From NCBI GenBank assembly GCA_945897475.1, contig CAMDFL010000003.1:1-62568 (forward strand): a stretch of DNA of 62,568 nt, in the 5' to 3' direction. Both the position numbers and the translations under genes were made by a program. The notes under the pieces are model-generated. The model made no database searches and was not told the origin of the DNA. It was given only the letters and a program-made list of their open reading frames with translations. Origin of the DNA: Bordetella parapertussis. GTDB taxonomy: Bacteria; Pseudomonadota; Gammaproteobacteria; Burkholderiales; SG8-39. Positions 1 to 62,568 of the stretch are shown piece by piece. Positions within the stretch are counted from its first letter, which is position 1, and each line of letters opens with the position of its first letter.

Positions 1-177
1 TAGAAGGTCGAGTCCGCGCAGGCGTAGCGACGGCGCGACGGTTGCGGGGTTTATCGCAAGCGGCGTGACGGAGCGGTCAAAGTTACGGCGCCGCCAGCAC
101 CGAAATATGTCCGGTCTCGCTGGTGTCGGCGTCGCATTCAAATCGGCGACCGTGATAAACGCCAGGGAGCATCCGCG

Positions 178-501
178 TCACGCAGCAACCGTAATGCCAG
201 CCGCATGCTCGCGACGAGCCGGTTTTACAGTTATCTCGACCTGCTGATCGAACGACACCAGCGCCTGCATCAGGCGTTCAAGCGAAATATTCTGGAGTTT
301 GTAGCGACCAACCTGCGATACCTTGGGCTGTGTCATGCCGGTGATCGCGGCGGCCTCGGTCTGACTGAGCCCCCTGCTCCGGATGAGTTCGTTGAGTTTG
401 ACGGCAAGGATGGCTTTCGCGGACAGTTCTTCCGCGTCGTCGAACCCAAGGTCGATCAGCACATTGTCAGTGCCCTTGTGAGTGTCTTTGCGTCGCATCA
501 T
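178..501 (-). CDS. higA: XRE-family helix-turn-helix antitoxin, HigA-like (107 aa)
   Basis: Uses the internal start MMRRKD of ORF 178..720. HTH-like stretch LSQTEAAAITGMTQPKVSQV. Its ATG shares one base with the TAA of the upstream toxin ORF (TAATG, 499-503). Toxin-first order is typical of higBA. Confidence 0.8.
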   Translation of the reverse strand: MMRRKDTHKGTDNVLIDLGFDDAEELSAKAILAVKLNELIRSRGLSQTEAAAITGMTQPKVSQVGRYKLQNISLERLMQALVSFDQQVEITVKPARREHAAGITVAA

Positions 502-860
502 TACCTCCCGCTCAACCCATGTCGGGCAAGCACAGCCTTCAACCGCTTCTCGATCAATTGCACGTCCGGCTGCGGCGTGCTGATGCCGGACTTCGACTTC
601 TTCTGAAACGCATGCAGCACATGGATCGCATCTCCCACGCGCACCGTGTAGACCGCGCGAAAGGTGTCGCCCCGGTGATCTTCCACCAACTCGTAGACGC
701 CGGAACCAAGACCCTTCCACGGCTTCGACGAATCGGGCATGCGACCCACCTGGACCACAAAGAGCGCAACACCTATGTCCTTCTGGACCGGAATGGGGAA
801 TTCCTTGAAATCCTTCTTCGAGGAACCTTCCCAGAACAGCGGTCTGCGCATCTTAGTCAT
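501..860 (-). CDS. higB: RelE/ParE-superfamily toxin, HigB / phage Gp49-like (119 aa)
   Basis: ORF 501..860. Small basic protein with the pattern FKEFP..VQKDIG..L..VQ.G..P...KP..GLG.GVYEL..D..GDTFRAVY typical of Gp49/HigB-like toxins. Translationally coupled to the downstream XRE antitoxin. Confidence 0.8.
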   Translation of the reverse strand: MTKMRRPLFWEGSSKKDFKEFPIPVQKDIGVALFVVQVGRMPDSSKPWKGLGSGVYELVEDHRGDTFRAVYTVRVGDAIHVLHAFQKKSKSGISTPQPDVQLIEKRLKAVLARHGLSGR

Positions 861-862
861 GC

Positions 863-890
863 ATTATACCCGTTCGTATATAGATTGCAA
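863..890 (-). promoter_or_regulatory. sigma70-like promoter upstream of higB
   Basis: On the minus strand: TTGCAA (885-890), 16-bp spacer, TATAAT (863-868), immediately upstream of the higB ATG (858-860). Confidence 0.35.
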
Positions 891-957
891 GCATCGCCGC
901 CGCCGAGCCGCGTCGATAACCATACAACCAGAGCGCCCCCTCATTCCCAGACCACTC

Positions 958-985
958 TTGGTCCTGCGCGCCAAGCCCTTACAAT
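958..985 (+). promoter_or_regulatory. orphaned sigma70-like promoter (candidate ancestral mutS promoter)
   Basis: TTGGTC (958-963), 16-bp spacer, TACAAT (980-985), 8 nt before the ATG at 994 of the mutS-like stub. Confidence 0.4.
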
Positions 986-993
986 AGCGTGCG

Positions 994-1110
994 ATGAAAT
1001 ATCCCAGTCAGTCCGCCGAAATTTCTGCGACCCACACCCCGATGATGCATGGGCGTAAAGTCCTCGCCGCCATTGGCTTTTCAGGCAATCGCTGCCGCGA
1101 CCTACACTGA
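994..1110 (+). pseudogene. mutS 5'-end stub (38-codon ORF; the first 18 codons resemble a MutS N-terminus)
   Basis: The ATG at 994 encodes MKYPSQSAEISATHTPMM, then diverges (HGRKVLAAIGFSGNRCRDLH*). THTPMM matches the conserved MutS motif AHTPMMQQY at 3334-3360 in the same codon phase. 19 nt (1031-1049) match 3335-3353 at 18/19 positions. Confidence 0.55.
1031..1049. repeat. left 19-bp direct repeat (cccacaCcccgatgatgca) flanking the AbiE insertion
   Basis: 18/19 identical to 3335-3353. Both copies are in the same reading phase over HTPMM. Confidence 0.6.
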
Positions 1111-1361
1111 AACCTATACCGGACTGAAAGATTTCGGGCTCGCGTCATCCGTGTCGCTCTGTCGTTGGCGCGTTTGGTTTGGTGCCACGCGCCCGCCGTC
1201 TCCGTTCTACTGCGTCGAGCCCGTTTAGCTCGACGAGCGGCCGGTCACGCTTGCGGCAAACTAGCTGGAGCATTCTGTCCCTATTTGGCGCTATAGCAGC
1301 TCCCTGCGCTAAATGGCCTCCGGTACAAGTTGTAGATAGATTTATTGGAACAGGTTGTTAT

Positions 1362-1453
1362 ATCGTAGTATGGCTACGACAAATACTTCTTTTCAAAATT
1401 TCTTGACTTCAAAATTATTAGAAAAAAGTATATAATCGTAGTATGACTACGAC
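1362..1453 (+). promoter_or_regulatory. abiE promoter region with two copies of a 19-bp element, each holding a 6+6 inverted repeat (candidate AbiEi operators)
   Basis: atcgtagtatgGctacgac (1362-1380) and atcgtagtatgActacgac (1435-1453). Each contains TCGTAG-N5-CTACGA. TATAAT at 1431-1436 lies 6 nt before the abiEi ATG (1443). Copy 2 overlaps the -10 element and the start codon. Confidence 0.5.
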
Positions 1454-2180
1454 TTCTACAAGCAAGCTAAATACCCTCTACACCCGTCTGCCCATGGGTT
1501 CCCCAATCACCTCGGCACAACTCGCCGCGCTCGGGGTTTCGGCCGATCTCGCGGTCCACTATGCCCGCTCAGGTTGGCTCAAGCGACTGGGACGAGGGGT
1601 CTATTGCCGACCCGGTGAAGCCCTGTCGCTGCACCCGAGCCTCGTCGTGCTCCAGCAGCAAATCCCCGGACTTCATGTCGGAGGCAAGACGGCGCTGGAA
1701 TGGTACGGCGTGCGCCAATACGTCTCGCAGCAGGCTGCATTGCATTTATACGGCTGGGCGGCCGCGCGCCTGCCTGATTGGTTCGGTCAGCATTTTCCGG
1801 GCGAGTATCACCGCAAGCGGCTTTTCACCGAGGAGCCAGCGCAGATGCCCGGTGTGGGTCCTTTCGAAAACCGCGCCAACGCGCCGCTGGTCTCGACACC
1901 GGAGCGGGCGCTGCTCGAATTGCTGGACGAGGTCGGCGTCCGGCAACCACTGCAGGAAGCGCGTGAAATCGCCGAAGGAACATACAGCCTGCGTGCCGAG
2001 GTGCTGATGGATCTTCTCAAGCGCTGCACGAGCGTCAAGACGGTCCGGCTCTGCCTGCGCCTCGGACGCGAGCTCTCCCTGCCGTGGGTCGGCAAGCTCG
2101 ATGAGGCCGTGCTGCCCAAAGGCAGCGCCTTGCCGTGGATATCGAAGTCCAAGGATGGGTTACTGGTGCTCAAACCATGA
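1443..2180 (+). CDS. abiEi: AbiEi-family antitoxin / transcriptional regulator (type IV TA, abortive infection)
   Basis: ORF 1443..2180. N-terminal winged-helix pattern ITSAQLAALGVSADLAVHYARSGWLKRLGRGVY is typical of AbiEi_4-like antitoxins. The stop overlaps the downstream start (ATGA at 2177-2180). Confidence 0.85.
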   Translation: MTTTSTSKLNTLYTRLPMGSPITSAQLAALGVSADLAVHYARSGWLKRLGRGVYCRPGEALSLHPSLVVLQQQIPGLHVGGKTALEWYGVRQYVSQQAALHLYGWAAARLPDWFGQHFPGEYHRKRLFTEEPAQMPGVGPFENRANAPLVSTPERALLELLDEVGVRQPLQEAREIAEGTYSLRAEVLMDLLKRCTSVKTVRLCLRLGRELSLPWVGKLDEAVLPKGSALPWISKSKDGLLVLKP

Positions 2181-3091
2181 ATCAGATCTATCTCGATACC
2201 GCGCGCCTGATGCTACAGGTAGCGCCACTCGTATTCGCCGACAACGTGTTTGCCCTGAAGGGCGGCACCGCGATCAATCTTTTCGTGCGTGACATGCCGC
2301 GCCTGTCCGTGGACCTTGATCTCGTGTTTGTCGATCACCGCCTCGGCCGGGACGAAGCGCTTGCCAGGATCAACGAAGCGATCCGGAATAGTGTGGATCG
2401 TCTCAAGAAGCGCGGGTTCCAAACCCACGCGGCGACCGTGGCCGACGCCGGCGAAACAAAACTCTTCGTGCGCCGCGACAAGCTCGAAGTGAAGGTGGAA
2501 GTGAATTTCGTGCTTCGCGGAACCGTGCACCCGATTCGCTCGACATCGCTCACTCCGAAGGCAAAAGAGACGCTGCTCGCCGACCTGGAACTGCCCGTCG
2601 TGTCGCTCCCAGACCTCTACGGCGGAAAGCTCGTCGCCGCCCTGGATCGTCAACACCCGCGTGACTTGTTCGACGTGATGGAGCTTTTTCTCCACGGAGG
2701 AATCACGCCGGAAATCAGGCGCAGCTTTGTGGTCTATCTCGCATCTCACAACCGGCCGATTCATGAGGTGCTTTTCCCGAACCTTCGGGACATCTCCGGT
2801 GAATACGAAGGCACGTTCAAGGGCATGACGACGGAGCCGGTGGAGTTGAAGGCCCTCGTCTCCGCGCGCGAGCGCATGATCGCTGAACTGAAAGCGGGCC
2901 TCGACGCCGCCGAGCGGGAGTTCCTGTTATCGCTCGCCCGCAATGAGCCCAATTGGGATTTGCTTGGCATCGAACACCTTGAGCAACTTCCCGGCATCCG
3001 GTGGAAACTCGCAAATCTCGGGCGCCTGGCGAACAGCAACCCGAAGAAACTCAAGGAGCAGGCACGGATGCTGGAGCACCTGCTCAGTTAG
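2177..3091 (+). CDS. abiEii: AbiEii/AbiGii-family nucleotidyltransferase toxin (DUF1814)
   Basis: Uses the internal start MNQIYLD of ORF 2135..3091. NTase motifs LKGGTAINLF and SVDLDLVF, followed by YGGKLVAALDRQHPRDLFDV. Confidence 0.9.
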   Translation: MNQIYLDTARLMLQVAPLVFADNVFALKGGTAINLFVRDMPRLSVDLDLVFVDHRLGRDEALARINEAIRNSVDRLKKRGFQTHAATVADAGETKLFVRRDKLEVKVEVNFVLRGTVHPIRSTSLTPKAKETLLADLELPVVSLPDLYGGKLVAALDRQHPRDLFDVMELFLHGGITPEIRRSFVVYLASHNRPIHEVLFPNLRDISGEYEGTFKGMTTEPVELKALVSARERMIAELKAGLDAAEREFLLSLARNEPNWDLLGIEHLEQLPGIRWKLANLGRLANSNPKKLKEQARMLEHLLS

Positions 3092-3291
3092 ACCGTCCAA
3101 TTCCAGTAACGGAGATTGCGAAAAACGGACAATCGCTTTCCCATTGATACCGGAATTTTCAGTCTATTTACAACCGCTATCTGTTGTACTGACTGCTTGA
3201 AGGGCCGATTGTCATTCCAATAGAGGAATAAATTCGAGATGACCCGCTTCGTGTTTCTGCGAATCCCCATCCGCTCCCGTAAAATGCTCCC

Positions 3292-5874
3292 GTGAACGCA
3301 CCGCAATCCCCTCCCGCCGCAAAGAATACCGATGCCCACACGCCGATGATGCAGCAGTACCTTCGCTTGAAGGCACAGCATCCGGACATTCTGCTTTTCT
3401 ATCGCATGGGCGACTTCTATGAGCTGTTTCATGCCGATGCCGAAAAAGCGGCCAAACTTCTCGACATCACGCTGACCACGCGCGGGGCTTCGGCAGGCAC
3501 GCCGATCAAGATGGCGGGGGTGCCCTATCACGCGGCGGAACAGTATCTGGCAAAGCTGGTACGGCTGGGCGAATCGGTGGCGATCTGCGAGCAGATCGGC
3601 GATCCCACTACCTCCAAGGGGCTAGTTGAGCGAGCGGTGATGCGCATTGTCACCCCCGGCACATTGACGGACGCGGCGCTGCTCGATGACAAAGCCGACA
3701 ACATTCTTCTTGCTCTCAGCGTGGAGGGGTCGCTTGCGGGCCTTGCCTGGCTGAATCTGGCCAGTGGGGAGATGCGGGTGATGGAAATCGCGCTGCAGGG
3801 GCTGGCCTCGGAGCTGCGGCGAATTTCTCCTGCGGAAGTCCTGCTTGCGGATAGCAAGCGCCTTCCCGATGAACTGGCGGGATTTCATGTCAGCCATGTT
3901 GGCGAGTGGCTGTTCGATATCACCGCGGGACGCTCAGCCTTGCTCGCCCAATTGCGCGCGGCGAGTCTTGCCGGCTTCGGCTGCGAGGATCTGGGGCCCG
4001 CTATCGGCGCGTGCGGCGCGCTTCTGGATTACGCCCGGAAAACCCAGGGGCAGTCCCTCGCTCATGTGAATGCCGTTATCGCCGAGCGGCCCGGTGAATA
4101 CCTGCGAATGGACCCGGCCACGCGGCGCAATCTGGAGATCACGGAAACTCTGCGTGGCGAACCCTCACCCACGCTGCATTCGTTGCTGGATGTCTGCGCA
4201 TCTGGCATGGGCAGCCGCCTGCTGCGCCATTGGCTGCACCACCCGCTTCGCGACCGCGCGGTGCTTGGCGCACGCCACGCTGCAATCGCGGTCTTGGTCT
4301 CGCAGGATGCCGCTCGAAAAATGATCGAGACGCAACTTCGCCATGTCGCCGATGTCGAGCGTATCGCCGCGCGCCTGGCATTGAAAAGCGCTAGGCCGCG
4401 CGATTTATCATCGCTGAGGGATAGTCTGTCTGTGCTGCCGGAGCTGACTACTCTGATTCCACAATCAGAATGCGATTTGCTTGATTCACTCCGAGCGGGG
4501 CTGGCCTGCCCTATCGATTGTCTTGAACTTCTGCGCCGTTCTATTCAGGAGGAACCCTCAGTCGTCTTGCGCGAAGGCGGCGTGATTGCCGCGGGATACA
4601 GCGCCGCGCTGGACGAATTGCGAGGGCTCCAGACCAATGCCGGCGCCTATCTTGTCGATCTCGAAGCACGCGAACGCGCACGCACCGGCATCTCCAACCT
4701 CAAGGTCGAGTACAACCGCGTGCACGGCTACTACATAGAGATCACCAACTCTAACGCCACCCGCGTACCCGACGACTATCGCCGCCGCCAGACGCTCAAA
4801 AATGCCGAGCGCTATATCACCCCTGAGCTGAAAACCTTCGAGGACAAAGCGCTTTCCGCGCAGGAGCGATCCTTGGCGCTTGAGAAAACCTTGTACGAAG
4901 AGTTGCTCGCGCTTCTTCTGCCGCATCTGGAGACCTTGCAGCGCATTGCGCGTTCGCTCGCGCAACTGGATGTGCTCGCAGCGTTCGCGCAAACGGCGTT
5001 GCTGCGTAATTATTGCCGGCCCGTTTTCACCGATGAGCCCGGCCTTGCCATCGAGGCGGGTCGGCATCCCGTGGTCGAAGGCCTGGTTGAGTCTTTCATC
5101 GCCAATGACACGCAACTGTCCCCCACGCGCCGCATGCTGCTCATCACCGGGCCCAATATGGGCGGCAAATCGACTTACATGAGGCAGGTGGCGCTGATCG
5201 CCTTGATGGCGCATGCCGGATCATTCGTTCCTGCGAAAGCCGCGCGCATCGGCCCAGTGGACCAGATCTTCACCCGTATCGGCGCCGCCGATGACCTTGC
5301 CGGCGGTCGCTCGACTTTCATGGTGGAGATGACCGAATCGGCCAACATCCTGCACAACGCCACCGAGAAAAGTCTGGTGTTGATGGACGAAGTGGGGCGC
5401 GGCACCTCTACCTTTGACGGACTGGCGCTTGCCTGGGCTATCGCGCGCCATCTTGTCGAGAAGAATCGCGCGGGGTCTCTGTTCGCCACTCATTACTTCG
5501 AACTCACGCGCTTGGCGCTGGATTTCAAGGAAGTGGCCAACGTGCATCTGGATGCGATCGAGCACAAGGACCGCATTGTGTTTTTGCATCACGTGGAAGA
5601 GGGGCCCGCCAGCCAAAGCTACGGCTTACAGGTTGCGGCTTTGGCGGGAGTGCCGGCAGGCGTGACGCGCGCCGCGCGCCGATATCTGCAGCAACTGGAG
5701 GCTTCGCAGCTCAACACCGGCGGTCAGAGCGATTTATTTGCCGGGCCCGCGAAGCCCGAGGAGCCCGAACCCGCAACAGACGCCTTGCGTGAGGCCATGC
5801 AACAGGTGAATCCCGACGAACTATCGCCCAGGGAAGCACTCGATCTGCTCTACAAACTCAAGCGCCTGCCCTGA
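3292..5874 (+). CDS. mutS: DNA mismatch repair protein MutS
   Basis: 860-aa [36 protein letters not shown] mismatch-binding N-terminus and Walker [18 protein letters not shown] start at 3292; the ATG pair at 3346 is an alternative start. Confidence 0.97.
3335..3353. repeat. right 19-bp direct repeat (cccacaGgccgatgatgca) inside mutS codons 15-21
   Basis: Partner of 1031-1049. Confidence 0.6.
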
Positions 5875-6879
5875 TTAATCGGATTTGATGTTGGCGCGAC
5901 GGACGATATCGCTCCAGATCTTCTGTTCACGGCGGATGAAGCTGCCGTACTCCTCGGGCGACGAACCAATTGCCTCGGCGTCATCATTGGCGAAGCGCTC
6001 GGCGACAATTTGGGTGCGCATGGCTTTGCGCGATTCGTCGGCAATGCGCCGGATGATGTCCACGGGGACAGCGGCCGGTGCGTTGATGCCGTACCACTGC
6101 GCCGTCTCGAATCCCGGAAAGCCCTGCTCAGCCACAGTGACAAGATCGGGCAAAGACGGAATGCGCTTGACCATGCCAGTGGCGATGGCGCGGATCTTGC
6201 CAGTCTTGATGTGCTGCATCAGCGCGGGCGTTCCGGCTGATGACGATTGGGTGCGCCCGGCCAGCAAGTCGACCAATTGCGGACCCGTGCCTTTGTAGGG
6301 GATATGCGCGATATCGATACCCGCCACCAGTTTCAGATATTCAAAGGCCAGGTGACCCGCGCTGCCGTTACCAGCGGAGCCGTAATTGATCAAGCCGGGA
6401 TTTTTTTTCGAGTAGGCGATGAATTCGCGCATGTCCTTAGCAGGCACATCCGGATGCACGACAAATATATTGGGCACCTTGGTGAGCAGCGTAACCGGTG
6501 CGAAGTCTTTGTTCACATCGTAGGGCTGATCGCGCAGCATGTAGGGGTTGACGGCGAGCGAGCCAACGTGACCGATCACCAGCGTATATCCATCAGGGGA
6601 AGATTTAGCCGTTTCAAACATCGCGGTGACGCCGGCGGCGCCCGGTTTGTTTTCAATCACGATACTCTGGCCCAGCTGTTTGCCAAGCTCAGCCGATACG
6701 GTGCGCGCCACCACCGAGGAAGTTCCACCCGGCGCAAAGGGCACCAGCAGCCGAATGGGTTTGGCAGGCCAGCTCTGTGCCAGCCCGGCCTGCGCCGTTG
6801 ACAGGAGCATGCCGCAGGCCAGCATATGTGGAAGAAGTCGAATACGGGCAAGAAGTGGAAATTGACACAATGCTTTCAT
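5875..6879 (-). CDS. Bug-family (TctC-like) tripartite tricarboxylate transporter substrate-binding protein
   Basis: Signal peptide followed by QSWPAKPIRLLVPFAPGGTSS, NKPGAAG and DGYTL motifs. Its stop abuts the mutS stop. Confidence 0.9.
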   Translation of the reverse strand: MKALCQFPLLARIRLLPHMLACGMLLSTAQAGLAQSWPAKPIRLLVPFAPGGTSSVVARTVSAELGKQLGQSIVIENKPGAAGVTAMFETAKSSPDGYTLVIGHVGSLAVNPYMLRDQPYDVNKDFAPVTLLTKVPNIFVVHPDVPAKDMREFIAYSKKNPGLINYGSAGNGSAGHLAFEYLKLVAGIDIAHIPYKGTGPQLVDLLAGRTQSSSAGTPALMQHIKTGKIRAIATGMVKRIPSLPDLVTVAEQGFPGFETAQWYGINAPAAVPVDIIRRIADESRKAMRTQIVAERFANDDAEAIGSSPEEYGSFIRREQKIWSDIVRRANIKSD

Positions 6880-6974
6880 CGTATTTCCTCAGGTTTCTAT
6901 GCTCAAGAACTCAAATCCCGCGATGGTGCCAGGGCTTGGGCACATCTTCGCCCAAAAAGGGGGGCTGCCGCAAC

Positions 6975-7024
6975 TCTCAAAAAACACTCTCAAAAGCAAT
7001 CTCAAAAAAGCACTCTCAAAAGAC
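6975..7024. repeat. two tandem copies of a ~25-bp CA-rich unit (ctcaaaaaa[g]cactctcaaaag...)
   Basis: Read directly in the divergent intergenic region 6880-7263. Confidence 0.6.
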
Positions 7025-7158
7025 CAATGAGGTCTTCTACAAAGTAAAAATAGGGTGAGGGATGAATGGCACTCCCTTACATCAGAAATCCGGAACAACA
7101 AGAAAACCAACTCTGCTTTATTCAGAAACCGCGGCAGCGCTGCCAAAACCTTCAGCAA

Positions 7159-7196
7159 AGCGCGATGCAAAGCGGCGATACAAGCGGCGATACAAA
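7159..7196. repeat. 12-bp tandem repeat x3 (agcggcgataca)
   Basis: agcgcgatgcaa / agcggcgataca / agcggcgatacaa, read directly. Confidence 0.6.
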
Positions 7197-7263
7197 GCTT
7201 GTCACTCGCACGCCGCGCGGCGCACAATCAGGCCCTTCCACCACTGACTTACGGGCTGTTGAA

Positions 7264-8088
7264 ATGAATACCAATACACAAACCTCCCTGCTTCTGGAAA
7301 ACCGTGCCGCTCTGGTCACGGGAGGCGCAGGACGCCTTGGCCGCGTGATCGCCAACACCCTGCAAAGAGAAGGCGCCAAAGTGGTGATTGCCGATATCGA
7401 CCGCGCACGACTCACCGAAGTCACGGCAATGCTTTCGCAAAATGCCAAAGCCTGGTCGGTGCAGGGCGATGTCTCACAATTGCAGGAGGTACAGAAAATG
7501 GTGGCGCGCGCCGAATCGCTCGCCGGTCCCATCGATATTCTGGTGAATGCCCACGGAATTGTTCCGGTCAAAAATTTTCTGGATATGACACCCGATGAAT
7601 GGGACCGCCCATTCGCGGTCAACGTGCGCGGCATCATGCTCACCGGCCAGGTGTTCGCCAAGCGCTGGATCGAGCGCAAGTCGCGAGGCGCCATCGTAAA
7701 TATTTCGTCCTCGGCATCGCGCGCGGCGCGCCCGGGGCGCCCGCACTATGCCGCATCAAAAGCCGCGGTCAACATGCTTACCGAAGCCATGGCTATCGAG
7801 CTGGGACCGCACGGCATACGCGTCAACGCGGTGGCGCCGGCGACGGTGCTCGATGAAGTCTATCGCGGTCAAAGCGATGACAATCCCGCTTATGTCAATT
7901 TCACGATTCAAGGAACGCCGCTGGGACGCACCGGCGCGCCCGAGGACGTGGCCGAAGCGGTGGCATTTCTGGCCTCCGAGCGCTCCGATTGGACCACCGG
8001 TGTAATACTCGATGTCACCGGCGGTGCGCATGTCGCGCGGCGGCTATCGGCGCCTACCGATACACGCGCCAAACAGACGACGAAATAG
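7264..8088 (+). CDS. SDR-family oxidoreductase
   Basis: Uses the internal start MNTNTQ of ORF 7066..8088. Cofactor motif VTGGAGRLG and catalytic YAASKAA. Confidence 0.85.
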
Positions 8089-8153
8089 CAATGAGTTCGG
8101 GGATGCAATGAGTTCGAGGCTGCAATGAGTTCGAGGCTGCAATGAGTTCGAGT
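8088..8153. repeat. 17-bp tandem repeat x~4 (gcaatgagttcgaggct) starting at the last base of the SDR stop codon
   Basis: Copies at 8088-8104, 8105-8121, 8122-8138 and 8139-8153. Confidence 0.85.
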
Positions 8154-8204
8154 CTTTCTACGCTCGAGACCCTCTGCACCACACGCAAATAGCAGGAGGC
8201 ACAA

Positions 8205-9035
8205 ATGTCATTAAAGGGAAAAACACTTTTTGTGTCCGGCGGCTCACGCGGCATCGGTCTGGCGATAGCGCTGCGCGCTGCGCGCGACGGCGCCAATATC
8301 GCGATCGCGGCCAAAACCGTCGAAGCCAATCCGAAGCTTCCCGGCACCATTCATTCGGCGGCCGCCGAGATCGAGAAATCCGGCGGTCATGCCCTGGCAT
8401 TGCAATGCGACATCCGCGACGAAACCGCGATTGCCGAAGCGGTGCGAAAAACCGTGGCGCGATTCGGCGGCATCGACATCCTCGTCAACAACGCCAGCGC
8501 GATATCGCTCACCGGAACACTGGAGACGACGATGAAACGCGTCGACCTGATGTTCGACATCAATGTGCGCGGCACCTATGCGTGCTCGCAGGCCTGCCTG
8601 CCGCTCTTGAAACATGCCGCCGCTGCCGGACGCAATCCCCACATCCTGACTTTGTCGCCGCCCCTGAACATGAATCCGAAATGGTTCCGTCAGCACCTCG
8701 CCTATACGATCGCCAAATACGGCATGAGCCTATGTGTGCTGGGCATGGCAGAGGAGTTTCGGGCCGATGGCATCGCTGTCAATGCGCTATGGCCGCGCAC
8801 CATTATTCGCACCGCAGCGCTGGCGATGATTCCGGGAATCGATACCGACCGGGCACGCACGCCTGAAATCATGGCCGACGCGGCCCATGTCGTTCTCAAT
8901 CGCGAATCGCGCGAATGCACCGGCAATTTCTTCATTGACGACGAGGTTCTTGCCGCGGCCGGTTTCAGCGATTTGACCAAGTACGCAGTGGCCCCCGGCA
9001 AGGGAGAACCGATAAGCGATCTGTTTATCGATTGA
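8205..9035 (+). CDS. SDR-family oxidoreductase (HSDL2-like)
   Basis: MSLKGKTLFVSGGSRGIGLAIA cofactor motif and YTIAKYG catalytic motif. Confidence 0.9.
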   Translation: MSLKGKTLFVSGGSRGIGLAIALRAARDGANIAIAAKTVEANPKLPGTIHSAAAEIEKSGGHALALQCDIRDETAIAEAVRKTVARFGGIDILVNNASAISLTGTLETTMKRVDLMFDINVRGTYACSQACLPLLKHAAAAGRNPHILTLSPPLNMNPKWFRQHLAYTIAKYGMSLCVLGMAEEFRADGIAVNALWPRTIIRTAALAMIPGIDTDRARTPEIMADAAHVVLNRESRECTGNFFIDDEVLAAAGFSDLTKYAVAPGKGEPISDLFID

Positions 9036-9157
9036 TGCGCGCAGGTCCCCGCCATAAGCCGCGGGGAATAAGCAATTAAAGAAAATAGTTGATATAGATG
9101 ACCTATCCACCTATATCAATGGCAATAATTATTTCCAATATTGGGATACGTCATTCC

Positions 9158-9246
9158 CATGCAGCCGGCTGCGGGCTGCGTTCACCCATGCAGCCGGCTA
9201 CGCGCTGCGCTTACCTATGCAGCCGGCTGGGGCTTGCGTTCACCAC
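9158..9246. repeat. 29-30-bp tandem repeat x3 spanning the 3' end of hyuB
   Basis: Copies at 9158-9186, 9187-9216 and 9217-9246. The third copy encodes the HyuB C-terminus (RGERKPQPAA*). The other two lie just past the stop. Confidence 0.85.
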
Positions 9247-10990
9247 GCATCTTGTCGCGCAGATTCATGGTGGCTGCCTCATCCAGGCTCATGTCTTTCT
9301 TGAGCACCACGCCGTAGCTATCGCGCGCCGCATCTGCCGATACCAGTTCCTCGACCACGTCCCATTGAACCTTGGCTGCCTCTCGATCCAGCGGATCACC
9401 CCAGCCGCCGCCGCCGCCGGTGCGAACGATGACCTCAACGCCGACCTGAACCGGGTGGCGATTGGCATCGGGTTCAGTCCAGCCTTTAGCGCCTTTGTCG
9501 CGCATCAGATAGGCCGCGGTACCGCCTGACTCGCCGCCCCAAAGGCCCCACGGCGCACATTCGGTGCGCCCGGATTTGGCGAGATTCCAGCGGCCATCGA
9601 CAAAATTCTTCACCGTCACATCGATACCGAGGCCGCCACGGAATTTACCCGCTCCGCAGGAGTCGCGCCGCAGTTCGCGCCCGCTAATCATTACCGGGCA
9701 CTTGAGTTCGATGCCCTCAATGGAACCATTGCGAACGTCGCCCTGGCACACCGAAACCGTGCCGGATTCACCGTCTTCGGTTGGACGTCCGCCCCAACCG
9801 CCGCCTTCGATCGATTGCACCACGAAACGGCGATTGGTCTTGGGATCGACACCGAAGAACACCACCGCACCGCCCAGCAAGCCGTGATGTGCCGCGGGAA
9901 TCTTGTCCGGCATCGCAGGCGCCAGTGCTCGGATGATGGTGTCCACCACCGTCGGAATAATGGTGCTCCAGTTCGCCATGGGCGCGGGATAGCGCGCCAT
10001 CATGATGTTGCCCTCGGGAATAACTACGTTCAATGCGCGGAACGATCCTTCGTTCACCGGATCGAGCGGCCCGGTGATGGCTTTGTAGGCGACGCGAGCC
10101 CCTGCTAGCGAACGCGAATTGACGCCTGCCTTGCGCTCAGCCGAGCACTTCGACAAGTCGATGGTCATCTCGCCCTTATTGATGGTCACCTTGGCGTGCA
10201 GCGGCAATTTCACGCCGGTGAGAACGCCGTCGTCATCGAAAAACGAGGAGGCTTCGTATTCACCGTCCTTCAATTGAGAAATGACATTGCGACACTTGAT
10301 GTCGGTCTCATCGAAGATCTGCGCTATGCAGGCCATCACCGTGTCTTTACCGTACTTGGTGAAGAGGTCATCTAAACGTTTATTGCCGAGGCGACAAGAG
10401 GCCATCTGCGACTTCATGTCGCCCAGTGAACTCTCGGGAAAGCGGATGTTGTCCTTGATGATGCGAAACACCGGATCAACGAGCTTACTTTCCTCGTAGA
10501 CCTTGATCTGATCGAGTTGCAGGCCTTCCAGCCAGGGATCGACCACCTCGGCGCCGGCGCCAAAGCCGGTGCTGGTGCCGCCCACATCGATCCAGTGCGC
10601 GCGAACGATCGTAAACATCAACAATTCGCCACGGAAGAAATAGGGCATGTAAATCGCGATGTTATTCAGATGCTGCCCCGCCACCGCCTGGTGATTGGTA
10701 ATGACCACATCACCGGGCTTGAAGCCACTGGTTCCATAGCGTTTCATGCCATCGATAATCAACACGCCCAGGTCGGCCACGAAGTGCGACACGCCGCCGA
10801 CGTTCTGCGATACGAGGTCCCCGTTTGGCATGACCAGAGCGGTGCAGTAATCGCGTACCTCGTAGATCATCATGTTGTAGGAAGTGCGCTGCAGATCGGC
10901 GGCCATTTCGTTGGAGACCGCCGGCAGCGCATTGCGAATAACTTCCAGCGTTACCGGATCGAGCTTGGCATCCTTGACCTTGGCATCCAT
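9215..10990 (-). CDS. hydantoinase B / oxoprolinase family protein
   Basis: 591-aa ORF with HyuB-type N-terminus LDPVTLEVIRNAL..V..EM and a GGGGWGDP motif. Directly downstream of hyuA. Confidence 0.92.
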   Translation of the reverse strand: MDAKVKDAKLDPVTLEVIRNALPAVSNEMAADLQRTSYNMMIYEVRDYCTALVMPNGDLVSQNVGGVSHFVADLGVLIIDGMKRYGTSGFKPGDVVITNHQAVAGQHLNNIAIYMPYFFRGELLMFTIVRAHWIDVGGTSTGFGAGAEVVDPWLEGLQLDQIKVYEESKLVDPVFRIIKDNIRFPESSLGDMKSQMASCRLGNKRLDDLFTKYGKDTVMACIAQIFDETDIKCRNVISQLKDGEYEASSFFDDDGVLTGVKLPLHAKVTINKGEMTIDLSKCSAERKAGVNSRSLAGARVAYKAITGPLDPVNEGSFRALNVVIPEGNIMMARYPAPMANWSTIIPTVVDTIIRALAPAMPDKIPAAHHGLLGGAVVFFGVDPKTNRRFVVQSIEGGGWGGRPTEDGESGTVSVCQGDVRNGSIEGIELKCPVMISGRELRRDSCGAGKFRGGLGIDVTVKNFVDGRWNLAKSGRTECAPWGLWGGESGGTAAYLMRDKGAKGWTEPDANRHPVQVGVEVIVRTGGGGGWGDPLDREAAKVQWDVVEELVSADAARDSYGVVLKKDMSLDEAATMNLRDKMRGERKPQPAA

Positions 10991-10992
10991 AT

Positions 10993-13029
10993 TTAAGCCC
11001 CTCCGACTCGGATGATGAGCTCACCGGTGGGCGCCACCGTGCACTCGTCGCCCGCAAACATCACCGTAGTGGTGCCGTGTTCCTGTATCAGCGCCGGACC
11101 GCTGAAGCTCGCGCCCGCACCCAGATCGGCGCGCTCGTACACCGGGCAATCAATCTGACCGCCATCGGCTGAGAAGCACACCTTGCGGCTGCGCACGGGC
11201 TTGGCCTTGCCGGTATCAACCAGCTTGGGAAAATTGAGCTTGGGTTTCTTGCCCAGCACCGACAAACGCACGTTGATGATTTCCACCGGTTCCTCCGGCG
11301 AGTGGTGGGCGTAGCGGTGCTCGTACAACTCGTCGAAAGCGGTGCGAATCGCCTGACGATCGCCTTTCTTCAACTGCTCGAGCTTTACCGCAACCGCGAG
11401 CGTGAACTCCTGGCCGACGTAGCGCAGGTCCAGTTGAATCTGCAAATCGGGCGATTTGTTGTGGCGCAGACCCACCATGCCCTCTTTGACCATCTCTTCG
11501 TAGACGCGAATCAAATGCGCGAAATCGATGGCGGTAAGATCGGCGTAATAGGTGCGGGTGAAGTCGTGTCGCTCATCGGCCACCAGCATCCCGAGGGCCG
11601 AGAAGTTCGAAGGGAACAATGGAATGATCACCGTTGGCACATGCAGTTCGCGCGCAATCGCGATCACGTGCAGGGGGCCTGCGCCGCCCGAGGCCACCAG
11701 AGCGAAATCGCGCGGGTCGTAGCCCTTGGCCACCGACACTTCGCGAACCGCCAGCGACATCTTGGCAATGGCGATATCAACGATGGCTTCGGCTGCCGCA
11801 AGTACTTCGAGGTTGAGTGGCTCGGCGATTTTTGTCTTGATACCGTTGCGCGCGCCATCAACGTCCAACTTCATCTCCCCGCCCAGAAACTGATCCGGAT
11901 CGAGACGCCCCAACACCACGTTGGCATCCGTTATAGTCGGCTCGGTGCCGCCGCCCTTATAGCAGATCGGTCCGGGAACAGCGCCCGCGCTTTGCGGGCC
12001 GATTTTCAGCGCACCCACTTCGTCGATCCAGGCTATCGAACCACCACCCGCGCCGACTTCCACCACATCGACCAGGGGCAGCATCACCGGCTGGCCACTG
12101 GCGTAACCGCCCACGTAGTAACCGGGCGCCATGGTGGTCTCCCCGTCCTTCACCAGACTCGCCTTGGCGGTCGTGCCACCCATGTCAAACGAAATGACGT
12201 TCTGGTAGCCCAAGGCCACACCGAACTGCGCCGAAGCGATGATGCCGCCCACGGGGCCGGATTCCATCATCGCCACCGGGCGCTGTGTGGCGACCTCGGG
12301 GGTCATAACGCCGCCATTGGATTGCATGATGGTGAGATCGCCCTTGAAGCCGATACCGCGCAGGCTCTTATCCAGACTTTGCACATAGCCACCAACCACC
12401 GGACCGATGTAGGCGTTCACCACAGTGGTCGACATGCGCTCGAACTCGCGGTACTCGCGCAGAATCTCGTGCGACAGCGATACATACGCATCGGGCATCA
12501 TTTTGCGAATGATGTCGCCCGCAGCGCGCTCGTGCTCGGGGCTGTTGTAGGAGTGCAGGAAACACACTGCCACCGCCTTTACTTCTTTTTCGATGAAGAG
12601 CTTACAGGCGGCTTCGATGCTTTCTTTGTCGAGCGGTTGCAGCACTTCACCGGATGCGAGAACCCGTTCCTTCGCCTCGACGGTCAAGTGGCGCGGCACC
12701 AGCGGACGATGCTTGTGGAAGAAAAGATTGTAGGACTCCGGGCGGTTGCCGCGACCGATGATGTAGACGTCGCGCATGCCTTGCGTCACCACCAGACCTG
12801 TCTTCGCGCCTTTGCGCTCGATCAGCGTATTGATGGCGGTGGTGGATCCGTGGATCAACTCGTCGATAGCCGAGGACTCCAGGCCGCTTTTCTTGATGCA
12901 GTCGATGATGCCTTGCACCAGATTCGCCGGAGTGCTCAGACTTTTGGAATCCGAGAAACGACCGGTCTGGTCATCAAAGGCCATCAGGTCAGTGAAGGTA
13001 CCGCCAATATCGATTGCGACGACGAGCAT
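10993..13029 (-). CDS. hydantoinase A / oxoprolinase family protein
   Basis: ORF 10993..13092. The likely start is MLVVAIDIGGTFTDL at 13029, matching the usual HyuA N-terminus; the longer start at 13092 is possible. Confidence 0.9.
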   Translation of the reverse strand: MLVVAIDIGGTFTDLMAFDDQTGRFSDSKSLSTPANLVQGIIDCIKKSGLESSAIDELIHGSTTAINTLIERKGAKTGLVVTQGMRDVYIIGRGNRPESYNLFFHKHRPLVPRHLTVEAKERVLASGEVLQPLDKESIEAACKLFIEKEVKAVAVCFLHSYNSPEHERAAGDIIRKMMPDAYVSLSHEILREYREFERMSTTVVNAYIGPVVGGYVQSLDKSLRGIGFKGDLTIMQSNGGVMTPEVATQRPVAMMESGPVGGIIASAQFGVALGYQNVISFDMGGTTAKASLVKDGETTMAPGYYVGGYASGQPVMLPLVDVVEVGAGGGSIAWIDEVGALKIGPQSAGAVPGPICYKGGGTEPTITDANVVLGRLDPDQFLGGEMKLDVDGARNGIKTKIAEPLNLEVLAAAEAIVDIAIAKMSLAVREVSVAKGYDPRDFALVASGGAGPLHVIAIARELHVPTVIIPLFPSNFSALGMLVADERHDFTRTYYADLTAIDFAHLIRVYEEMVKEGMVGLRHNKSPDLQIQLDLRYVGQEFTLAVAVKLEQLKKGDRQAIRTAFDELYEHRYAHHSPEEPVEIINVRLSVLGKKPKLNFPKLVDTGKAKPVRSRKVCFSADGGQIDCPVYERADLGAGASFSGPALIQEHGTTTVMFAGDECTVAPTGELIIRVGGA

Positions 13030-13101
13030 GGGAATTCCGATTATGCGAGTTGAAAGAGGCGGCATTATTCGCCCTGGGCGTGTCGCTGGCAATGGGACAA
13101 G

Positions 13102-13136
13102 TGGCTATATTAATTAAAGCTGGTTGGCTATAATCA
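13102..13136. promoter_or_regulatory. candidate LysR operator / divergent promoter region
   Basis: tggctata repeated at 13102-13109 and 13125-13132. Perfect palindrome TTAATTAA at 13110-13117. TATAAT at 13129-13134. Lies between divergent hyuA and the LysR gene. Confidence 0.3.
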
Positions 13137-13243
13137 AGAAAGCCGCATAGGGACTCCGCCCTCCCCTTTTTTTCGTGCCCGCCGCCCCAACGCAAAAGGT
13201 CTAACCAAGTAATGAAAACCGCAGCGCATAACTCGGAGTAGAG

Positions 13244-14140
13244 GTGATTTCAGCCAGCCCCCGGCGCCTTGCCATCTTCAAAACTGTCGCCGATCTGGGC
13301 GGCTTCAACATTGCCGCCGAACATCTGGGCATCGCCCAACCCTCAGTGGGCGCGCATATCAAGGCGCTGGAAAAACAGGCCGGGCAAGCGCTGTTTCACC
13401 GCGGTCGAGGCACGCGTGCGAGCCTCACCCGCGCGGGGGAAACGCTCTACACCTACGCGGTGGAAATGTTGCGCCAATCCGAACAAGCAAGCGCTTCTCT
13501 CACCGACCTGGGCACGGCAAGCGCGCGTGAAGTCGTGATCGCGGCGCAACGCGCGATATCCAACTATTTTCTGCCCGCGTATCTCGCCGCGTTTGCGGCA
13601 CGTAACCCCGGCATCCGAATTGTCACCCGCACCGGCACATCCGAGAATGTTCTGGACATGGTGCGCGCCCGCTCTGTGGATATTGGGCTTTTTCAGTCGC
13701 TGGGCCCGGTACCTGGCATACGCTCGCAGTTGTTATCCAACGAACCGCTGGCGATGGTGGTGGCGCCGCACCACCCCCTGGCCAGGAAAGCGCTTGTGAC
13801 ACCCACGGATCTGGCCGGCCATGCCTTTGTCGGTCCGCTGCGCGATTCACACTACTTTCACATGATCGATCAGGTATTGCGGCGCCAGGGCCTGCACGAC
13901 ATTCACTTCGCCATGGAATTGCAGGATTTCGCAGCGGTCATTGAAATGGCGCGTCATGGCGCCGGCATCGCCTGCGAGATGCTGTGCTGCGTGAAAAACG
14001 AAATCAATGCCGGCTTGCTCACGCAACTCAAATTCGCCGGACCGCCCGCGACCATGCAGATTCGCTGCGCGAATTTATCGCCAAAATCAGAGCCTGTGCG
14101 CCAGTTGATCGAAATCATGCGCGGTAGCCTCCCCGGCTGA
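13244..14140 (+). CDS. LysR-family transcriptional regulator
   Basis: N-terminal HTH segment FKTVADLGGFNIAAEHLGIAQPSVGAHIKALE. GTG start preceded by GGAGTAGAG. Divergent from hyuAB. Confidence 0.9.
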   Translation: MISASPRRLAIFKTVADLGGFNIAAEHLGIAQPSVGAHIKALEKQAGQALFHRGRGTRASLTRAGETLYTYAVEMLRQSEQASASLTDLGTASAREVVIAAQRAISNYFLPAYLAAFAARNPGIRIVTRTGTSENVLDMVRARSVDIGLFQSLGPVPGIRSQLLSNEPLAMVVAPHHPLARKALVTPTDLAGHAFVGPLRDSHYFHMIDQVLRRQGLHDIHFAMELQDFAAVIEMARHGAGIACEMLCCVKNEINAGLLTQLKFAGPPATMQIRCANLSPKSEPVRQLIEIMRGSLPG

Positions 14141-14441
14141 ACACACGACCCACCCAAAGCGATAGACAAAGCAGTTTTTTTACGACTTACGAAACGCTTT
14201 TTTTGCCGCATCAGAATCCGTTTCAGCGCGTCGAACTCGATCTAAATAATCCCGCGTTTCTCAAGGGCGCGCCGCGCGATCGCTTATCGAGACCGCCAAT
14301 TGATGCGTTTGTTGTGGATTGCCCCGGATCATGAAGCAACCTACGTCGGATCCAGGAGGTGATGGAAAACCTCGGTGGCTCACCCGGAATTGTCGATAGA
14401 ATTCAGCGTTAGCCCACCTATCCTTCCCTCAAGGTCTGTTC

Positions 14442-15401
14442 ATGACATCAGTCTCATCATCGCTCGTCTTAATCGCGGCGTGCCTCTCCGGGGTCTCCAT
14501 TGCGCAACCCTACCCCACCAAACCGATTCGCATGATCGTACCCAATGCCCCCGGCGGCCTCGCCGACACGGCGGCGCGCCTGGTGGCGGGGAAACTTTCC
14601 GAATCCTTTGGACAACAGGTGATCGTCGACAATCGCGTCGGCGCGGGCAGCACCATAGGCACGCAGGCCGCGGTGCGCGCCACGCCCGACGGCTACACCC
14701 TGCTCACGGTGTTCGACAGCCATGCCACCAACCCGCATTTATTCAAGAAACTGGAGTACGACACGCTTGCCGATCTCGCGCCAATTTCATTGCTGGTGCG
14801 CGGGCCGATGCTGCTGGTGGCGACACCAAAACTCCCGGCCTCATCGGTGCAGGAGTTCGTGAAAATGGCTAAAGCCAAGCCTGGCGTGATCAATTTCCTT
14901 GCTGTCGGTCCGGGATCACCGGCGCGCCTTTTCATGGAACTGCTGAAATCAAGCGCCGATATCGACATGACCATGGTGTCCTACAAAGGTGCCGGTCCCG
15001 CGATGGCCGATCTGATGAGCGGCCAAGTTGACATCATGTTCGGCACCATTCCCACTGTGGGTAACTTGGTGAAATCCGGAAAACTGAAACCGCTTGCGAT
15101 AACCTCCGAGCGCCGTAGCGATTTCGCGCCCGGCGTGCCGGCCTTGAACGAAGCCGTCCCCGGTTTCCGCGCCGAGGTGTGGGTGGGCATGTTCGCACCG
15201 GTAAAAACGCCAACGGACATCATCGGCCGGTTGAATGCGGAGTCCGTCAAGGTGCTGGCAACCGCCGACCTCAAGGCGCGCTTTGCTGAACAAGGACTCG
15301 AGTCAGTGGGCAGCACACCCGCCCAGCTCGATCAATGGCTGAGGTTTGAGATGGATCGCTGGGGCAAGGTGATACGCGACAACAAGATCACGCTGGAATA
15401 G
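14442..15401 (+). CDS. Bug-family (TctC-like) substrate-binding protein
   Basis: Signal peptide followed by QPYPTKPIRMIVPNAPGG, DNRVGAG and DGYTLL motifs. Confidence 0.9.
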   Translation: MTSVSSSLVLIAACLSGVSIAQPYPTKPIRMIVPNAPGGLADTAARLVAGKLSESFGQQVIVDNRVGAGSTIGTQAAVRATPDGYTLLTVFDSHATNPHLFKKLEYDTLADLAPISLLVRGPMLLVATPKLPASSVQEFVKMAKAKPGVINFLAVGPGSPARLFMELLKSSADIDMTMVSYKGAGPAMADLMSGQVDIMFGTIPTVGNLVKSGKLKPLAITSERRSDFAPGVPALNEAVPGFRAEVWVGMFAPVKTPTDIIGRLNAESVKVLATADLKARFAEQGLESVGSTPAQLDQWLRFEMDRWGKVIRDNKITLE

Positions 15402-15638
15402 CCCGAGACGCGAGCGCATTCTGCGAAACGGTGCATCGGCTGACACAAACAGTGACAAAAACTCCACAACCGAGCGCCGTTAAGTGATGCGACAGTCTGC
15501 AATACGCCAAGCAGGTATCGGCCATAATTTGCTTGGATAACTGAACCAATAACAAGCATCCACGCGGGTTTCCAGGCATTTTCCATTACATAGAATGGCC
15601 GAACAGGCGAGCTGTGAACAGCTGGGATTGCCGATAAG

Positions 15639-17060
15639 CTAAGCGTTCTTCCGGATGAAGGATTTCACCGCTTCCGCGTCGGTATCGATGACTTCAAACC
15701 GCTGCGGACGACTCTCGATATCGGCGTAGGCCGCGGGCCGCTCAGGCTCGCGCCCCAGTGCTTCGCGTAGGGTTTCGGCGAATTTCGCGGCGAGCGCGGT
15801 CTCAAGGCACACCAGAGGAACTCCCGTTTCACGGTGTTCCAGCCCCACTTTGACGCCGTCGGCAGTATGCGTGTCTATCATCACGCCGTACTTCTCCCAG
15901 ACCATCCGTATGGTGGCGAGGCGATCGGCGTGGGTGCTTGATCCCGATATGAAACCGGTTTGCGCAATCTGGCGGAACGCGTCGCCCTGCGACAGATCGA
16001 AAGCACCTTGCTTGTCGACCCCGGCCCACAGCTGTACGAGCGCCGCCGCGTCTCGCCCCAGCAGATCGAAAACATATCGCTCGAAATTGGACGCTTTGGA
16101 AATATCCATCGACGGGCTGCTGGTTGCATGCACTTCGGCCGCGCTGCGCGCTCGGTAATGTCCGGTGCGAAAAAATTCGTCAAGCACATTGTTCTCATTG
16201 GTCGCGCAGATGAGCTTGGCGATAGGCAATCCCATCTGGCGCGCAATATGCCCGGCGAGAATATTGCCGAAATTACCCGAAGGAACGGCGAAGGACACCT
16301 GCTCCCTGCCTGCTTTCGTTTCGGTGCTTTTCGTCACCGCGAAATAAGCCTTGAAGTAGTACACGATCTGCGCCGCGATACGCGCCCAGTTGATCGAATT
16401 CACGGTGCCGATGTGGAACTGCGCCTTGAATTCCTGGTCGTTGCCAATCGCTTTGACAATGTCCTGGCAATCATCAAAGACGCCGCGCACCGCAATGTTG
16501 AAAATATTCGGGTCGACCAGCGAAAACATTTGCGCGGCCTGAAACGGGCTCATGCGCCCGTGCGGCGATAGCATGAACACGCGAACGCCATGCTTGCCGC
16601 GCAGGGCGTATTCGGCGGCTGAACCGGTGTCACCAGAGGTGGCGCCAAGAATATTCAGCGACTTGCCGCGCTTGGTCAGCACGTATTCGAACAGATTGCC
16701 CAGTAACTGCATCGCCACATCCTTGAACGCCAGCGTAGGCCCGTTCGACAATCCCAGCAGGTGCAATCCTGGTTCCAGAGTCTTCACCGGAACGATGTCG
16801 ACACTGCTGAAAGCGGCAAGCGTGTAGCTGCGCTCAATGATTTCACGCAAGTCAGCCGGTGGAATGTCATCGGCAAATTTCGACAAAATCGCGAAGGCCA
16901 GTTGCGGGTAACTCATATGCCGCAAGCTGGCGAGTTCCGCCTCGCCGATACGCGGATAGGTCTCGGGAACGTACAGCCCGCCATCTGGCGCTAAGCCTTC
17001 GAGCAGGATGTCAGTGAAAGTCCGTGCCGCCGCGCCACCGCGGGTGCTGATGTACTTCAC
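15639..17060 (-). CDS. thrC: threonine synthase
   Basis: MKYISTRGG N-terminus. PLP-lysine region GPTLAFKD. Confidence 0.95.
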   Translation of the reverse strand: MKYISTRGGAAARTFTDILLEGLAPDGGLYVPETYPRIGEAELASLRHMSYPQLAFAILSKFADDIPPADLREIIERSYTLAAFSSVDIVPVKTLEPGLHLLGLSNGPTLAFKDVAMQLLGNLFEYVLTKRGKSLNILGATSGDTGSAAEYALRGKHGVRVFMLSPHGRMSPFQAAQMFSLVDPNIFNIAVRGVFDDCQDIVKAIGNDQEFKAQFHIGTVNSINWARIAAQIVYYFKAYFAVTKSTETKAGREQVSFAVPSGNFGNILAGHIARQMGLPIAKLICATNENNVLDEFFRTGHYRARSAAEVHATSSPSMDISKASNFERYVFDLLGRDAAALVQLWAGVDKQGAFDLSQGDAFRQIAQTGFISGSSTHADRLATIRMVWEKYGVMIDTHTADGVKVGLEHRETGVPLVCLETALAAKFAETLREALGREPERPAAYADIESRPQRFEVIDTDAEAVKSFIRKNA

Positions 17061-17065
17061 GCCGA

Positions 17066-18388
17066 TCAGCCCAGTTCTTCGAGACGAATGCGAGTCACCT
17101 TGCCGCTCACCACCGGCAGAGCCTCGATCTTCGAGATCGCGGAATTGATATTTTTCTCGCGCGTCTGGTGGGTGAGCATGATGATATTCACCTGCTCCTC
17201 ACCGGCTGCGGGTTCTTTTTGCACCATGGCGTCGATGGAAATGGATAAGTCCGCGAGGATGCGCGTAATGTCGGCCAGCACGCCGGGTTTATCCACCACG
17301 CGCATGCGAAGGTAGTAGGAGGTAGTCACCTCCTCCATGGAAAGAATGCGAGTTCCCGCAAGCTGGTCAGGCTGGAATGCAAGGTGCGGCACGCGATGGT
17401 CGGGGTCGGCGGTGTGCAGCCGAGTGACATCAACGAGATCCGCCACCACGGCGCTCGCCGTAGGCTCAGCTCCAGCGCCAGCGCCGTAGTACATGGTCGC
17501 CCCTACTGCGTCGCCCTTGACCAATATCGCGTTCATCACGCCCTCGACATTGGCGATCAGCCGCCGAGTCGGAATCAGCGTCGGGTGTACGCGAAGCTCA
17601 ATGCCTTCAGCCCCGTCTACCTGGCTTCGGCGAGTTATACCCAGCAACTTGATGCGATAGCCCAACTCCTCCGCATAGCGGATGTCCTGTTGGGTCAAGT
17701 TCGCGATGCCCTCGGTATAAGCCTTATCAAACTGCATCGGGATGCCGAAAGCAATCGCAGACATGATGGTCAGCTTGTGTGCCGCGTCGATGCCTTCGAT
17801 GTCAAATGTAGGATCGGCCTCCGCATAGCCCAGGTTCTGCGCCTCTTTCAAAACGGTATCGAAGGCTGCGCCCTTGTCGCGCATCTCCGAGAGAATGAAA
17901 TTGGACGTCCCGTTAATGATTCCGGCGATCCATTCGATTCGATTGGCGGTCAAGCCTTCGCGCAGCGCCTTGATAATCGGAATGCCGCCAGCCACCGCCG
18001 CCTCGAAGCCCACCATCACGCCTTTTTTCTGCGCAGCGGCGAAGATTTCGTTGCCATGCGTGGCCAGCAACGCCTTGTTGGCGGTGACCACGTGCTTGCC
18101 GTTGTTGATGGCCTTCAATACGAATTCCTTGGCCACGGTATAGCCGCCGATCAACTCGATCACGATATCGATGTCGGGATCATTGACAACGGTGTTGGCG
18201 TCATCGGTCAAGCGCGCACGGCCACCGGTAATTTTTTGCGCCCGCGCCTGATCTTTATCCGCCACCGCGGAGATTACAATTCCGCGTCCCGCACGGCGGG
18301 TGATTTCCTCCTGATTGCGCGCGAGCACCGCCCAGGTACCCCCGCCTACGGTGCCGATCCCCAGCAGTCCCACATTGATTGGCTTCAT
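17066..18388 (-). CDS. hom: homoserine dehydrogenase
   Basis: MKPINVGLLGIGTVGGG Rossmann N-terminus. C-terminal ACT-like domain. Lies between alaA and thrC. Confidence 0.95.
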   Translation of the reverse strand: MKPINVGLLGIGTVGGGTWAVLARNQEEITRRAGRGIVISAVADKDQARAQKITGGRARLTDDANTVVNDPDIDIVIELIGGYTVAKEFVLKAINNGKHVVTANKALLATHGNEIFAAAQKKGVMVGFEAAVAGGIPIIKALREGLTANRIEWIAGIINGTSNFILSEMRDKGAAFDTVLKEAQNLGYAEADPTFDIEGIDAAHKLTIMSAIAFGIPMQFDKAYTEGIANLTQQDIRYAEELGYRIKLLGITRRSQVDGAEGIELRVHPTLIPTRRLIANVEGVMNAILVKGDAVGATMYYGAGAGAEPTASAVVADLVDVTRLHTADPDHRVPHLAFQPDQLAGTRILSMEEVTTSYYLRMRVVDKPGVLADITRILADLSISIDAMVQKEPAAGEEQVNIIMLTHQTREKNINSAISKIEALPVVSGKVTRIRLEELG

Positions 18389-18394
18389 ATCTTT

Positions 18395-19627
18395 TTATCC
18401 GGTTGCGTGGCGTTTGCGATAAGTATCGAGGAAGCGGGCGATGCGTCCGATCGCCTCAGTGAGATCGTCGCTGTTGGGCAGAAACACCACGCGAAAGTGA
18501 TCGGCATGCGGCCAGTTGAATCCGCTGCCCTGCACCACCAGCACTTTCTGCTCCTCCAGCATCTCGAGCACGAATTGCTGGTCGTCCTTGATCGGGTACA
18601 TTTTGGAATCCAAGCGCGGAAAAATATATAAAGCTGCCTTAGGTTTGACGCAAGTGACACCCGGAATCTGCGTAATCAGGGAATGCGCCAGATCGCGCTG
18701 CCTGCCCAAGCGACCACTGGGAGCCACCAGATCATTGATGCTCTGGTAGCCGCCCAAGGCCGTCTGGATGGCGTATTGCCCCGGCGCATTGGCGCACAAA
18801 CGCATCGAGGCAAGTAGTTCCAATCCTTCGATGTAATCGCGCGCATGTTGCTTTTCCCCGGATATAGCCACCCAGCCGCTGCGGTAACCACAGGCGCGAT
18901 AGTTCTTCGATAAACCATTAAAACTCAGAAACAACACATCATCGGCAAGCGAGGCAATCGAGGTATGCGTCGCGCCATCGTACAAAGTCTTGTCGTAAAT
19001 CTCGTCGGCGAAAACGATCAACTGATGCTGCCGCGCGATCTCAATCAGTTGCAGTAGCAAGTCATTCGGGTACAAGGCGCCGGTGGGATTGTTCGGATTA
19101 ATGACCACCATGGCGCGCGTGCGTGGCGAAATTTTTCGTCGGATATCGGCCAGGTCCGGCGCCCAATCGGCGCCTTCGTCGCACAGGTAATGCACCGGTT
19201 TCCCGCCTGCGAGGCGAACCGCTGCGGTCCACAACGGGTAGTCCGGCGCGGGGATCAGCACTTCGTCGCCATCGTCCAACAAGCCTTGCATGGACATGAC
19301 AATCAATTCCGAAACACCATTGCCGACAATGATGTCATCAAGCTCGACGCCGGCAATGCTTTTGGTCTGGCAGTAATGCATGATGGCCTTGCGTGCGGGG
19401 AACAGTCCTTTGGAATCTGTGTATCCCGAGGCGTTCGACAAATTGACGATCACATCGTGGCGCACCTCGTCGGGAACGTCGAACCCGAACGGTGCAAGGT
19501 TGCCGATATTGAGTTTGAATATGCGCTGCCCGTCTTCTTCCATCTGACGCGCGCGCGCCAACACCGGACCGCGTATGTCGTAGCAGACATCGGCCAATTT
19601 CGAGGATTTACGTATCGGTTTCAACAT
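18395..19627 (-). CDS. alaA: PLP-dependent aminotransferase, AlaA-like glutamate-pyruvate aminotransferase
   Basis: Colinear with E. coli AlaA as recalled: SSKL..VCYDIRGPV, LNIGN.APFGFD.PDE, NGLSK.YR..G.R. Confidence 0.88.
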   Translation of the reverse strand: MLKPIRKSSKLADVCYDIRGPVLARARQMEEDGQRIFKLNIGNLAPFGFDVPDEVRHDVIVNLSNASGYTDSKGLFPARKAIMHYCQTKSIAGVELDDIIVGNGVSELIVMSMQGLLDDGDEVLIPAPDYPLWTAAVRLAGGKPVHYLCDEGADWAPDLADIRRKISPRTRAMVVINPNNPTGALYPNDLLLQLIEIARQHQLIVFADEIYDKTLYDGATHTSIASLADDVLFLSFNGLSKNYRACGYRSGWVAISGEKQHARDYIEGLELLASMRLCANAPGQYAIQTALGGYQSINDLVAPSGRLGRQRDLAHSLITQIPGVTCVKPKAALYIFPRLDSKMYPIKDDQQFVLEMLEEQKVLVVQGSGFNWPHADHFRVVFLPNSDDLTEAIGRIARFLDTYRKRHATG

Positions 19628-19864
19628 GGCGACATTCCTTGGCGATATTCCTTGACCTGATCAACGGCCCTGGGCCGTTCATCGGGGTTATGCCTCATTC
19701 AATGCAGCTGAGACAGCAACACGCTACAGTGCAATAAGACATAAAAGTTATAATGTTACCCGACACTTAACGCAATCTGCAAAATAAGAACCTGAGCCGC
19801 AGGGGTAGGCCTTCTCAGCGCCCCGCCACCGAGCTTGGGATAGCTCACGCGAAAGCCCCACATC

Positions 19865-20236
19865 GTGAAACTGCATCTTGCCCAAATCGGCGCCAGCAAG
19901 CTCATCACCGGATACGGCGAGGGCTTCGTAGAGATCAACAAACAGCGCCACGAACGCTCGCTGGTGGTGCTGCCCGATCGCGTCTGGACCGAATGGAGCG
20001 CGAGTACGTTCGAAGAGCTGACGCCCGCCGATATCGAGGCTCTGGCCGACTTGAAACAGGAAGTGATCCTCTTGGGCACCGGCAGGACGCTGCGCTTTCC
20101 ACGCGCCGAATTGATGCGCCCGCTGATCGAAGCCGGCATTAGCCTGGAAGTCATGGATGTGTCAGCCGCGTGCCGCACCTATAACATTCTGATGGCTGAA
20201 GAACGAAAAGTGGCCGCTGCGCTGCTGCTCGCATGA
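19865..20236 (+). CDS. Mth938-like (DUF498) domain protein
   Basis: 123-aa ORF with GTG start. ILLGTG motif and overall Mth938/NDUFAF3-like pattern. Confidence 0.65.
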   Translation: MKLHLAQIGASKLITGYGEGFVEINKQRHERSLVVLPDRVWTEWSASTFEELTPADIEALADLKQEVILLGTGRTLRFPRAELMRPLIEAGISLEVMDVSAACRTYNILMAEERKVAAALLLA

Positions 20237-20284
20237 TCCGCCTGGCCGTTTGCAGGCGGGATCGGTGTTCGATGGAATGAAGCC

Positions 20285-21937
20285 TTGGTGAATGCACAGC
20301 AAAACCTCTCGCGAAATGCCTGCGCGCTACTGATCGCGCTATTCGCATTGGCTTGGTTCTCGGCTCTGGACTATCGAAAACTCATCAAACCCGACGAAGG
20401 CCGCTATGCCGAGATCGCGCGTGAAATGGCGCAGTCCGGCGATTGGGTGACGCCGCGCCTGAACGGCATCAAGTATTTCGAAAAACCGCCGCTTCAATAC
20501 TGGGCGACCGCCGCAGCGTTTCGCGTGTTCGGAGAAAACGAATGGACCGCCCGCCTCTGGAGCGGACTCACTGGATTTGCCGGCGTAGTTCTCGCGGCAG
20601 TCACCGCGTCACGGCTTTTTGGCCCCCCCGCCGCCATGCTGACCGCGATCGTACTTGCCGGCAGTCTTTGGTGGGTGTTGATGGGCCACCTGAACACCCT
20701 GGACATGGGCTTCGCATTTTTTTTGCAAGCTTCGCTGGCGGGATTTCTTTTGGGCCAGACCTCACAACAAGGCAGCATCAGCGAACGCAATGCGATGCTT
20801 GCCGCCTGGGCGGCGGCGGCGCTCGCAGTATTGAGCAAAGGTCTTGCGGGCCTGATTCTGCCTGGAATGGTCCTTGTCGCCTATTGCCTGGTACAGCGCG
20901 AATGGATCATCTTTCGACGCTTGCATCTCCTGGGCGGCCTGGCGATATTCCTCGGCCTCACCGCCCCCTGGTTCATTGCGGTACAAATGGCCAATCCCGA
21001 ATTTGCCCGGTTCTTTTTTATCCACGAACATTTGGACCGATTTACCAGCACCACCCATGGCCGCACCCAGCCAGTGTGGTATTTCGTTCCCATTGTGGTG
21101 CTCGCGATGATGCCCTGGACAGGCATTGCCCTGCATGCCTGCGCCCGCGCGTGGCGCGCGCAATCCGAACCAGGCTTCAACGCGCGTCGTTTTTTGCTGT
21201 TATGGGTGGCGCTTATTTTCATTTTCTTTTCTGCGTCCGGATCGAAACTTCCCTCCTATATTCTGCCGCTGCTGCCAGCTTTGGCGCTGCTTTGCGGCGA
21301 CTGGCTGACCCGTGCCACGCCACGCGCATTGAGCTGGCACACCGTTTCGATAGCCGTGCTCGCGCTCGTCGCGATCCTGGTGATTCCGGCCTTGGGCAAG
21401 AATGCCAGCGGCGAAGCGCCGGGTGAAATGCTCGCGCAGTACGCGCAATGGCTGATGATCTCGATGTCGCTAATGCTCGCGGGTTTGCTGCTGGCGTTTT
21501 GGCTATTGCGTGGGCAACAAAAAATCTCAGCTATCGTCGCCATGGGATTCGCAGCGCTGCTCTCCTGGGAAATCGCGCTGCAAGGCCATGAGACGCTTGG
21601 CAGATCGAACTCCGCGTATTACATTGCCGCGCAGGTCAAGCCCTTGCTGCGCCCCGGCGTGCCGTTCTACAGCGTGGGCACCTACGAGCAGACCCTGCCC
21701 TTTTATCTGGACCGAACCGTGACCCTGGTTGAGTACCGCGATGAATTCAGCTATGGCCTGGATCAGGAGCCGGACCTGGCCATTGCCGACATACAGACAT
21801 TCAAGTCGCGCTGGATCGACGACAAGGAAGCCTTCGCGATGATGTCCCCAGATGGCTTCCGGCTGCTTGCCTCCCAAGGATTTGCTATGCGCGAAGTGGC
21901 GCGGGATTCGCGACGCATTATTGTGAGCAAACCATGA
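20285..21937 (+). CDS. arnT: 4-amino-4-deoxy-L-arabinose (L-Ara4N) transferase ArnT-like glycosyltransferase
   Basis: Polytopic 550-aa protein. PDEGRYAEIAREM and KYFEKPPLQYW motifs of the ArnT/PMT-type GT-C family. Heads the arn cluster. Confidence 0.85.
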   Translation: MVNAQQNLSRNACALLIALFALAWFSALDYRKLIKPDEGRYAEIAREMAQSGDWVTPRLNGIKYFEKPPLQYWATAAAFRVFGENEWTARLWSGLTGFAGVVLAAVTASRLFGPPAAMLTAIVLAGSLWWVLMGHLNTLDMGFAFFLQASLAGFLLGQTSQQGSISERNAMLAAWAAAALAVLSKGLAGLILPGMVLVAYCLVQREWIIFRRLHLLGGLAIFLGLTAPWFIAVQMANPEFARFFFIHEHLDRFTSTTHGRTQPVWYFVPIVVLAMMPWTGIALHACARAWRAQSEPGFNARRFLLLWVALIFIFFSASGSKLPSYILPLLPALALLCGDWLTRATPRALSWHTVSIAVLALVAILVIPALGKNASGEAPGEMLAQYAQWLMISMSLMLAGLLLAFWLLRGQQKISAIVAMGFAALLSWEIALQGHETLGRSNSAYYIAAQVKPLLRPGVPFYSVGTYEQTLPFYLDRTVTLVEYRDEFSYGLDQEPDLAIADIQTFKSRWIDDKEAFAMMSPDGFRLLASQGFAMREVARDSRRIIVSKP

Positions 21938-21982
21938 GCAGCGTGAGCAACCTATGAGCAGCTTGAGCAACCCATGAACACT
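21923..21982. repeat. 20-bp tandem repeat x3 across the arnT stop and arnE-like start
   Basis: gtgagcaaaccatgagcagc / gtgagcaacctatgagcagc / ttgagcaacccatgaacact. The arnT TGA (21935-21937) sits in copy 1 and the downstream ATG (21974) in copy 3. Confidence 0.85.
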
Positions 21983-22348
21983 ATCAGCTTTTCCCTGATT
22001 TTGACCGGCGTACTGCTAAACGCCGCGGCGCAACTGCTTTTGAAGGCCGGCACCAATGTGGTGGGTCAGTTTGAATTCAGCATGGAAAATGCGCTGCCGG
22101 TGGGCATGCGATTGGCGACGGAGCCGCACATTCTTGGCGGAATGCTTTGTTACGTCGTGAGTCTGGTGGTTTGGATCATGGGCCTGTCGCGCGTCGAGGT
22201 GAGCGTTGCCTACCCCATGTTGTCGATTGGCTATGTGATCAACGCGGTCGCGGCCTGGTACCTTTTCGGTGAGTCCGTTTCGGCCTTGAGACTCGCCGGT
22301 ATCGGCTTCATTATCGCAGGTGTTTTCCTGGTCGCGAAAAGTTCCTGA
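21974..22348 (+). CDS. SMR/EamA-like small membrane protein, ArnE/ArnF-like flippase subunit
   Basis: 124 aa with four predicted TM helices. Positioned between arnT and arnB. Confidence 0.7.
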   Translation: MNTISFSLILTGVLLNAAAQLLLKAGTNVVGQFEFSMENALPVGMRLATEPHILGGMLCYVVSLVVWIMGLSRVEVSVAYPMLSIGYVINAVAAWYLFGESVSALRLAGIGFIIAGVFLVAKSS

Positions 22349-22356
22349 GGGTCCCG

Positions 22357-23469
22357 TTGAGTACAAAAAATTTCCTGCCATTTACCCGTCCTTCAATCGA
22401 TGAGGCCACTATCGCCGGGGTCACCGAAGTACTTCGATCGGGCTGGATCACCTCCGGACCGATGGTGCAAAAATTTGAGGAAGCGTTATCCGAATGTGTC
22501 GATGGCCGGACAGTTCGCAGTTTCAATTCAGCAACGGCGGCCCTGGAAATTGGTCTGCGTATCGCCGGCGTCGGACCCGGCTTTGAGGTCATCACCACGC
22601 CCCTGTCCTGGGTCGCCACATCCAACGTCATACTGGAGGTCGGTGCCAAACCGGTGTTCGTTGATATCGACCCGGTGACGCGAAATATCGATCTGGAGCG
22701 CATCGAAGCCGCGATCACGCCGGCGACGCGCGCACTGATTCCCGTCTACCTCGCCGGTTTGCCGGTGGACATGGACCGCCTGTATGCGATCGCCAATAAG
22801 CATCGGCTTCGCGTGATCGAGGATGCCGCGCAGGCCCTGGGCAGTCGCTGGAATGCAAAGCGCATCGGCGCGATGGGCGATCTTGTGGCGTTCAGTTTCC
22901 AGGCCAACAAGAATCTCACCTGCGCCGAAGGCGGTGCTCTGGTGGTCAATTCCGAGGCTGAGGCCGTGCTCTGCGAGAAATACCGGCTGCAAGGTGTGAC
23001 GCGCCACCCGAACGGGGAAATGGAATGCGACCTGCTCGGCGGCAAATTCAATCTTACCGATATCGCGGCGCGCATCGCACTGGGGCAACTTCCCCTGATC
23101 GATTCGGTGCTTGAACGACGCCGTGCATTGGCGCGCCGATATTTCGAGAAATGGGATCGCAGCCTGGGATGCGAGATGCCCCCGGAGGATTTCGAGAACT
23201 CGAACTGGCATATGTTTCAAGTAGTACTTCCAGAGCGGATGAAGCGACCGGAATTCATCACCCGAATGTTCGATGCGGGAATCGGTATCGGCGTGCATTA
23301 CCCGCCGATTCACCTGTTCGCGCTCTATCGGAAATTGGGTTTCCATGAGGGCCAGTTTCCCCATGCGGAGCGCATCGGCAGGCAGATCGCCACCCTGCCG
23401 CTGTTCCCGGCAATGAATGAGGCGGACATCGATCGCGTCTGCGACGAGGCGCGCCGGGTATTGACATGA
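22357..23469 (+). CDS. arnB: UDP-4-amino-4-deoxy-L-arabinose--oxoglutarate aminotransferase
   Basis: DegT/DnrJ/EryC1 family. Colinear with E. coli ArnB as recalled: FLPF.RP, SGWIT.GP, SF.A.KN.TCAEGG. Confidence 0.9.
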   Translation: MSTKNFLPFTRPSIDEATIAGVTEVLRSGWITSGPMVQKFEEALSECVDGRTVRSFNSATAALEIGLRIAGVGPGFEVITTPLSWVATSNVILEVGAKPVFVDIDPVTRNIDLERIEAAITPATRALIPVYLAGLPVDMDRLYAIANKHRLRVIEDAAQALGSRWNAKRIGAMGDLVAFSFQANKNLTCAEGGALVVNSEAEAVLCEKYRLQGVTRHPNGEMECDLLGGKFNLTDIAARIALGQLPLIDSVLERRRALARRYFEKWDRSLGCEMPPEDFENSNWHMFQVVLPERMKRPEFITRMFDAGIGIGVHYPPIHLFALYRKLGFHEGQFPHAERIGRQIATLPLFPAMNEADIDRVCDEARRVLT

Positions 23470-24467
23470 GTGCCCCGCCTCGCCTCAGCGTCGTTGTTCC
23501 GGTGTACAACGAAGAGGCTGTGCTCCCGGCGTTGTTGGCCCGCTTGTACCCGGCGCTGGACGCCCTTGGGCAAACCTATGAATTAATCTTCATCAACGAC
23601 GGCAGCCGCGACCGGTCTGCGGCGATATTGAAGCAGCAGTTCGATAAGCGCCCGGATGTGACACGTGTCATTTTGTTCAACGGCAATTACGGCCAGCATA
23701 TGGCCATCATGGCGGGCTTCGAACATGTCCGGGGCGAGCAGATAGTGACCCTGGACGCCGACCTGCAGAATCCGCCGGAAGAAATCGGCAAACTCCTGGC
23801 AAAACTGGATGAAGGTCACGACTACGTCGGCAGCATCCGGGCCGCGCGCCAGGACACGGCGTTTCGCCGCATCGCCTCGCGAGCCATGAACCGGTTGCGT
23901 GAGCGCATCACCAATATTCAAATGACCGACCAGGGCTGCATGCTGCGCGCCTACAGTCGCCGGATCATCGACACGCTCAATACCTGTCGCGAAAGCAACA
24001 CCTTCATTCCCGCGCTCGCCTATACCTTTGCGGAAAATCCGGTCGAAGTCGAAGTCGCGCATGAGGAACGCGCCGCGGGCGAATCCAAATATTCGCTCTA
24101 TAGCCTGGTGCGCCTGAATTTCGATCTGGTCACCGGCTTCTCGACCCTGCCCCTGCAAATGTTTTCAATTTCAGGCATCGCCATTTCCGTGGCATCGCTA
24201 CTATTCGTCGTCTATCTGGCGGTGCGGCGGCTGATCATAGGACCGGAGGCCGAAGGCCTGTTCACTCTGTTCGGCATCGCGTTCTTTTTGATTGGCATCA
24301 CGCTGTTCGGCATTGGTCTGCTCGGTGAATATATTGCCCGCATCTACGAACAAGTGCGCGAACGGCCGCGCTATGTGGTGCGCGAGATATTGGAGCGCCG
24401 GAACCGCGAAATTGAGTATCCGGCAGGCGGCATTCTGGATAAAAAATCGGCGGAGAGCAAAGCTTGA
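23466..24467 (+). CDS. arnC: undecaprenyl-phosphate 4-deoxy-4-formamido-L-arabinose transferase (GT2)
   Basis: LSVVVPVYNEE and INDGSRD GT2 motifs with two C-terminal TM helices. 4-nt overlap with arnB. Confidence 0.9.
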   Translation: MSAPPRLSVVVPVYNEEAVLPALLARLYPALDALGQTYELIFINDGSRDRSAAILKQQFDKRPDVTRVILFNGNYGQHMAIMAGFEHVRGEQIVTLDADLQNPPEEIGKLLAKLDEGHDYVGSIRAARQDTAFRRIASRAMNRLRERITNIQMTDQGCMLRAYSRRIIDTLNTCRESNTFIPALAYTFAENPVEVEVAHEERAAGESKYSLYSLVRLNFDLVTGFSTLPLQMFSISGIAISVASLLFVVYLAVRRLIIGPEAEGLFTLFGIAFFLIGITLFGIGLLGEYIARIYEQVRERPRYVVREILERRNREIEYPAGGILDKKSAESKA

Positions 24468-25405
24468 CTAGCGCCGTGGTATTCGCCTACCACGACGTGG
24501 GAGTTCGTTGCCTTAGCGCATTGATTGAGGCCCGGGTCAAAATTCCACTGCTTGTCAGCCACCACGATGATCCTGGCGAGACTATTTTTTTCGAAAGCGT
24601 GGCCAAGCTCGCCGCCGACAACGGCATTGAGTGCATCTTCCCCGATGACCCGAACACACCCGAGATCATCGCGCGCATAAGCCAATTGCGGCCGGATTTT
24701 CTATTCTCCTTTTACTACCGTCGCATGCTCAGGCCTGCCTTGCTGGCCTGTGCAGGCAGCGGTGCATACAATATGCACGGCTCCCTGCTGCCCAAATATC
24801 GCGGACGCGCGCCAGTTAACTGGGCGGTGCTGCACGGCGAGCATGAAACCGGCGCAACGCTGCACGAGATGGTGGAAAAACCCGATGCAGGGCGCTTAGT
24901 CGATAGTCAAGCCGTCCCGATCGGGCCGGAGGACACGGCCGCCGAAGTTTTTACCCGTGTCACCGGCGCGGCGGAAAATGTCATTCGCCGGGCGATCCCT
25001 GGATTGATAGCCGGCAGCGCGGTGCTGACTGCCCAGAATCTGCAACAGGGGAGCTACTTTGGCGGACGCTCACCCGAAGATGGCCGCATCGACTGGCGCA
25101 AAAGCGCGCAATCGGTGCATAACCTGGTACGCGCGGTGGCGCCTCCCTATCCCGGCGCCTTCACCATGATAGGAGGCGTCAAATTGAAAATTTTAAAAAC
25201 GCGCCTGATCAATGAGAAGTTCGCGATCACCGCGCCTCCCGCCTTAATTTTTCAGCCGCAATCCTCGCAGCTCACCGCGGTATGCGCCGATTCCAGCGCC
25301 CTAGACTTGCTGGCGATGCAACTGGACAATGCGCCTTTCACCCCGGCCCAGTTTCTGTCACGATTCGGCCCGCAATCGATTCCACTCCCGATTACAACCG
25401 TATAG
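24464..25405 (+). CDS. arnA: UDP-L-Ara4N formyltransferase (stand-alone ArnA N-terminal domain)
   Basis: VVFAYHD.G, SFYYR and HGSLLPKYRGRAP.NW motifs, as in the E. coli ArnA formyltransferase domain. Confidence 0.9.
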   Translation: MTSAVVFAYHDVGVRCLSALIEARVKIPLLVSHHDDPGETIFFESVAKLAADNGIECIFPDDPNTPEIIARISQLRPDFLFSFYYRRMLRPALLACAGSGAYNMHGSLLPKYRGRAPVNWAVLHGEHETGATLHEMVEKPDAGRLVDSQAVPIGPEDTAAEVFTRVTGAAENVIRRAIPGLIAGSAVLTAQNLQQGSYFGGRSPEDGRIDWRKSAQSVHNLVRAVAPPYPGAFTMIGGVKLKILKTRLINEKFAITAPPALIFQPQSSQLTAVCADSSALDLLAMQLDNAPFTPAQFLSRFGPQSIPLPITTV

Positions 25406-25410
25406 TGACC

Positions 25411-26466
25411 ATGAAAAAAATACTCATCCTCGGCGTCAACGGCTTCATCGGCCACCACCTTACCCAGCGGATTCTGGCCAATACCGACTGGGAAGTCTAT
25501 GGCATGGACATGCAATCCGAGCGCGTCAGCGATTGCTTGAAAAACAAGCGCTTTCATTTCTTCGAAGGCGACATCACCATCAATCGCGAGTGGATCGAAT
25601 ACCACATCCGCAAATGCGACACGGTATTGCCCCTGGTGGCAATCGCCACGCCGGCGACCTATGTGAAGCAACCTTTGAAGGTTTTCGAGCTGGATTTCGA
25701 AGCAAACCTGCCTATCGTGCGCTCCTGCGTCAAGCACGGCAAACGCCTGCTGTTTCCTTCGACATCCGAGGTCTACGGCATGTGCGAGGACTCGAGCTTC
25801 GATCCTGAGTCCTCACCTCTGGTCTATGGCCCGATTAACAAGCCGCGCTGGATTTATGCCTGCTCCAAGCAACTCATGGACCGCGTGATCCACGCCTATG
25901 GCATGGGCGATGGCAGGGGCAATGGCCTGGACTACACCCTGTTCCGGCCCTTCAATTGGATAGGCTCGGGGCTGGATTCCATCAACACGCCCAAGGAAGG
26001 CAGTTCGCGCGTGATCACCCAGTTTTTCGGCCATATCGTGCGTGGCGAAGCGATCAAACTGGTCGATGGCGGCCGCCAGAAGCGCGCCTTCACCTATATT
26101 GATGATGGCATCGACGCACTGATGAAAATAATCGCCAACCCGCGCGGCATCGCCAGCGGCAAGATCTATAACATTGGCAATCCGAGGAATAACTTTTCCG
26201 TCAGGCAGCTCGCAGAGATGATGCTAAGCCTGGCCGCCCACTACCCCGAATACGCTGCCAGCGCACGCAAGGTGAAGTTGAAGCTGGTCACCGCCAAGAA
26301 CTACTATGGCGAGGGCTATCAGGACGTGCAGAACCGCGTGCCGAAAATCACCAATACCATGGCGGATTTAGGATGGAAGCCTCGCGTCAATATGAAAGAT
26401 GCGCTGAAAAATATTTTCGATGCGTATCGTGGGCACGTCGCCGAGGCAAGGCAACTGGTCGATTAG
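25411..26466 (+). CDS. arnA: UDP-glucuronate oxidative decarboxylase (stand-alone ArnA C-terminal domain)
   Basis: Uses the internal start MKKILILGVNGFIGHHL of ORF 25282..26466. LPLVAIATP, FPSTSEVYGMC and KPRWIYACSKQL motifs. Confidence 0.92.
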   Translation: MKKILILGVNGFIGHHLTQRILANTDWEVYGMDMQSERVSDCLKNKRFHFFEGDITINREWIEYHIRKCDTVLPLVAIATPATYVKQPLKVFELDFEANLPIVRSCVKHGKRLLFPSTSEVYGMCEDSSFDPESSPLVYGPINKPRWIYACSKQLMDRVIHAYGMGDGRGNGLDYTLFRPFNWIGSGLDSINTPKEGSSRVITQFFGHIVRGEAIKLVDGGRQKRAFTYIDDGIDALMKIIANPRGIASGKIYNIGNPRNNFSVRQLAEMMLSLAAHYPEYAASARKVKLKLVTAKNYYGEGYQDVQNRVPKITNTMADLGWKPRVNMKDALKNIFDAYRGHVAEARQLVD

Positions 26467-26588
26467 AAAATTAGAGAACAAGGAGGCCTTCGCCCCCTTG
26501 TATATCTCCCCGATCCAGTGAAAGCACCGTCTAGGCTTTGCGCAAGATCTAAACTTATTGTTGGTTTTCCCGAATTGTCATCTTTCGA

Positions 26589-27503
26589 TTGAAACTCGCC
26601 TTAAAAATCGATGTCGATACCTACCGTGGCACCCGCGAGGGCGTGCCACGCCTTGTCGAGGTGCTAAAAAAACATGGCGTCGGCGCGACTTTTCTGTTTA
26701 GTCTCGGCCCGGATCACACCGGCCGAGCCATCCGTCGCGTGTTTCAGCCAGGATTCGCGCAAAAGGTTTCACGTACCTCGGTTCTGGAACACTACGGACT
26801 GAAAACCCTGCTCTACGGGACCTTGCTACCTGGCCCCGACATCGGCGCTGCATGCGCTGACATCCTGCGCCAGGTCCGCGATGAAGGATTCGAGGTCGGC
26901 GTCCACTGCTGGGATCACGTTCGCTGGCAGGATGGTCTTAGCGATGCCGACGAGGCATGGACTGGTGCCGAAATGAAACTCGCCCTGGCCCGCTTCAATG
27001 AAGTGTTCTCCGAAACGGCAAAAGTCCACGGTGCCGCAGGATGGCAAATGAACATTCACGCCCTGCGTCTGGTCGAGCGGCTGGGTTTCAACTATGCATC
27101 CGACACGCGTGGGGTCTGCCCATTCGTTCCGGTGTGGAACGCCGAACCATTCGCCATACCGCAATTGCCCACCACACTGCCCACCTTGGACGAGCTGATC
27201 GGCGTTGATGGAATTACCCGGGATAATGTCGCGAAGCGCTTAATCGAACTAAGCGCCAACCCGCCCTCAAGCGGACACGTGTACACCTTGCACGCCGAGC
27301 TGGAAGGTGGAAAATTTCATTCGATTTTTGAGACTCTCATCGAACAATGGACCGCATCGGGTTTTAAGTTGATTTCGCTCAAGGAAATGGCCAACGAGCT
27401 TGACATCAGTTCACTTCCAAGACACGAGGTGGTGATTGGGCAGATCCCTGGCCGCTCGGGTACTCTTGCAATGCAGGGTGCCGAGTTTCTAAAAGTCAGC
27501 TGA
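26589..27503 (+). CDS. arnD: 4-deoxy-4-formamido-L-arabinose-phosphoundecaprenol deformylase
   Basis: TTG start. L.IDVDT.RGTREGVPRL as in E. coli ArnD. Polysaccharide deacetylase fold. Confidence 0.9.
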   Translation: MKLALKIDVDTYRGTREGVPRLVEVLKKHGVGATFLFSLGPDHTGRAIRRVFQPGFAQKVSRTSVLEHYGLKTLLYGTLLPGPDIGAACADILRQVRDEGFEVGVHCWDHVRWQDGLSDADEAWTGAEMKLALARFNEVFSETAKVHGAAGWQMNIHALRLVERLGFNYASDTRGVCPFVPVWNAEPFAIPQLPTTLPTLDELIGVDGITRDNVAKRLIELSANPPSSGHVYTLHAELEGGKFHSIFETLIEQWTASGFKLISLKEMANELDISSLPRHEVVIGQIPGRSGTLAMQGAEFLKVS

Positions 27504-27650
27504 CAGGTCGCCCCTCGATTTTTGCAAGAAAATATTCCGACTGCAAAAAATCCTTTTACAAAAAATCGCTTGTCATAAACACGCCATAAAGCTCCATAAT
27601 CATATGGAGTTGATCGTAAGAAATTGACATTTGCCTATGAAGAGCCGAAT

Positions 27651-28148
27651 ATGTCCAGCAAGGCAACCGAGAACCAAGAAAACAAGCCTTTAATGGCCAA
27701 CACAACGGTAAAAGACTTTTCCCTGCCAGCCACCGGAGGCGAGAAATTCACGCTGTCGGAATCCAAGGCGAATGCGCTTGTCCTGTATTTTTATCCCAAG
27801 GACAACACGCCCGGTTGCAGCACAGAAGGCATGAACTTCCGCGACCTGCACCAGGAATTTCAGGGGGCAGGCGCCGAAATTTACGGCATCTCTCGAGACA
27901 GTCTCAAGTCGCACGAGAACTTCAAGGCCAAACTGGCTTTCCCCTTCGATCTACTTTCGGATGAAGAAGAAAGGGTTTGCGCCCAGTTTGGCGTGATGAA
28001 GCTCAAAAACATGTATGGCAGACAGGTTCGAGGCATCGAACGCAGCACCTTTGTGATCGATTCCCATCGCGTCGTCCGCCGGGAATGGCGCGGTGTAAAG
28101 GTCCCCGGTCATGTTCAGGAGGTACTGGATTTTGTCAAAACACTCTGA
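27651..28148 (+). CDS. bcp: thioredoxin-dependent peroxiredoxin Bcp
   Basis: FYPKDNTPGCSTE peroxidatic Cys motif. The ATG at 27651 is preferred over the TTG at 27624. Confidence 0.9.
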   Translation: MSSKATENQENKPLMANTTVKDFSLPATGGEKFTLSESKANALVLYFYPKDNTPGCSTEGMNFRDLHQEFQGAGAEIYGISRDSLKSHENFKAKLAFPFDLLSDEEERVCAQFGVMKLKNMYGRQVRGIERSTFVIDSHRVVRREWRGVKVPGHVQEVLDFVKTL

Positions 28149-29628
28149 CGCACTCTCGCTACCGAATATTCCAGCAGACGCATCTGCTCCATCACCTGAG
28201 TTCCTGCCCGTGCCAGCCCGCAAAGAAAGTCCGTCCCCGAAAAAAACAACAACAAAGCTGTTCGTGCTCGACACCAATGTCTTGATGCACGATCCAACCA
28301 GCCTGTTCCGATTCGAAGAACACGACATCTATCTGCCCATCATGACCCTCGAGGAACTCGACGGCCATAAGCTGGGAATGTCCGAGGTATCCCGCAATGC
28401 GCGCCAGGCGAGCCGCTTCATCGAGGAAGTGGTGACCCGCGCGAAAAGCAGCATCGTGGATGGCATCTTTCTCAAGCGCCACAATGCCGACCCCGCAGCG
28501 GGTAAGCTATTCCTGCAAACCGAAGCCATCAATGATCAGTTGCCTGCAAATCTGCCTATAGGCAAGGCGGATAACCACATCATCGGCGTTGTGATGTTCC
28601 TGCAAAAGAAACACGCTCAGCGCAAAGTGATACTGGTGTCGAAAGACATCAACATGCGCATCAAGGCGCGCGCGCTTGGCCTGGAAGCCGAGGACTACTT
28701 CAACGACAAGGTATTGGAGGACACCGATCTTCTATACACGGGCGTTCGCGAACTGGGCGCGGATTTCTGGGACAAGCATGGCAATGACATGGAATCCTGG
28801 AAAAAGGACGGACGAACTTTTTATCGGGTGCGCGGCCCGCTATGCCACGAATTGCTGCTCAATGAATTTGTCTACCAGGTGAGCGATCAACCGCTGCATG
28901 CCATCGTTCGGGAAACCCACGGAAGCATGGTGGTGCTGGAGACCATTCGCGATTTTGCCCCTGCCCGCAATGGCGTTTGGGGCATCAATGCGCGCAATCG
29001 AGAGCAAAACTTCGCGTTAAATCTTTTAATGAATCCCGAGATCGATTTTGTGACCCTGCTGGGACACGCAGGCACCGGCAAAACGCTGCTCACGCTCGCC
29101 GCAGGGCTAATGCAGACGCTGGAATCCAAAACCTACTCCGAAATCATCATTACCCGCGTGACCGTGCCGGTGGGCGAGGACATCGGCTTTCTGCCCGGCA
29201 CCGAGGAGGAAAAAATGACGCCGTGGATGGGCGCATTGGAGGACAACCTGGAGGTGCTCACCAAGACCGACGAATCCGCCGGCGAGTGGGGGCGCGCCGC
29301 CACCCGCGATCTGGTCCAATCGCGAATCAAGATCAAATCGCTGAATTTCATGCGCGGACGCACCTTCCTCAACAAATATCTGATTATCGATGAGGCGCAG
29401 AATCTCACGCCCAAACAAATGAAGACCCTGATCACACGTGCCGGTCCCGGCACCAAGGTAGTGTGCCTGGGCAATATCTCGCAGATCGATACACCCTACC
29501 TCACAGAAGGGTCATCGGGATTGACTTACGTGGTGGATCGCTTCAAGGGATGGGCGCACAGCGGACATGTGACGCTCGCACGCGGCGAACGTTCACGCCT
29601 GGCAGATCAGGCGGGGGAAGTTTTGTAG
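28111..29628 (+). CDS. PIN-domain plus PhoH-like ATPase protein (YlaK-like)
   Basis: LFVLDTNVLMHDP PIN N-terminus. Walker A GHAGTGKT and Walker B YLIIDEAQN. The ATG at 28111 overlaps bcp by 38 nt, so the start is uncertain. Confidence 0.85.
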   Translation: MFRRYWILSKHSDALSLPNIPADASAPSPEFLPVPARKESPSPKKTTTKLFVLDTNVLMHDPTSLFRFEEHDIYLPIMTLEELDGHKLGMSEVSRNARQASRFIEEVVTRAKSSIVDGIFLKRHNADPAAGKLFLQTEAINDQLPANLPIGKADNHIIGVVMFLQKKHAQRKVILVSKDINMRIKARALGLEAEDYFNDKVLEDTDLLYTGVRELGADFWDKHGNDMESWKKDGRTFYRVRGPLCHELLLNEFVYQVSDQPLHAIVRETHGSMVVLETIRDFAPARNGVWGINARNREQNFALNLLMNPEIDFVTLLGHAGTGKTLLTLAAGLMQTLESKTYSEIIITRVTVPVGEDIGFLPGTEEEKMTPWMGALEDNLEVLTKTDESAGEWGRAATRDLVQSRIKIKSLNFMRGRTFLNKYLIIDEAQNLTPKQMKTLITRAGPGTKVVCLGNISQIDTPYLTEGSSGLTYVVDRFKGWAHSGHVTLARGERSRLADQAGEVL

Positions 29629-29687
29629 CGAGCGGAGTATTACAGGCGCGTATTACAAGCGGGTTTTATAAAGACCGTCGCTTGCTT

Positions 29688-29758
29688 GCGGACAGCTTCA
29701 TCATCCGCAAAAAAGCGACGGTCCGCACGGACGGATTTTTTTCGTCCGTGCAGGTTTT
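29688..29758. repeat. ~70-bp structured dispersed repeat, copy A (two stem-loops)
   Basis: Shares gcttcatcatccgc...aaagcgac..tccgcacg.acggattttt..cgt.cgtgcagg.ttt with 58556-58627. Stems at 29688-29692/29704-29708 and 29725-29733/29743-29751. Confidence 0.75.
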
Positions 29759-29776
29759 AGTAAAACCTGCTCGTGC

Positions 29777-29834
29777 GAACCGCTTCTTCTACGCGGATAC
29801 AAATAATCCGCGCAGAAGAAGCGGTTTCATTTTT
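29777..29834 (+). terminator. long imperfect hairpin followed by a T-run (candidate intrinsic terminator)
   Basis: gaaccgcttcttctacgcggat ... atccgcgcagaagaagcggtttc followed by attttt. Lies between convergent PIN/PhoH and CDGSH genes. Confidence 0.55.
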
Positions 29835-29852
29835 AAAAACTGCTACAACCGA

Positions 29853-30089
29853 TTAAAGGCTTTTATGCGTTCCGTCGCACATTGGCGAGTTTTTGGTGTT
29901 TTTGCAGCCGCATAGAAATACTTTTCCGGCTGTTTCAACCGTGAATTTTTTCGGCGAAAACTCGCCGCCCTTGTGCGAACCGTCGCAAAATGGTTGCTTA
30001 GCGGATTTTCCACAGGCACACCACCGATACTCGCCTGGTTCCAGATCAATGCCGTAGGGTGCTTTTTGCGCGATGACAGGGTCGGCCAC
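29853..30089 (-). CDS. CDGSH iron-sulfur domain protein (two CDGSH motifs)
   Basis: C.C....PFCDGSHK and C.C......MCDGTHK. GTG start preceded by AAGGAG. Confidence 0.85.
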   Translation of the reverse strand: MADPVIAQKAPYGIDLEPGEYRWCACGKSAKQPFCDGSHKGGEFSPKKFTVETAGKVFLCGCKNTKNSPMCDGTHKSL

Positions 30090-30259
30090 GATTAGACTCC
30101 TTGAGATTCAAGCGGCTGCTTGTTGGCGGTCATTTTACGCAAACTCGCGCCTCTGAGGCGCAGGCGCCGGTTGAACCGCGGAGCAATTGTCCCGAACGCC
30201 CTGTAAAATTCACACTGGATCCACGATCAATCGCGGAATTTGAACGATAAGCAGGAGTC

Positions 30260-30664
30260 ATGATGACGGATAAAGTCAAAAAAACCGATGCCGAATGGCG
30301 CGCTCAACTCTCGGCCATGCAATACAACGTCGCCCGAAAACAGGGTACCGAACAGGCCTTCACCGGAGAATTCTGGGACCAGCATGAAAAAGGCACCTAC
30401 CGCTGCATCTGCTGCGGCACCGAGTTATTCAGCTCAGAAACCAAATTCGATTCCGGCACCGGTTGGCCATCGTATTGGGCACCGATCAGCCCTGAAAACG
30501 TCTCCACGGAAACCGACAACTCCTGGCTGATGAGCCGAACGGAAGCCGTGTGCGCGGTTTGCGATGCGCACCTGGGCCACGTTTTCAACGATGGGCCAGC
30601 ACCCACGGGCCAAAGGTATTGCATCAACTCAGCTTCGCTGAAATTCGAAAAGAAACAGGACTGA
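30260..30664 (+). CDS. msrB: peptide-methionine (R)-S-oxide reductase
   Basis: GTYRCICCG...GWPS...C..C..HLGHVF...P....RYCINS motifs. Confidence 0.95.
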
Positions 30665-30748
30665 TCACGACGCAGCTATCGCATTTCGGATTCCAAAAAG
30701 GACACCGAGCGGGTGTCCACCGTGCTTTCTCACCGCTATAATTGCGAT

Positions 30749-31303
30749 ATGAAATTTCTGTTCGACCTTTTTCCTATCATTTTGTTTTTCATCGCGTTCA
30801 AGGCGTGGGATATTTATGCCGCCACCGCGGTTGCGATTGCCGCGACCATCGGGCAGATCGCCTACCTCAAGGCGCGCGGACGCAAGGTCGAAACCATGAT
30901 GTGGGTAAGCCTGGCGATCATCGTGGTATTCGGCGGCGCCACCATCGCATTGCAGGACGAAACATTCATCAAGTGGAAACCCACGGTTCTCTATTGGCTT
31001 TTCGCCCTGATTCTTGGCGGCGCGGAGGTCTTCTTCCACAAAAATCTTATCCGCTCGCTGATGCAGGCGCAGCAGATCACCATGCCCGATAACGCCTGGC
31101 GCACGCTCAACTGGAGTTGGGCAGGATTCTTCGTCGCCATGGGTGTTCTCAACCTGTACGTCGCCTTCAATTTCAGCACCGACACCTGGGTTAGCTTCAA
31201 ACTGTTCGGCGGCATGGGGTTGATGCTGGTGTTCGTCGTCATCCAGGCCTTGTATATGTCGCGCTACATCGTCGAAAAGGAAGGCGCGGGAGAACAGAAA
31301 TGA
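30749..31303 (+). CDS. yciB: intracellular septation protein A (YciB/IspZ)
   Basis: Uses the internal start [14 protein letters not shown] of ORF 30713..31303. Multi-TM protein. TATAAT at 30737-30742 lies 6 nt before the ATG. Confidence 0.88.
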
Positions 31304-31563
31304 ATCTTGCTGAGGCAATCCGTGAGCGCTTGGCCGCTTTGGCGCCCGAATCGATTGAACTCACCGATGACTCGGCGCAACACGCCGGTCATCAGGGCGC
31401 GCGTGAGGGCGGCAGCCATTTCAGTCTTGTCATCGTCTCCTCGCGTTTTTCCGGCATGAATACGCTATCGCGGCATCGACTGGTTTATGAGGCAATGGGG
31501 CCATTGATGCAACATCAAATCCACGCCCTTGCCATCCGCGCCCTAACAGCCGATGAACTGTGA
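31300..31563 (+). CDS. BolA-family protein
   Basis: 87 aa. D.S..H.GH and F...IVS..F.G......HR.VY pattern. 4-nt overlap with yciB. Confidence 0.85.
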
Positions 31564-31633
31564 TCCGAGGAAATTCGCCCGTGTTTCGCTCAAATTCTGT
31601 TCGAATTTTCTTATTAGCGGGAAGAGAATCTAA

Positions 31634-32485
31634 ATGAAATCCAAGCGCTCCCTCAATCGCCCCCTCGAACTCGCACTGCTACTTGCTGCCGCACTCGCCG
31701 TACCGGTTTTTGCCCAAACATCCAAGCCGCCAGTCTCATCGCAAGCGCCGGTGTTGCCGATACCCGCCGGCGCCAATCGCGTGGCTACGGTGAATGGGAA
31801 AGCCATACCACGTACCCGGGTCGAAACGGTAATCAAGCAACAGACCGCACGAGGCGTTGCGGACAACGAGCAATTGCGCCAGGCCGTCACCGAGCGCTTG
31901 ATCAATTTCGAATTGGTGGCGCAGGAAGTCGAACGCCGCGGATTGAACAAAAACTCGGAAGTCCAGACCCAGATAGAAATTGCTCGCCAACAGGTTTTGT
32001 TCGAAATCTATATGCAGGATTATTTCAAAGCAAGACCGATCAGCGAGTCCATCCTGCGCTCAGAGTATGAAAAAGTGCGCGCGCAGCGCGGTGAGCGCGA
32101 ATACAAGGCGCGGCACGTGCTGGTCGACAGCGAGTCGGAGGCAAAAAACATCATCGATCAATTGGGCAAGGGCGAGAAAATTGAGGAACTTGCGAAGGTG
32201 TCCAAGGACAGCGGATCACGCGAACGCGGCGGCGACCTTGGCTGGAACGCCGCTGGTACCTTCGTCAAACCCTTTGCCGACGCGCTGGCGAAACTTGAAA
32301 AAGGCAAGTACTCAACACAGGCGGTGCAGTCGCAGTTCGGCTGGCACGTCATTTATCTGGAGGACGTTCGCAACGTCCAGTTCCCCCCGTATGAACAGGT
32401 GAAACCGCAGATCCAGAATGCCCTGCAAGAGCAGGAGGTTCAGAAAGTGTTCTCGGATTTGCGCGCCAAGGCAAAGATCGAATAG
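31634..32485 (+). CDS. parvulin-type peptidyl-prolyl cis-trans isomerase (secreted)
   Basis: Signal peptide. Rotamase core ARHVLV......A, GGDLGW and FGWHVI. Confidence 0.88.
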   Translation: MKSKRSLNRPLELALLLAAALAVPVFAQTSKPPVSSQAPVLPIPAGANRVATVNGKAIPRTRVETVIKQQTARGVADNEQLRQAVTERLINFELVAQEVERRGLNKNSEVQTQIEIARQQVLFEIYMQDYFKARPISESILRSEYEKVRAQRGEREYKARHVLVDSESEAKNIIDQLGKGEKIEELAKVSKDSGSRERGGDLGWNAAGTFVKPFADALAKLEKGKYSTQAVQSQFGWHVIYLEDVRNVQFPPYEQVKPQIQNALQEQEVQKVFSDLRAKAKIE

Positions 32486-32518
32486 CGCATTAAGCTGGCC
32501 GTTTGGTGCCGGATTAAG

Positions 32519-33700
32519 TCAGATAACGCCAGCGGCGCGCAACACGCCGATCGCCGCCGCGTCGCAACCTAATTCCCCAAGCACCTCATCGGTATGCTGG
32601 CCCTTGTCGGGCGTGGTCGAGACAAATCCTGCCGGCGTGCGAGAGAGCTTTACCATTTGACCGAGGACGCGTTGCTTGCCCAGTCGCGGATGCGTCATCT
32701 CCACTGCCGCGCCCAGGTGCTTGACTTGCGGATCAGCGAAAGTCTGGTCGATGCTGTAGATGGGCCCGCAGGGAATGCCGGCATTGTTTAAGATCTCCTG
32801 CCACTGGGCGCTGGATTTGGCGCGCATGGCCTTGTCGATTTCGGCGTTTAACGCCTGACGATGCTTGGAGCGCGCGTCCATATCCTTGTAATCAGGGTTG
32901 TCGAGCATGTCATTGCGGCCGATTGCGTCGCACAAACGCTTCCACATCGTTGTTCCAGACGCAGCGACGTTCATATGGCCGTCGGCAGTGGTATAGGCCG
33001 AGGTCGGCATATTGGTCGGATGATCGTTACCCACCTGCTTGGCCACATCCCCCGATTGGATATAGCGCGCCGCTTGGAAATCCAACAGCTGCAGTCCACC
33101 TTGTATTAAATTGGATTGCACCCATTGACCTTCGCCCGAGCGCGCGCGTTCGTGTAACGCGGTCATGATGCCCAAGGCTGCCAGCATTCCCGCGGTGATG
33201 TCGGCCACCGCGGCCCCAGCGCGCAGCGGGCCTTGGCCGGGGAATCCAGTCACCGACATCAGCCCGCTCATGCCCTGCCCGATCTGATCAAAGCCAGGAC
33301 GCTCGCGGTAAGGACCGTCCTGACCGAAACCGGAAATGCTGGCGAGAATGATCTTGCGATTCACCGTCCTGAGCGTTTCATAATCGACACCCAAGCGAAA
33401 TTTCACATCGGGGCGGTAGTTCTCCACCACCACATCGGCGGTTTTCACCAGGCGCATGAAGATCTCTTTTCCCTCCGGCGCTTTGAGGTTGAGGGTCATC
33501 GAACGCTTGTTGCGATGCAGGTTCTGAAAATCCGAACCGTCCCGAGATCCGCCCAGATCCTCGGCCTCGACCGATTCGATCTTGATAACGTCGGCGCCGA
33601 AATCGGAAAACTGCTTCACGCAAGTCGGGCCGGCGCGCACCCGGCTGAGATCCAGGATGCGCAGGTCTTCGAACGCGGTAGAGGCTTTGATTCTAGGCAT
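32519..33700 (-). CDS. family III (CaiB/BaiF) CoA-transferase
   Basis: LRILDLSRVRAGPTC..FSDFGADVIKIE N-terminus typical of the family. Confidence 0.9.
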   Translation of the reverse strand: MPRIKASTAFEDLRILDLSRVRAGPTCVKQFSDFGADVIKIESVEAEDLGGSRDGSDFQNLHRNKRSMTLNLKAPEGKEIFMRLVKTADVVVENYRPDVKFRLGVDYETLRTVNRKIILASISGFGQDGPYRERPGFDQIGQGMSGLMSVTGFPGQGPLRAGAAVADITAGMLAALGIMTALHERARSGEGQWVQSNLIQGGLQLLDFQAARYIQSGDVAKQVGNDHPTNMPTSAYTTADGHMNVAASGTTMWKRLCDAIGRNDMLDNPDYKDMDARSKHRQALNAEIDKAMRAKSSAQWQEILNNAGIPCGPIYSIDQTFADPQVKHLGAAVEMTHPRLGKQRVLGQMVKLSRTPAGFVSTTPDKGQHTDEVLGELGCDAAAIGVLRAAGVI

Positions 33701-34022
33701 TGAAAATTCCCTTCTGAATGAAACGCCGGAGTAAAACGCTGCCAGGCAAGTTCAAGTTATCGATCATTCCCAAAAACATGACAGCCTCGTAAAAGGCATA
33801 TTTTTGTGATGATTTATGAATTTCGTGATAATTCGGACCTGCCCCCTGCGATTTGAATATCGGGCTGGTATTGGTGACGCCGAGGAGCTTGGCCTTGCCC
33901 GATGTAATCAAAGGGTGAGCGGTTGAATAAGCGAGCATTGCAAGAGGCACCTGGCCGCCAAAGCCAACAACGAAACTCGGTTCATATGCGCTCTCCTCGA
34001 CAATAAGGTTTCGTTTCAACAT
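33693..34022 (-). CDS. hypothetical 109-aa protein in a low-GC wedge; possible decayed Bug-family fragment
   Basis: ATGA overlap with the upstream hydrolase stop and 8-nt overlap with the CoA-transferase start. Weak Bug-like GGQV....SGKAKLLGVT. Visibly lower GC than the flanks. Confidence 0.3.
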   Translation of the reverse strand: MLKRNLIVEESAYEPSFVVGFGGQVPLAMLAYSTAHPLITSGKAKLLGVTNTSPIFKSQGAGPNYHEIHKSSQKYAFYEAVMFLGMIDNLNLPGSVLLRRFIQKGIFNA

Positions 34023-35383
34023 CAGTACCGATCATTCATCCACTTCGCCATGTAATCGAACATATTATTCACGCTGTTGGAATACTGCGCCGGCGTTTTT
34101 TCGCACTCAGTGCAGGGCGTGAAGCCATGCGTGGCGCCTTCGATCACGACGAAATCCTTGTCCTTGCTGCGCGACACATCGTAATGCCGTTCATTGTCTC
34201 GGATAAAGTAGTGCGCGCCCATGGCCACGAACAGCACCGGTACGGTAATGGACTGCACCGCGCAAACCGTTGAGTTGTTGCTGGAACAGTGATCGACATC
34301 GCTATAGGCATCCTTGGAACGCACCGAATTGGCGGAAAGAAAGGATCGCAGCGTATACAACTTGGTGCCGGTGTTGAATTGCAGGTTGCTGCGTGCAAGG
34401 GACGGATTCGCGACGAACACGCTTTTCACCGCCTGTGTGGCAATGGTTCCATCGTTGCGAATCAGCTTGGCGGCCCGCGCCGTGCTGTTGACCGCGGCAA
34501 TGTCAGGCTGCGCGATATAAAGCGCCGCCGAACCGCCCGGCCCCGATCCCGGATTGCCACCGCCGGGAATGATCACCAGATCGCTGTCGCCGTATGCGTA
34601 GTCGCCGCGCTTGATGCGCGCAAGTTTCTCCTCAGCCGAGGCGATCAGGCGGTTCAGACGGTCCGACTGCGCCTTGGTGTAACGCGCCTGAAACTCCGGC
34701 GAATAGTTCGATGCGCCCTTGGGGTTGAAACCGTTACGCGGATCGAGCATGTCGAGCTCCGGATTAAATCGCTTCTCAGGCGGATTGGTCTCGCTCACGA
34801 AAGCGGGGTTGATGCCGCGCAGCAGGTTTACCGCGTTGCCCGGATGCGCATCGGCGAACACGATGCCGTCCGCGCGCGGCAGGCCCGCGATGTCGTCGGC
34901 GCATTCGGTGATCTTGTTCTTGCCTTTGCAGTAGGCAGTTCCGTTTTCCGCGACCGCCTGGTAGAGCGACATCAGCGGTCCGCCCCCGCTATGGGCGAAA
35001 AGCACCACCTTGGCAATACCGGCCTGCTTACGCAGCAACTCGACACCGGCCTTTACATCAAGCGGCAACTTCTCAAAGTCCACTGCCGGCTCGTTATTCT
35101 CGTAGCGCGTGTTCATGCACAACATCAAAAAGCCGCGCCGCGACAGTTCAGTGCAGGCGCGATGCCCAAGATAGTTGGAGGTGCGGTGCATCACCAGAAC
35201 GCCGACGCGCGGCGCGGGGCCAGTATCGGGCCGATACATCGCCGCCTTGACCACTCCTTGAAAGGCGATGAACTCTGGCTTGGTTTGGGAAAGCGCGGCC
35301 ACCGGGGCGAGGCAAAGCAGCATTGCTGCCTGGACACGCGCCATAAAAAGTACGCCACCATTTTTTCTCAACGAATTAATCAT
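34022..35383 (-). CDS. secreted alpha/beta-hydrolase-fold protein
   Basis: Signal-peptide-like N-terminus. Nucleophile elbow VVLFAHSGGG. AGGGGA Shine-Dalgarno sequence 7 nt upstream of the ATG at 35383. Confidence 0.7.
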   Translation of the reverse strand: MINSLRKNGGVLFMARVQAAMLLCLAPVAALSQTKPEFIAFQGVVKAAMYRPDTGPAPRVGVLVMHRTSNYLGHRACTELSRRGFLMLCMNTRYENNEPAVDFEKLPLDVKAGVELLRKQAGIAKVVLFAHSGGGPLMSLYQAVAENGTAYCKGKNKITECADDIAGLPRADGIVFADAHPGNAVNLLRGINPAFVSETNPPEKRFNPELDMLDPRNGFNPKGASNYSPEFQARYTKAQSDRLNRLIASAEEKLARIKRGDYAYGDSDLVIIPGGGNPGSGPGGSAALYIAQPDIAAVNSTARAAKLIRNDGTIATQAVKSVFVANPSLARSNLQFNTGTKLYTLRSFLSANSVRSKDAYSDVDHCSSNNSTVCAVQSITVPVLFVAMGAHYFIRDNERHYDVSRSKDKDFVVIEGATHGFTPCTECEKTPAQYSNSVNNMFDYMAKWMNDRY

Positions 35384-35525
35384 TCGAGTCCCCTAAGTTA
35401 GCCAGCCACGAAAAATGCAGGGCTTCGCCCTCTGGCCATTTCGCCACCGCGACGTGAATCAAATCGCATGGCACTAAATCTCGTTCTTGAAAAACCGGTT
35501 GCCACCATTGTCCACACTTCCGTGT

Positions 35526-35897
35526 TTATTCCTTTCGCCGACGACGGTAGTTTCCGGCATAGATTGCCGCATTGACGAGGATAACTACACCGGCAAGCAC
35601 GTATTGAATTTCTTCGGTCAGGCCGGAAGGATAGATGATTTCCAGCAGATAGCGCTCGACGAAGCTCTCGGTGTAGCCCGAGTCACCGGCCTTCACGCGA
35701 AAATAATTCTCCAGATAAGTGAGCGGACAGACGCGGCCGGTGAACTCAACGAACAAGGCCCAAGCGACTGCCGGAAGGTGAACGACAGGAGTCCAGCGCC
35801 ACCATGCCGCCATTGTGCCACCGAGCAGGGCAAACAAAATGAAGGCCAAGTGCAGCAGGAGTACACCATCGGCAGCCAGACGGTCGAACATGAGCAC
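35526..35897 (-). CDS. DUF2784-family membrane protein
   Basis: 123 aa. LLLHL.FI.F...G, CPLT.LEN and LTEE motifs typical of DUF2784 as recalled. Confidence 0.7.
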   Translation of the reverse strand: MLMFDRLAADGVLLLHLAFILFALLGGTMAAWWRWTPVVHLPAVAWALFVEFTGRVCPLTYLENYFRVKAGDSGYTESFVERYLLEIIYPSGLTEEIQYVLAGVVILVNAAIYAGNYRRRRKE

Positions 35898-35930
35898 GCC
35901 GGCGCGCTATCGGATTGTGCGAGCCCGGCG

Positions 35931-36923
35931 TCAAATCTTGAAGGATTCCAGACTCTCCGGCGCGAACAAGTCCTCGGGCTTCATTCGCGTCTTGGACAGC
36001 CCCTGTTCGTGGTGATAGCGCAGGAAGGTATCCAACACATGCCGGTTGGCCTCGAACCCATAGGCCCACCAGTCATCTCCCAACTCACGCCGTGCTTCCT
36101 CCACATGCGCCACCTGCCAGGGCAGCATGGTGGTGAGGGCGGAGGTGGTGTAGAGGTTCGCATACACGCGACGTTGCGCATCCATGAAGGCCTTGCACAA
36201 TGATTGCGCGATCCAGCGATTGGCCTCATAGACGTCGCGGCGTATCACTACGGTGTGCATGATGGGAAATATTTTAGTCTTGCGGAAATAAGCCTTTTCC
36301 ACTTCAACGTAGTCTTCGAACAGCCGTTTCACGGTTCCCGGACGTGTTAGAAACGTCGAAGGCATGCGAGCGGTTTGCAGTGCATCGATCTCGCCGTCAG
36401 CGATCATCTGGGTGAGAATTTTCTCAGGACCGATAGCGCGCACGCGGAATTTTTCCGGCAAATCGATTTTGATCTTCTCGTCGCGACCAGGCTCTTCCTC
36501 ACCGCCGCTCCAATACTCGGGGCTGGAAGGATCGACGCCGTATTCGTCCTGAAGAATTCCGCGTATCCACACCGGCGCGGTCATCTGGTATTCGGGAACG
36601 CCAATGCGTTTTCCGATCAGGTCTTTGGGCTCGCGAATGTTCGACTTGGCGGAAACATAAATACTTGAATGACGGAAAAAGCGCGAGGGGAACACCGGAA
36701 TCGCGATGAAGGGCGAATTGCCGCGCGCTGCCGACACGGTGTAGGAAGACAAGGACATCTCCGCCACATCGAACTCACGATTTCGCAGCATGCGGAAAAA
36801 CGTTTCTTCGACGTGCAGATTCAGGCAGTTGAGTTCGATGCCCTCGGCCTGCACGCTGCCATCGGCCAGAGCGCGGGTGCGATCATATTCCCAGCATGCG
36901 AGAGTTAAATTCAGTTTTGACAC
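35931..36923 (-). CDS. 4,5-dihydroxyphthalate decarboxylase-like (PhtD / NMT1-fold) protein
   Basis: GTG start. MSKLNLTLACWEYDRTRAL.DG and FFRMLRN.EFDV.EMSLSSY resemble PhtD-family decarboxylases. No signal peptide. Confidence 0.65.
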   Translation of the reverse strand: MSKLNLTLACWEYDRTRALADGSVQAEGIELNCLNLHVEETFFRMLRNREFDVAEMSLSSYTVSAARGNSPFIAIPVFPSRFFRHSSIYVSAKSNIREPKDLIGKRIGVPEYQMTAPVWIRGILQDEYGVDPSSPEYWSGGEEEPGRDEKIKIDLPEKFRVRAIGPEKILTQMIADGEIDALQTARMPSTFLTRPGTVKRLFEDYVEVEKAYFRKTKIFPIMHTVVIRRDVYEANRWIAQSLCKAFMDAQRRVYANLYTTSALTTMLPWQVAHVEEARRELGDDWWAYGFEANRHVLDTFLRYHHEQGLSKTRMKPEDLFAPESLESFKI

Positions 36924-36938
36924 AAATATTTCTCTTTC

Positions 36939-36964
36939 AAAAAATCGGCCCCCTGCCGGGGGCC
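36939..36964 (-). terminator. rho-independent terminator after the iorB-like gene
   Basis: On the minus strand: GGCCCCC-ggca-GGGGGCC followed by gaTTTTTT. Confidence 0.75.
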
Positions 36965-37027
36965 TTATTCACAAAATTGGCCAAGCACGGAGTCAAGCGG
37001 CGCCAATAACACAGCGCCTGGATTGTC

Positions 37028-39319
37028 TCAAGCCTTCTCCAACAAGGCCTTCACCCGCTCCCGCGTCATTGGCACACGTCGAATGCGAACACCGGTTGCA
37101 TCGAAAAAGGCGTTGGCAATCGCCGCCGGGATGCAACGCATGGTCGGTTCACCCGCCCCGCTGGGTGCAACTTCAGGCCGATTGATCAAGGCAAAATCGA
37201 TGGTCTGCGGCGCATCGCGCATATCCAGAATCGGATAGCTGTTCCAATCGGTGCTGGTGACCATATTGCGATCAAAGCGCACTTCCTCAAGCAAGGTGCG
37301 CGACATCCCCTGCACCACGTTACCTTCAATGGTGTTGCGCAGACCATCGGGATTGATGATCAAACCGCAATCGTGCGCGACAGTGAATTTCTTCGCCCAG
37401 ACGCGTCCTGTTTTCCTCTCGACTTCGACCTCGGCAACGATGGCGACCAGGGTGCCACTGCGCTGCGCGTAGGCAATCCCGCGCCCGGTCATTACATCGC
37501 CTGATTTCGGCCGAGTAGGACCGGGTCGAGCCTGCCAGTTGGCTTTTTCCGCGGCGGCACGAATCACCGCAGCATCGCGCGGCGCCGTCACGTACTTCAG
37601 GCGAAACGCCACCGGGTCTTCTCCGGCGGCGACGGCCAGTTCATCGATGAACTGCTCGCTGGCAAATTGTATTTCCGGCCCGACCGGGTCGCGAAGATGG
37701 GAAGTTCGCAGTGGCGAGCAGTTATTCACGAAGGGCGCAATCGTCTCCCAGGCTAAGCGTTTATTATCGAACGCATAGGACTCCGCCGGAAAACCGAAGT
37801 TGGGAACATTCTTCGCCTGCAAACCCATCTCCTGACCCGCCAGGCTGTCGATAGGGTTCGACTCGTTGGTGGCGATATGATTGCGCGAAAATCCTTTAGA
37901 GACGAATTCATAGGCAATGACCTTGCCCTGCGCATCAAGCGCCGCTCGCGCCCGAAACACGCAGGCCGGACCTTTGGGGTCCCAGGCGGTTCCGTCCGCG
38001 CGATTGCCCTGCACCCGCACCGGCGCGCCGGCAAGTTTCGAGAGCAAGGCCGCGTCGATGGCCGCGTCGCCCGCGTCGTTGCGGCCATAGCAGCCGGCGC
38101 CCGTGACCCAGAGCGCCTGCACTTTCTCTTGAGGCATTTTTAACAAGGCAGCCACGCCATCGCGCACGAAGTGCGGCTTTTGCGACCCGGTCCAAACCGT
38201 GGCGTGGTCGGCGCGCGCATCCACCAGAGCGCAGCCCGGCCCCATGCTGGCATGCGATTGAAACGGCCACTCGTATTCAGCCTCCACCATCCGTGCGGCG
38301 GATTTAAAAGCGGCGGCGACATTGCCTTTGACCGCAGCCTCCTCGGATTTTTCCACCGGCGCCGACCGGATATGGTCGTGCAACTTATCCATGGAAGGAA
38401 ACGGATTACTGGGCGCGGACCAGGAGATCTTCAACATGCGCGCGGCACGCACCGCGTCCCATTCCTTAGGTGCGACCACACCGATAAAGTTCTTTTCACG
38501 TATCACTTTCGCGCCGCGTATTGCGCGGATCGAAGCCTCATCGACTTTCAGGGGTGTTGCGGTGGCATGCGGCGGTCGAATCGCCCGGCCATGCAACATT
38601 CCCGGAATCGAGATATCGGTCACCCAATCGCTGCTGCCGAACACCTTGCCGGCCACATCGCGCCTCGGGAATTCCTTACCCACCACCTTGTACTGGGAAG
38701 GCGGTTTGAGCTTAGCCTTGCCCTCCACATTCATGGCATTGCCGGTCAGTTTGTTCCAAACCACCTTGGAATTGAAAAAACGGCCGCCGATCAATTCGGC
38801 GTAACTGGTTTTTTTGCCATCCGGGCCAAACACCACCCCGTCGTACACATTGCATTGATCCGCTGCGACGCTCCACTGCTGTGCGGCGCGATCAACCAGC
38901 AAACGGCGCGCCTCGGCGGCGGCGTTTCGCAACGGGCGCGCGCCTTGCTGAATGCCGGTGCTGCCCGACGCTCCGCCCTGATTACAGGAGGTGAAGGTGT
39001 TGCACATTTCCACCTGGACGCGCTCGAAGGACACGTCCAGCTCCTCGGCGACAATCTGAGCGATCGCCACCTCGATGCCATGCCCCATGTCCATCTTGCC
39101 AAAGAACGCGGTGATGTTGCCATTGGGAAGAATGGCAATCCAGGAATCCATTTCCACCGGCAGCAATGGCGGCTTGCCGGCCGCGGCCGCGCCTTGCGCA
39201 AGCGAGTCGGCCATCATCACGGCACCTGAGGAACTGACAATCAATGCGCCGGAGGCCTTGAGAAATTCGCGGCGACTCAGGGAAACATCGCCAGTCGACA
39301 AATCTATGCGTGCATTCAT
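37028..39319 (-). CDS. molybdopterin-binding oxidoreductase large subunit (IorB / aldehyde oxidase family), Tat-exported
   Basis: Uses the internal start MNARIDL of ORF 37028..39502, preceded by GGGAGAG. Twin-arginine signal SRREFLKASGAL. Xanthine dehydrogenase-family domains. Confidence 0.9.
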   Translation of the reverse strand: MNARIDLSTGDVSLSRREFLKASGALIVSSSGAVMMADSLAQGAAAAGKPPLLPVEMDSWIAILPNGNITAFFGKMDMGHGIEVAIAQIVAEELDVSFERVQVEMCNTFTSCNQGGASGSTGIQQGARPLRNAAAEARRLLVDRAAQQWSVAADQCNVYDGVVFGPDGKKTSYAELIGGRFFNSKVVWNKLTGNAMNVEGKAKLKPPSQYKVVGKEFPRRDVAGKVFGSSDWVTDISIPGMLHGRAIRPPHATATPLKVDEASIRAIRGAKVIREKNFIGVVAPKEWDAVRAARMLKISWSAPSNPFPSMDKLHDHIRSAPVEKSEEAAVKGNVAAAFKSAARMVEAEYEWPFQSHASMGPGCALVDARADHATVWTGSQKPHFVRDGVAALLKMPQEKVQALWVTGAGCYGRNDAGDAAIDAALLSKLAGAPVRVQGNRADGTAWDPKGPACVFRARAALDAQGKVIAYEFVSKGFSRNHIATNESNPIDSLAGQEMGLQAKNVPNFGFPAESYAFDNKRLAWETIAPFVNNCSPLRTSHLRDPVGPEIQFASEQFIDELAVAAGEDPVAFRLKYVTAPRDAAVIRAAAEKANWQARPGPTRPKSGDVMTGRGIAYAQRSGTLVAIVAEVEVERKTGRVWAKKFTVAHDCGLIINPDGLRNTIEGNVVQGMSRTLLEEVRFDRNMVTSTDWNSYPILDMRDAPQTIDFALINRPEVAPSGAGEPTMRCIPAAIANAFFDATGVRIRRVPMTRERVKALLEKA

Positions 39320-39330
39320 GATCGCTCTCC

Positions 39331-39795
39331 CTAGGCCAGTTGCGCTTGAGCACGCTTGATGGCGCGCATGATGGACATATGTGTGCCGCAACGGCACTTG
39401 AGGCTCGATAGCCCCTCGCGCAGATCGGCGTCTGAGGCTTTCGGATTTTTCTTCAAAACCGCTGCGGCAGTCATCAACCAACCGTTGAGGCAGTAACCGC
39501 ACTGTGGCACCTGCTCCTGAACATAGGCGGTCTGCAGCGGATGCGGTTTTTCCGGCGTACCCAGGCCATAAATGGTGGTGACTTTTTTACCCTTCACCGC
39601 AGACACCGGCATCACGCAAGAGCGTATCGGCTCGCCATCAAGGTGAACGGTACAGGCGCCGCACTGGGCGAGTCCACAGCCAAAATGCGGGTTCTTCATT
39701 TTCAAATCATCGCGCAAGGCATACAACAAGGGCATGTTCGGATCGACATCAACGCTCACCGCATTGCCGTCCACAGAAAAACCAATTTGTGCCAT
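39331..39795 (-). CDS. (2Fe-2S)-binding small subunit (IorA-like)
   Basis: Uses the internal start MAQIGFSVDG, preceded by GAGGGGGA. GCGLAQCGACTV and QCGYC cluster motifs. Confidence 0.9.
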   Translation of the reverse strand: MAQIGFSVDGNAVSVDVDPNMPLLYALRDDLKMKNPHFGCGLAQCGACTVHLDGEPIRSCVMPVSAVKGKKVTTIYGLGTPEKPHPLQTAYVQEQVPQCGYCLNGWLMTAAAVLKKNPKASDADLREGLSSLKCRCGTHMSIMRAIKRAQAQLA

Positions 39796-40002
39796 GGAAT
39801 CCCCCTCAAGGTTGTAGGTACTCGCGAGACAGACCCGCGAGCCGGGCATGATGATACGACGGGTCGCATCGCTACGTACTCGCGCCTTTCGCTTTCTCTC
39901 CTTTCTCTTGAATCAGGTGATCGGATCGGCGGGTTTTTGCCATTCACCAGAATGGGGGTTCACGATGCCAGCCCCCTACTCACACAGGTTGCTGTCGCCG
40001 CT

Positions 40003-40038
40003 GGGGTGTCGTTGGGGTGCGGGTGTCGTTGGGGATGC
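40003..40038. repeat. 18-bp tandem repeat x2 (ggggtgtcgttggggtgc)
   Basis: Read directly in the intergenic region 39850-40090. Confidence 0.7.
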
Positions 40039-40090
40039 GCTTTGCCCCCGTCCGTGGCAACATGCCGTCTCTTCAAATCGGGAGCCTCAC

Positions 40091-41071
40091 ATGTTCGGCA
40101 ATTCCACCAAATCCAGTCTCTTAGGCGCAGCCGCATTGCTGGCGGCGACCACGCAAAACGCCGTGGCGCAGGCCTATCCGGTCAAACCCGTGCGACTGAT
40201 CGTTCCAGCCGCAGCGGGTGGGCCCACCGACATTCCGGGTCGCATCATCGGTGACGCGTTGGACAAATCCATGGGGCAACGATTTCTGGTGGAAAACCGT
40301 TCTGGCGCAGGTGGCATGATAGGCGCGGATGCGGTGGCGCGCTCCGAACCCAACGGCTACACCCTGCTATACGCGAACACCAGCGTGCTGGCGGTCAACC
40401 CGGCGCTCTACAAAAACATCTCCTACGATGCGACCAAGGCATTCACCTATGTCGGTTTCGTCTCCAGCTCCCCCCAGGTGCTGGTGACCAACCCAAAAAT
40501 GCCCTTCAAGACTTTTCCGGAAATGCTGACTTACGCGAAAGCGAACCCCAGCAAAATCAATTTCGCCAGCGGCGGCATTGGCACCTTGCCCCACCTCACG
40601 TTTGAATTGCTGCAGCTCGAAACCGGAACGAAATCCACACTCATCAACTACAACGGTGGCGGACCGGCACTGGTGGCGGTGGTGGCCGGTCAGTCGGACA
40701 TGTTATTCGACCTGTTGAGCGCACGAGTGCGAAGCGGCGACGTTCGCGCGATTGCGGTAACCGGGCCCAGCCGGCTGAAGGAAATTCCAGACGTTCCCAC
40801 CATGACGGAGCTTGGACTGCCTAATCTGACGACCACCTCTGGGACCGGAATCGTCGCGCCCGCCGGCGTGTCGCGGGACATTGTCATCGCCTTGAATACG
40901 CGCCTCAATCAGGCGCTTGCCGATCCCGTAATACAAGGCAAGATGCAGGGGCTGGGCCTGACGCCGCGCAGCGGCCCGCCTTCGGATTTCGAAGCCTGGG
41001 CCACCGATCAACGACAAAAATGGATACGCGTGGTCAAGGACGCCAACGTCACGCCAAGCCCCGTCAATTAG
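40091..41071 (+). CDS. Bug-family (TctC-like) substrate-binding protein
   Basis: Uses the internal start MFGNSTKSS of ORF 39848..41071 with GGAG upstream. AQAYPVKPVRLIVPAAAGGPTD motif. Confidence 0.9.
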   Translation: MFGNSTKSSLLGAAALLAATTQNAVAQAYPVKPVRLIVPAAAGGPTDIPGRIIGDALDKSMGQRFLVENRSGAGGMIGADAVARSEPNGYTLLYANTSVLAVNPALYKNISYDATKAFTYVGFVSSSPQVLVTNPKMPFKTFPEMLTYAKANPSKINFASGGIGTLPHLTFELLQLETGTKSTLINYNGGGPALVAVVAGQSDMLFDLLSARVRSGDVRAIAVTGPSRLKEIPDVPTMTELGLPNLTTTSGTGIVAPAGVSRDIVIALNTRLNQALADPVIQGKMQGLGLTPRSGPPSDFEAWATDQRQKWIRVVKDANVTPSPVN

Positions 41072-41128
41072 ATCGCTCTGACACTTACTAGATCGCTCTG
41101 ACACTTGCTAGATCGCTCTGACACCAAT
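41069..41128. repeat. 20-bp tandem repeat x3, each copy beginning with the TAG of the Bug gene stop
   Basis: tagatcgctctgacacttac / tagatcgctctgacacttgc / tagatcgctctgacaccaat. Confidence 0.9.
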
Positions 41129-41160
41129 TAGCGGCGTCTCTTTTTGACAAACATCGGCTG

Positions 41161-41216
41161 TGGCCGCATGCAAGTGGCCGCATGCAATTGACCGCATGCA
41201 ATTGACCGCAATAAAC
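41161..41216. repeat. 14-bp tandem repeat x~4 (tggccgcatgcaag)
   Basis: Copies at 41161-41174, 41175-41188 and 41189-41202, with a partial copy at 41203-41216. Confidence 0.85.
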
Positions 41217-41230
41217 TATTCAGGACAGAA

Positions 41231-42232
41231 ATGACAATTCGCGAATTCACCTCAACAGCGCTGACCCACAGATTTATTTTTCCGACATTAACCGCACTTG
41301 CAATCGGCCTCACCCCCCCCGCTTCGGCGCAGGAGTGGCCGGCAAAGCCAATCCGGGTTGTCATTCCCTTCGCGGCAGGCAGCGTCTCGGAAGCCATCTT
41401 TCGCGTCATGTCGCCAGCCATCGAAGGGCGCCTTGGCCAGCGCTTCGTGGTCGAGAGCAAGCCCGGCGCCGATGGGCATATCGGTGTGGGCGAAGTGATC
41501 CGCTCGGCCGCCGATGGCTACACCCTGCTGCTGGCGCCGACCGCGAATTTCGCCGTCACGCCCCATATGTTCAAAAACCTGGGCTTCGATCCGCTCACCG
41601 CGCTCGATCCAATATCGCTACTCGCCGATGCGCCGTTGCTCGCGGTGACTGGCACCAATGTCCCCTCGCGCAATCTCAAGGAATTGGTGGAATACGTTCG
41701 CGCCGCCCCCGGCAAATACAACTACGGCTCACCGGGTTCGGGCTCGCCCGCGCATCTAGCCGGCGCGGCTTTCTCGCAAATGACCGGAAACGCCATGGTG
41801 TACGTGCCCTACAAAGGCACGGTGCCAATGGTTACAGCGATGCTCGCCGGCGACGTGCAGGTGAGCTTCCCCACTCTCACGGGAATCATCGGTCAATTAA
41901 AAGCTGGGAAGCTTCGCGCCATCGCAGTCCTATCGCGCCAACGAATGTCCGAGGTGCCCGATGTACCAACCTCCGCAGAATCCGGTTTTCCGCAATTCAC
42001 CGGCAGCAATTGGTGGGTGCTGGCAGCGCCACGCGGCACTCAGGGTCGTATCATTGATCGCCTGTTCAGCGAATTTAAAACCTCGCTCGCAGAACCTGAT
42101 GTCAAGAAACGCGTCGCCGACCTCGGGCACGTCACCATTGGTTACTCTCCCGCGGAAACCACGGCATTCTTGAAGACCGAGTCGGCGCGATATAAAACTA
42201 TCGTTGAAATCGGCAAAATAAGCGCGGATTAA
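41231..42232 (+). CDS. Bug-family (TctC-like) substrate-binding protein
   Basis: Signal peptide followed by AQEWPAKPIRVVIPFAAGS motif. Confidence 0.9.
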   Translation: MTIREFTSTALTHRFIFPTLTALAIGLTPPASAQEWPAKPIRVVIPFAAGSVSEAIFRVMSPAIEGRLGQRFVVESKPGADGHIGVGEVIRSAADGYTLLLAPTANFAVTPHMFKNLGFDPLTALDPISLLADAPLLAVTGTNVPSRNLKELVEYVRAAPGKYNYGSPGSGSPAHLAGAAFSQMTGNAMVYVPYKGTVPMVTAMLAGDVQVSFPTLTGIIGQLKAGKLRAIAVLSRQRMSEVPDVPTSAESGFPQFTGSNWWVLAAPRGTQGRIIDRLFSEFKTSLAEPDVKKRVADLGHVTIGYSPAETTAFLKTESARYKTIVEIGKISAD

Positions 42233-42259
42233 TTCCACTTTCGAATTATTTTTTATTCA

Positions 42260-43252
42260 ATGACCAAGGCAGGATTCAACATGTCTTTTACAAAGTTATT
42301 AATTGTTTCCGCAATGTTGCTGATTGGGACAGCCCCGTCTGCCAACGCTCAAGAGTGGCCGGCCAAACCCATCCGCGTGGTAATCCCCAACACCCCCGGT
42401 GGCGTAGCGGAGGTCATCTTCCGCGCCATGTCCGCTGGCGTCGAGACCCGACTGGGGCAGCGGTTCTTCATCGACAACAAGCCGGGTGCCGACGGCGCGA
42501 TCGGTAGTGCCGACGTGGCGCGCGCAGCCCCGGACGGCTATACGCTTTTGCTCGCGCCCACAGCGAACCACGCCGTGCTGCAACACATGTATAAAAATCT
42601 CAGCTTTGATCCGATCACCTCCTTCGAGCACATTGGTCTCCTGGTCGAGGCGCCACTGATTCTCACGGTGAGTGCCAACCTTCCTTCGCGCAGCATGAAG
42701 GAATTCATTGAATTCATACGAGCCAACCCCGGCAAATACAATTACGGCTCACCTGGATCAGGTTCACCCGCGCACCTCACCATGGCGCAAATTTCGCAAT
42801 CCACCGGAGATTCCATGGTCTACGTGCCCTTCAAGGGCACCGCACCGCTGGCTTTATCGATGCTTGCAGGCGACGTGCATGCCTCCACATTTTCACTGGT
42901 TGCGGTACATGGCCATTTGAAGGCTGGTAAGTTGCGCGCACTCGCCGTTACCTCCAAACAGCGCATGGCCGATATTCCTGATGTGCCCACAACCGCGGAA
43001 TCAGGGTTTCCGCAATATTCGGGAACCAACTGGTGGGTCGTATCCGCGCCGCGTGGAACCAGCACGCGCATCGTCGATCGGCTGTGGTCGGAGTTTCGCA
43101 GTTCACTATCCGACACCGAGGTGCAAAAACGCATTCTTGCCACCGGGCACGTACCCATCCCCGCAGGCCCGGCCGACACCGTGTCATTCATCCGCGCGGA
43201 AGCTGCGCGATACAAGAAAATCGTTGACGACGGCAAGATCACGGCGCAATAA
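42260..43252 (+). CDS. Bug-family (TctC-like) substrate-binding protein, tandem paralogue of 41231..42232
   Basis: AQEWPAKPIRVVIPNTPGG motif. Roughly 60% identical by eye to its neighbour. An alternative start at 42281 has an AGGA upstream. Confidence 0.9.
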   Translation: MTKAGFNMSFTKLLIVSAMLLIGTAPSANAQEWPAKPIRVVIPNTPGGVAEVIFRAMSAGVETRLGQRFFIDNKPGADGAIGSADVARAAPDGYTLLLAPTANHAVLQHMYKNLSFDPITSFEHIGLLVEAPLILTVSANLPSRSMKEFIEFIRANPGKYNYGSPGSGSPAHLTMAQISQSTGDSMVYVPFKGTAPLALSMLAGDVHASTFSLVAVHGHLKAGKLRALAVTSKQRMADIPDVPTTAESGFPQYSGTNWWVVSAPRGTSTRIVDRLWSEFRSSLSDTEVQKRILATGHVPIPAGPADTVSFIRAEAARYKKIVDDGKITAQ

Positions 43253-43295
43253 AATATGCACCAGAAATTGCAGGTATCGCAAAGCCGTACGTGAC

Positions 43296-43412
43296 GCTTC
43301 GATTGGCCCGAGAACGGCTCGATTGGTCGGCGTGCGGCGCTTCGATTGGCCGCGCACGGCGCTTCGATTGGCCGCGCACGGCGCTTCGATTAGTCCGCGC
43401 GCGTAGCGCTTC
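43296..43412. repeat. 22-23-bp tandem repeat x~5 (gcttcgattggccgcgcacggc)
   Basis: Two perfect copies at 43339-43360 and 43361-43382, flanked by degenerate copies. Confidence 0.9.
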
Positions 43413-43487
43413 TACTGCTCAACACAACTACACTAGGCCGCTCATGCGGCAAACGCATTTAATATTCTCATCGAAAAACAGGCTCAT

Positions 43488-44600
43488 ATGACCCCATCCC
43501 TACTCATCCAGGAACGGCGCGACCGTCTCCACGAAACCATGGCAAAGGCCGATATTGATCTCCTGGCGATCGCAGGCGATGCTTGGCGCTGCGACTACCT
43601 GCGCTATGCCACCGGCGTGGCGCTGCTGGAGGGCAATGCAGTGGCTTTCATCGAGCGCGATGGCGGCGTGCATCTAATTGTCGAGTCTCCCGGCGAGGCA
43701 ACACGATTCGCCAACGAGCAGCCGGAGATGCGCATCAGTTGCGTGGCCTCGGCCACGGCCGAGGCTGAACGCATTATTTCCGAATCGCGCAAACGAAAAG
43801 TCGCGCTGGGGCCGCGCCCTGGATTGCCTTACCGCCTGGCAAAAGGCGAGGCCGGCGGCACGGTCGCTACAACGACGGCAATGCTGGATAAACTCATGCT
43901 GGTGAAGACACCCGCCGAACTCTCAGCTTTCCGTCGTGCTTCGCAATTGGCTGATGAGGGCTACAAGGTATTTCTCGATGGCATCAAGATCGGCATACCG
44001 GAATATCAGTTGGTTGCGGGTGTGGAAGCCTTCTATCGCGCCAATGGCTGCGCAGAAAATTTTCAAATACTGGGCTCGGGCGGCGTCGATATGCGCGGCA
44101 TGCATCCGCCGGGGGATAACAAGGTCAAGGCTGGCGATCTGGTGACCACTGAGCTTACGCCTTGCGTCGAGGGCTATTACGCGCAGATCTGCCGCACCGC
44201 GGTGGTGGGCGAACCGAGCAAGGATCACAAGCGCGTCCTGGGCATTTTCAGCGACGCGCTGGAAGCGGGCATCGCGGTGGTCAAGCCCGGCATTCGCGCC
44301 TGCGACATTGCGAAGGCAGAGAATGACGTTTTTCGTAAGCATGGTCTCGGCGAATACGTGACATCAGCCTACACCCGCGTGCGCGGCCACGGCCTTGGCC
44401 TCTACACGGATGCGCGTCCGGCGATACTGGAGGATGTAGAAATGGTGATCGAGGAAAACATGACCCTGGTTGTACACCCCAATACCTATAACCCCGATAT
44501 CGGCTATTTCGTGCTGGGCGATTCCATCATCGTGACCAGTACTGGCTGCGAGGTTCTGACCAAAACGCCGCGACAGCTTTTTTCCGTGACGGGCCACTGA
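43488..44600 (+). CDS. M24-fold (creatinase / Xaa-Pro peptidase-like) hydrolase
   Basis: Pita-bread fold signatures GYYAQICRT and RGHGLGL. Several canonical metal ligands appear substituted (alignment by eye). Confidence 0.75.
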   Translation: MTPSLLIQERRDRLHETMAKADIDLLAIAGDAWRCDYLRYATGVALLEGNAVAFIERDGGVHLIVESPGEATRFANEQPEMRISCVASATAEAERIISESRKRKVALGPRPGLPYRLAKGEAGGTVATTTAMLDKLMLVKTPAELSAFRRASQLADEGYKVFLDGIKIGIPEYQLVAGVEAFYRANGCAENFQILGSGGVDMRGMHPPGDNKVKAGDLVTTELTPCVEGYYAQICRTAVVGEPSKDHKRVLGIFSDALEAGIAVVKPGIRACDIAKAENDVFRKHGLGEYVTSAYTRVRGHGLGLYTDARPAILEDVEMVIEENMTLVVHPNTYNPDIGYFVLGDSIIVTSTGCEVLTKTPRQLFSVTGH

Positions 44601-44602
44601 TC

Positions 44603-45703
44603 ATGCGCAGAGGTCTGATTGCTTGGTCGAAAGAAGAAGTGCCGGATGCCGTGATGGAAGCGCGCGTCACCCTCACGCAAATGAAGATGCTTGATGAAAA
44701 CCTGGACGCAGTGATCGCCTATACCTCGTTCGCGCGCCCCAATGCGGTGAGCTGGTTGACGCACTTCGTACCGTATTGGAATGACGGTCTGGTGGTGGTG
44801 TTTCCCAGCGGCCTGCCCATGATGCTTGCGGCTTTTTCCAAGCGTGTAGAACCATGGATTCGCGAAGTCGCCCGGGTCGGTGACGTCATCATGACGCCCA
44901 ATCTGGGCAAAGGCGTAATCGAGATGCTGAAAGATCGGATACCGTCACTCGCGACCGGCAAAGCGCGCATCGGCCTGATTGAGCGCGACGAACTCCCCTG
45001 GCCCATTGCCGAAGCCTTCGACGAGGCCAGGTTCGGTCCGGCGCTGGTGGATTTTTCCGCGCAATTCGCGGCGCTTCGCCAGCCACCGGATGCGAGCGAA
45101 CTCGGGCTCGCGCAGAATGCATTGGCCATCGCGGACAAGGCATATGCGGGCATACCAGCGGGTGCTCGGCAGGCCTCGCAGATTTTATCGGCCATCGATT
45201 CGGTGGCGCGCCTGGATGGTGCCGAGGAAGTGCATCTGAAAATCGCACCCGATCTGGATTCGAGCGGTGTGCTGCAACGCCTGGAAGGTGACGTTCGACT
45301 CGGGTCGCGGCACGTCATCAGCGTATCGCTGGGTTATAAGAGCGTATGGGTGCGCACGGTGCGCTGCTTGTCGACCAAACCGCCGGCGTCATGGGCCGGC
45401 GCGCAAGCGTGGTTCGATCAAGCCGCGCTCGCTCTAGATGCCGCTACGCTGGCGAGCGGCCCCTCAGTCTTGGGCCTTAAGGGCAAACTGGGCGCTTGGA
45501 CAATCGAAGCCTGCATTGGCGGCGCGCCGCTCTCGCCCATCGCCTACGGATCGGCCGGCAAAAATTACAGCATCCGCCTGCTGCCGCCAGGGTCGCTGGC
45601 AATTCTCAGCGTGCAACTGGATCTAGACGATGGCCCCTGGCATGGCGCGGCCAATGTGGTGCTGGGCAAGGATGGCATCAAGACACATTTGCTCGGGCGG
45701 TAA
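44603..45703 (+). CDS. hypothetical protein, degenerate M24/creatinase-like fold
   Basis: Starts 3 nt after the upstream stop. Weak colinearity with M24 proteins (GYKSVWVRTVR in place of GY.sD.tRT). No metal-ligand set recognised. Confidence 0.45.
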   Translation: MRRGLIAWSKEEVPDAVMEARVTLTQMKMLDENLDAVIAYTSFARPNAVSWLTHFVPYWNDGLVVVFPSGLPMMLAAFSKRVEPWIREVARVGDVIMTPNLGKGVIEMLKDRIPSLATGKARIGLIERDELPWPIAEAFDEARFGPALVDFSAQFAALRQPPDASELGLAQNALAIADKAYAGIPAGARQASQILSAIDSVARLDGAEEVHLKIAPDLDSSGVLQRLEGDVRLGSRHVISVSLGYKSVWVRTVRCLSTKPPASWAGAQAWFDQAALALDAATLASGPSVLGLKGKLGAWTIEACIGGAPLSPIAYGSAGKNYSIRLLPPGSLAILSVQLDLDDGPWHGAANVVLGKDGIKTHLLGR

Positions 45704-45736
45704 TCAAAGCGCTCCCCGTAAGATAAAGGTTCACAG

Positions 45737-46531
45737 GTGAAAGCTTCGAAACTGTTCGACATCATCGGCCAGACGGCACTGGTGACCGGCGCGGCCAGTG
45801 GCCTGGGCCTCGCCTACGCCGAAGTGCTCGCTGCAAACGGCGCGCATGTCGCCATGTTGGATCTCGATGCTGCCGGTCTCGACGCCGCGGCGCAAGGACT
45901 GATTGCCACGGGCGGCAAAGTGACTGCGTTTGTTGTCGATGTTGGCGATACTAAGTCATTGCGCGCAGCGATCGATACGTTCGCCAGTACCCATGGCCGC
46001 CTCGACATCAGCTTTGCCAACGCCGGCGTCAGCAGCGGCCCGAGTTTTAACAATCCCATCGGCGAGATGGAAAATCTCCCCACCGACCTGTGGGAACGCG
46101 TGCTCAAGATCAACCTTACCAGTGTGTTTGAGACCATCCGAGCATCCGCGGCACACATGAAGCCCAAAAAGAGCGGGCGCATCGTCGTCACCGCTTCAAT
46201 CGCCGGATTGAAAGGCGACCGCATGGTGGGTTACGGATATGCCGCGACCAAGGCCGCGGTCATCAACCTGGTACGCCAAGCGGCGCTGGAACTGGCGCCA
46301 CACAACATCATGGTCAACGCCATTGCACCTGGCCCGTTTCTCACCAACATCGCCAACGGACGCCTGCACAACGATCCCGAAGTCGTCAAACAATTCGCCG
46401 CAAGTGTGCCGCTGGGACGCATCGCCCATACCGACGAGATCAAAGGATTGGCGCTATACCTCGCATCAAAGGCCTCAAGCTTTCATACCGGCACGGTGAT
46501 CCCCATCGATGGCGGCAGCACTGCGGCATAG
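45737..46531 (+). CDS. SDR-family oxidoreductase
   Basis: GTG start. VTGAASGLG and YAATKAA motifs. Confidence 0.88.
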   Translation: MKASKLFDIIGQTALVTGAASGLGLAYAEVLAANGAHVAMLDLDAAGLDAAAQGLIATGGKVTAFVVDVGDTKSLRAAIDTFASTHGRLDISFANAGVSSGPSFNNPIGEMENLPTDLWERVLKINLTSVFETIRASAAHMKPKKSGRIVVTASIAGLKGDRMVGYGYAATKAAVINLVRQAALELAPHNIMVNAIAPGPFLTNIANGRLHNDPEVVKQFAASVPLGRIAHTDEIKGLALYLASKASSFHTGTVIPIDGGSTAA

Positions 46532-46567
46532 CTTGTTTAGATTTTGAATTCAGTAAAAGGATAAATA

Positions 46568-47692
46568 GTGAAGTTCAGCTTCTTTCACCTCATGCCCTAC
46601 ACGGATTTAAAACGCGAAGCGCACGACTGGCCGTTTCCCAACAAGTATTTCGATCCACAGAAAGCCAACGAGCACTATCGCGCCTACGTGAACAGCATGA
46701 TAGAAGCCGAGAAATGCGGCTTCGACTGGATCGGCTGCAACGAGCACCACTTCAGCCCCTACGGGCTGATGGCCAACTGCAACATCATCGGCGGTGCACT
46801 GGCCTACTCAACCAGCAAAGCAAAAATCGCCATGATGGGTAACCTTGTACCGATCAACAATCCGATCCGCGTCGCCGAGGAGTACGCGATGCTCGATTGC
46901 ATGACCGGCGGGCGCCTCGTAGCCGGCCTGATGCGCGGCATCCCGCACGAATACATCGCCTACAACGTGCCCCCCTCGGAATCCTGGGGACGCCAGCGCG
47001 AAGCGATCGAACTCATCATCAAAGCCTGGACCGAACCCGAACCGTTTGGTTGGGAAGGCGAGTACTACCAGTTCCGCCAGATATCGATCTGGCCCAAGCC
47101 ACTGCAGAAACCTCACCCGCCGCTGGTGTTATCGGCCACCACGCCCGACTCCGCAAAATTCGCCGCCGAGATGCGCGCCACCATGGGCCTGGTGCTGTTG
47201 GCCGACCTGCCCAGCGCCAAGGAAGGCATACGCATCTACAAGGAGACGGCAAAAGCCTGCGGCTGGGAACCCACCGCGGAGAACATACTGATAGGCATGC
47301 ACACCTGCATCGCCGAAACCGATGAAGAAGCGCTGCGCTGGATGCGCTCGGGGCGTGATTACTTCGGCAAAGTGCTGATGGAAGGCATGAAAACCGCGCA
47401 GCAACTGGTGCTGCAGAAATCGCGTTATTACGAGAATGCCGAAAGCCGCGACCGCTGGAAGGCGCGCCTTCAAAAACAAAGCGAAGCCACCCTTGAGGAG
47501 GCCATCGATCGGGGCACCATCCTGTGCGGCAGTCCGGAGACTGTCGTCAAACAAATCAAACGCATACACGGCGAGCTCGGCCACGGCGTTTTCAACTTCA
47601 CCGTCAAGGTGGGGGACCTGCCAGATACCATAGTCAACAAGGGCATGCAGTTGTTCCGCGACCGTGTGTTGCCGCACGTGAAGGACCTGTAG
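46568..47692 (+). CDS. LLM-class (luciferase-like) flavin-dependent oxidoreductase
   Basis: MKFSFFHLMPY N-terminus and EHHFSPYG motif. Confidence 0.85.
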   Translation: MKFSFFHLMPYTDLKREAHDWPFPNKYFDPQKANEHYRAYVNSMIEAEKCGFDWIGCNEHHFSPYGLMANCNIIGGALAYSTSKAKIAMMGNLVPINNPIRVAEEYAMLDCMTGGRLVAGLMRGIPHEYIAYNVPPSESWGRQREAIELIIKAWTEPEPFGWEGEYYQFRQISIWPKPLQKPHPPLVLSATTPDSAKFAAEMRATMGLVLLADLPSAKEGIRIYKETAKACGWEPTAENILIGMHTCIAETDEEALRWMRSGRDYFGKVLMEGMKTAQQLVLQKSRYYENAESRDRWKARLQKQSEATLEEAIDRGTILCGSPETVVKQIKRIHGELGHGVFNFTVKVGDLPDTIVNKGMQLFRDRVLPHVKDL

Positions 47693-47735
47693 CGCCCCGT
47701 AAAACAGGGCCAGGACTCAGACTGGATTTAATTCA

Positions 47736-47775
47736 CCCCAGGCGATAGCATAATTTCATATGCTATCGCTTGGGG
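47736..47775. repeat. 17-bp-arm inverted repeat (ccccaggcgatagcata-N6-tatgctatcgcttgggg)
   Basis: Read directly, with one G:T position. The right arm overlaps the ATG (47760) of the PIN ORF. Confidence 0.8.
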
Positions 47776-48131
47776 TCACAACATGCCAATTGCGCGCTTC
47801 GCATGAAATTCACCTGCCGCTGATCGTGCTTGCCGAATTGCTGGCCGGGTTCGCGGCCGGATCGCGGGAACAAAGCAATCGCCACCAACTCGCGGAATTC
47901 ATGGCCTCGCCACGCGTGCTGGTGATGAAACCGGATGAAAAAACGGCCGAACAATACGCCGGCGTATTCAGCTATTTGCGCAACCGAGGAACTCCAATTC
48001 CCACCAACGACATGTGGATCGCCGCACTGGCTCGTCAACACCGCCTGCCCTTATTGAGCTTCGATGCGCATTTTGGTGGCGTGCAGGGACTGGAACTGGT
48101 CATCCCGTCCTGGAAGGCGGAAGAAGGTTAA
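47760..48131 (+). CDS. PIN-domain (VapC-like) protein, degenerate and without a cognate antitoxin
   Basis: C-terminal PIN pattern TNDMWIAALA....PLLSFDAHF. The N-terminal LD(T/S)N aspartate is not present (MLSLGVTT). Only 67 nt separate it from the upstream LLM gene. Confidence 0.55.
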   Translation: MLSLGVTTCQLRASHEIHLPLIVLAELLAGFAAGSREQSNRHQLAEFMASPRVLVMKPDEKTAEQYAGVFSYLRNRGTPIPTNDMWIAALARQHRLPLLSFDAHFGGVQGLELVIPSWKAEEG

Positions 48132-48304
48132 AGCCTGCGGCCAGTGGCCGGCTGCACCCCAAAGGTCGTTTGTGAGCTGCTTTAACTGTTCTTTGTTCAT
48201 AGGCCCTAACGGTATTCGGCTACTGGAACCGGTCCGCCCCAAGCGAATACGCTTGGCTTGGTGCTACCATCTTCGCCACAGAATTAATCGACCGAACCTC
48301 CAGC

Positions 48305-49195
48305 ATGGAAAAGATACTGACGCACGTCAAAATGGCCCCCAAAGGCATGGGCCTGAACGATTTCGTCGCGCAGAAGGAAGGGTATTTCGAGGCGGAAGGG
48401 TTGGACATCGAATTCGACTGGAAAACCTTCAAGGGCACCCAATCGAGCTGGAAGAATTTCAAGTATTTCGAGCGCCCGCAGGACAAGCCTTATGCCGATG
48501 GCGAGCAGGTGATTCAATGCGCCTGTCTGTGGGGCACGATCAGCAATGCGAGCGCCGGGATGGGACGCGTGGTGCCGGATTGTTACGGCGTGTCGCCCTG
48601 GGCGATTTTCGTGCGGCCGGATTCGAAGATTCACCAGCCCGAGGATCTGAAAGACGTGCCCATCGGTGTGGGCATGCGCGCCGGCAGCCATTTCAACGTG
48701 CCCTATCGCCTCGAAGCCTATATGCCTCTGGAGAACATCAAGACCGTCAACATCGGCGGCTTCAGCGCGCGCCTCAAGGCCTTGCTCGAGGGCGAGGTCG
48801 AAGCCGCGAGCCTGCTGCCGCCGCAGATCGACATGGCCGAACAGCTTGGCCTTCGCAAGATCATCGAGAACACTTTCCCGACACTCTGGTGGGTGCCGGG
48901 AAATTCCCCCACCGACGCGGTGCGCGGTTACCTTCGAGCGCTGGATCGCGCCGAGCGCGCACTGGAAGCTGATCTCGGCAAATACCTCGACCTGTGGGAG
49001 ATCTGCATTCCACAAGAATTTGCCGAGCGGAAATGGGATCTGAAAAAATTCACTCGCGGCGAAAAGTTTGTCTACAAACCCCTGCCGAAAGAACAATTCG
49101 ACGAGGTATTCAATCAAGTCAAGCGCTGGGGCCTGGACCAGTTCACAAAGGAACATTCTTACGACAAGCTCACCTTATCCGTGGGCACAGCTTAG
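48305..49195 (+). CDS. NMT1/THI5-like (periplasmic-binding-protein fold) cytoplasmic protein
   Basis: 296-aa ORF with coding-like composition and no signal peptide. SBP-fold-like pattern. Family assignment is tentative. Confidence 0.55.
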   Translation: MEKILTHVKMAPKGMGLNDFVAQKEGYFEAEGLDIEFDWKTFKGTQSSWKNFKYFERPQDKPYADGEQVIQCACLWGTISNASAGMGRVVPDCYGVSPWAIFVRPDSKIHQPEDLKDVPIGVGMRAGSHFNVPYRLEAYMPLENIKTVNIGGFSARLKALLEGEVEAASLLPPQIDMAEQLGLRKIIENTFPTLWWVPGNSPTDAVRGYLRALDRAERALEADLGKYLDLWEICIPQEFAERKWDLKKFTRGEKFVYKPLPKEQFDEVFNQVKRWGLDQFTKEHSYDKLTLSVGTA

Positions 49196-49205
49196 GAGCA
49201 ATACC

Positions 49206-49976
49206 ATGAATCAACCGCTCGATCAAAAAAACGTCCGCCCCGCACACATCAGCGCCGAAGAATGGGACACGCGGATTACGCTGGCCGCCTGTTACCGCTT
49301 GGTGCACCACTACCGCTGGACCGACCTCATCTACACCCACATCTCGGCGCGCGTTCCCGGCAAGGAAGAACATTTCCTCATCAACCCGCTGGGCTGGATG
49401 TACGACGAGATCTGCGCATCCAACCTCGTCAAGATCGACCTCGATGGCAAGAATGTTGATTGCACCACCACGCGGGTAAATCAGGCGGGCTTTGTGATCC
49501 ACAGCGCGGTGCACAGCGCCCGCCCGGACGTGCAATGCGTGATCCACACCCACACCGCCGCCGGTATCGCGGTATCCATGATGAAATGCGGCCTGCTGCC
49601 CTTATCGCAGCATGCGCAGTTCTTCTACGGCGCGGTGGCCTATCACGGCTACGAAGGCATAGCCCTGGATACCGACGAACGTCAGCGCCTGATCGCCGAT
49701 CTTGGCGACAAGCCGGTGATGATTCTGCACAACCACGGTTTGCTGGTCACGGGCGAAACCATCCCACTAGCGTTCAGCAATCTGCACACCCTGGAGCGCG
49801 CCTGCGCGGCCCAGGTGCTTGCGATGAACAGCAAACAGGAACTGGTGTTCCCGCCCGAAGAAGTAAGCATCAAGACGCGCAAGCAGGCCTCCGGCGCCGC
49901 GAGTTCGCTGCAGCTCGCCGAATGGCCGGCTTTGTTGCGGCTGGTGGATCGCATCGACCCATCCTACAAAAACTAA
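49206..49976 (+). CDS. class II aldolase / adducin-domain protein
   Basis: Uses the internal start MNQPLDQ of ORF 49068..49976 with AGGAG upstream. IHSAVH and VIHTHT His motifs. Confidence 0.85.
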   Translation: MNQPLDQKNVRPAHISAEEWDTRITLAACYRLVHHYRWTDLIYTHISARVPGKEEHFLINPLGWMYDEICASNLVKIDLDGKNVDCTTTRVNQAGFVIHSAVHSARPDVQCVIHTHTAAGIAVSMMKCGLLPLSQHAQFFYGAVAYHGYEGIALDTDERQRLIADLGDKPVMILHNHGLLVTGETIPLAFSNLHTLERACAAQVLAMNSKQELVFPPEEVSIKTRKQASGAASSLQLAEWPALLRLVDRIDPSYKN

Positions 49977-49977
49977 C

Positions 49978-50943
49978 ATGTCGCGCTCAACGCCTGGTTT
50001 GAAAATTGCCGCAATCGCGTTGGCCGCCAGCGGCGCCGCGTTTGCGCAATCCGGCTATCCCGATAAACCGGTGCGCTTGGTAATAGGTTTCGCCGCCGGC
50101 GGCCCCACCGATCTGCCCGGCCGCTTCATCGCGGATAAGCTTGGCGCCGCGCTGGGACAGCGCGTGGTGGTGGAGAACAAGCCGGGCGCCGGTGGCCAGA
50201 TCGCGACGCTTGATGTGCTGTCGCGCCCGCGCGATGGCTACACAATTCTGCTTTGCACCCACTTCGAATCGATCAACGCTGCAATCTACAAAAAGATCGC
50301 ATACAAACTCGCCGATGTCGCGCCTATCAGCCAGATATCTCGCTATTACTATGGCATCGCGATGTCGAACGAGGTGCCCGCGCGCGATTGGGACGCCTTC
50401 GTTCCCTATGCAAAGGCCAATCCCGGAAAGCTCAATTACGGCATGGTGGGGCGCGGCTCGGCCCAGGAAATCATGGCGCTCGAAATGGGCAAGATGAGCG
50501 GCATCAATACCACCGGCATTCCTTACAAGAACGGCACCGATATCCTCAATGACCTGATTTCCGGGCGCATTCATTTGTACGTCGCGCCGACGCTCGCGGT
50601 CATGTCGCAGTACAAGGGAGGGAAGCTCAAAATTCTCGCCATCTCCAGCAACGAACGGCTCGCGGTGGCGCCCGAGATCCCGACCCTGGCCGAGAAAGGT
50701 CTGCCCTTTGTGCGTTTCGGTTGGCTGGGCGTGTGCGCCGGCTCGGGCACACCGCCCGCCATCATCGCGTTATTAAACCGCCAGGTCGCGACAACGGTGA
50801 AATCACTTGAGTATCGGGAGATGATCGAAAAGGCAGGCTCGATTCCGATATCAACGACGCCGGAGGAGCTGGGCAAGATATTGACCGAAACCTACGAGCA
50901 GACGATCGCGATCACCAGGGAATTCGGATTGCAACTGGATTGA
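49978..50943 (+). CDS. Bug-family (TctC-like) substrate-binding protein
   Basis: Signal peptide followed by AQSGYPDKPVRLVIGFAAGGPTD motif. Confidence 0.9.
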   Translation: MSRSTPGLKIAAIALAASGAAFAQSGYPDKPVRLVIGFAAGGPTDLPGRFIADKLGAALGQRVVVENKPGAGGQIATLDVLSRPRDGYTILLCTHFESINAAIYKKIAYKLADVAPISQISRYYYGIAMSNEVPARDWDAFVPYAKANPGKLNYGMVGRGSAQEIMALEMGKMSGINTTGIPYKNGTDILNDLISGRIHLYVAPTLAVMSQYKGGKLKILAISSNERLAVAPEIPTLAEKGLPFVRFGWLGVCAGSGTPPAIIALLNRQVATTVKSLEYREMIEKAGSIPISTTPEELGKILTETYEQTIAITREFGLQLD

Positions 50944-51020
50944 TCGGCGCCGATTGAATCGAGCCACATTGTCCGGAAAAAAGCGCGGCGTCCGCCGCGC
51001 AGCCGGTTTTTGATCCCCGT

Positions 51021-51125
51021 TCAGTTCTTGATCACCGCCTTGATAATCGGCCCCCATTTGGCCAGGTCGTTTTTCACCATCGCGCCCAGAGCCTCAATTG
51101 TCATCGCGGCAAGGCCAACCAGGAA
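51021..51125 (-). pseudogene. C-terminal remnant of a Bug-family gene
   Basis: The tail of ORF 51021..51236, TIEALGAMVKNDLAKWGPIIKAVIKN*, matches the usual Bug C-terminus (compare DRWGKVIRDNKITLE at 15401). No upstream body is present. Confidence 0.45.
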
Positions 51126-51379
51126 AATTCTTGTCATCGGTATCTCCCCATGGCCAATAAAAAACCGGCTCATACGCGTTGGAGCATTTGACCGCGCCTG
51201 CCAGGCACTCACCGCTGGAGATCGATAAAACCGCACCTCTCATAGCCTCCTCCCTATTTCTCGCAAGCTTTGCTCGATCGAAAAATTGATTCTGCGCCTC
51301 AATGAGAGCATCCCCCATGCCTTAAGTAGCAAGGGCTTACAATTTCCCCAATACCTCATGTTCACTCGCGGGATTCAAG

Positions 51380-52831
51380 ATGACGCAAAACAATTTTCGA
51401 GTCGTGGTGGCCGGGGCGGGCATCGGTGGCCTGCTCATGGCCGAGAAGCTGAAACGCGCCGGTATCGATTTCACGGTCTACGAAAAAGCCGATGAAGTCG
51501 GCGGGACGTGGCGTGACAACACCTATCCTGGCCTGTTCGTCGACCTGCCCTCACGGCAGTATGAGTTTTCGTTTCGACCGAATTATGATTGGACGCGCAA
51601 GTTCGCCACCGGCCCGGAGATCCAGACCTATATCAAGCGCGTGGCGCGCGAGCGCGGTCTGCGCGAACACATCCGCTTCGGCGCCGAAATTGTGGAGGCA
51701 AGGTTCGAGAATTCGCGCTGGCACCTGCGCACTGCCCGCGGCGACACCGATGTCGCGGACGCATTCATTTGCGCGACCGGATTCCTGCATACGCCAATCA
51801 CGCCCGACATTGAAGGACGCGACAGTTTTGCCGGGCCTTCGTTTCATTCGGCGCGCTGGGATCATGGCGTGCCAATCGCTGGAAAACGCTGGGGAATCAT
51901 CGGCGGCGGCGCCAGCGGCGTGCAGATCACCGAAGCTCTCGCCTTTAGCGATTGCGAGGTGACGCAGTTTATCCGCCGCGCGCACTGGATTCAGATTCGC
52001 GACAATCCACGTTCTACCTGGCTTGATCGCTTGAAGGTACGACTGCCCTTCGCCTACCGGAGGATCCAGAAAAAACTCTGGGATGACTACAGCGTGTACG
52101 ACTCCTGGCGCTTGAAGCCGGGTGAGCGGCGCGAGGCGATGGAACGCGAATTTCGCGGTTTTCTTGACGTCATCAAGGATGATGAACTTCGCCGCAAACT
52201 CACGCCAACCTACCACCTGGGCTGCACCCGCATCCCCAAATCGGACAACTACTACCAGGCGGTACAGCGGCCTAACGTGCATATCGAAACCAAGCGCATC
52301 GAAAAAATCGTACCCAGCGGCGTTCAGCTCTCCGATGGCACACTCAAAGAATTAGATGTTCTGGTGTTTGCCACAGGGTTCGATGCGCACGGCTATATGC
52401 GCCCGATGCAGGTGATCGGACGCAATGGCGTCACCATTGACCAGGTCTGGCGCGAGCGGATTTTTTCCTATCGCGGCGTCGCGCTTCCGGAGTTTCCCAA
52501 TCTATTCATGCTCTATGGACCGTTCAGCCCACTCAACAATGTGGCGGTGCCCCTGGGAATGGAGCAGGAAATCGATTACATCCTGCGTCTGCTCGCCATG
52601 GCGCGCAAACGCAATGCGGTGGTCATGCCCACCGCTACCGCGACCGAGCGGTTTGTACAGCGCATGCACGCGGCCTTGCCGGGAACCGTCTGGGTCGGTT
52701 GCAGAAACTGGTATTCAGACCAGCAGGACACGCCTATCCTTTGGCCATTGCCGCAGGATGACCACACCTCGCTCCTGTCTGACATCGCCATCGAGGACAT
52801 GCAATTCATTCCCATCGAGGATGCTGACTGA
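51380..52831 (+). CDS. flavin-containing / Baeyer-Villiger-type monooxygenase
   Basis: FAD motif VVVAGAGIGG, GGTWRDNTYPG, the BVMO/FMO fingerprint FAGPSFHSARWD, and a second Rossmann motif IIGGGASG. Confidence 0.88.
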   Translation: MTQNNFRVVVAGAGIGGLLMAEKLKRAGIDFTVYEKADEVGGTWRDNTYPGLFVDLPSRQYEFSFRPNYDWTRKFATGPEIQTYIKRVARERGLREHIRFGAEIVEARFENSRWHLRTARGDTDVADAFICATGFLHTPITPDIEGRDSFAGPSFHSARWDHGVPIAGKRWGIIGGGASGVQITEALAFSDCEVTQFIRRAHWIQIRDNPRSTWLDRLKVRLPFAYRRIQKKLWDDYSVYDSWRLKPGERREAMEREFRGFLDVIKDDELRRKLTPTYHLGCTRIPKSDNYYQAVQRPNVHIETKRIEKIVPSGVQLSDGTLKELDVLVFATGFDAHGYMRPMQVIGRNGVTIDQVWRERIFSYRGVALPEFPNLFMLYGPFSPLNNVAVPLGMEQEIDYILRLLAMARKRNAVVMPTATATERFVQRMHAALPGTVWVGCRNWYSDQQDTPILWPLPQDDHTSLLSDIAIEDMQFIPIEDAD

Positions 52832-52910
52832 GCATGATGTCGCCTGAGCATGGTTGACTAAGTTAATGGACTAAGTCAGAATAATCATCGTCATTGCTAG
52901 GGGTGATTCC

Positions 52911-53138
52911 ATGCTGGTCAACGTACACGATGCGAAAACACAATTTTCCAAACTGCTGGAGCGAGCGCACGCAGGCCAGGAAATCATTCTGGCCAAAGCG
53001 GGAAAGCCCTACGCACGCATGATGCCGCTCGCCCCTGCTGCGCCTAAACGCCAGCGCGGGCGGGTGAAGGCCATTATCGACGACGCCTTTTTTGAGCCGC
53101 TGCCCGAGGCGGAGCTCAAAGCCTGGGCAGGGCGTTGA
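52911..53138 (+). CDS. Phd/YefM-family antitoxin
   Basis: MLVNVHDAKTQFSKLLERA N-terminus. 75 aa. The stop overlaps the vapC start (TTGA). Confidence 0.85.
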   Translation: MLVNVHDAKTQFSKLLERAHAGQEIILAKAGKPYARMMPLAPAAPKRQRGRVKAIIDDAFFEPLPEAELKAWAGR

Positions 53139-53521
53139 AGCTTCTGCTGGACACGCACGCACTGCTGTGGTGGTGGAAAGACGATGAACGCCTCTCGAAA
53201 CGCGCCGCAAATGCCATCGCCGATGAGAACAATACCGTGCTCGTCAGCGCGGCGAGCGCCTGGGAAATCGCGACCAAACATCGCATAGGCAAGCTGCCTG
53301 GGGCCGAAAGTGCGATCCGTGAATTTAATGAACTCATCCTCGCCGATGGCTTTAACCACCTCGCCGTCTCATACCACCATGCCCTTATGGCGGGTGGATT
53401 CGACATCAAGCATCGCGACCCCTTCGACCGGATGCTGGCGGCGCAAACCCTTATCGAGGCAGCGACACTGGTTACCAGCGACGCCACAATGAAATTGTTT
53501 CGCGTCAAGTGTTTCTGGTAG
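53135..53521 (+). CDS. vapC: PIN-domain toxin VapC
   Basis: MKLLLDTHALLWW, SAASAWEI and LVTSDA PIN acidic-residue pattern. TTG start. Confidence 0.88.
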   Translation: MKLLLDTHALLWWWKDDERLSKRAANAIADENNTVLVSAASAWEIATKHRIGKLPGAESAIREFNELILADGFNHLAVSYHHALMAGGFDIKHRDPFDRMLAAQTLIEAATLVTSDATMKLFRVKCFW

Positions 53522-53689
53522 AGGGCGAGCACGGCTGCTAAGCATTGATCCAAATCGCACGTGGGAACGCGCCACTTCCACACACGCCAACCCGCTCTTG
53601 CCCGAGCACGCCAAGAATCACCCCAAGGTGTAGATTGCAAGCCAGTGCCCCCCACAACTCCGCCCCACAACTTATTACGGAGAAATGCG

Positions 53690-54316
53690 ATGCTGGATCT
53701 CTACACCTGGAACACCCCCAACGGCCAGAAAGGCCGCATCGCCGTCGAGGAATCGGGGCTCGCCTACAACCTGCACCCCGTCAATCTTCAGGCTGCAGCA
53801 AACGTCACCGAGGACTACCGCGCGATCAGCGCCAGCCGGCGCATACCGACATTGGGCGATAGCGACGGTCCGGGCGACAAGCCTGTCACCTTGATCGAGT
53901 CCGGGGTGATCCTGGTCTACCTTGCAAAAAAAACCGGCAATGGCATGTATCCAAATGATCCCGCCGAGCAACTGGAGGTAGACCAATGGTCCATGCACGG
54001 GCAAGCCACGTTCGGGCCCGGCCTCACGCCGCTGGGTCATCTGGAACATCGCATCCCCGGCGACAACGCCGGGGCCAAGGCTTTCTTTCGCGGCCGCGCC
54101 GAGCGGCTCTACCAGACATTGAATCTGCGTCTCGCGGGCCGCCCCTATATCGCGCTGGATCGTTACACCGTCGCCGATGTGGCGCACTTCACCTGGGTCA
54201 ACCGTCACGCCGATCAGAAGATCGATCTTGCCCCATTTCCCAATGTGAAACGCTGGTACGAAACGGTCCTCGCACGTCCGGCGGTGCAACGCGGGCTCGC
54301 AGTAGTGGACGCCTGA
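53690..54316 (+). CDS. glutathione S-transferase family protein (YfcG/Nu-class-like)
   Basis: Uses the internal start MLDLYTWNTPNGQK of ORF 53561..54316 with GGAG upstream. ESGVILVYLAKK motif. Confidence 0.82.
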   Translation: MLDLYTWNTPNGQKGRIAVEESGLAYNLHPVNLQAAANVTEDYRAISASRRIPTLGDSDGPGDKPVTLIESGVILVYLAKKTGNGMYPNDPAEQLEVDQWSMHGQATFGPGLTPLGHLEHRIPGDNAGAKAFFRGRAERLYQTLNLRLAGRPYIALDRYTVADVAHFTWVNRHADQKIDLAPFPNVKRWYETVLARPAVQRGLAVVDA

Positions 54317-54392
54317 TAGCCGGGACTGAGCGTACTCTTGCCTTTGCGGTGTACTCTCATTTTGTCTTTTCCAATATCAATCACTCAAGTCG

Positions 54393-55112
54393 ATGGGAGA
54401 AATCATGGCATTGATCTCGACACGCAGGTATTGCGCCATCCTTGCTGCGACATCTGCAATATTCTGGCTCGCACCCCAAGCCGCGCTTGCCCAGGCGCTT
54501 GCCCATGACTACCCGAATCGAGATATCCATTTCATCTGCGCATTTCCCGCAGGCAGCGGCGCCGATGTGCTGGTGCGGCATTTCGCCGAAAAGCTCCGCC
54601 CCATCATCAACCGCGCCGTGATCGTGGAGAACCGCGCTGGCGCTGACGGCAATATCGCCACCGAATACGTGGCGCGCGCAAAACCGGACGGCTACACCAT
54701 CTATGTGCATGGCGCCAGCGGCCTCGCGGCAAACATGCATCTGTTCAAAAAACCGCCAGTGGATGTGGCCAAAGCAATCCAGGTCGCCGGCACCATCAAC
54801 GTTCAGCCCTTCATGTTGAATGTCAGCGCCAAGAGCCCCTACCAGAACGTCGGCGAGATCTACAAAGCGCTCACTGGCATTCAGGCGATCGAGGTGAGTT
54901 ACCGCACCGGCGCCGATTCCTTAAACGAACTCTCCAGCGGCAAGCTCGACTACGCCATGCTCGATGCTGATTAAATCGATCCAGGACTGGGGCACATACG
55001 TGAAGATGGCAAAGATTGTGCCGCAGTAATGCAGCCTATCTCTGTCTGGCGAAGGTGTACTCGTAATTTTCCCGATCTGCACGGCAATGAGCTCGAAATC
55101 CGTGCGTACTGA
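54393..55112 (+). pseudogene. decayed Bug-family gene (internal deletion, premature stop, frameshifted tail)
   Basis: ORF 54393..54974 has a normal Bug N-half (ENRAGADG, DGYT). It lacks the ~35-aa PGK..YGS.G.GS segment and stops at 54974. The Bug-like sequence continues in the +2 frame (LGHIREDGK..AAV....FPDL) to 55112. Confidence 0.6.
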
Positions 55113-55161
55113 GCTTGCCGAAGGCAAGATGCTCTATGGAGAAAGCTTACGCCGACCCCAT

Positions 55162-57207
55162 TTATTCGGCCTCCTCAGCCGGTTTGTGGGCGGCGCTAAG
55201 GCGGTGCTGCAACTGTGCCGGGGTCGGCTCGTAATGGCTGAAATCCAGCGTATAGGCGCCTTCGCCCGAGGTCAGCGATTTCAGCCGTGCCGCAAAGTTC
55301 TCCAATTCAGACAAAGGCACCTGCGCCGAGATGCGGCTCACGCCGGGGCGTATCAGGTCAGTGCCGCGCAGGTGTGCACGGCGCGCAGTGAGGTCTCCGC
55401 TGACATCGCCGATGCGCGCCTCAGGAACCATTACTTCGATACTCACTACGGGCTCGAGGATCATCGGGCGCGCCTTCGAGAGCGCGTCGATGAACGCCTT
55501 GCGGCCCGCCGAGACAAACGCGATTTCCTTGGAATCAACCGGGTGGTGTTTGCCATCGAAGACTGCGACGCGCAGATCCTGGATCGGATAGCCGGCGAAG
55601 TAGCCCGATTCGAGCACGACGCGCACGCCCTTCTCCACCGCAGATATGAACACCGATGGAATCGCACCGCCCTTGACCTCGTCGACGAATTCGAATCCGC
55701 CGCCGCGCGGCAGCGGCTCGACGCGGAGAGACACTTCGCCGAACTGGCCAGCGCCACCCGACTGTTTTTTGTGGCGCGCATGGCCCTGTGCCTTTGCCGC
55801 AATGGTCTCGCGAAACGGGATGCTCGGCGGGCGCGTGTCGACCTCCAGCTTGTGCTGCGTGGCCATGCGATCGAGCAGCGTCTTCAGATGCAGCTCGCCC
55901 AGGCCGCGGATGACGGTTTCGTTCGCCTGCGGGTCGCGCTCGACGCGAAAGCACGGATCCTCGGCAAGGAAGCGGCGCAGCACGTCCGATAGTTTCTGCT
56001 CATCGCCGCGTTTTTTGGGAAGCAGCGTCAGCCCGAATACCGACGCCGGCAAATCCAGCGGCTGTGCATGGATATGGGCATCGTCCGCGGCGTCATGCAA
56101 CACCTGATGGAAGCGCAGTTCCTCGACCTTACTCACCGCGCAGATGTCCCCAGGCAGCGCCTCATCGAGCGCGAATTGTTGCTTACCGCGCAACAACCAC
56201 AGGTGCCCGGGCTTGAAGGGCTTGCGGCCGTCGCCGGCATACAGTTGCATATTGGGCGTCACACGCCCCTGATGAACGCGGAATACGCCGACGCGACCGA
56301 TGAATGGGTCGATCTCCACCTTGAACACATGCGCCAGCACGTGCCGTCCCGGATCGGGAACTGCATCGAGTGTGGCGCTCACTGCGCCCGCGGTACTCAC
56401 ATAGTGCGGCGGATTGCCTTCTGTCGGGTTGGGCAGCAGGCGCACGATAATCCGCAAAAGTTCGGCCACACCCGCGCCAGTCGAAGCCGAGGTGAACACC
56501 ACTGGGATGAGATGGCCCTCGCGGAGCGCACGCTCGAAGGGCTGGTGCAGTTGCTCAGGCGCAATCTCCCCTTGTTCCAGGTACAGCGCCATTAACTTCT
56601 CATCCATCTCCACCACTTGATCGACCAATTCCCGGTGCGCCTGTTCCACCGAGGAGAAATCCGACTCGCCGCCGGGGGAGAAAAAACAGTCCGCGACACG
56701 CGTCGCCCCGCCCGCTGGCAGATTAATCGGCAGGCATTCGCGACCAAATACCTCGCGAATACGCTCGAGCAGTGCGGGGAGATCGACATGTTCGGCATCG
56801 ATGCGATTGACCACGATGATCCGGTCAAGGCCCATTTGTTCGGCCCATCGCATCATCCGATGCGTCATCAACTCAATGCCGTTCTGCGCGTTGATGACAA
56901 TCGCCGCAGTCTCGACCGCGCTCAACGCAGGCAGCGCATGGCCGACAAAATCGGGATAGCCGGGCGTATCCAAGAGATGTATCCGGGTATCCTCGGCCTC
57001 GAATGTCGCCACTGCAAGTTTGATCGAATGGCGCAATTGATGTTCAAGGGGCAGGTAATCGCACACGGTGGTGCCTTGCTCGACACTGCCCGCTGCCGGA
57101 ATCGCCCCGGCGGCCGCGAGCAAGGCCTCGGCCAGGCTGGTCTTGCCGCTTCCCGCCTGCCCCACCAGCGCGAGAGTACGGATGTTTCTGATGGAAACTT
57201 TTCTCAT
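55162..57207 (-). CDS. divergent elongation factor G paralogue (EF-G-like GTPase)
   Basis: 681 aa with full five-domain length. G1 is GQAGSGKTS, G3 is DTPGYPDF (His replaced by Tyr) and G4 is NRID (instead of NKxD). Confidence 0.85.
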   Translation of the reverse strand: MRKVSIRNIRTLALVGQAGSGKTSLAEALLAAAGAIPAAGSVEQGTTVCDYLPLEHQLRHSIKLAVATFEAEDTRIHLLDTPGYPDFVGHALPALSAVETAAIVINAQNGIELMTHRMMRWAEQMGLDRIIVVNRIDAEHVDLPALLERIREVFGRECLPINLPAGGATRVADCFFSPGGESDFSSVEQAHRELVDQVVEMDEKLMALYLEQGEIAPEQLHQPFERALREGHLIPVVFTSASTGAGVAELLRIIVRLLPNPTEGNPPHYVSTAGAVSATLDAVPDPGRHVLAHVFKVEIDPFIGRVGVFRVHQGRVTPNMQLYAGDGRKPFKPGHLWLLRGKQQFALDEALPGDICAVSKVEELRFHQVLHDAADDAHIHAQPLDLPASVFGLTLLPKKRGDEQKLSDVLRRFLAEDPCFRVERDPQANETVIRGLGELHLKTLLDRMATQHKLEVDTRPPSIPFRETIAAKAQGHARHKKQSGGAGQFGEVSLRVEPLPRGGGFEFVDEVKGGAIPSVFISAVEKGVRVVLESGYFAGYPIQDLRVAVFDGKHHPVDSKEIAFVSAGRKAFIDALSKARPMILEPVVSIEVMVPEARIGDVSGDLTARRAHLRGTDLIRPGVSRISAQVPLSELENFAARLKSLTSGEGAYTLDFSHYEPTPAQLQHRLSAAHKPAEEAE

Positions 57208-57450
57208 CGATGCACTCCCCTGACGATGTCCAATCTGGGCGCCGGTGCGTTCAATTTAGGCCATGCCGTCCACGAGTGCAATCTCCCATTGCAAATAAAG
57301 AGGCGCCAAAGATGCGGGCGGGAGCATTCAGCCGCAATTGGCCCGTGCCTGTAAGATCTTGTGTCAGACGAATTCGAGCCGAGTACCCTCGTGCCTCCTT
57401 GCCTTCAGCACGTGGCCATTGTCGTGAACCCTCACCAACGGAGTTCTTAA

Positions 57451-58440
57451 ATGCGCCTTGCCAAGCCTAATGCAGCATCGAAGTTGAGTTTGACCCTCGC
57501 AGCCTTGGCTGCGGTCATTGCGTGGACTTCCCCGGCCGCCGCGCAATCCTGGCCGGTCAAACCGATCAAACTGGTGCAAGGATTCGCCGCCGGCGGCAAC
57601 GGCGACATCATTGCGCGCCTGGTGGCGCAAAACATTACCGGGCCTCTGGGCCAAGCGCTGGTGGTGGAGGGTCGCACCGGCGGGGGTGGAAACCTTGCCG
57701 CGGATTTCGTCGCCAAATCGCCAGCCGATGGCTACACCCTCATTTTGCTCACCGGTGGGCATGCGGTTTCGGCGGCCATCTACCGGCAATTACCATTCGA
57801 TCCCATTGATGATTTCTCAATGGTTTCGCTGGTGTCGCAGTTTGCGTTCGTGGTTGCCACCGCGCCGGACTCTCCCTTGAAAAGCATGGCCGACGTGATC
57901 ACCCTATCGAAAAAAATGCCCGGTTCGCTCTCGTTTAGTTCGGCGGGCACCGGCACCACCCAGCATCTTGCCGGTGAACTGTTCAAATCCGCAGCCGGCA
58001 TCGACATGATTCATGTGCCCTATCGTGGTGGCTTGGCGCCGGTCACCGATGTCATGGCGGGACGGGTGAGCATGATGTTTGAGACCTTCACACCAACGCT
58101 GCCGCAAATCCGGGCCGGAAAATTGCGTGCGCTTGGCGTTACCTCGATGGGACGATCGAGCATTCTTCCTGATCTTGCCCCGGTCGCTGAAACGGTAGCC
58201 AACTTCGAGGTCACTTCATGGATGGGAATTGCCGCGCCCGCGAAACTCCCCGGCCCGATATTGGATCGCCTCAACCGGGAAATGTTGCGTGCCATTGCAT
58301 CGCCCGAGGCTCGCGAACGTCTCACTGGCCTGGGCGCAGACCCACGCTCCAGCTCACCCGCCGAAATGCGCGCCCATGTAGCGACGGAAATTGACAAATG
58401 GAAGCGTGTAGTCGAAATGGCCAAAATCGAGCGGCAGTAA
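57451..58440 (+). CDS. Bug-family (TctC-like) substrate-binding protein
   Basis: Signal peptide followed by AQSWPVKPIKLVQGFAAGGNGD motif. Confidence 0.9.
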   Translation: MRLAKPNAASKLSLTLAALAAVIAWTSPAAAQSWPVKPIKLVQGFAAGGNGDIIARLVAQNITGPLGQALVVEGRTGGGGNLAADFVAKSPADGYTLILLTGGHAVSAAIYRQLPFDPIDDFSMVSLVSQFAFVVATAPDSPLKSMADVITLSKKMPGSLSFSSAGTGTTQHLAGELFKSAAGIDMIHVPYRGGLAPVTDVMAGRVSMMFETFTPTLPQIRAGKLRALGVTSMGRSSILPDLAPVAETVANFEVTSWMGIAAPAKLPGPILDRLNREMLRAIASPEARERLTGLGADPRSSSPAEMRAHVATEIDKWKRVVEMAKIERQ

Positions 58441-58555
58441 AGATAGGACCATCCACGCTCACACCGCCAGACGCCTTAAAATGAATGGCACTTACTGAAA
58501 GGTTTTGGCTCGTCCCCTCGCTGTTGCGAGCTGCTTACTGAAGATCGTTTTTTTT

Positions 58556-58627
58556 CGCGCGGATGGCTTCATCATCCGCGCGAAAGCGACAATCCGCACG
58601 AACGGATTTTTCGTTCGTGCAGGCTTT
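58556..58627. repeat. ~70-bp structured dispersed repeat, copy B
   Basis: Stems at 58556-58565/58573-58582 and 58596-58604/58612-58620. Homologous to 29688-29758. Confidence 0.75.
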
Positions 58628-58672
58628 GGCAGCGCTGCCGCGGGCAGGATTCAAATTTGCAAGACGCAGCAG

Positions 58673-58981
58673 TCAATGCAAGCGATAAGGTTCCATGGCG
58701 AGAGAAGCCACCTCGCCACCCATCATGACAATGGTCCCCGCACGGCGACTCTCGCCGTTATCGGTAAATTCAAAACGGTACACCCGGCGCAGCACCACGC
58801 GCCCTTGGTCGTTGCGCGATAGCCGCAGCGAAACACATTCCACCGTTTGATCGAGAAACTGAAGCCCGCTTCTCTCGCAGGCGAGCGGCCCCACGGCAAG
58901 CGCGCGTTCGCGCACCTTAAGGCTATCGAACCAGAACCAGACGAGCGCGGCGAATGCGAGAAGAACAGCGATTTCGGACAT
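58673..58981 (-). CDS. DUF3301-family protein
   Basis: 102 aa. N-terminal TM helix followed by the RERAL......C...GLQ.LD..V pattern, as recalled for DUF3301. Confidence 0.7.
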   Translation of the reverse strand: MSEIAVLLAFAALVWFWFDSLKVRERALAVGPLACERSGLQFLDQTVECVSLRLSRNDQGRVVLRRVYRFEFTDNGESRRAGTIVMMGGEVASLAMEPYRLH

Positions 58982-59012
58982 GGCCCCTGCTTATTCGCGG
59001 CTTGCCTGCCCT

Positions 59013-59052
59013 AATAAATATCAGAGCGGTTGATAAAGTATCAGAGCGGTCT
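59013..59052. repeat. 20-bp tandem repeat x2 (..taaatatcagagcggt..) abutting the ppk2 stop
   Basis: tatcagagcggt at 59019-59030 and 59039-59050. The ppk2 stop is at 59051-59053. Confidence 0.75.
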
Positions 59053-59938
59053 AATAGACCTTGGGGACAAACCGCTGACTCGATATTTTCGGGCGTTTAT
59101 AGCCTATATCACCTTGGCGCGGCGGCACTTCAATCTCCACCGGCGTCATATTTTCATAGGGAATCTGCCGGAGCAAATGCGTGATGCAATTGAGGCGGGC
59201 TTTTTTCTTGTTGTCGGCTTCCACCACGTGCCAAGGGTTTTTTTTAGTATCCGTCTCCGCAAACATCTCGTCCTTCGCCTTGGAATACTCGCTCCAGCGC
59301 TTGCGCGACTCCATATCCATCGGGCTTAGCTTCCAGCGCTTGGAAGGATTGCGAATCCGTTCCTGGAAACGTTTTTCCTGCTCCTCGTCATTGACCGAGA
59401 ACCAGTACTTGACAAGATATATGCCGGAACGAACCAGCATTTCCTCGAACAAGGGGCAGGATCGCAGGAACTCTTTGTATTCAGGCTCGGTGCAAAAACC
59501 CATGACGTGCTCCACGCCGGCGCGGTTGTACCAACTGCGGTCAAACAGCACGATTTCTCCCGCAGCGGGCAGATGAGGAACGTAGCGCTGAAAATACCAC
59601 TGCCCACGTTCGCGTTCTGTGGGTGTGCCCAACGCGGCAATCCTGCATACCCTGGGGTTGAGGCTCTCAGTAATTCGTTTAATCACGCCACCCTTGCCGG
59701 CGGCATCGCGGCCCTCGAAGATCACGGCAAGTTTCAGGCCCCGCATGCGCACCCATTCCTGGAGCTTGATGAGTTCCATCTGGAGGTGGGCAAGCTCCTC
59801 GACGTACTTGAAATTTTTGCGCGGCTTGGGCAGTTTGGCGCGGCCTGCCAGGTGCCAGATTTGCTCAATTTTGGCGGCCTCCTTCGCATCTTCCAGAACC
59901 TCGCCGCCCTTGCTCTTTTCCACCTTCTTCTTTGCCAT
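59051..59938 (-). CDS. ppk2: polyphosphate kinase 2
   Basis: Walker A FEGRDAAGKGG. FDRSWYNR and PPK2 lid-region motifs. Confidence 0.92.
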   Translation of the reverse strand: MAKKKVEKSKGGEVLEDAKEAAKIEQIWHLAGRAKLPKPRKNFKYVEELAHLQMELIKLQEWVRMRGLKLAVIFEGRDAAGKGGVIKRITESLNPRVCRIAALGTPTERERGQWYFQRYVPHLPAAGEIVLFDRSWYNRAGVEHVMGFCTEPEYKEFLRSCPLFEEMLVRSGIYLVKYWFSVNDEEQEKRFQERIRNPSKRWKLSPMDMESRKRWSEYSKAKDEMFAETDTKKNPWHVVEADNKKKARLNCITHLLRQIPYENMTPVEIEVPPRQGDIGYKRPKISSQRFVPKVY

Positions 59939-60003
59939 CGCTCATCCTCCAGGATTGGTGATTTCAGCGTGCAGACTAACACCACTGGAAAAATCTGGAG
60001 AAT

Positions 60004-61050
60004 TTAGAGTTCCCGGCGCACTATCGCCGCCCCCTCGGCCAGCGCTTTCAACTTGCCGAATGCCACCGCGCGCGGCAGATATTTCATTCCGCAATCGGGA
60101 GCCAGGATCAGCTGCTCCGCGGGCAGGTGCTTCAATGCAAGGCGTACTCGTGCTGCCACATCGGCGGCAGACTCCACCCGTTGGTCGTCCAAACTGATCA
60201 TGCCAAGCACCATTTTCTTGCCGGGAAGATCTTTCAACACACCGAAATCGATTCTGGGTTGCGCCGCCTCAATGGAAATCTGTTCAACAATGCAATCGGC
60301 GAGCTGCGTGAGGAAGGTATAGCCCGCCGGTTTGTTGAATACAATATAGGCGTAACCAAAGCACAGGTGCACCACCGTAGGCCCTGGGATTCCCTGCAAC
60401 GCGCGATTGATCACTTTCACGCCGTAGCGATTGGCCGCCTCGGGACGAGCTTGCAGCCAGGGATCATCAATCTGCAATACATCGGCGCCGGCGGCTTTCA
60501 GATCGCGAAGCTCTTCGTTTAAGGCGATGGCGTAGTCGAACGCCATTTCTTCCTCGTCTTTGTAATAATCGTTTTGCGTCTGTTGCGCCATGGTGAAAGG
60601 GCCTGGCACAGTTATCTTTATAATCTTGCTGGTATTTTTTCGAAGAAATTCCACATCGCGAACTTCCACGGGATGCTTGCGTCGAATTTTTCCGACCACG
60701 CGCGGCACAATAGATTTATTGCCGGTGCGCGCCACGGTTTCACCGGGGCGCTCCAGATCGATTCCCTCCAACGCGGTGGCGAATCGATTCGAATAACTTT
60801 CTCGACGTATCTCGCCATCGGTGATGATGTCGATGCCGGCGCGCTCCATGTCGCGGATCGCAAGCAGCGTGGCATCGTCCTGCGCCTCCTCGAGATATGG
60901 CTCGGCTATGCGCCAGATTTCCTTCGCGCGCACTCGAGGCGGCATCTTGGAGGTCAACAATGCACGGTCGACCAACCAATCGGGCTGTGGATAGCTGCCA
61001 ACCACGGTTGTCGGCAAAATAGGTAATACACTTTCAGTCGGCAGCGGCAA
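60004..61050 (-). CDS. cobalamin-independent methionine synthase family (MetE C-terminal-domain-like) protein
   Basis: VGSYPQP N-terminus. Zn-ligand contexts VVHLCFGY and LILAPDCGM. Confidence 0.8.
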   Translation of the reverse strand: MPLPTESVLPILPTTVVGSYPQPDWLVDRALLTSKMPPRVRAKEIWRIAEPYLEEAQDDATLLAIRDMERAGIDIITDGEIRRESYSNRFATALEGIDLERPGETVARTGNKSIVPRVVGKIRRKHPVEVRDVEFLRKNTSKIIKITVPGPFTMAQQTQNDYYKDEEEMAFDYAIALNEELRDLKAAGADVLQIDDPWLQARPEAANRYGVKVINRALQGIPGPTVVHLCFGYAYIVFNKPAGYTFLTQLADCIVEQISIEAAQPRIDFGVLKDLPGKKMVLGMISLDDQRVESAADVAARVRLALKHLPAEQLILAPDCGMKYLPRAVAFGKLKALAEGAAIVRREL

Positions 61051-61086
61051 TGGTTTCTCCAGAGGACGATTTAATGCAAACCGGAA

Positions 61087-61851
61087 TTACGCCCTGAATT
61101 TCGCCAGCAGCTTTTCGCTTTCTCGCGCGAGAATACTCACATCCGCACCGACCGCGACAAAAAGCGCACCGACTTCGAGCCAGTGCTTGGCATCGGCCTC
61201 CACTCCAGTCAGAATTCCCGGCGCCTTGCCGCATTTGCGGATACGACGCAAGGCTTCGTCGATGATGGGAACAATCTTCGGATTATTGGTCTCGCCGGTA
61301 TAACCCAGGGAAGCATGCAGATCGCCCGGACCGATGAACACACCATCCACGCCCTCGACATTCGCGATCGCCTCCAGATTCGTGAGGCCGAGCTCGGTCT
61401 CAATCTGCAACAGCACGCACAATTCCTGGTGAGCGCTCTTGGCATAGCCCTTGACGCGTCCAAAGCGCGTCGCCCGAGAGGTCCCGGCGACACCGCGAAC
61501 GCCATGCGGCGGATAGCGGGTGTAGGCAACCGCGTTACGCGCCTCTTCCTCGGTTTGAATATACGGAATCAGGAGCGAGGTCGCGCCGATATCCAGGGTC
61601 CGCTTGATGGTGACCATGTCATTCCACGGCACGCGCACTACCGCCTCGGTCGGATACGGCGCCGCCGCCTGCAATTGCCCGAGGACATTTTCCAGGTCCG
61701 CGGGCGAATGTTCGGTATCGATCAGAATCCAGTCGTAGCCGGACCCTGCGATGACTTCGACGCAGTAACTGTTCGAAAGACTGGACCAAAGGCCGATTTG
61801 CGGCTTACCGACGGCAAGCGCGCGTTTAAATGAATTGACGGGCAATTCCAT
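61087..61851 (-). CDS. HpcH/HpaI-family aldolase
   Basis: Uses the internal start MELPVNSFKRAL of ORF 61087..61905. DWILIDTEH and FIGPGDL motifs. The ATG shares one base with the upstream TAA. Confidence 0.88.
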   Translation of the reverse strand: MELPVNSFKRALAVGKPQIGLWSSLSNSYCVEVIAGSGYDWILIDTEHSPADLENVLGQLQAAAPYPTEAVVRVPWNDMVTIKRTLDIGATSLLIPYIQTEEEARNAVAYTRYPPHGVRGVAGTSRATRFGRVKGYAKSAHQELCVLLQIETELGLTNLEAIANVEGVDGVFIGPGDLHASLGYTGETNNPKIVPIIDEALRRIRKCGKAPGILTGVEADAKHWLEVGALFVAVGADVSILARESEKLLAKFRA

Positions 61852-62567
61852 TATTTCTTCTCCGCGCGAATTTGCGCCAATGCGCGTTCGCGCCACAGAG
61901 GCCATGCGCGGTTGTATTCCTGCGCCGGCACCGAGGCGGCCTGCTCGGCATCATCGATAAAAGCCAACTTGCCGCCAGGTCCCGCGATCATCATCGCCTG
62001 CATCTGCATGCGAGCGCTCATCTCGAGATAGATGCTGCGGCCCACCGCGCGCGGCAGAGTCTCGCCCACCGTCACCGAGCCGTGGCCGCGCATGAGCGCC
62101 GCAGGATGCTTGCCCAGTACCTTTGCCAGCGCTTCTCCCAAGTAGGCAGTCTTCACCAGTAGATCGGTGCCTTTTTGCGCATCGCGAATCTCAAAATTAG
62201 GCAGTCCATTGCCCACAAACGCCGCCATGTGATACACCGCGCGCATCGGCACATCGGTCAGGCTGAAGGGCACCACCGAGGGAGAATGGTTATGAACCAC
62301 CGCGACGATTTCCGGGCGCGCCTTGTAGATCTCGCCATGAATGAAACGTTCTCGCACCGACTCGCGGCCATTGGGATCAAGTGGCGTACTGTCCAGGTCG
62401 TATTCGATGATGTCTTTCTCGTGCACGCGCTCCGGGGCGATGGCCTGGGAGAGAAAGTAATGAGTGGGATTTTTCTCCGAACGCACGCTGACGTGGCCAT
62501 AGGCGTCTATGACGCCATGCTCGGCGAGAATTCTATTTGCCGCTACGAGATCTTCAATCTGACTCAC
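61851..62567 (-). CDS. class II aldolase / adducin-domain protein (start at or beyond the window edge)
   Basis: YGHVSVR and VVHNHS motifs. A GTG at 62565-62567 could be the start, but the window ends at 62568. Confidence 0.8.
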   Translation of the reverse strand: MSQIEDLVAANRILAEHGVIDAYGHVSVRSEKNPTHYFLSQAIAPERVHEKDIIEYDLDSTPLDPNGRESVRERFIHGEIYKARPEIVAVVHNHSPSVVPFSLTDVPMRAVYHMAAFVGNGLPNFEIRDAQKGTDLLVKTAYLGEALAKVLGKHPAALMRGHGSVTVGETLPRAVGRSIYLEMSARMQMQAMMIAGPGGKLAFIDDAEQAASVPAQEYNRAWPLWRERALAQIRAEKK

Positions 62568-62568
62568 G

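Follow-up and report, generated by a model that had tools for sequence, protein, structure and literature searches.

An integrase-less abiE cassette between att-like repeats at the 5' end of mutS, a probable remnant of a mutS-targeting integrative element

Introduction

The 5' end of mutS in the window, as we call the whole stretch of 62,568 nucleotides that was analysed, raises the question of how a two-gene abiE module came to lie between two copies of a sequence from the beginning of mutS, and whether such an arrangement has a place among known mobile elements. The original prediction, which read the locus as a defence cassette that had landed in mutS, could not place it in any mobile-element class. 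It does belong to one, namely the integrative elements that target the HTPMMQQ motif of MutS. As reported by Chu et al. in 2017 (mBio, PMC5296598), these elements leave the start of the host gene orphaned and bring a promoter and start of their own, with cases in V. splendidus 12B01, E. coli 536, P. putida F1 and B. multivorans CF2. A 15-bp repeat, ACGCCGATGATGCAG, had been described by Tuanyok et al. in 2008 (PMC2612704) for mutS-specific recombination in Burkholderia (B. pseudomallei GI8c and B. thailandensis Bt-GI4). Integration at this motif with replacement of promoter and N-terminus is therefore not new, having been described in 2008 and 2017.

Results

Coordinates of the features are collected in Table 1. 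The 19-mer CCCACACNCCGATGATGCA occurs twice in the window (1031-1049 and 3335-3353) with 18 of 19 positions identical, and repeat search and translation confirmed the earlier claim that both copies encode HTPMM in the same codon phase. The motif is preceded by 13 codons from the ATG at 994 and by 15 codons from the GTG at 3292; for the working mutS, 14 codons before the histidine had been counted previously. These were the only matches in the 62.5-kb window when up to two or up to four mismatches were allowed, and 100 shuffles of the window gave no second match to the core. By itself the repeat is weak evidence, because we estimate that ~0.8 pairs with 18/19 identity are expected by chance across 62 kb; its weight comes from its position. 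Window 3340-3354 equals the published 15-bp Burkholderia repeat, from which attL differs at two positions (1038, G to C; 1050, T for the final G). The junctions at 1049/1050 and 3353/3354 both follow ATGATGCA, within the DNA for HTPMMQQ, and since the one mismatch between attL and attR is at 1038/3342, strand exchange can be placed within CCGATGATGCA (1039-1049).

Table 1. Features at and around the 5' end of mutS in the window
Feature	Position	Strand	Evidence and remarks
higA-like antitoxin (HTH_37)	178..504	-	Pfam; L100 and L094 have it as island cargo beside mutS (93-94% identity)
higB-like toxin (Gp49/DUF891)	501..860	-	Pfam; promoter-like site 890-863 (promoter scan)
Putative promoter of orphaned start, TTGGTC-16-TACAAT	958..985	+	Weak match
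Orphaned mutS start MKYPSQSAEISATHTPMM	994..1049	+	ORF continues to 1110 through unrelated sequence
attL copy of att core	1031..1049	+	Repeat search; junction after ATGATGCA as in E. coli 536
Left-end segment of inserted element, non-coding	1050..1262	.	GC 61%; 1050-1116 ~79% identical to L146
abiE module: promoter/operator, abiEi, abiEii	1263..3085	+	Sole part recurring elsewhere
Two 39-nt direct repeats, palindrome in each	1342-1380, 1415-1453 (span 1342..1453)	+	Repeat search
abiEi antitoxin/regulator	1443..2180	+	Pfam AbiEi_3_N, AbiEi_3; PADLOC AbiEi E = 1.3e-65
abiEii nucleotidyltransferase toxin	2177..3091	+	Pfam AbiEii; PADLOC E = 4e-114
AT-rich right-end segment with replacement mutS 5' region (predicted start GTG 3292)	3092..3334	+	GC 49%
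attR copy of att core	3335..3353	+	Homology to L081, L156, L089 and L100 begins at 3337
mutS, five MutS domains	3292..5874	+	Pfam domain I from residue 17

The position of the repeats was borne out by comparison with loci from the same species. L081 (98.6% identity), L156 (99.3%) and L092 align with the window from 3337 on and not before; upstream of this point they have other N-termini (MADIAQ, MKTDADTVANPQ), each beside an Arm-DNA-bind_3 integrase gene. The original prediction was to be given up if the 19-nt match did not sit at the insertion boundaries in alignments; similarity ends exactly at 3337, and in these sequence comparisons the repeats are confirmed as real boundaries. The comparisons also support its reading that abiE DNA sits within the 5' end of mutS between two repeats, with an orphaned start on the left. 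Within one species-level population no fewer than three different elements alternate at the mutS site, and with each of them mutS acquires another upstream region and N-terminal tail. An empty-site allele, in which an intact mutS begins with MKYPSQ..., was not found in this species, including the 13 proteins that make up the 90% MutS cluster, and when the reconstructed N-terminus was used as a protein query the matches were short MutS fragments only, none with the MKYPSQSAEISAT tail. When contigs were scanned with MutS residues 1-400, relatives were at most 70% identical among the matches listed, which are dominated by universal peptides such as HTPMMQQY.

To the left of the cassette, the ORF at 994-1110 (38 amino acids) is, as predicted, an ATG-initiated orphan closed by the left copy of the repeat, and the stretch 978-1049 shares 83% identity with the beginning of an intact mutS in L090. 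L146 has the attL junction in common with the window. Less remains of the -35/-10 pair proposed for this stub: it agrees with the consensus at 8 of 12 positions and was not among the sites reported by our consensus promoter scan, although TACAAT is conserved in both L090 and L146. Outside the core, the stub is 79% identical to L090 over 53 nt, compared with 80.5% for the adjacent DNA of mutS domain I. The argument that the stub is element-borne since it is more conserved than mutS was rejected on these values, and, as a comparison of sequences, the identity to L090 does not discriminate a host-derived from an element-derived start. The stretch left of the stub holds toxin-antitoxin modules only (Pfam and related searches) and is mobile cargo; its higBA is 94% identical to cargo at the right end of the L100 island, although the mutS genes of the two hosts share only 71% identity, and the exact higB-like protein was found on five ENA contigs. 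Because everything to its left is mobile toxin-antitoxin cargo, the stub may be a start that was delivered by an earlier element, and not the original start of the host. In L090 and L146 the stub-type start lies downstream of homologous integrase remnants, both cut at residue ~350.

Between the repeats, Pfam and PADLOC found abiEi and abiEii only, and these results, together with the integrase searches, confirmed the earlier statement that no recombinase is present. The abiEii start overlaps the abiEi stop by 4 bp (ATGA), and AbiEii contains the motifs KGGTA and DLDL. A winged-helix (wHTH) antitoxin and a DUF1814 nucleotidyltransferase toxin in one overlapping bicistronic operon, with inverted repeats in the promoter, are also what characterizes the type IV toxin-antitoxin and abortive infection system AbiE of Dy et al. 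2014 (PMC3985639), which the present module resembles in sequence. The promoter-like site at 1408-1436 is overlapped by palindromes (1363-1381 and 1434-1452), and the repeats and palindromes of 1342-1453 probably constitute the AbiEi operator; autoregulation by AbiEi via inverted repeats has been described (PMC7319586). In the PDB, neither AbiEi nor AbiEii had a sequence relative at E <= 0.01. Exact look-ups of the AbiEii and MutS (GTG start) of the window gave no match because the database gene calls differ.

The abiE module was found with 77-93% identity in more than 50 metagenome loci, with homology starting at 1263-1340 and ending at 3063-3085. Among the metagenome loci compared, only this inner module recurs, and the complete att-to-att unit is absent. 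The two cassette ends (1050-1262 and 3092-3334) had no counterpart in any of the retrieved integrase-bearing elements: the left one gave no Pfam, Rfam or integrase match, and the right one was found in the same-strain contigs L085, L091 and L155 only. An Rfam scan of 1-4000 gave no RNA family.

Neither the cassette nor any other part of the window yielded a detectable integrase or integrase remnant, and sensitive tblastn searches with five integrases against 861-1442, 3080-3340 and the whole window returned noise only. One weak co-located match on the minus strand (~1122-1325, E = 0.18-0.36) was dismissed as non-significant. Relatives, in contrast, have a tyrosine integrase beside mutS (L089, L092, L099, L156, L049, L038 and L015). 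In L099 the order is type I R-M, abiE, intact integrase and mutS, while in L100 it is abiE, higBA, a 25-aa integrase remnant, MADIAQ and mutS; their abiE modules are 90-92% identical to that of the window. The sequence from L099 (intact) through L100 (remnant) to the window (none) supports a decay series, and the relatives suggest that the integrase would have been lost by deletion. Since relatives have the abiE module beside an integrase or its remnant, and since only 1263-3085 recurs, it is improbable that the 2.3 kb came in as a unit already devoid of an integrase, as had been supposed. An independent integrase-less case is present in L005, with a perfect 21-nt repeat and a stub that adjoins the core gene gcvH. 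The closest phage integrases are only ~32% identical and uninformative.

At the right end, the comparative boundaries support the claim that the element provides N-terminal codons now joined to mutS, and replacement of the N-terminus is shown by the alignments; the swapped residues fall outside Pfam MutS domain I. In the database gene call for this contig (P0248) mutS starts at ATG 3346, and the in-frame GTG at 3292 opens the ORF. We infer that this GTG is used as the start, and that the delivered upstream region would act as a replacement promoter on which mutS expression would now depend. Upstream of the GTG, neither a consensus promoter nor a Shine-Dalgarno sequence was found. Joining attL to attR in silico gives an empty site that is in frame and encodes an 858-aa MutS. 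Start codons of MutS are inconsistently annotated, and metagenome contigs break at the mutS site.

Discussion

The element in the window shares with the family of Chu et al. its target motif, the direct repeats in coding sequence, the orphaned upstream mutS start, a start and upstream region supplied by the element (use of the start and the promoter being predicted in our case) and its occurrence in Betaproteobacteria, and the stub junction after ATGATGCA is at the identical base in E. coli 536. The elements of Chu et al. were found via their integrase and range from 4 kb to more than 150 kb, whereas the present one measures 2.3 kb and has none. Excision in strain 12B01 leaves a 2-bp scar, whereas excision here would, in silico, be in frame. 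With GI8c and Bt-GI4 it has in common the 15-bp repeat and a second copy of a short mutS fragment at the opposite island end; GI8c, however, is a putative prophage with recombination functions of its own, and the window element carries abiE only.

We consider it likely that the region is a decayed, integrase-less remnant resembling a CIME (cis-mobilizable element), as part of a tandem array at the att site in mutS. An island would have entered mutS by site-specific integration through a tyrosine recombinase, with the sequence encoding HTPMM(QQ) as att. The attP of such elements mimics the 5' end of mutS, and integration would split the gene, leaving the former start behind as attL (994-1049) and fusing the start codons and upstream region of the element to the remaining mutS at attR (3292-3353). 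The abiE-carrying element would later have lost its integrase and most other cargo. Before the abiE insertion the stub would have been the working mutS start, probably delivered by an earlier element whose cargo lies to the left (hipA, a second abiE, parDE and higBA). Two successive insertions, in what we infer to be this order, would make the locus a tandem accretion, and the remnant may have been retained since AbiE and the other toxin-antitoxin modules penalise loss. In a review of CIMEs and their tandem accretion (PMC5704250), the term stands for elements that keep attL and attR and have lost their integration and transfer genes. The window element likewise keeps both att sites, has neither set of genes, and shares one att site with further decayed cargo in tandem. 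The definition of CIMEs comes from ICE/IME families whose usual targets are the 3' ends of genes, whereas the insertion here is at the 5' end of mutS.

Two other readings accept an integrative element at mutS. It is possible, if clearly less probable than tandem accretion, that a single insertion hit the native mutS start of the host, so that stub and promoter would be ancestral and the toxin-antitoxin genes on the left of unrelated origin. The near-equal identity of stub and neighbouring mutS DNA to L090 is compatible with such vertical descent, the stubs were host-derived in the cases of Chu et al. (PMC5296598), and the stub of L005 abuts a core gene. The mobile left flank of the stub speaks against it, as higBA is far closer to the right end of the L100 island (94%) than mutS is to that of the same host (71%), and so do L090 and L146, where stub-type starts follow integrase remnants. 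Alternatively, the att-flanked abiE cassette might still be mobile, moved in trans by the integrases of co-circulating mutS elements, with the 5' end of mutS as a platform for accretion. Both att cores are intact and predicted excision is in frame, integrase-bearing elements are present at this site in the same species and sample series, and mobilisation of CIMEs by accretion is documented for other elements (PMC5704250). Yet only the inner abiE module occurs elsewhere, no circular or empty-site form was observed, and L146 has the same attL junction at only 76% identity, suggesting that this junction is old and fixed; we regard continued mobility as unlikely.

The remaining readings do without site-specific integration. 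Flanks of mutS are prone to recombination in other bacteria and the island cargo is highly mosaic, so that imported flanks could have recombined homologously, with the 19-nt repeat as an incidental feature. Such exchange would, however, leave no duplicated in-frame stub, the break-points fall on the same few bases in four independent comparisons, integrases directly adjoin the site, and excision at the mutS site has been demonstrated in published experiments, which together make this origin very improbable. A repeat that arose by chance, with abiE as no more than an upstream neighbour of mutS, could be defended with the number of 18/19 pairs expected in 62 kb. The shuffles gave no second core match, however, and the match follows an ATG in frame, is homologous to a real mutS start and coincides with a published att site; with the comparison to L090 and L146 and the same-species boundaries, we take chance to be refuted.

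Integration at a 5' end is also known from the SXT/R391 elements, which enter prfC and supply a new promoter and N-terminal codons; these are large conjugative elements and differ from the present one in target gene and integrase family. What is new at this locus, if the favoured tandem-remnant reading holds, is that integrase-less, att-flanked remnants down to 2.3 kb belong to the mutS-targeting family, and searches that start from the integrase, such as the 2017 survey, miss them. Should mutS be expressed differently from these different upstream regions, mutation rates would change as a side effect of defence-island turnover. More speculatively, and with little confidence on our part, several integrase-bearing elements that compete for the site within one species may shuffle integrase-less, att-flanked cassettes like the abiE unit in trans, and such swaps would exchange the mutS promoter and N-terminal tail; phage-defence turnover would then be coupled to mismatch-repair expression and mutation rate. 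The cargo of mutS-site elements often consists of anti-phage defence or toxin-antitoxin genes, among them AbiE, type I R-M, HigBA, ParDE and HipA.

Layout of the mutS 5' end

The att core occurs twice in the 62.5-kb window, as attL and attR (see table); searches allowing up to 2, and likewise up to 4, mismatches returned only these two copies, and 100 shuffles of the window returned none. Since by our estimate some 18/19 pair is expected about 0.8 times by chance in DNA of this size, the evidential weight of the repeat lies in the placement of its copies. Both encode HTPMM in frame. The left copy follows ATG 994 (MKYPSQSAEISAT-HTPMM) and continues into unrelated sequence up to a stop at 1110, and the right copy follows GTG 3292 and reads on into MutS (860 aa, the five Pfam domains all present). 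As originally predicted, the only genes between the copies are abiEi and abiEii. No integrase or integrase remnant was detectable in this cassette or elsewhere in the window.

Features in and beside the abiE cassette
Feature	Position	Strand	Remarks
attL core, CCCACACCCCGATGATGCA	1031-1049		
attR core, CCCACACGCCGATGATGCA	3335-3353		
abiEi	1443-2180		Pfam + PADLOC
abiEii	2177-3091		Pfam + PADLOC
Non-coding segment	1050-1262		61% GC; left flank of abiE
AT-rich promoter/operator	1263-1442		37% GC; 5' of abiEi
AT-rich right end	3092-3334		49% GC; right flank of abiE
Promoter-like site for abiE	1408-1436		clear match in promoter scan
Promoter-like site for higBA	890-863	minus	clear match in promoter scan

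The probable abiE operator region (1342-1453) is a 39-nt direct repeat with the palindrome TCGTAGT..ACTACGA in each copy. A 21-codon upstream ORF (1370-1435, MATTNTSFQ...) begins within the first copy and mimics the start of abiEi, MTTTSTSK.

Insertion boundaries

Three lines of sequence evidence show that the core repeats are real insertion boundaries. In contigs whose MutS belongs to the same 90% cluster (98.6-99.3% nucleotide identity), similarity to the window starts only at 3337, with unrelated sequence upstream. Two of these (L081, L092) carry MADIAQ-HTPMM with a 405-aa tyrosine integrase (Arm-DNA-bind_3 + Phage_integrase) 84 bp upstream; a third (L156) carries MKTDADTVANPQ-HTPMM, and its upstream gene with an Arm-DNA-bind_3 domain differs from that integrase. 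In three more distant hosts (L089, L100, L082) similarity likewise ends at 3337. On the left side, window 978-1049, which covers the -10 element, the ATG and 18 codons, matches the working 5' end of the intact mutS in L090 at 83% identity, and L146 has the whole attL junction in common with the window at 76-79% identity, 67 nt of the insert included. Joining 994-1049 to 3354-5874 in silico gave an uninterrupted 858-aa MutS. The original observation was confirmed, and its reading as an insertion into mutS was essentially right. Of the orphaned start and promoter that it proposed, the start stood; the promoter fell below the threshold of our consensus scan, which also found none upstream of GTG 3292. 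The one base at which the two cores differ (C at 1038, G at 3342) places strand exchange within CCGATGATGCA.

Very different MutS tails are tolerated because the exchanged residues precede MutS domain I, which starts at residue 17 (Pfam). Tails of the MADIAQ and DSNLNDPGFS types occur repeatedly among MutS proteins only 73-100% identical to one another, and L089, with a MutS of just 75% identity, also has the MADIAQ integrase (98.8-100% aa). At least three alternative elements, one with the tail MKTDADTVANPQ, occupy the mutS site in the species-level population of L081, L092, L156 and the window. Gene callers take MMQQY as the MutS start in many relatives, including the window's own database entry. 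Metagenome contigs (L082, L083, L091, L154) tend to end within abiE, at the mutS core or a short way upstream of it; the first bases of L083 are exactly ATGATG.

A known family of mutS-targeting elements

The arrangement, originally thought unplaceable, has already been described, and its family is known. In GI8c (B. pseudomallei MSHR305) and Bt-GI4 (B. thailandensis), Tuanyok et al. 2008 (PMC2612704) described 'mutS-specific recombination' with a 15-bp direct repeat, ACGCCGATGATGCAG, that is identical to window 3340-3354. In V. splendidus 12B01, a 27-kb element lies within the mutS HTPMMQQ motif, leaving the host start orphaned upstream and supplying a new start and promoter, and leaves mutS as an excised circle (Chu et al. 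2017, PMC5296598). According to the same study, hundreds of Beta- and Gammaproteobacteria carry related integrases within mutS, and excision was demonstrated for E. coli 536, P. putida F1 and B. multivorans CF2. Checking E. coli 536 directly, we found a stub, MSTIENFDAHTPMMH*, about 14.8 kb upstream of mutS, with its junction following ATGATGCA, at the very base where the window has it, and an Arm-DNA-bind_3 protein adjoining mutS. Annotated as DUF4102 (249 aa), this neighbour (L153 23976-24725) has Arm-DNA-bind_3 and Phage_int_M domains; Chu et al. (PMC5296598) detected excision in E. coli 536 although the protein is without a catalytic domain. What is new is modest: the integrase-less state, the defence and toxin-antitoxin (TA) cargo, the probable tandem accretion at the mutS site, and the presence of at least three alternative elements at that site within one species.

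Probable loss of the integrase

A search for the cassette elsewhere, as originally proposed, found no conservation of the att-to-att unit; what recurs is the abiE module alone (1263/1340 to 3063/3085), with more than 50 metagenome loci matching it at 77-93% identity. Three of these extend to mutS. In L099 the order is type I R-M genes, abiE (90% identity), an intact integrase of 413 aa and mutS, an arrangement that L151 shows in truncated form; in L100 it is hsdR, abiE (92%), higBA (94% to the window copy), a 25-aa remnant of an integrase, MADIAQ and mutS. Ordered as L099/L151, L100 and the window, these loci would give a decay series from an integrase-bearing defence island to an integrase-less remnant. 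Another Burkholderiales MAG (L005 6149-10040) provides an independent case of a mutS insert that lacks an integrase. There the stub MEKPIEHTPMMQQ adjoins gcvH, the 3.8-kb insert encodes a two-component system (histidine kinase, response regulator), cytochrome b561, dihaem cytochrome c and DUF1924, and mutS follows; the repeat is perfect over 21 nt. With attL and attR kept and integration genes lost, the window element fits the definition of a cis-mobilizable element (CIME). mutS would now be transcribed from element DNA. In S. suis, AbiE is reported to keep an integrative and conjugative element (ICE) stable (PMC11062541); here AbiE and the neighbouring TA modules may help to keep the remnant in place.

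Origin of the stub

Whether the stub is the host's own mutS start is uncertain, and we lean against it. A host-derived start would agree with the stub being no more conserved than adjacent mutS DNA (79% vs 80.5%), but contigs extending the window leftward (L084-L086) hold only TA modules left of the stub, namely higBA, parDE, a second, inverted abiE and hipA. The window higBA block, moreover, matches right-end island cargo at 94% identity in L100, a host with just 71% mutS identity to the window, and homologous integrase remnants, cut near residue 350, precede the stub-type start in both L090 and L146. Because of these three observations, the comparisons suggest that the MKYPSQ-type start was delivered by an earlier element. 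It would then have been the mutS start in use until the abiE-bearing element entered the same core, and two elements at one core would correspond to the accretion route described in the literature for CIME/IME tandems.

The stretches concerned are L146 214-2054 and L090 9768-10056, and the integrase remnants in them are C-terminal; L146 has an rve-family transposase gene inserted between remnant and start, and its stub core is longer by 3 nt. The region upstream of mutS is a TA-rich island as far left as L084-L086 extend; in L084 (2400-6390, reversed) it comprises parDE, the second abiE pair, inverted and in parts 67-84% identical to the first, and hipA. Window 6-123, a 118-nt stretch downstream of higA, matches L089 997-1114 and L094 2492-2609 at 94-98% identity and L106 at 78%; it resembles a junction or 3' flank that recurs between the TA modules of mutS islands in different hosts.

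Follow-up and report, generated by a model that had tools for sequence, protein, structure and literature searches.

Short tandem duplications at unusually high load, and two dispersed ~20-nt unit families, in an uncultured betaproteobacterial species

The window, the whole stretch of 62,568 nucleotides that was analysed, carries nine tandem arrays that TRF reports at a score of at least 30 and a tenth, two-unit array below that threshold; a strand is given where one was assigned. Strains were compared through 8–10 independent assemblies of this species per region (sources: MEGAHIT, NCBI MAGs and Logan), which are 99–99.9% identical, with an SNP divergence from the window of 0.1–1.5%. In the divergent spacer that separates the first SDR gene from a Bug/TctC gene (5875–6879, minus strand), a 13–14 bp unit is repeated 3.8 times (6970–7022); the locus is shorter by 25 or 10 bp elsewhere among the assemblies. 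Upstream of the SDR start (7264), a 12–13 bp unit occurs 3.5 times (7156–7198); elsewhere the spacer measures 48, 60/61 or 71 nt, corresponding to 1, 2 or 3 units. The array at 8088–8152 (17 bp, 3.8 copies) begins on the third base of the SDR stop codon, TAG (8086–8088). It has 2, 4 or 5 copies in the 10 assemblies compared, and the spacer holding it is 117 bp long here versus 28–63 bp in congeners.

A 29 bp unit repeated 3.1 times (9156–9244) overlaps the stop of hyuB, which lies on the minus strand. The copy at 9215–9244 encodes the C-terminal ~10 residues followed by the TGA stop, with the remaining copies downstream of the stop; the unit contains the palindrome GCAGCCGGCTGC, and the fold of the array gave z = −3.2. 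Assemblies carry 1, 3 or 4 copies, the single copy being that of L155. On the plus strand, a 20 bp unit (2.8 copies, 21923–21977) spans the TGA of arnT and the ATG of arnE. This array is a duplicated stop/start junction whose units are copies of the region around ATGA, and its period of 2 mod 3 creates a chain of 7-codon mini-ORFs. The copy number across assemblies is 2, 3 or 5, with ATGA present in all units. The one-copy hyuB allele and the copied ATGA junction point to a local origin of the arrays.

The next four arrays flank Bug genes. Upstream of the gene starting at 40091, a 17–18 bp unit occurs 2.1 times (40004–40039), and its length was constant in all six assemblies covering the locus. 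At the end of the same gene (40091–41071), TRF and family assignment identified an array of family A, described below, in a variant form (TAGATCGCTCTGACACTTAC, 20 bp, 2.8 copies, 41069–41124, minus strand). Its unit is the reverse complement of the family-A unit, each unit opens with TAG, and the gene terminates at the first of these; alleles of −20, +20 and +40 bp occur in other assemblies. A second array in that spacer, a 14 bp unit repeated 3.6 times (41160–41210), precedes the following Bug gene (41231) and is 14 bp shorter in seven assemblies. A 22 bp unit repeated 4.8 times (43295–43400) begins 42 bp past the TAA stop of the Bug gene at 42260–43252, and seven assemblies lack 22 bp of it. 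The array below the TRF threshold (59013–59053, plus strand) consists of two ~20-nt family-A units with an exact core at 59036–59053. Read on the minus strand, where ppk2 lies (59051–59938), the CTA that closes the core forms the TAG stop of this gene; assemblies carry 2, 3 or 4 units, while ppk2 of congeners has the same terminal codon without the unit. The arrays at 41069 and 59013 are thus of the family-A kind.

TRF therefore recovered nine of the twelve arrays listed by the first-pass annotation, and the two-unit array at ppk2 is also real, but two others were unsupported as arrays. The candidate two-copy repeat at a Bug gene stop (50938–50965) is weak: it consists of two ~70% similar 13–14-mers, was not reported by TRF at a score of at least 30, and had a constant length among the strains compared, whose assemblies reach to 52203. 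The candidate past the BVMO stop (52829–52876) consists of two pairs of 8-mers and likewise gave no TRF report at that score.

The arrays show VNTR behaviour. In the 8–10 assemblies, all indels of at least 10 bp fell in arrays, with one locus excepted. Nearly all array indels were whole multiples of the unit, and two alleles combined whole units with a longer piece. Copy number spans 1–9 between strains differing by less than 1%. Whole-unit length changes across independent assemblies therefore establish the variation in copy number that the first-pass annotation had proposed to check, and reject an assembly artefact.

A genome-wide TRF census revealed an unusually high load of 10–40 bp tandem duplications in one uncultured betaproteobacterial species. 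The genome was assembled from short reads as a MAG with 296 contigs (4.6 Mb, 58% GC), in which genes were called with a Markov caller built for this analysis that places stops exactly and starts approximately. It contains 766 arrays of period 10–40 bp, which occur on 142 of the 153 contigs of at least 10 kb. Array density is 718 per Mb in intergenic and 49 per Mb in coding DNA, a difference of ~15 times, and arrays cover 4.1% of intergenic versus 0.3% of coding bases. About 70% of them (about 560) lie in spacers, and 17–33% of spacers longer than 100 bp bear one. Real spacers held 511 arrays, whereas three shuffles held 0–2. Periods peak at 20–21 bp; within coding DNA they are a multiple of 3 in 162 arrays and not in 29. 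The copies have diverged (median match 89%), and in over half of the high-identity arrays the length lies within 10% of a whole number of units. The first-pass annotation described the units as unrelated, which holds for the roughly 85–90% of intergenic arrays whose units are unique to their own locus, but not for the two family-A arrays of the window, which account for two of its eight listed gene termini.

The load is specific to the lineage. In four congeners, sampled over 87–146 kb each (453 kb in all), we found 17 arrays versus 75 expected at the rate of this genome (P = 6e-16), and 6 versus 39 expected when only periods not divisible by 3 are counted. The load in the sampled congener sequence is thus about 4–6 times lower.

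For arrays in general, a link to stop codons was not supported; only start codons are avoided. Random placement in spacers predicts 90.2 arrays touching a stop, and 91 were observed; in convergent spacers, where both ends are exact, the numbers were 28 observed and 30.1 expected. In contrast, 48 arrays touch a start versus 85.1 expected, a depletion that may partly reflect starts called too far downstream. Arrays number 0.79 per kb in divergent, 0.75 in convergent and 0.90 in co-directional spacers. Arrays touch stops because spacers are short (about 150 bp), and the asymmetry between stops and starts arises because arrays are depleted in front of start codons. The recurrence at gene ends noted earlier in the window is accurate as a description, but the window has 9 arrays versus 10.4 expected from the genome-wide density, and the proposed enrichment at stops is absent from the genome as a whole.

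The preference for stop codons is real for a dispersed ~20-nt repeat, family A. Clustering and core counts, with shuffled cores as a control, defined two families of ~20-nt units. The family-A unit is TAAT followed by AAGTATCAGAGCGGTC, with about 215–257 units at about 100–135 loci, and the family-B unit is TAGGTTGCTTATGCGCTTAT, of which 43 loci hold 88 units. We counted the family-A core 168 times in this genome (G000), 15 times in a second species (G005) and not at all in 29 other relatives; the G005 loci are at other places, where G000 is empty. Family-A arrays have TAAT on both sides, or TAR as the bracket, with no conservation in the wider flanks. Within ±3 bp of a stop there are 24 family-A loci versus 7.8 expected, a threefold excess over chance of loci placed exactly on the native stop. 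At 20 stop-adjacent loci, the family array begins on the native stop or at most 4 bp after it; in congeners the gene ends at the same codon at 19 of the 20, and none of 42 congener sequences has the unit. Three of the loci (pieces 13, 16 and 24) have TGA in every congener and TAG or TAA in G000, so that a simple TAR target is insufficient there without an extra change. No fully empty family allele was seen within the species. The families have no conserved hairpin, palindrome or inverted doublets, and neither terminal inverted repeats nor a larger element. A RAYT-like Y1 transposase gene is present (C169:6951–7280), but congeners without the families also have it, and neither this gene nor an RT gene is specific to genomes bearing family A.

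These results probably reflect two superimposed things, a species-wide load of tandem duplications and two ~20-nt unit families that have spread. Local spacer sequence of any kind would be duplicated in tandem as 10–40 bp units, which replication slippage or unequal exchange may then add or remove. Selection would retain the arrays where they do no harm, throughout spacers other than directly in front of a start codon, and would tolerate genic arrays only if the period is divisible by 3. A duplication spanning a stop codon or an ATGA stop/start overlap is neutral, because the gene still terminates at the first copy. About one quarter of the arrays in stop-bordering spacers touch the stop by geometry alone, giving the pattern first noticed in the window. 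Families A and B, in turn, have been copied into many spacers, presumably by insertion at TAA/TAG/TAAT-like sites, a target that in a 58% GC genome would often be a stop codon; the seeded units would then expand and contract as other arrays do. As a point against this explanation, the genome encodes MutS, the Pol I 5′ nuclease, RecJ and XseA (window 3292–5874), so that the raised load has no cause in their loss. The first-pass annotation was therefore partly confirmed in its observation and partly supported in its interpretation: a process signature rather than a repeat family describes most arrays, because these are locus-specific local duplications.

A process coupling the end of translation or transcription to duplication at stop codons is very unlikely. 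Array coverage in the first 50 bp past stops indeed exceeds that in front of starts 1.5–2 times, an array lies within 50 bp of 7.6% of stops versus 5.8% of starts, and family A is enriched exactly on stops. However, depletion at starts fully accounts for this asymmetry, contacts with stops match random placement even in convergent spacers alone, divergent start/start spacers are equally dense, and the family-A enrichment follows from the TAA/TAG-like ends. The arrays might instead be selected regulatory devices, such as arrays of protein-binding sites, translational-coupling relays or strain-specific tuners of expression. The period peak agrees with two helical turns (20–21 bp), 17–33% of the spacers above 100 bp bear an array, ATGA is kept in every arnT/arnE unit at 2, 3 and 5 copies, and the period is 2 mod 3 in five of the six arrays touching both a stop and a start. 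We nevertheless regard this as improbable: about 500 different units have no common motif, arrays occur in both orientations and all spacer types, closely related strains differ widely in copy number, congeners have the same genes without arrays, and a selective filter acting on random duplications would also retain ATGA.

That de Bruijn graph assemblers created the arrays or their copy numbers is hardly credible, even for a fragmented short-read MAG. More than 10 samples and three assembly sources (ENA MEGAHIT, two NCBI MAGs and Logan) share these arrays, their copies are diverged, whole-unit allele differences are accompanied by linked SNPs inside units, and most arrays are shorter than k = 141. 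A stronger competitor, though one we still consider doubtful, is that the families spread without dedicated mobility, by nascent-strand template switching or gene conversion via TAAT/TAR microhomology; it competes only with the TAR-site insertion step of the main explanation. It is consistent with a bracket of just 3–5 nt (TAAT, TAR, TAATC), with the similarity of the empty site at ppk2 of G001 (...TTTATTAGAG...) to a junction between units, with the lack of terminal inverted repeats, hairpin or larger element in the families, and with RAYT-like and RT genes that do not track family A. Yet only 2 of ~500 unit types have spread, though all arrays should template equally well, and family A is at different loci in the second species too. 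We therefore favor a duplication load with two spread families.

The first-pass annotation had not seen such stop-proximal repeats described as a feature of bacterial genomes. The kind is already described, as VNTR/minisatellites, MIRU, SDR and Borg tandem repeats, and the present case is an unusual variant. VNTR/minisatellite (MLVA) loci share head-to-tail units of 10–40 bp, a mostly intergenic, locus-specific occurrence and whole-unit steps in copy number between strains. Classical VNTR genomes have tens of such loci, whereas the intergenic arrays here number about 560, occupy 4% of spacer DNA and amount to 4–6 times the congener load. The SDR repeats of heterocystous cyanobacteria, which Elhai et al. 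reportedly described in 2008, are said to be dispersed units of 21–27 nt without a transposase, lineage-specific, with insertion inferred from filled versus empty orthologous sites. Families A and B share these traits at ~20 nt, but have no conserved hairpin, are found chiefly in tandem arrays with TAAT brackets, favor stop codons and reside in a betaproteobacterium.

The MIRU of M. tuberculosis (Supply et al. 1997, as summarised in PMC2734929) have units of 40–100 bp at 41 loci. They likewise form a dispersed family of tandem intergenic units that lie between operon genes and vary in copy number, and the arnT/arnE array has the MIRU layout of small ORFs overlapping the flanking stop and start. 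Compared with MIRU, the units here are 12–30 bp long, most arrays belong to no family, the ~20-nt units of families A and B occupy 43–135 loci, and the phylum is a different one. REP/BIME/REPIN elements with RAYT (PMC3116915) are also short extragenic repeats in hundreds of copies, often just 3′ of genes, and this genome has a RAYT-like Y1 transposase gene; the units here, however, are direct tandem repeats without palindrome, hairpin or inverted doublets. Borg repeats (PMC9879509) are perfect, A-rich and about half in ORFs. As here, many unrelated tandem units occur on one replicon and are nearly absent in relatives; they evolve rapidly, with copy numbers that differ within a population, and most intergenic periods are not divisible by 3, while genic periods in Borgs always are. 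In contrast to the Borgs, which are archaeal extrachromosomal elements, the arrays described here have diverged copies, lie mostly in spacers and are carried by a bacterial chromosome.

The short tandem arrays of this genome are real, diverged and hypervariable, lie mainly in spacers and show no preference for stop codons. The window is contig C3 of G000, a 92%-complete MAG of 57.9% G+C whose 296 contigs total 4.6 Mb. Genes were called with a self-trained 3-periodic Markov model (4,147 genes, 84% coding; stops exact, starts approximate), and TRF was then run on the whole genome (period 10–40 bp, score ≥50). Of the 766 arrays reported, 522 lie in spacers, 191 are genic and 53 cross a boundary; there are 718 arrays per Mb of spacer versus 49 per Mb of coding sequence, and 4.1% of spacer bases are covered by an array. 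At least one array was present on 142 of the 153 contigs of ≥10 kb, and shuffled spacers yielded 0–2 arrays versus 511 in the real ones. The period is a multiple of three in 162 of 191 genic arrays versus 190 of 522 spacer arrays. Genic arrays vary by multiples of three, as in the YgjP-like (PF01863) gene on contig C1, whose protein has 289 or 294 aa owing to a 15-bp difference between strains; 30-bp and 15-bp arrays lie in frame within this gene (C1:58577–58706; loci L187, L189 and L190 in other assemblies). The window, with 9 arrays versus 10.4 expected, is average for the genome.

The first-pass annotation had listed 12 arrays in the window, nine of which were recovered by TRF at essentially the same positions and periods, with units of 12–29 bp. 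A tenth, the unit pair at 59013–59053, falls below the TRF threshold, yet is real by its sequence, whereas 50938–50965 and 52829–52876 showed only weak similarities and went unreported by TRF in the window run. Nearly all of these arrays differ in length among other assemblies: two shorter alleles occur at 6970–7022, 1, 2 or 3 copies at 7156–7198, 2, 4 or 5 copies at 8088–8152 (17 bp × 3.8), 1, 3 or 4 copies at 9156–9244 (29 bp × 3.1), 2, 3 or 5 copies, with ATGA kept in each, at 21923–21977 (20 bp × 2.8), and 2, 3 or 4 units at 59013. The array at 41069–41124 (20 bp × 2.8) differs by −20, +20 or +40 bp, that at 41160–41210 by −14 bp and that at 43295–43400 (22 bp × 4.8) by −22 bp; the remaining array lies at 40004–40039. 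The length of the array at 7156–7198 shifts between strains by −12, +11 or +1 nt, so that the long reading frame of the first SDR gene from 7066 cannot be intact in every strain. In public calls this gene starts either at 7066, giving 340 or 336 aa, or at 7264, giving 274 aa; 7264 is likely the true start.

The details that had been described at individual stop codons were borne out by reading the sequence at four arrays. The last base of the SDR gene's TAG is the first base of the 17-mer at 8088; one copy of the 29-mer at 9156 encodes the last codons and TGA of hyuB (minus strand); the 20-mer at 21923 copies the overlap (ATGA) of the arnT TGA and the arnE ATG; and TAG opens every unit at 41069. 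The one-copy allele at hyuB and the arnT/arnE junction demonstrate that arrays are local copies of resident sequence. A strong fold is predicted for the hyuB array (two units, −21 kcal/mol; z = −3.2), whose 29-bp unit contains the palindrome GCAGCCGGCTGC; the terminator stem of hyuB may be part of the duplicated segment. Rfam gave no family match anywhere in the window, and an exact-protein look-up found no match for the protein of 41231–42229.

Variability among strains was assessed at loci recovered through exact-protein look-ups, with 8–10 independent assemblies per region (ENA MEGAHIT assemblies of many samples, two NCBI MAGs and Logan contigs) that share 98.5–99.9% identity with the window or contig C1. 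Arrays were polymorphic in 13 of the 16 TRF arrays covered, and also at 21923 and 59013. In pairwise alignments all indels of ≥10 bp sit in TRF arrays save one locus, 57303, and the array indels are nearly all whole multiples of the unit; in the array at 59488 of C1, two shorter alleles are made up of whole units together with a longer piece. The non-array indel (57284–57320) lies in the divergent spacer between an EF-G-like gene (55162–57207, minus strand) and a Bug gene; relative to the window, 11 bp are missing from most assemblies, and one (L168) has 98 bp inserted. One pair of strains differs by 14 SNPs in 14 kb, yet three of five arrays differ, indicating that per-locus change is far faster in arrays than in single bases. 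The expected VNTR behavior is thus borne out, and its appearance across independent assemblies rules out an assembly artifact.

The wider claim, that unrelated tandem repeats recur at gene stop codons, did not survive a genome-wide analysis, since arrays are not enriched near stops relative to other intergenic DNA. Array density is alike in divergent start/start (0.79 per kb), convergent stop/stop (0.75) and co-directional (0.90) spacers. When every array was re-placed randomly inside its own spacer, 90.2 stop-touching arrays were expected and 91 were observed; convergent spacers, whose ends are both exact, gave 30.1 and 28 on their own. Arrays fill spacers and spacers are short, so that arrays meet stops without any preference for them. 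The sole positional effect is an avoidance of the stretch just before starts: 48 arrays touch a start versus 85.1 expected, and coverage is 2.5–5% within 50 bp upstream of starts versus 6–7% further upstream and 5–8% over the first 100 bp past stops. Some of this avoidance may stem from the approximate start calls. The stop-codon reading is therefore unsupported for arrays in general, but it holds for one dispersed family with a 20-nt unit.

This family emerged from clustering of the 766 consensus units, which yielded two large families. The family-A core is AAGTATCAGAGCGGTC, with TAAT as the linker, and it recurs every 20–21 bp; an 18-nt core with up to 3 mismatches finds 215 units at 102 loci and a 16-nt core 257 units at 135 loci, at 1–6 copies per locus, whereas shuffled cores match only 1–3 times. 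Family B, with the unit TAGGTTGCTTATGCGCTTAT of likewise 20–21 bp, has 88 units at 43 loci. The array at 41069 is a diverged family-A variant and that at 59013 carries the exact family-A core, so the earlier description of the units as unrelated fails for two of the eight gene ends cited, while it stands for about 85–90% of arrays, whose units are unique to the locus. The family-A core occurs 168 times in G000, 15 times in the congener G005 and 0 times in 29 other relatives. Units run as direct repeats on one strand, are free of hairpins and fold weakly as trimers (z −3.3/−0.7 and +0.4; centroid unpaired). TAAT brackets family-A arrays at both ends; a search for larger conserved flanks or an element around them gave none, with flank matches only at neighboring or duplicated loci. 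Unit variants are common to one locus (e.g. on contigs C102, C101 and C14), which indicates that units multiply locally after seeding, and family-A arrays of contig C1 range from 1 to 9 units among assemblies. At C110:7880–7950 a Bug-type gene ends in a TAG that carries a family-A array, with a family-B array immediately behind it; both families thus land side by side at TAG sites. In G005, an AT-rich stretch with AAATAAGCGCAAAGGC (L263; G005:C82:3197–3407), downstream of the orthologue of the gene at family locus 13, resembles family B, yet fails the core test of ≤4 mismatches.

Among family-A loci in spacers bordering a stop, 24 of 75 start within 3 bp of the stop versus 7.8 expected. The exact junction gene-TAG-ACCGCTCTGATAC is common to 12 of these 24; other junctions are gene-TAA-GTATCAGAGC or gene-TAA-T-AAGTATC. 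The orthologous gene ends from congeners (20 loci, 42 sequences) contained neither a family-A nor a family-B core, so that all 20 sites are occupied in G000 and empty in the congeners. The end codon is the same in congeners at 19 of 20 loci, so that genes are not cut short by the array. At three loci G000 has TAG or TAA where the congeners without exception have TGA, indicating that the stop codon sometimes comes from the element. Single-unit inserts are bordered by TAG...TAG or TAA...TAA (family loci 5, 16 and 18); at locus 18, whose downstream spacer aligns with that of the congener G001, G000 differs by 17 nt inserted between two TAGs. In reverse, three loci bear family-A arrays in G005 and are empty in G000, and at one of them TAATC, present once in G000, flanks the array in G005. 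Sites filled in G000 and in G005 indicate insertions in both lineages, and we infer that families A and B insert at TAR- or TAAT-like sites (TAR, TAA or TAG).

The high array load is a property of the species of G000 among the congeners sampled. TRF, at the settings used for G000, was applied to samples of four same-genus genomes (87–146 kb per genome) and of four more distant relatives (100 kb per genome). G000 has 166 arrays per Mb versus 12–69 in congeners, and 86 versus 0–21 when only periods that are not multiples of three are counted; pooled congeners have 17 arrays where the G000 rate would give 75 (P = 6e-16), and for such periods 6 where it would give 39 (P = 8e-11). The SDR–SDR spacer that holds the 17-mer array measures 117 bp in G000 and 28–63 bp in congeners.

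The raised load was not traced to a loss of repeat-stabilizing functions: MutS (window 3292–5874; Pfam on an identical gene), the Pol I 5′ nuclease, RecJ and the ExoVII large subunit all occur in G000 and score much as they do in congeners. The arrays probably arise and change by replication slippage or unequal exchange. Young arrays consist mostly of whole numbers of units with 0–5 nt of flanking identity, and in a weak test of microhomology about one-third extend 0–1 nt past whole units and about one-fifth carry 3–5 extra nt; this pattern fits slippage, without discriminating between mechanisms. Selection probably purges arrays that break reading frames or translation-initiation regions, whereas duplications that take in the stop codon, or those of period 2 mod 3 that take in the ATGA overlap, probably survive because flanking genes are unchanged. 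Six arrays reach both a stop codon and a start codon, and the period is 2 mod 3 in five of them.

Two genes of G000 were considered as candidate mobilizers of the families: a RAYT-like Y1 transposase gene (C169:6951–7280; HVHLLL motif), with a 22-bp array some 60 bp upstream, and one for a group-II-intron-type reverse transcriptase of 606 aa (C230:767–1459). Both are also found in congeners without the families, which argues against a specific role; the single Y1_Tnp match in G000 is weak (43 bits), and similar genes occur in five of five congeners, four of them without family A. A joint reading, which we regard as rather doubtful, is that families A and B are among the smallest known mobile DNA units (~17–20 nt, without terminal inverted repeats, hairpin or linked gene), that a trans-acting system in at least two congeneric species copies units into TAAT/TAR sites, often exactly onto stops, and that the same lineage-specific activity (a nicking, priming or template-switching enzyme) drives the excess of locus-specific tandem duplications.

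Our results describe a free-living species with several-fold more hypervariable spacer minisatellites than its congeners, despite the presence of the repeat-stabilizing genes tested, and comparisons within its genus offer a natural route to the factors that set how fast short tandem duplications arise in bacteria. For the dispersal of very small repeats, the 20-nt families are a tractable case, aided by filled and empty sites in sister species and by the dozens of metagenome samples publicly available for the same population. The arrays also provide ready-made strain markers for an uncultured lineage. Furthermore, proximity to stops can be a geometric by-product, and the null model used here can serve to judge similar observations.

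Among known systems, the locus-specific arrays are VNTRs or minisatellites in all tested respects: units run head to tail in the 9 window and 766 genome arrays, within the ~10–100 bp typical of the class, and strains differ by steps that are nearly all whole units. Their density alone is unusual. Borg tandem repeats are likewise many, unrelated, fast-evolving and nearly absent from related genomes (PMC9879509), and G000 resembles them in its genome-wide excess of such arrays over related genomes that nearly lack them. MIRUs have units of 40–100 bp at 41 loci (PMC2734929), larger than the 12–29 bp of the window and the 20–21 bp of families A and B. Their one-family character applies to A (102–135 loci) and B (43 loci), but not to the majority of arrays with locus-specific units, and their small-ORF layout recurs at arnT/arnE (21923–21977; ATGA in each unit, 7-codon mini-ORFs) without being general among arrays. 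CRISPR is rejected, as the period equals the unit length and unique spacers between repeats are absent.

For families A and B, REP/REPIN elements do not fit, since the units are direct repeats without a palindromic hairpin or inverted doublets and no RAYT gene is specific to family-bearing genomes. MITEs, usually >50 bp with terminal inverted repeats and a target-site duplication, do not fit either; TAR/TAAT on both flanks resembles such a duplication, but it is also the start of the next unit, and the 20-nt unit has no terminal inverted repeats. The closest known system is the very small dispersed repeats (SDR, unrelated to the SDR genes of the window) of cyanobacteria (Elhai et al. 2008, cited in PMC3116915), which are reportedly ~21–27 nt long with a conserved fold. 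No stable fold was found in A or B units, in contrast to this conserved secondary structure. Families A and B share with these repeats a small noncoding dispersed unit (20–21 nt; 215–257 and 88 copies) and orthologous sites that are filled in one genome and empty in another (20 in G000 and 3 in G005).

Follow-up and report, generated by a model that had tools for sequence, protein, structure and literature searches.

The window (the whole 62,568-nucleotide stretch of DNA that was analysed) carried, on the minus strand, an open reading frame of 681 codons plus stop (protein P0001). It begins with ATG, and a GGGGAG-like ribosome-binding site precedes the start by 7 nt. The coordinates of the original prediction were exact (Table 1). 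The frame was flanked by a shortened TctC/Bug ORF (54393–54974) and by an intact, divergently transcribed TctC/Bug ORF (57451–58440), and neither rpsL, rpsG or tuf nor other ribosomal-protein genes were found near it; the gene thus stands alone between a decayed and an intact Bug gene and outside the str operon, as had been described. The intergenic region shared with the intact Bug gene presumably holds the promoter. A promoter and terminator consensus scan (including sigma-70) and an Rfam search of positions 54900–57600 gave no match.

Table 1. Coordinates of the EF-G paralogue, its motifs and its upstream region in the window, with the evidence for each.
Feature	Position	Strand	Evidence
EFG II-type EF-G paralogue	55162..57207	-	ORF, five Pfam domains, NF009891, AlphaFold model, dN/dS
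G domain with shortened G' insert (aa 8-259)	56431..57186	-	Pfam GTP_EFTU, G4-to-G5 distance
G1/P-loop GQAGSGKTS (aa 16-24)	57136..57162	-	translation, homologue motifs, alignment
Switch I/G2 LRHSI (aa 58-62)	57022..57036	-	alignment columns
G3/switch II DTPGYPDF (aa 80-87)	56947..56970	-	translation, alignment
Tyr84 codon	56956-56958	-	within G3
G4 NRID (aa 134-137)	56797..56808	-	homologue motifs, alignment
Domain IV (aa 461-579)	55471..55827	-	Pfam EFG_IV, E = 4e-38
Divergent intergenic region, 243 bp, shared with intact Bug/TctC gene	57208..57450	.	sequence

All five Pfam EF-G domains exceeded their cut-offs and lay in EF-G order (GTP_EFTU, aa 8–259; EF-G_D2, 292–363; EFG_III, 386–459; EFG_IV, 461–579; EFG_C, 583–669), which bears out the EF-G length and domain order claimed for the protein. 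Among NCBIfam models, the protein scored 933.1 bits with NF009891 ('elongation factor G', equivalog; cut-off 597), 445.7 bits with the canonical EF-G model TIGR00484 (below its cut-off of 659.4) and 269.1 bits with the tet_protect model NF012153 (below its cut-off of 775); other Tet models scored lower still. A Tet(M)/Tet(O)-type ribosomal protection protein, or another drug-displacing resistance factor, would have the same five-domain architecture, would account for the weak tet_protect match and would suit the label 'TetQ' borne by the PDB entry of Bacteroides EF-G2. This reading was rejected on the HMM cut-offs, the match lying far under its threshold, and is highly improbable also because domain IV has EF-G-type and not Tet-type loops, the gene is conserved vertically (60–90% identity) across uncultured soil and groundwater Burkholderiales, and no mobile-element or resistance-gene context was found around it.

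The best PDB relatives were, in order, T. thermophilus EF-G-2 (1WDT/2DY1; E = 1.5e-121, full length), M. smegmatis EF-G2 (9K0Z) and B. thetaiotaomicron EF-G2 (7UVP), for which G3 was aligned as DAPGYGDF, DTPGYADF and DCPGSDDF, respectively. When 1.84 billion cluster representatives were searched exhaustively with HMMER, 3176 proteins were retrieved at E <= 1e-30. The full-length proteins among the best 150 of these 3176 matches (142 representatives, 32–49% identical to the query) were aligned by MAFFT FFT-NS-2 with 8 close homologues and 12 canonical translational GTPases (9 EF-G I proteins from the same genome and order, and the RF3, BipA and LepA of the same genome). A tree of the 162 sequences was built with FastTree (LG+gamma) and rooted on RF3/BipA/LepA. 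With EF-G I sampled from one order and supports being FastTree local values, the query fell in a 150-member clade (support 0.94) together with P0214, essentially T. thermophilus EF-G-2 (1328 bits to 1WDT), and the sister of this clade was an all-His EF-G I clade (support 0.98). The phylogeny against EF-G I, RF3, LepA and BipA therefore placed the query with EFG II, and the Tet-type proteins were compared by HMM cut-offs as above. Representatives P0138 and P0143 could not be tied to solved EF-G2 structures.

The EFG II subfamily was defined by Margus, Remm & Tenson 2011 (PMC3150367), with a type I signature of Gly at 16 and Leu at 25 (1WDT numbering), a switch I relaxed family-wide from RGITI to xxxSx and reading xxHSL in a beta/gamma-proteobacterial sub-subgroup, many indels in G', and constant coexistence with another EF-G. 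In that study spdEFG was set apart from EFG II, G3 was given only as DxPG, and the lost His was not mentioned. Both signature residues are present in the paralogue (G16 and L25; the columns hold G in 121 and L in 120 of the 142 representatives, and Ala and Thr in EF-G I), and its switch I, LRHSI, fits the xxHS[LI] pattern of the beta/gamma-proteobacterial EFG II. The distance from G4 to G5 (TSAS, aa 239–242) was 103 aa, compared with 122–136 aa in EF-G I of the same order. The gene is almost certainly an EFG II (EF-G2) paralogue of the beta/gamma-proteobacterial subgroup: the NF009891 score, the best PDB match, the tree and the signature residues agree on the EF-G II-type identity originally named.

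The G1, G3 and G4 motifs were found in the translation as they had been predicted. The P-loop keeps an intact Walker A motif (GxxxxGK[ST]) and has Gln17 where AHID has His, His-Ile-Asp being replaced by Gln-Ala-Gly. His occupies this column in 108/142 representatives, and a GQ[AS]G-type P-loop was present in every one of 121 close homologues (70–100% identity to the query). In switch I, LRHSI replaces RGITI and places Ser61 at the position of the Mg-coordinating Thr (S 116 and T 25 among the 142 representatives); the close homologues read L[QRGL]HSL. Tyr84 aligned in the column that holds His in 12/12 canonical translational GTPases, so that the substitution is not a reading shift. A register slip of the catalytic His, which the original prediction had named as its own refutation, was thereby ruled out. 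Across the 142 representatives the column holds Y 76, F 23, A 11, S 6, H 5, D 5 and L 4, and DTPGYPDF itself was present in 106/121 close homologues. Loss of the His is thus a hallmark of the EFG II family, and the substitutions in the paralogue are family-wide and nothing special to this gene.

The guanine-specificity motif had also been called altered. G4 does read NRID, differing from the canonical motif by a single Lys-to-Arg change, and both Asn134 and the specificity residue Asp137 are retained. Among the 142 representatives the first position is N in 101 and T in 31, the second K in 86 and R in 32, and the last D in 135; the close homologues carry NKID (80/121) or NRID (18/121). NRID is thus a frequent, conservative variant in which neither Asn nor the guanine-specifying Asp is lost, and an altered guanine specificity is unsupported. 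The nucleotide-binding scaffold is intact (Walker A, DxxG, N[KR]xD and SA).

The tip of EF-G domain IV reaches the decoding centre. In the paralogue both tip loops, HKKQSGGAGQFG (aa 479–490) and GKHHPVDS (aa 552–559), are conserved, and residues Q482, G484, G485, G487, H555, V557, D558 and S559 were invariant in alignment A1 and near-invariant in the 142 representatives. The near-invariant patterns are KKQ[ST]GGxGQ[FY]G, with Q482, and GxxHxVDS, with H555. GEV where E. coli has GHV is no sign of a lost tip histidine, since E, H or D stands at that position in EF-G I proteins from the same order. An AlphaFold2 model computed from a 69-sequence alignment had a pLDDT of 91.5 and a pTM of 0.82. 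Foldseek on this predicted model ranked 1WDT first and matched ribosome-bound EF-G structures as well; TM-scores of the predicted fold against 1WDT, 9K0Z and 8DMF were 0.83–0.89 (9K0Z, 0.89; 8DMF, 0.88). The EF-G fold of the paralogue is complete. Compared with a 90%-identical orthologue (locus L021, GCA_009693475.1), dN/dS was 0.086, which shows strong purifying selection on the paralogue. A duplicate that is decaying into a pseudogene would be in keeping with the diverged G-domain motifs, with the shortened Bug gene next door and with a nearby gene content that differs from that of the close relative. It is hardly credible, given the dN/dS, the open 681-codon frame, the pLDDT, the recurrence of DTPGYPDF in 106/121 homologues and a family above cut-off in 21/41 related genomes, and was rejected on the first of these together with the conservation.

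A canonical fusA elsewhere in the genome, which the original prediction had proposed to look for, was located on another contig (C7; G000:C7:35770–37893). It encodes a His-bearing EF-G I (896 bits against TIGR00484; AHIDAGKTT, RGITI, DTPGHVDF and NKMD) to which the paralogue is 30% identical. This copy is not beside rpsG, and rpsG was not found anywhere in the assembly (92% complete, 296 contigs), so that the str operon is probably unassembled. A genome of the same genus (G003) carries two EF-G I-type genes and an EFG II gene, so the present organism may likewise have three genes of the EF-G family.

Taken whole, the locus is probably best explained by an EFG II paralogue with impaired hydrolysis and an auxiliary or starvation role; the functional part of this explanation, impaired hydrolysis together with an auxiliary or starvation role, is itself somewhat favoured. 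The paralogue would bind GTP or GDP and occupy the EF-G site on the 70S ribosome. There, the residues that let the sarcin-ricin loop trigger hydrolysis would be missing, as they are replaced by Tyr84, the Gln-Ala-Gly P-loop and the Leu-Arg-His-Ser switch I (for Arg-Gly-Ile-Thr, with Arg, Ile and Thr all exchanged). Because every element of the sarcin-ricin coupling is replaced, GTP hydrolysis on the ribosome would be poor or absent. If two recently characterised members are a guide, the paralogue may work beside canonical EF-G under nutrient scarcity, either by slow, hydrolysis-free translocation, as for Bacteroides EF-G2, or by holding post-translocation ribosomes and slowing translation, as for M. 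smegmatis EF-G2. Neither a conserved neighbour, at this locus or at those of relatives, nor a regulatory element around the gene was found that points to starvation or stress control.

The characterised members bear on hydrolysis in different ways. In M. smegmatis EF-G2, Tyr98 faces away from the gamma-phosphate and ribosome-dependent GTPase activity is minimal; under stress this protein keeps ribosomes trapped after translocation, and in mycobacterial EF-G1 GTPase activity is nearly abolished by H88Y (bioRxiv 10.64898/2026.05.25.727771). B. thetaiotaomicron EF-G2 is reported to translocate slowly without GTPase activity (Han et al. 2023, PMC9841332, as cited in other work). With the same Tyr and a similar P-loop, T. 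thermophilus EF-G-2 has been reported to show intrinsic and ribosome-dependent GTPase activity as well as poly(Phe) and translocation activity, and Tyr alone is therefore no proof of lost hydrolysis. A fully active alternative translocase, in which Tyr84 or another residue supports hydrolysis and which would serve as a second, perhaps condition-specific EF-G, would accord with this Thermus protein (DAPGYGDF) and with the intact nucleotide-binding motifs and domain IV tip of the paralogue. It is nevertheless unlikely, because EF-G1 H88Y is almost without GTPase activity and that of MsmEF-G2 is minimal, because the clade additionally lacks the P-loop His (Gln17) and the switch I Arg, and because EFG II has never been found without another EF-G. 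A dedicated recycling EF-G of the spdEFG2 or mitochondrial EF-G2 type, working with RRF, would follow the division of labour between paralogues that is known in Borrelia, Pseudomonas and mitochondria. We consider it very unlikely here: at least in mitochondrial EF-G2 the catalytic His and conserved G motifs are retained, and the His is absent from the paralogue; spdEFG is separated from EFG II by Margus 2011 (PMC3150367); and MsmEF-G2, of the same family, cannot recycle.

The paralogue was also compared with the closest known systems. From the EFG II beta/gamma-proteobacterial sub-subgroup the paralogue shows no material difference, and it is a member: it shares the five domains, Gly16 and Leu25, the xxHS[LI] switch I, the shortened G', an EF-G I partner and a position outside the str operon. 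T. thermophilus EF-G-2 (1WDT/2DY1) is the best match in sequence and fold and has the Tyr and a GxAGSGKT P-loop, but is only ~36–40% identical and reads GHAG and TKLD where the paralogue reads GQAG and NRID. M. smegmatis EF-G2 (9K0Z/9K10) resembles it in DTPGY, in the degenerate P-loop and switch I and in fold (TM 0.89); it differs in belonging to a different phylum subgroup (~35% identity), in having Thr and Leu for Asn and Met in G4 and in lacking a conserved G5, where the paralogue retains NRID and SA. B. thetaiotaomicron EF-G2 (7UVP/8DMF) is likewise EFG II-type, without the catalytic His and close in fold (TM 0.88), but has Ser at that position (DCPGSDDF), NQLD as G4 and a length of 718 aa. 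With canonical EF-G I (TIGR00484) the paralogue shares the domain order, the fold and the domain IV loops KKQxGGxGQ[FY]G and GxxHxVDS; it departs from it in GQAG for AHID, LRHSI for RGITI, DTPGY for DTPGH and a shorter G' insert. Like the EFG II family and its beta/gamma-proteobacterial subgroup, the change from His to Tyr is already known from the literature and from NCBI annotation models. As Tyr for His is the norm in the described EFG II family, the feature is real but ordinary. A useful result is the family-wide loss of the His (H 5/142) alongside an almost invariant domain IV tip.

Gene order around the paralogue was conserved in close kin only. The 90%-identical relative (L021) shares PPK2, a MetE-like gene, an HpcH aldolase, TctC genes and a GST with this locus, and relatives at 72–73% identity have an upstream ABC-2/GldG-like/DUF4340/DUF2721 block that is limited to their sublineage. 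No conserved partner gene or operon was found in three annotated contigs or in ORF clusters from ~90 loci, and each neighbour was limited to 4 or fewer of the 52 loci at which a crude ORF caller recovered the EF-G gene; this caller is rough in high-GC DNA, which makes the result weak negative evidence. PPK2, a polyphosphate-dependent nucleotide kinase, lies ~2 kb from the paralogue. As its synteny is limited to the 90%-identical relative, no functional link to it is claimed.

Proteins above the NF009891 cut-off were found in 21/41 genomes of the same genus, family and order and in 21/121 genomes sampled across the class, the latter tally counting the present genome (G000) and resting in part on an unpublished one (G077). 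The gene, which is under strong purifying selection, is thus kept by about half of the related genomes searched in the order and by about one-sixth of those sampled across the class. The named carriers are mostly metagenome-assembled genomes of uncultured soil and groundwater Burkholderiales/Betaproteobacteria. Since this clade has replaced the P-loop His and the switch I Arg as well, its members may act purely as a switch that binds GTP without hydrolysing it, and may thereby park ribosomes or move them slowly forward when Burkholderiales of oligotrophic soil and groundwater starve. We offer this as a tentative proposal drawn from the sequences; if true, translation in an energy-saving mode would extend to a third phylum besides Bacteroidota and Actinomycetota. 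To our knowledge, no proteobacterial EFG II member has been characterised so far. Cultured carriers were found at ~61% identity in Noviherbaspirillum denitrificans and Methylocaldum, and N. denitrificans, with its 61% identical orthologue, is a reasonable system in which to study a hydrolysis-independent EF-G2 beyond Bacteroides and mycobacteria.

The surroundings of the EF-G2 gene were compared between the window and locus L021 of the relative GCA_009693475.1, which carries a 90%-identical orthologue. At L021, genes for a glyoxalase, a cNMP-binding protein and a Ser/Thr-kinase-like protein lie between EF-G2 and the GST gene (L021:8081-10924); all three are absent from the window at 54975-55161, and the blastn blocks joining the two sequences leave out L021 8127-9145 and 9510-11100. 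Together, the alignment gaps and the three missing genes suggest that deletions occurred locally around EF-G2, with EF-G2 itself kept. EF-G2 is flanked by two Bug/TctC genes, and their decay is reciprocal, the opposite copy being decayed in the window and in the relative. A further block, encoding PPK2, a MetE-like protein (Meth_synt_2) and two aldolases, one HpcH/HpaI and one class II, is conserved between the two with 87% of nucleotides identical. Nucleoside triphosphates can be regenerated from polyphosphate by PPK2; a link between PPK2 and EF-G2 is without support beyond this close relative.

Features around EF-G2 in the window and at L021 of GCA_009693475.1
Feature	Window	L021	State
Bug/TctC copy downstream of EF-G2	54393-55112		Truncated
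Bug/TctC copy upstream of EF-G2	57451-58440		Intact; divergent to EF-G2
Bug/TctC copies in GCA_009693475.1		5463-5945 and 8608-9588	Upstream, 160-aa fragment; downstream, intact
PPK2/MetE-like/HpcH/HpaI aldolase/class II aldolase block	59051-62567	83-3630	

EF-G2 orthologues 61-70% identical to the beta-proteobacterial protein were also present in records (loci L039, L046, L050, L055, L060, L061, L064, L065, L067, L087, L091 and L099) with the titles Gemmatimonadaceae, 'uncultured Enterobacteriaceae' and 'Streptomycetaceae', and in one of Methylocaldum, 5.3 Mb long and titled 'plasmid unnamed'. These titles likely reflect mislabelled bins or records; lateral transfer is a possible alternative cause.

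The only canonical EF-G found in the source assembly (G000) was the copy on contig C7 (L001, G000:C7:34270-39393), which is not adjoined by rpsG. With a G4-to-G5 distance of 136 aa, this copy belongs to the long-G' type, like L103 and L107, which come from relatives where a second EF-G I, of the str type, is present as well. Because rpsG (TIGR01029) was not found anywhere in G000, a 92%-complete MAG, the str operon apparently did not assemble there. A third EF-G I-like gene was observed in another member of the order, G039 (L109, G039:C7:292600-294900); it has motifs AHVDAGKTT, DTPGHIDF and NKLD, a score of 537 bits against the EF-G2-type model NF009891 (cut-off 597 bits) and, by genome search, one in-frame TGA.
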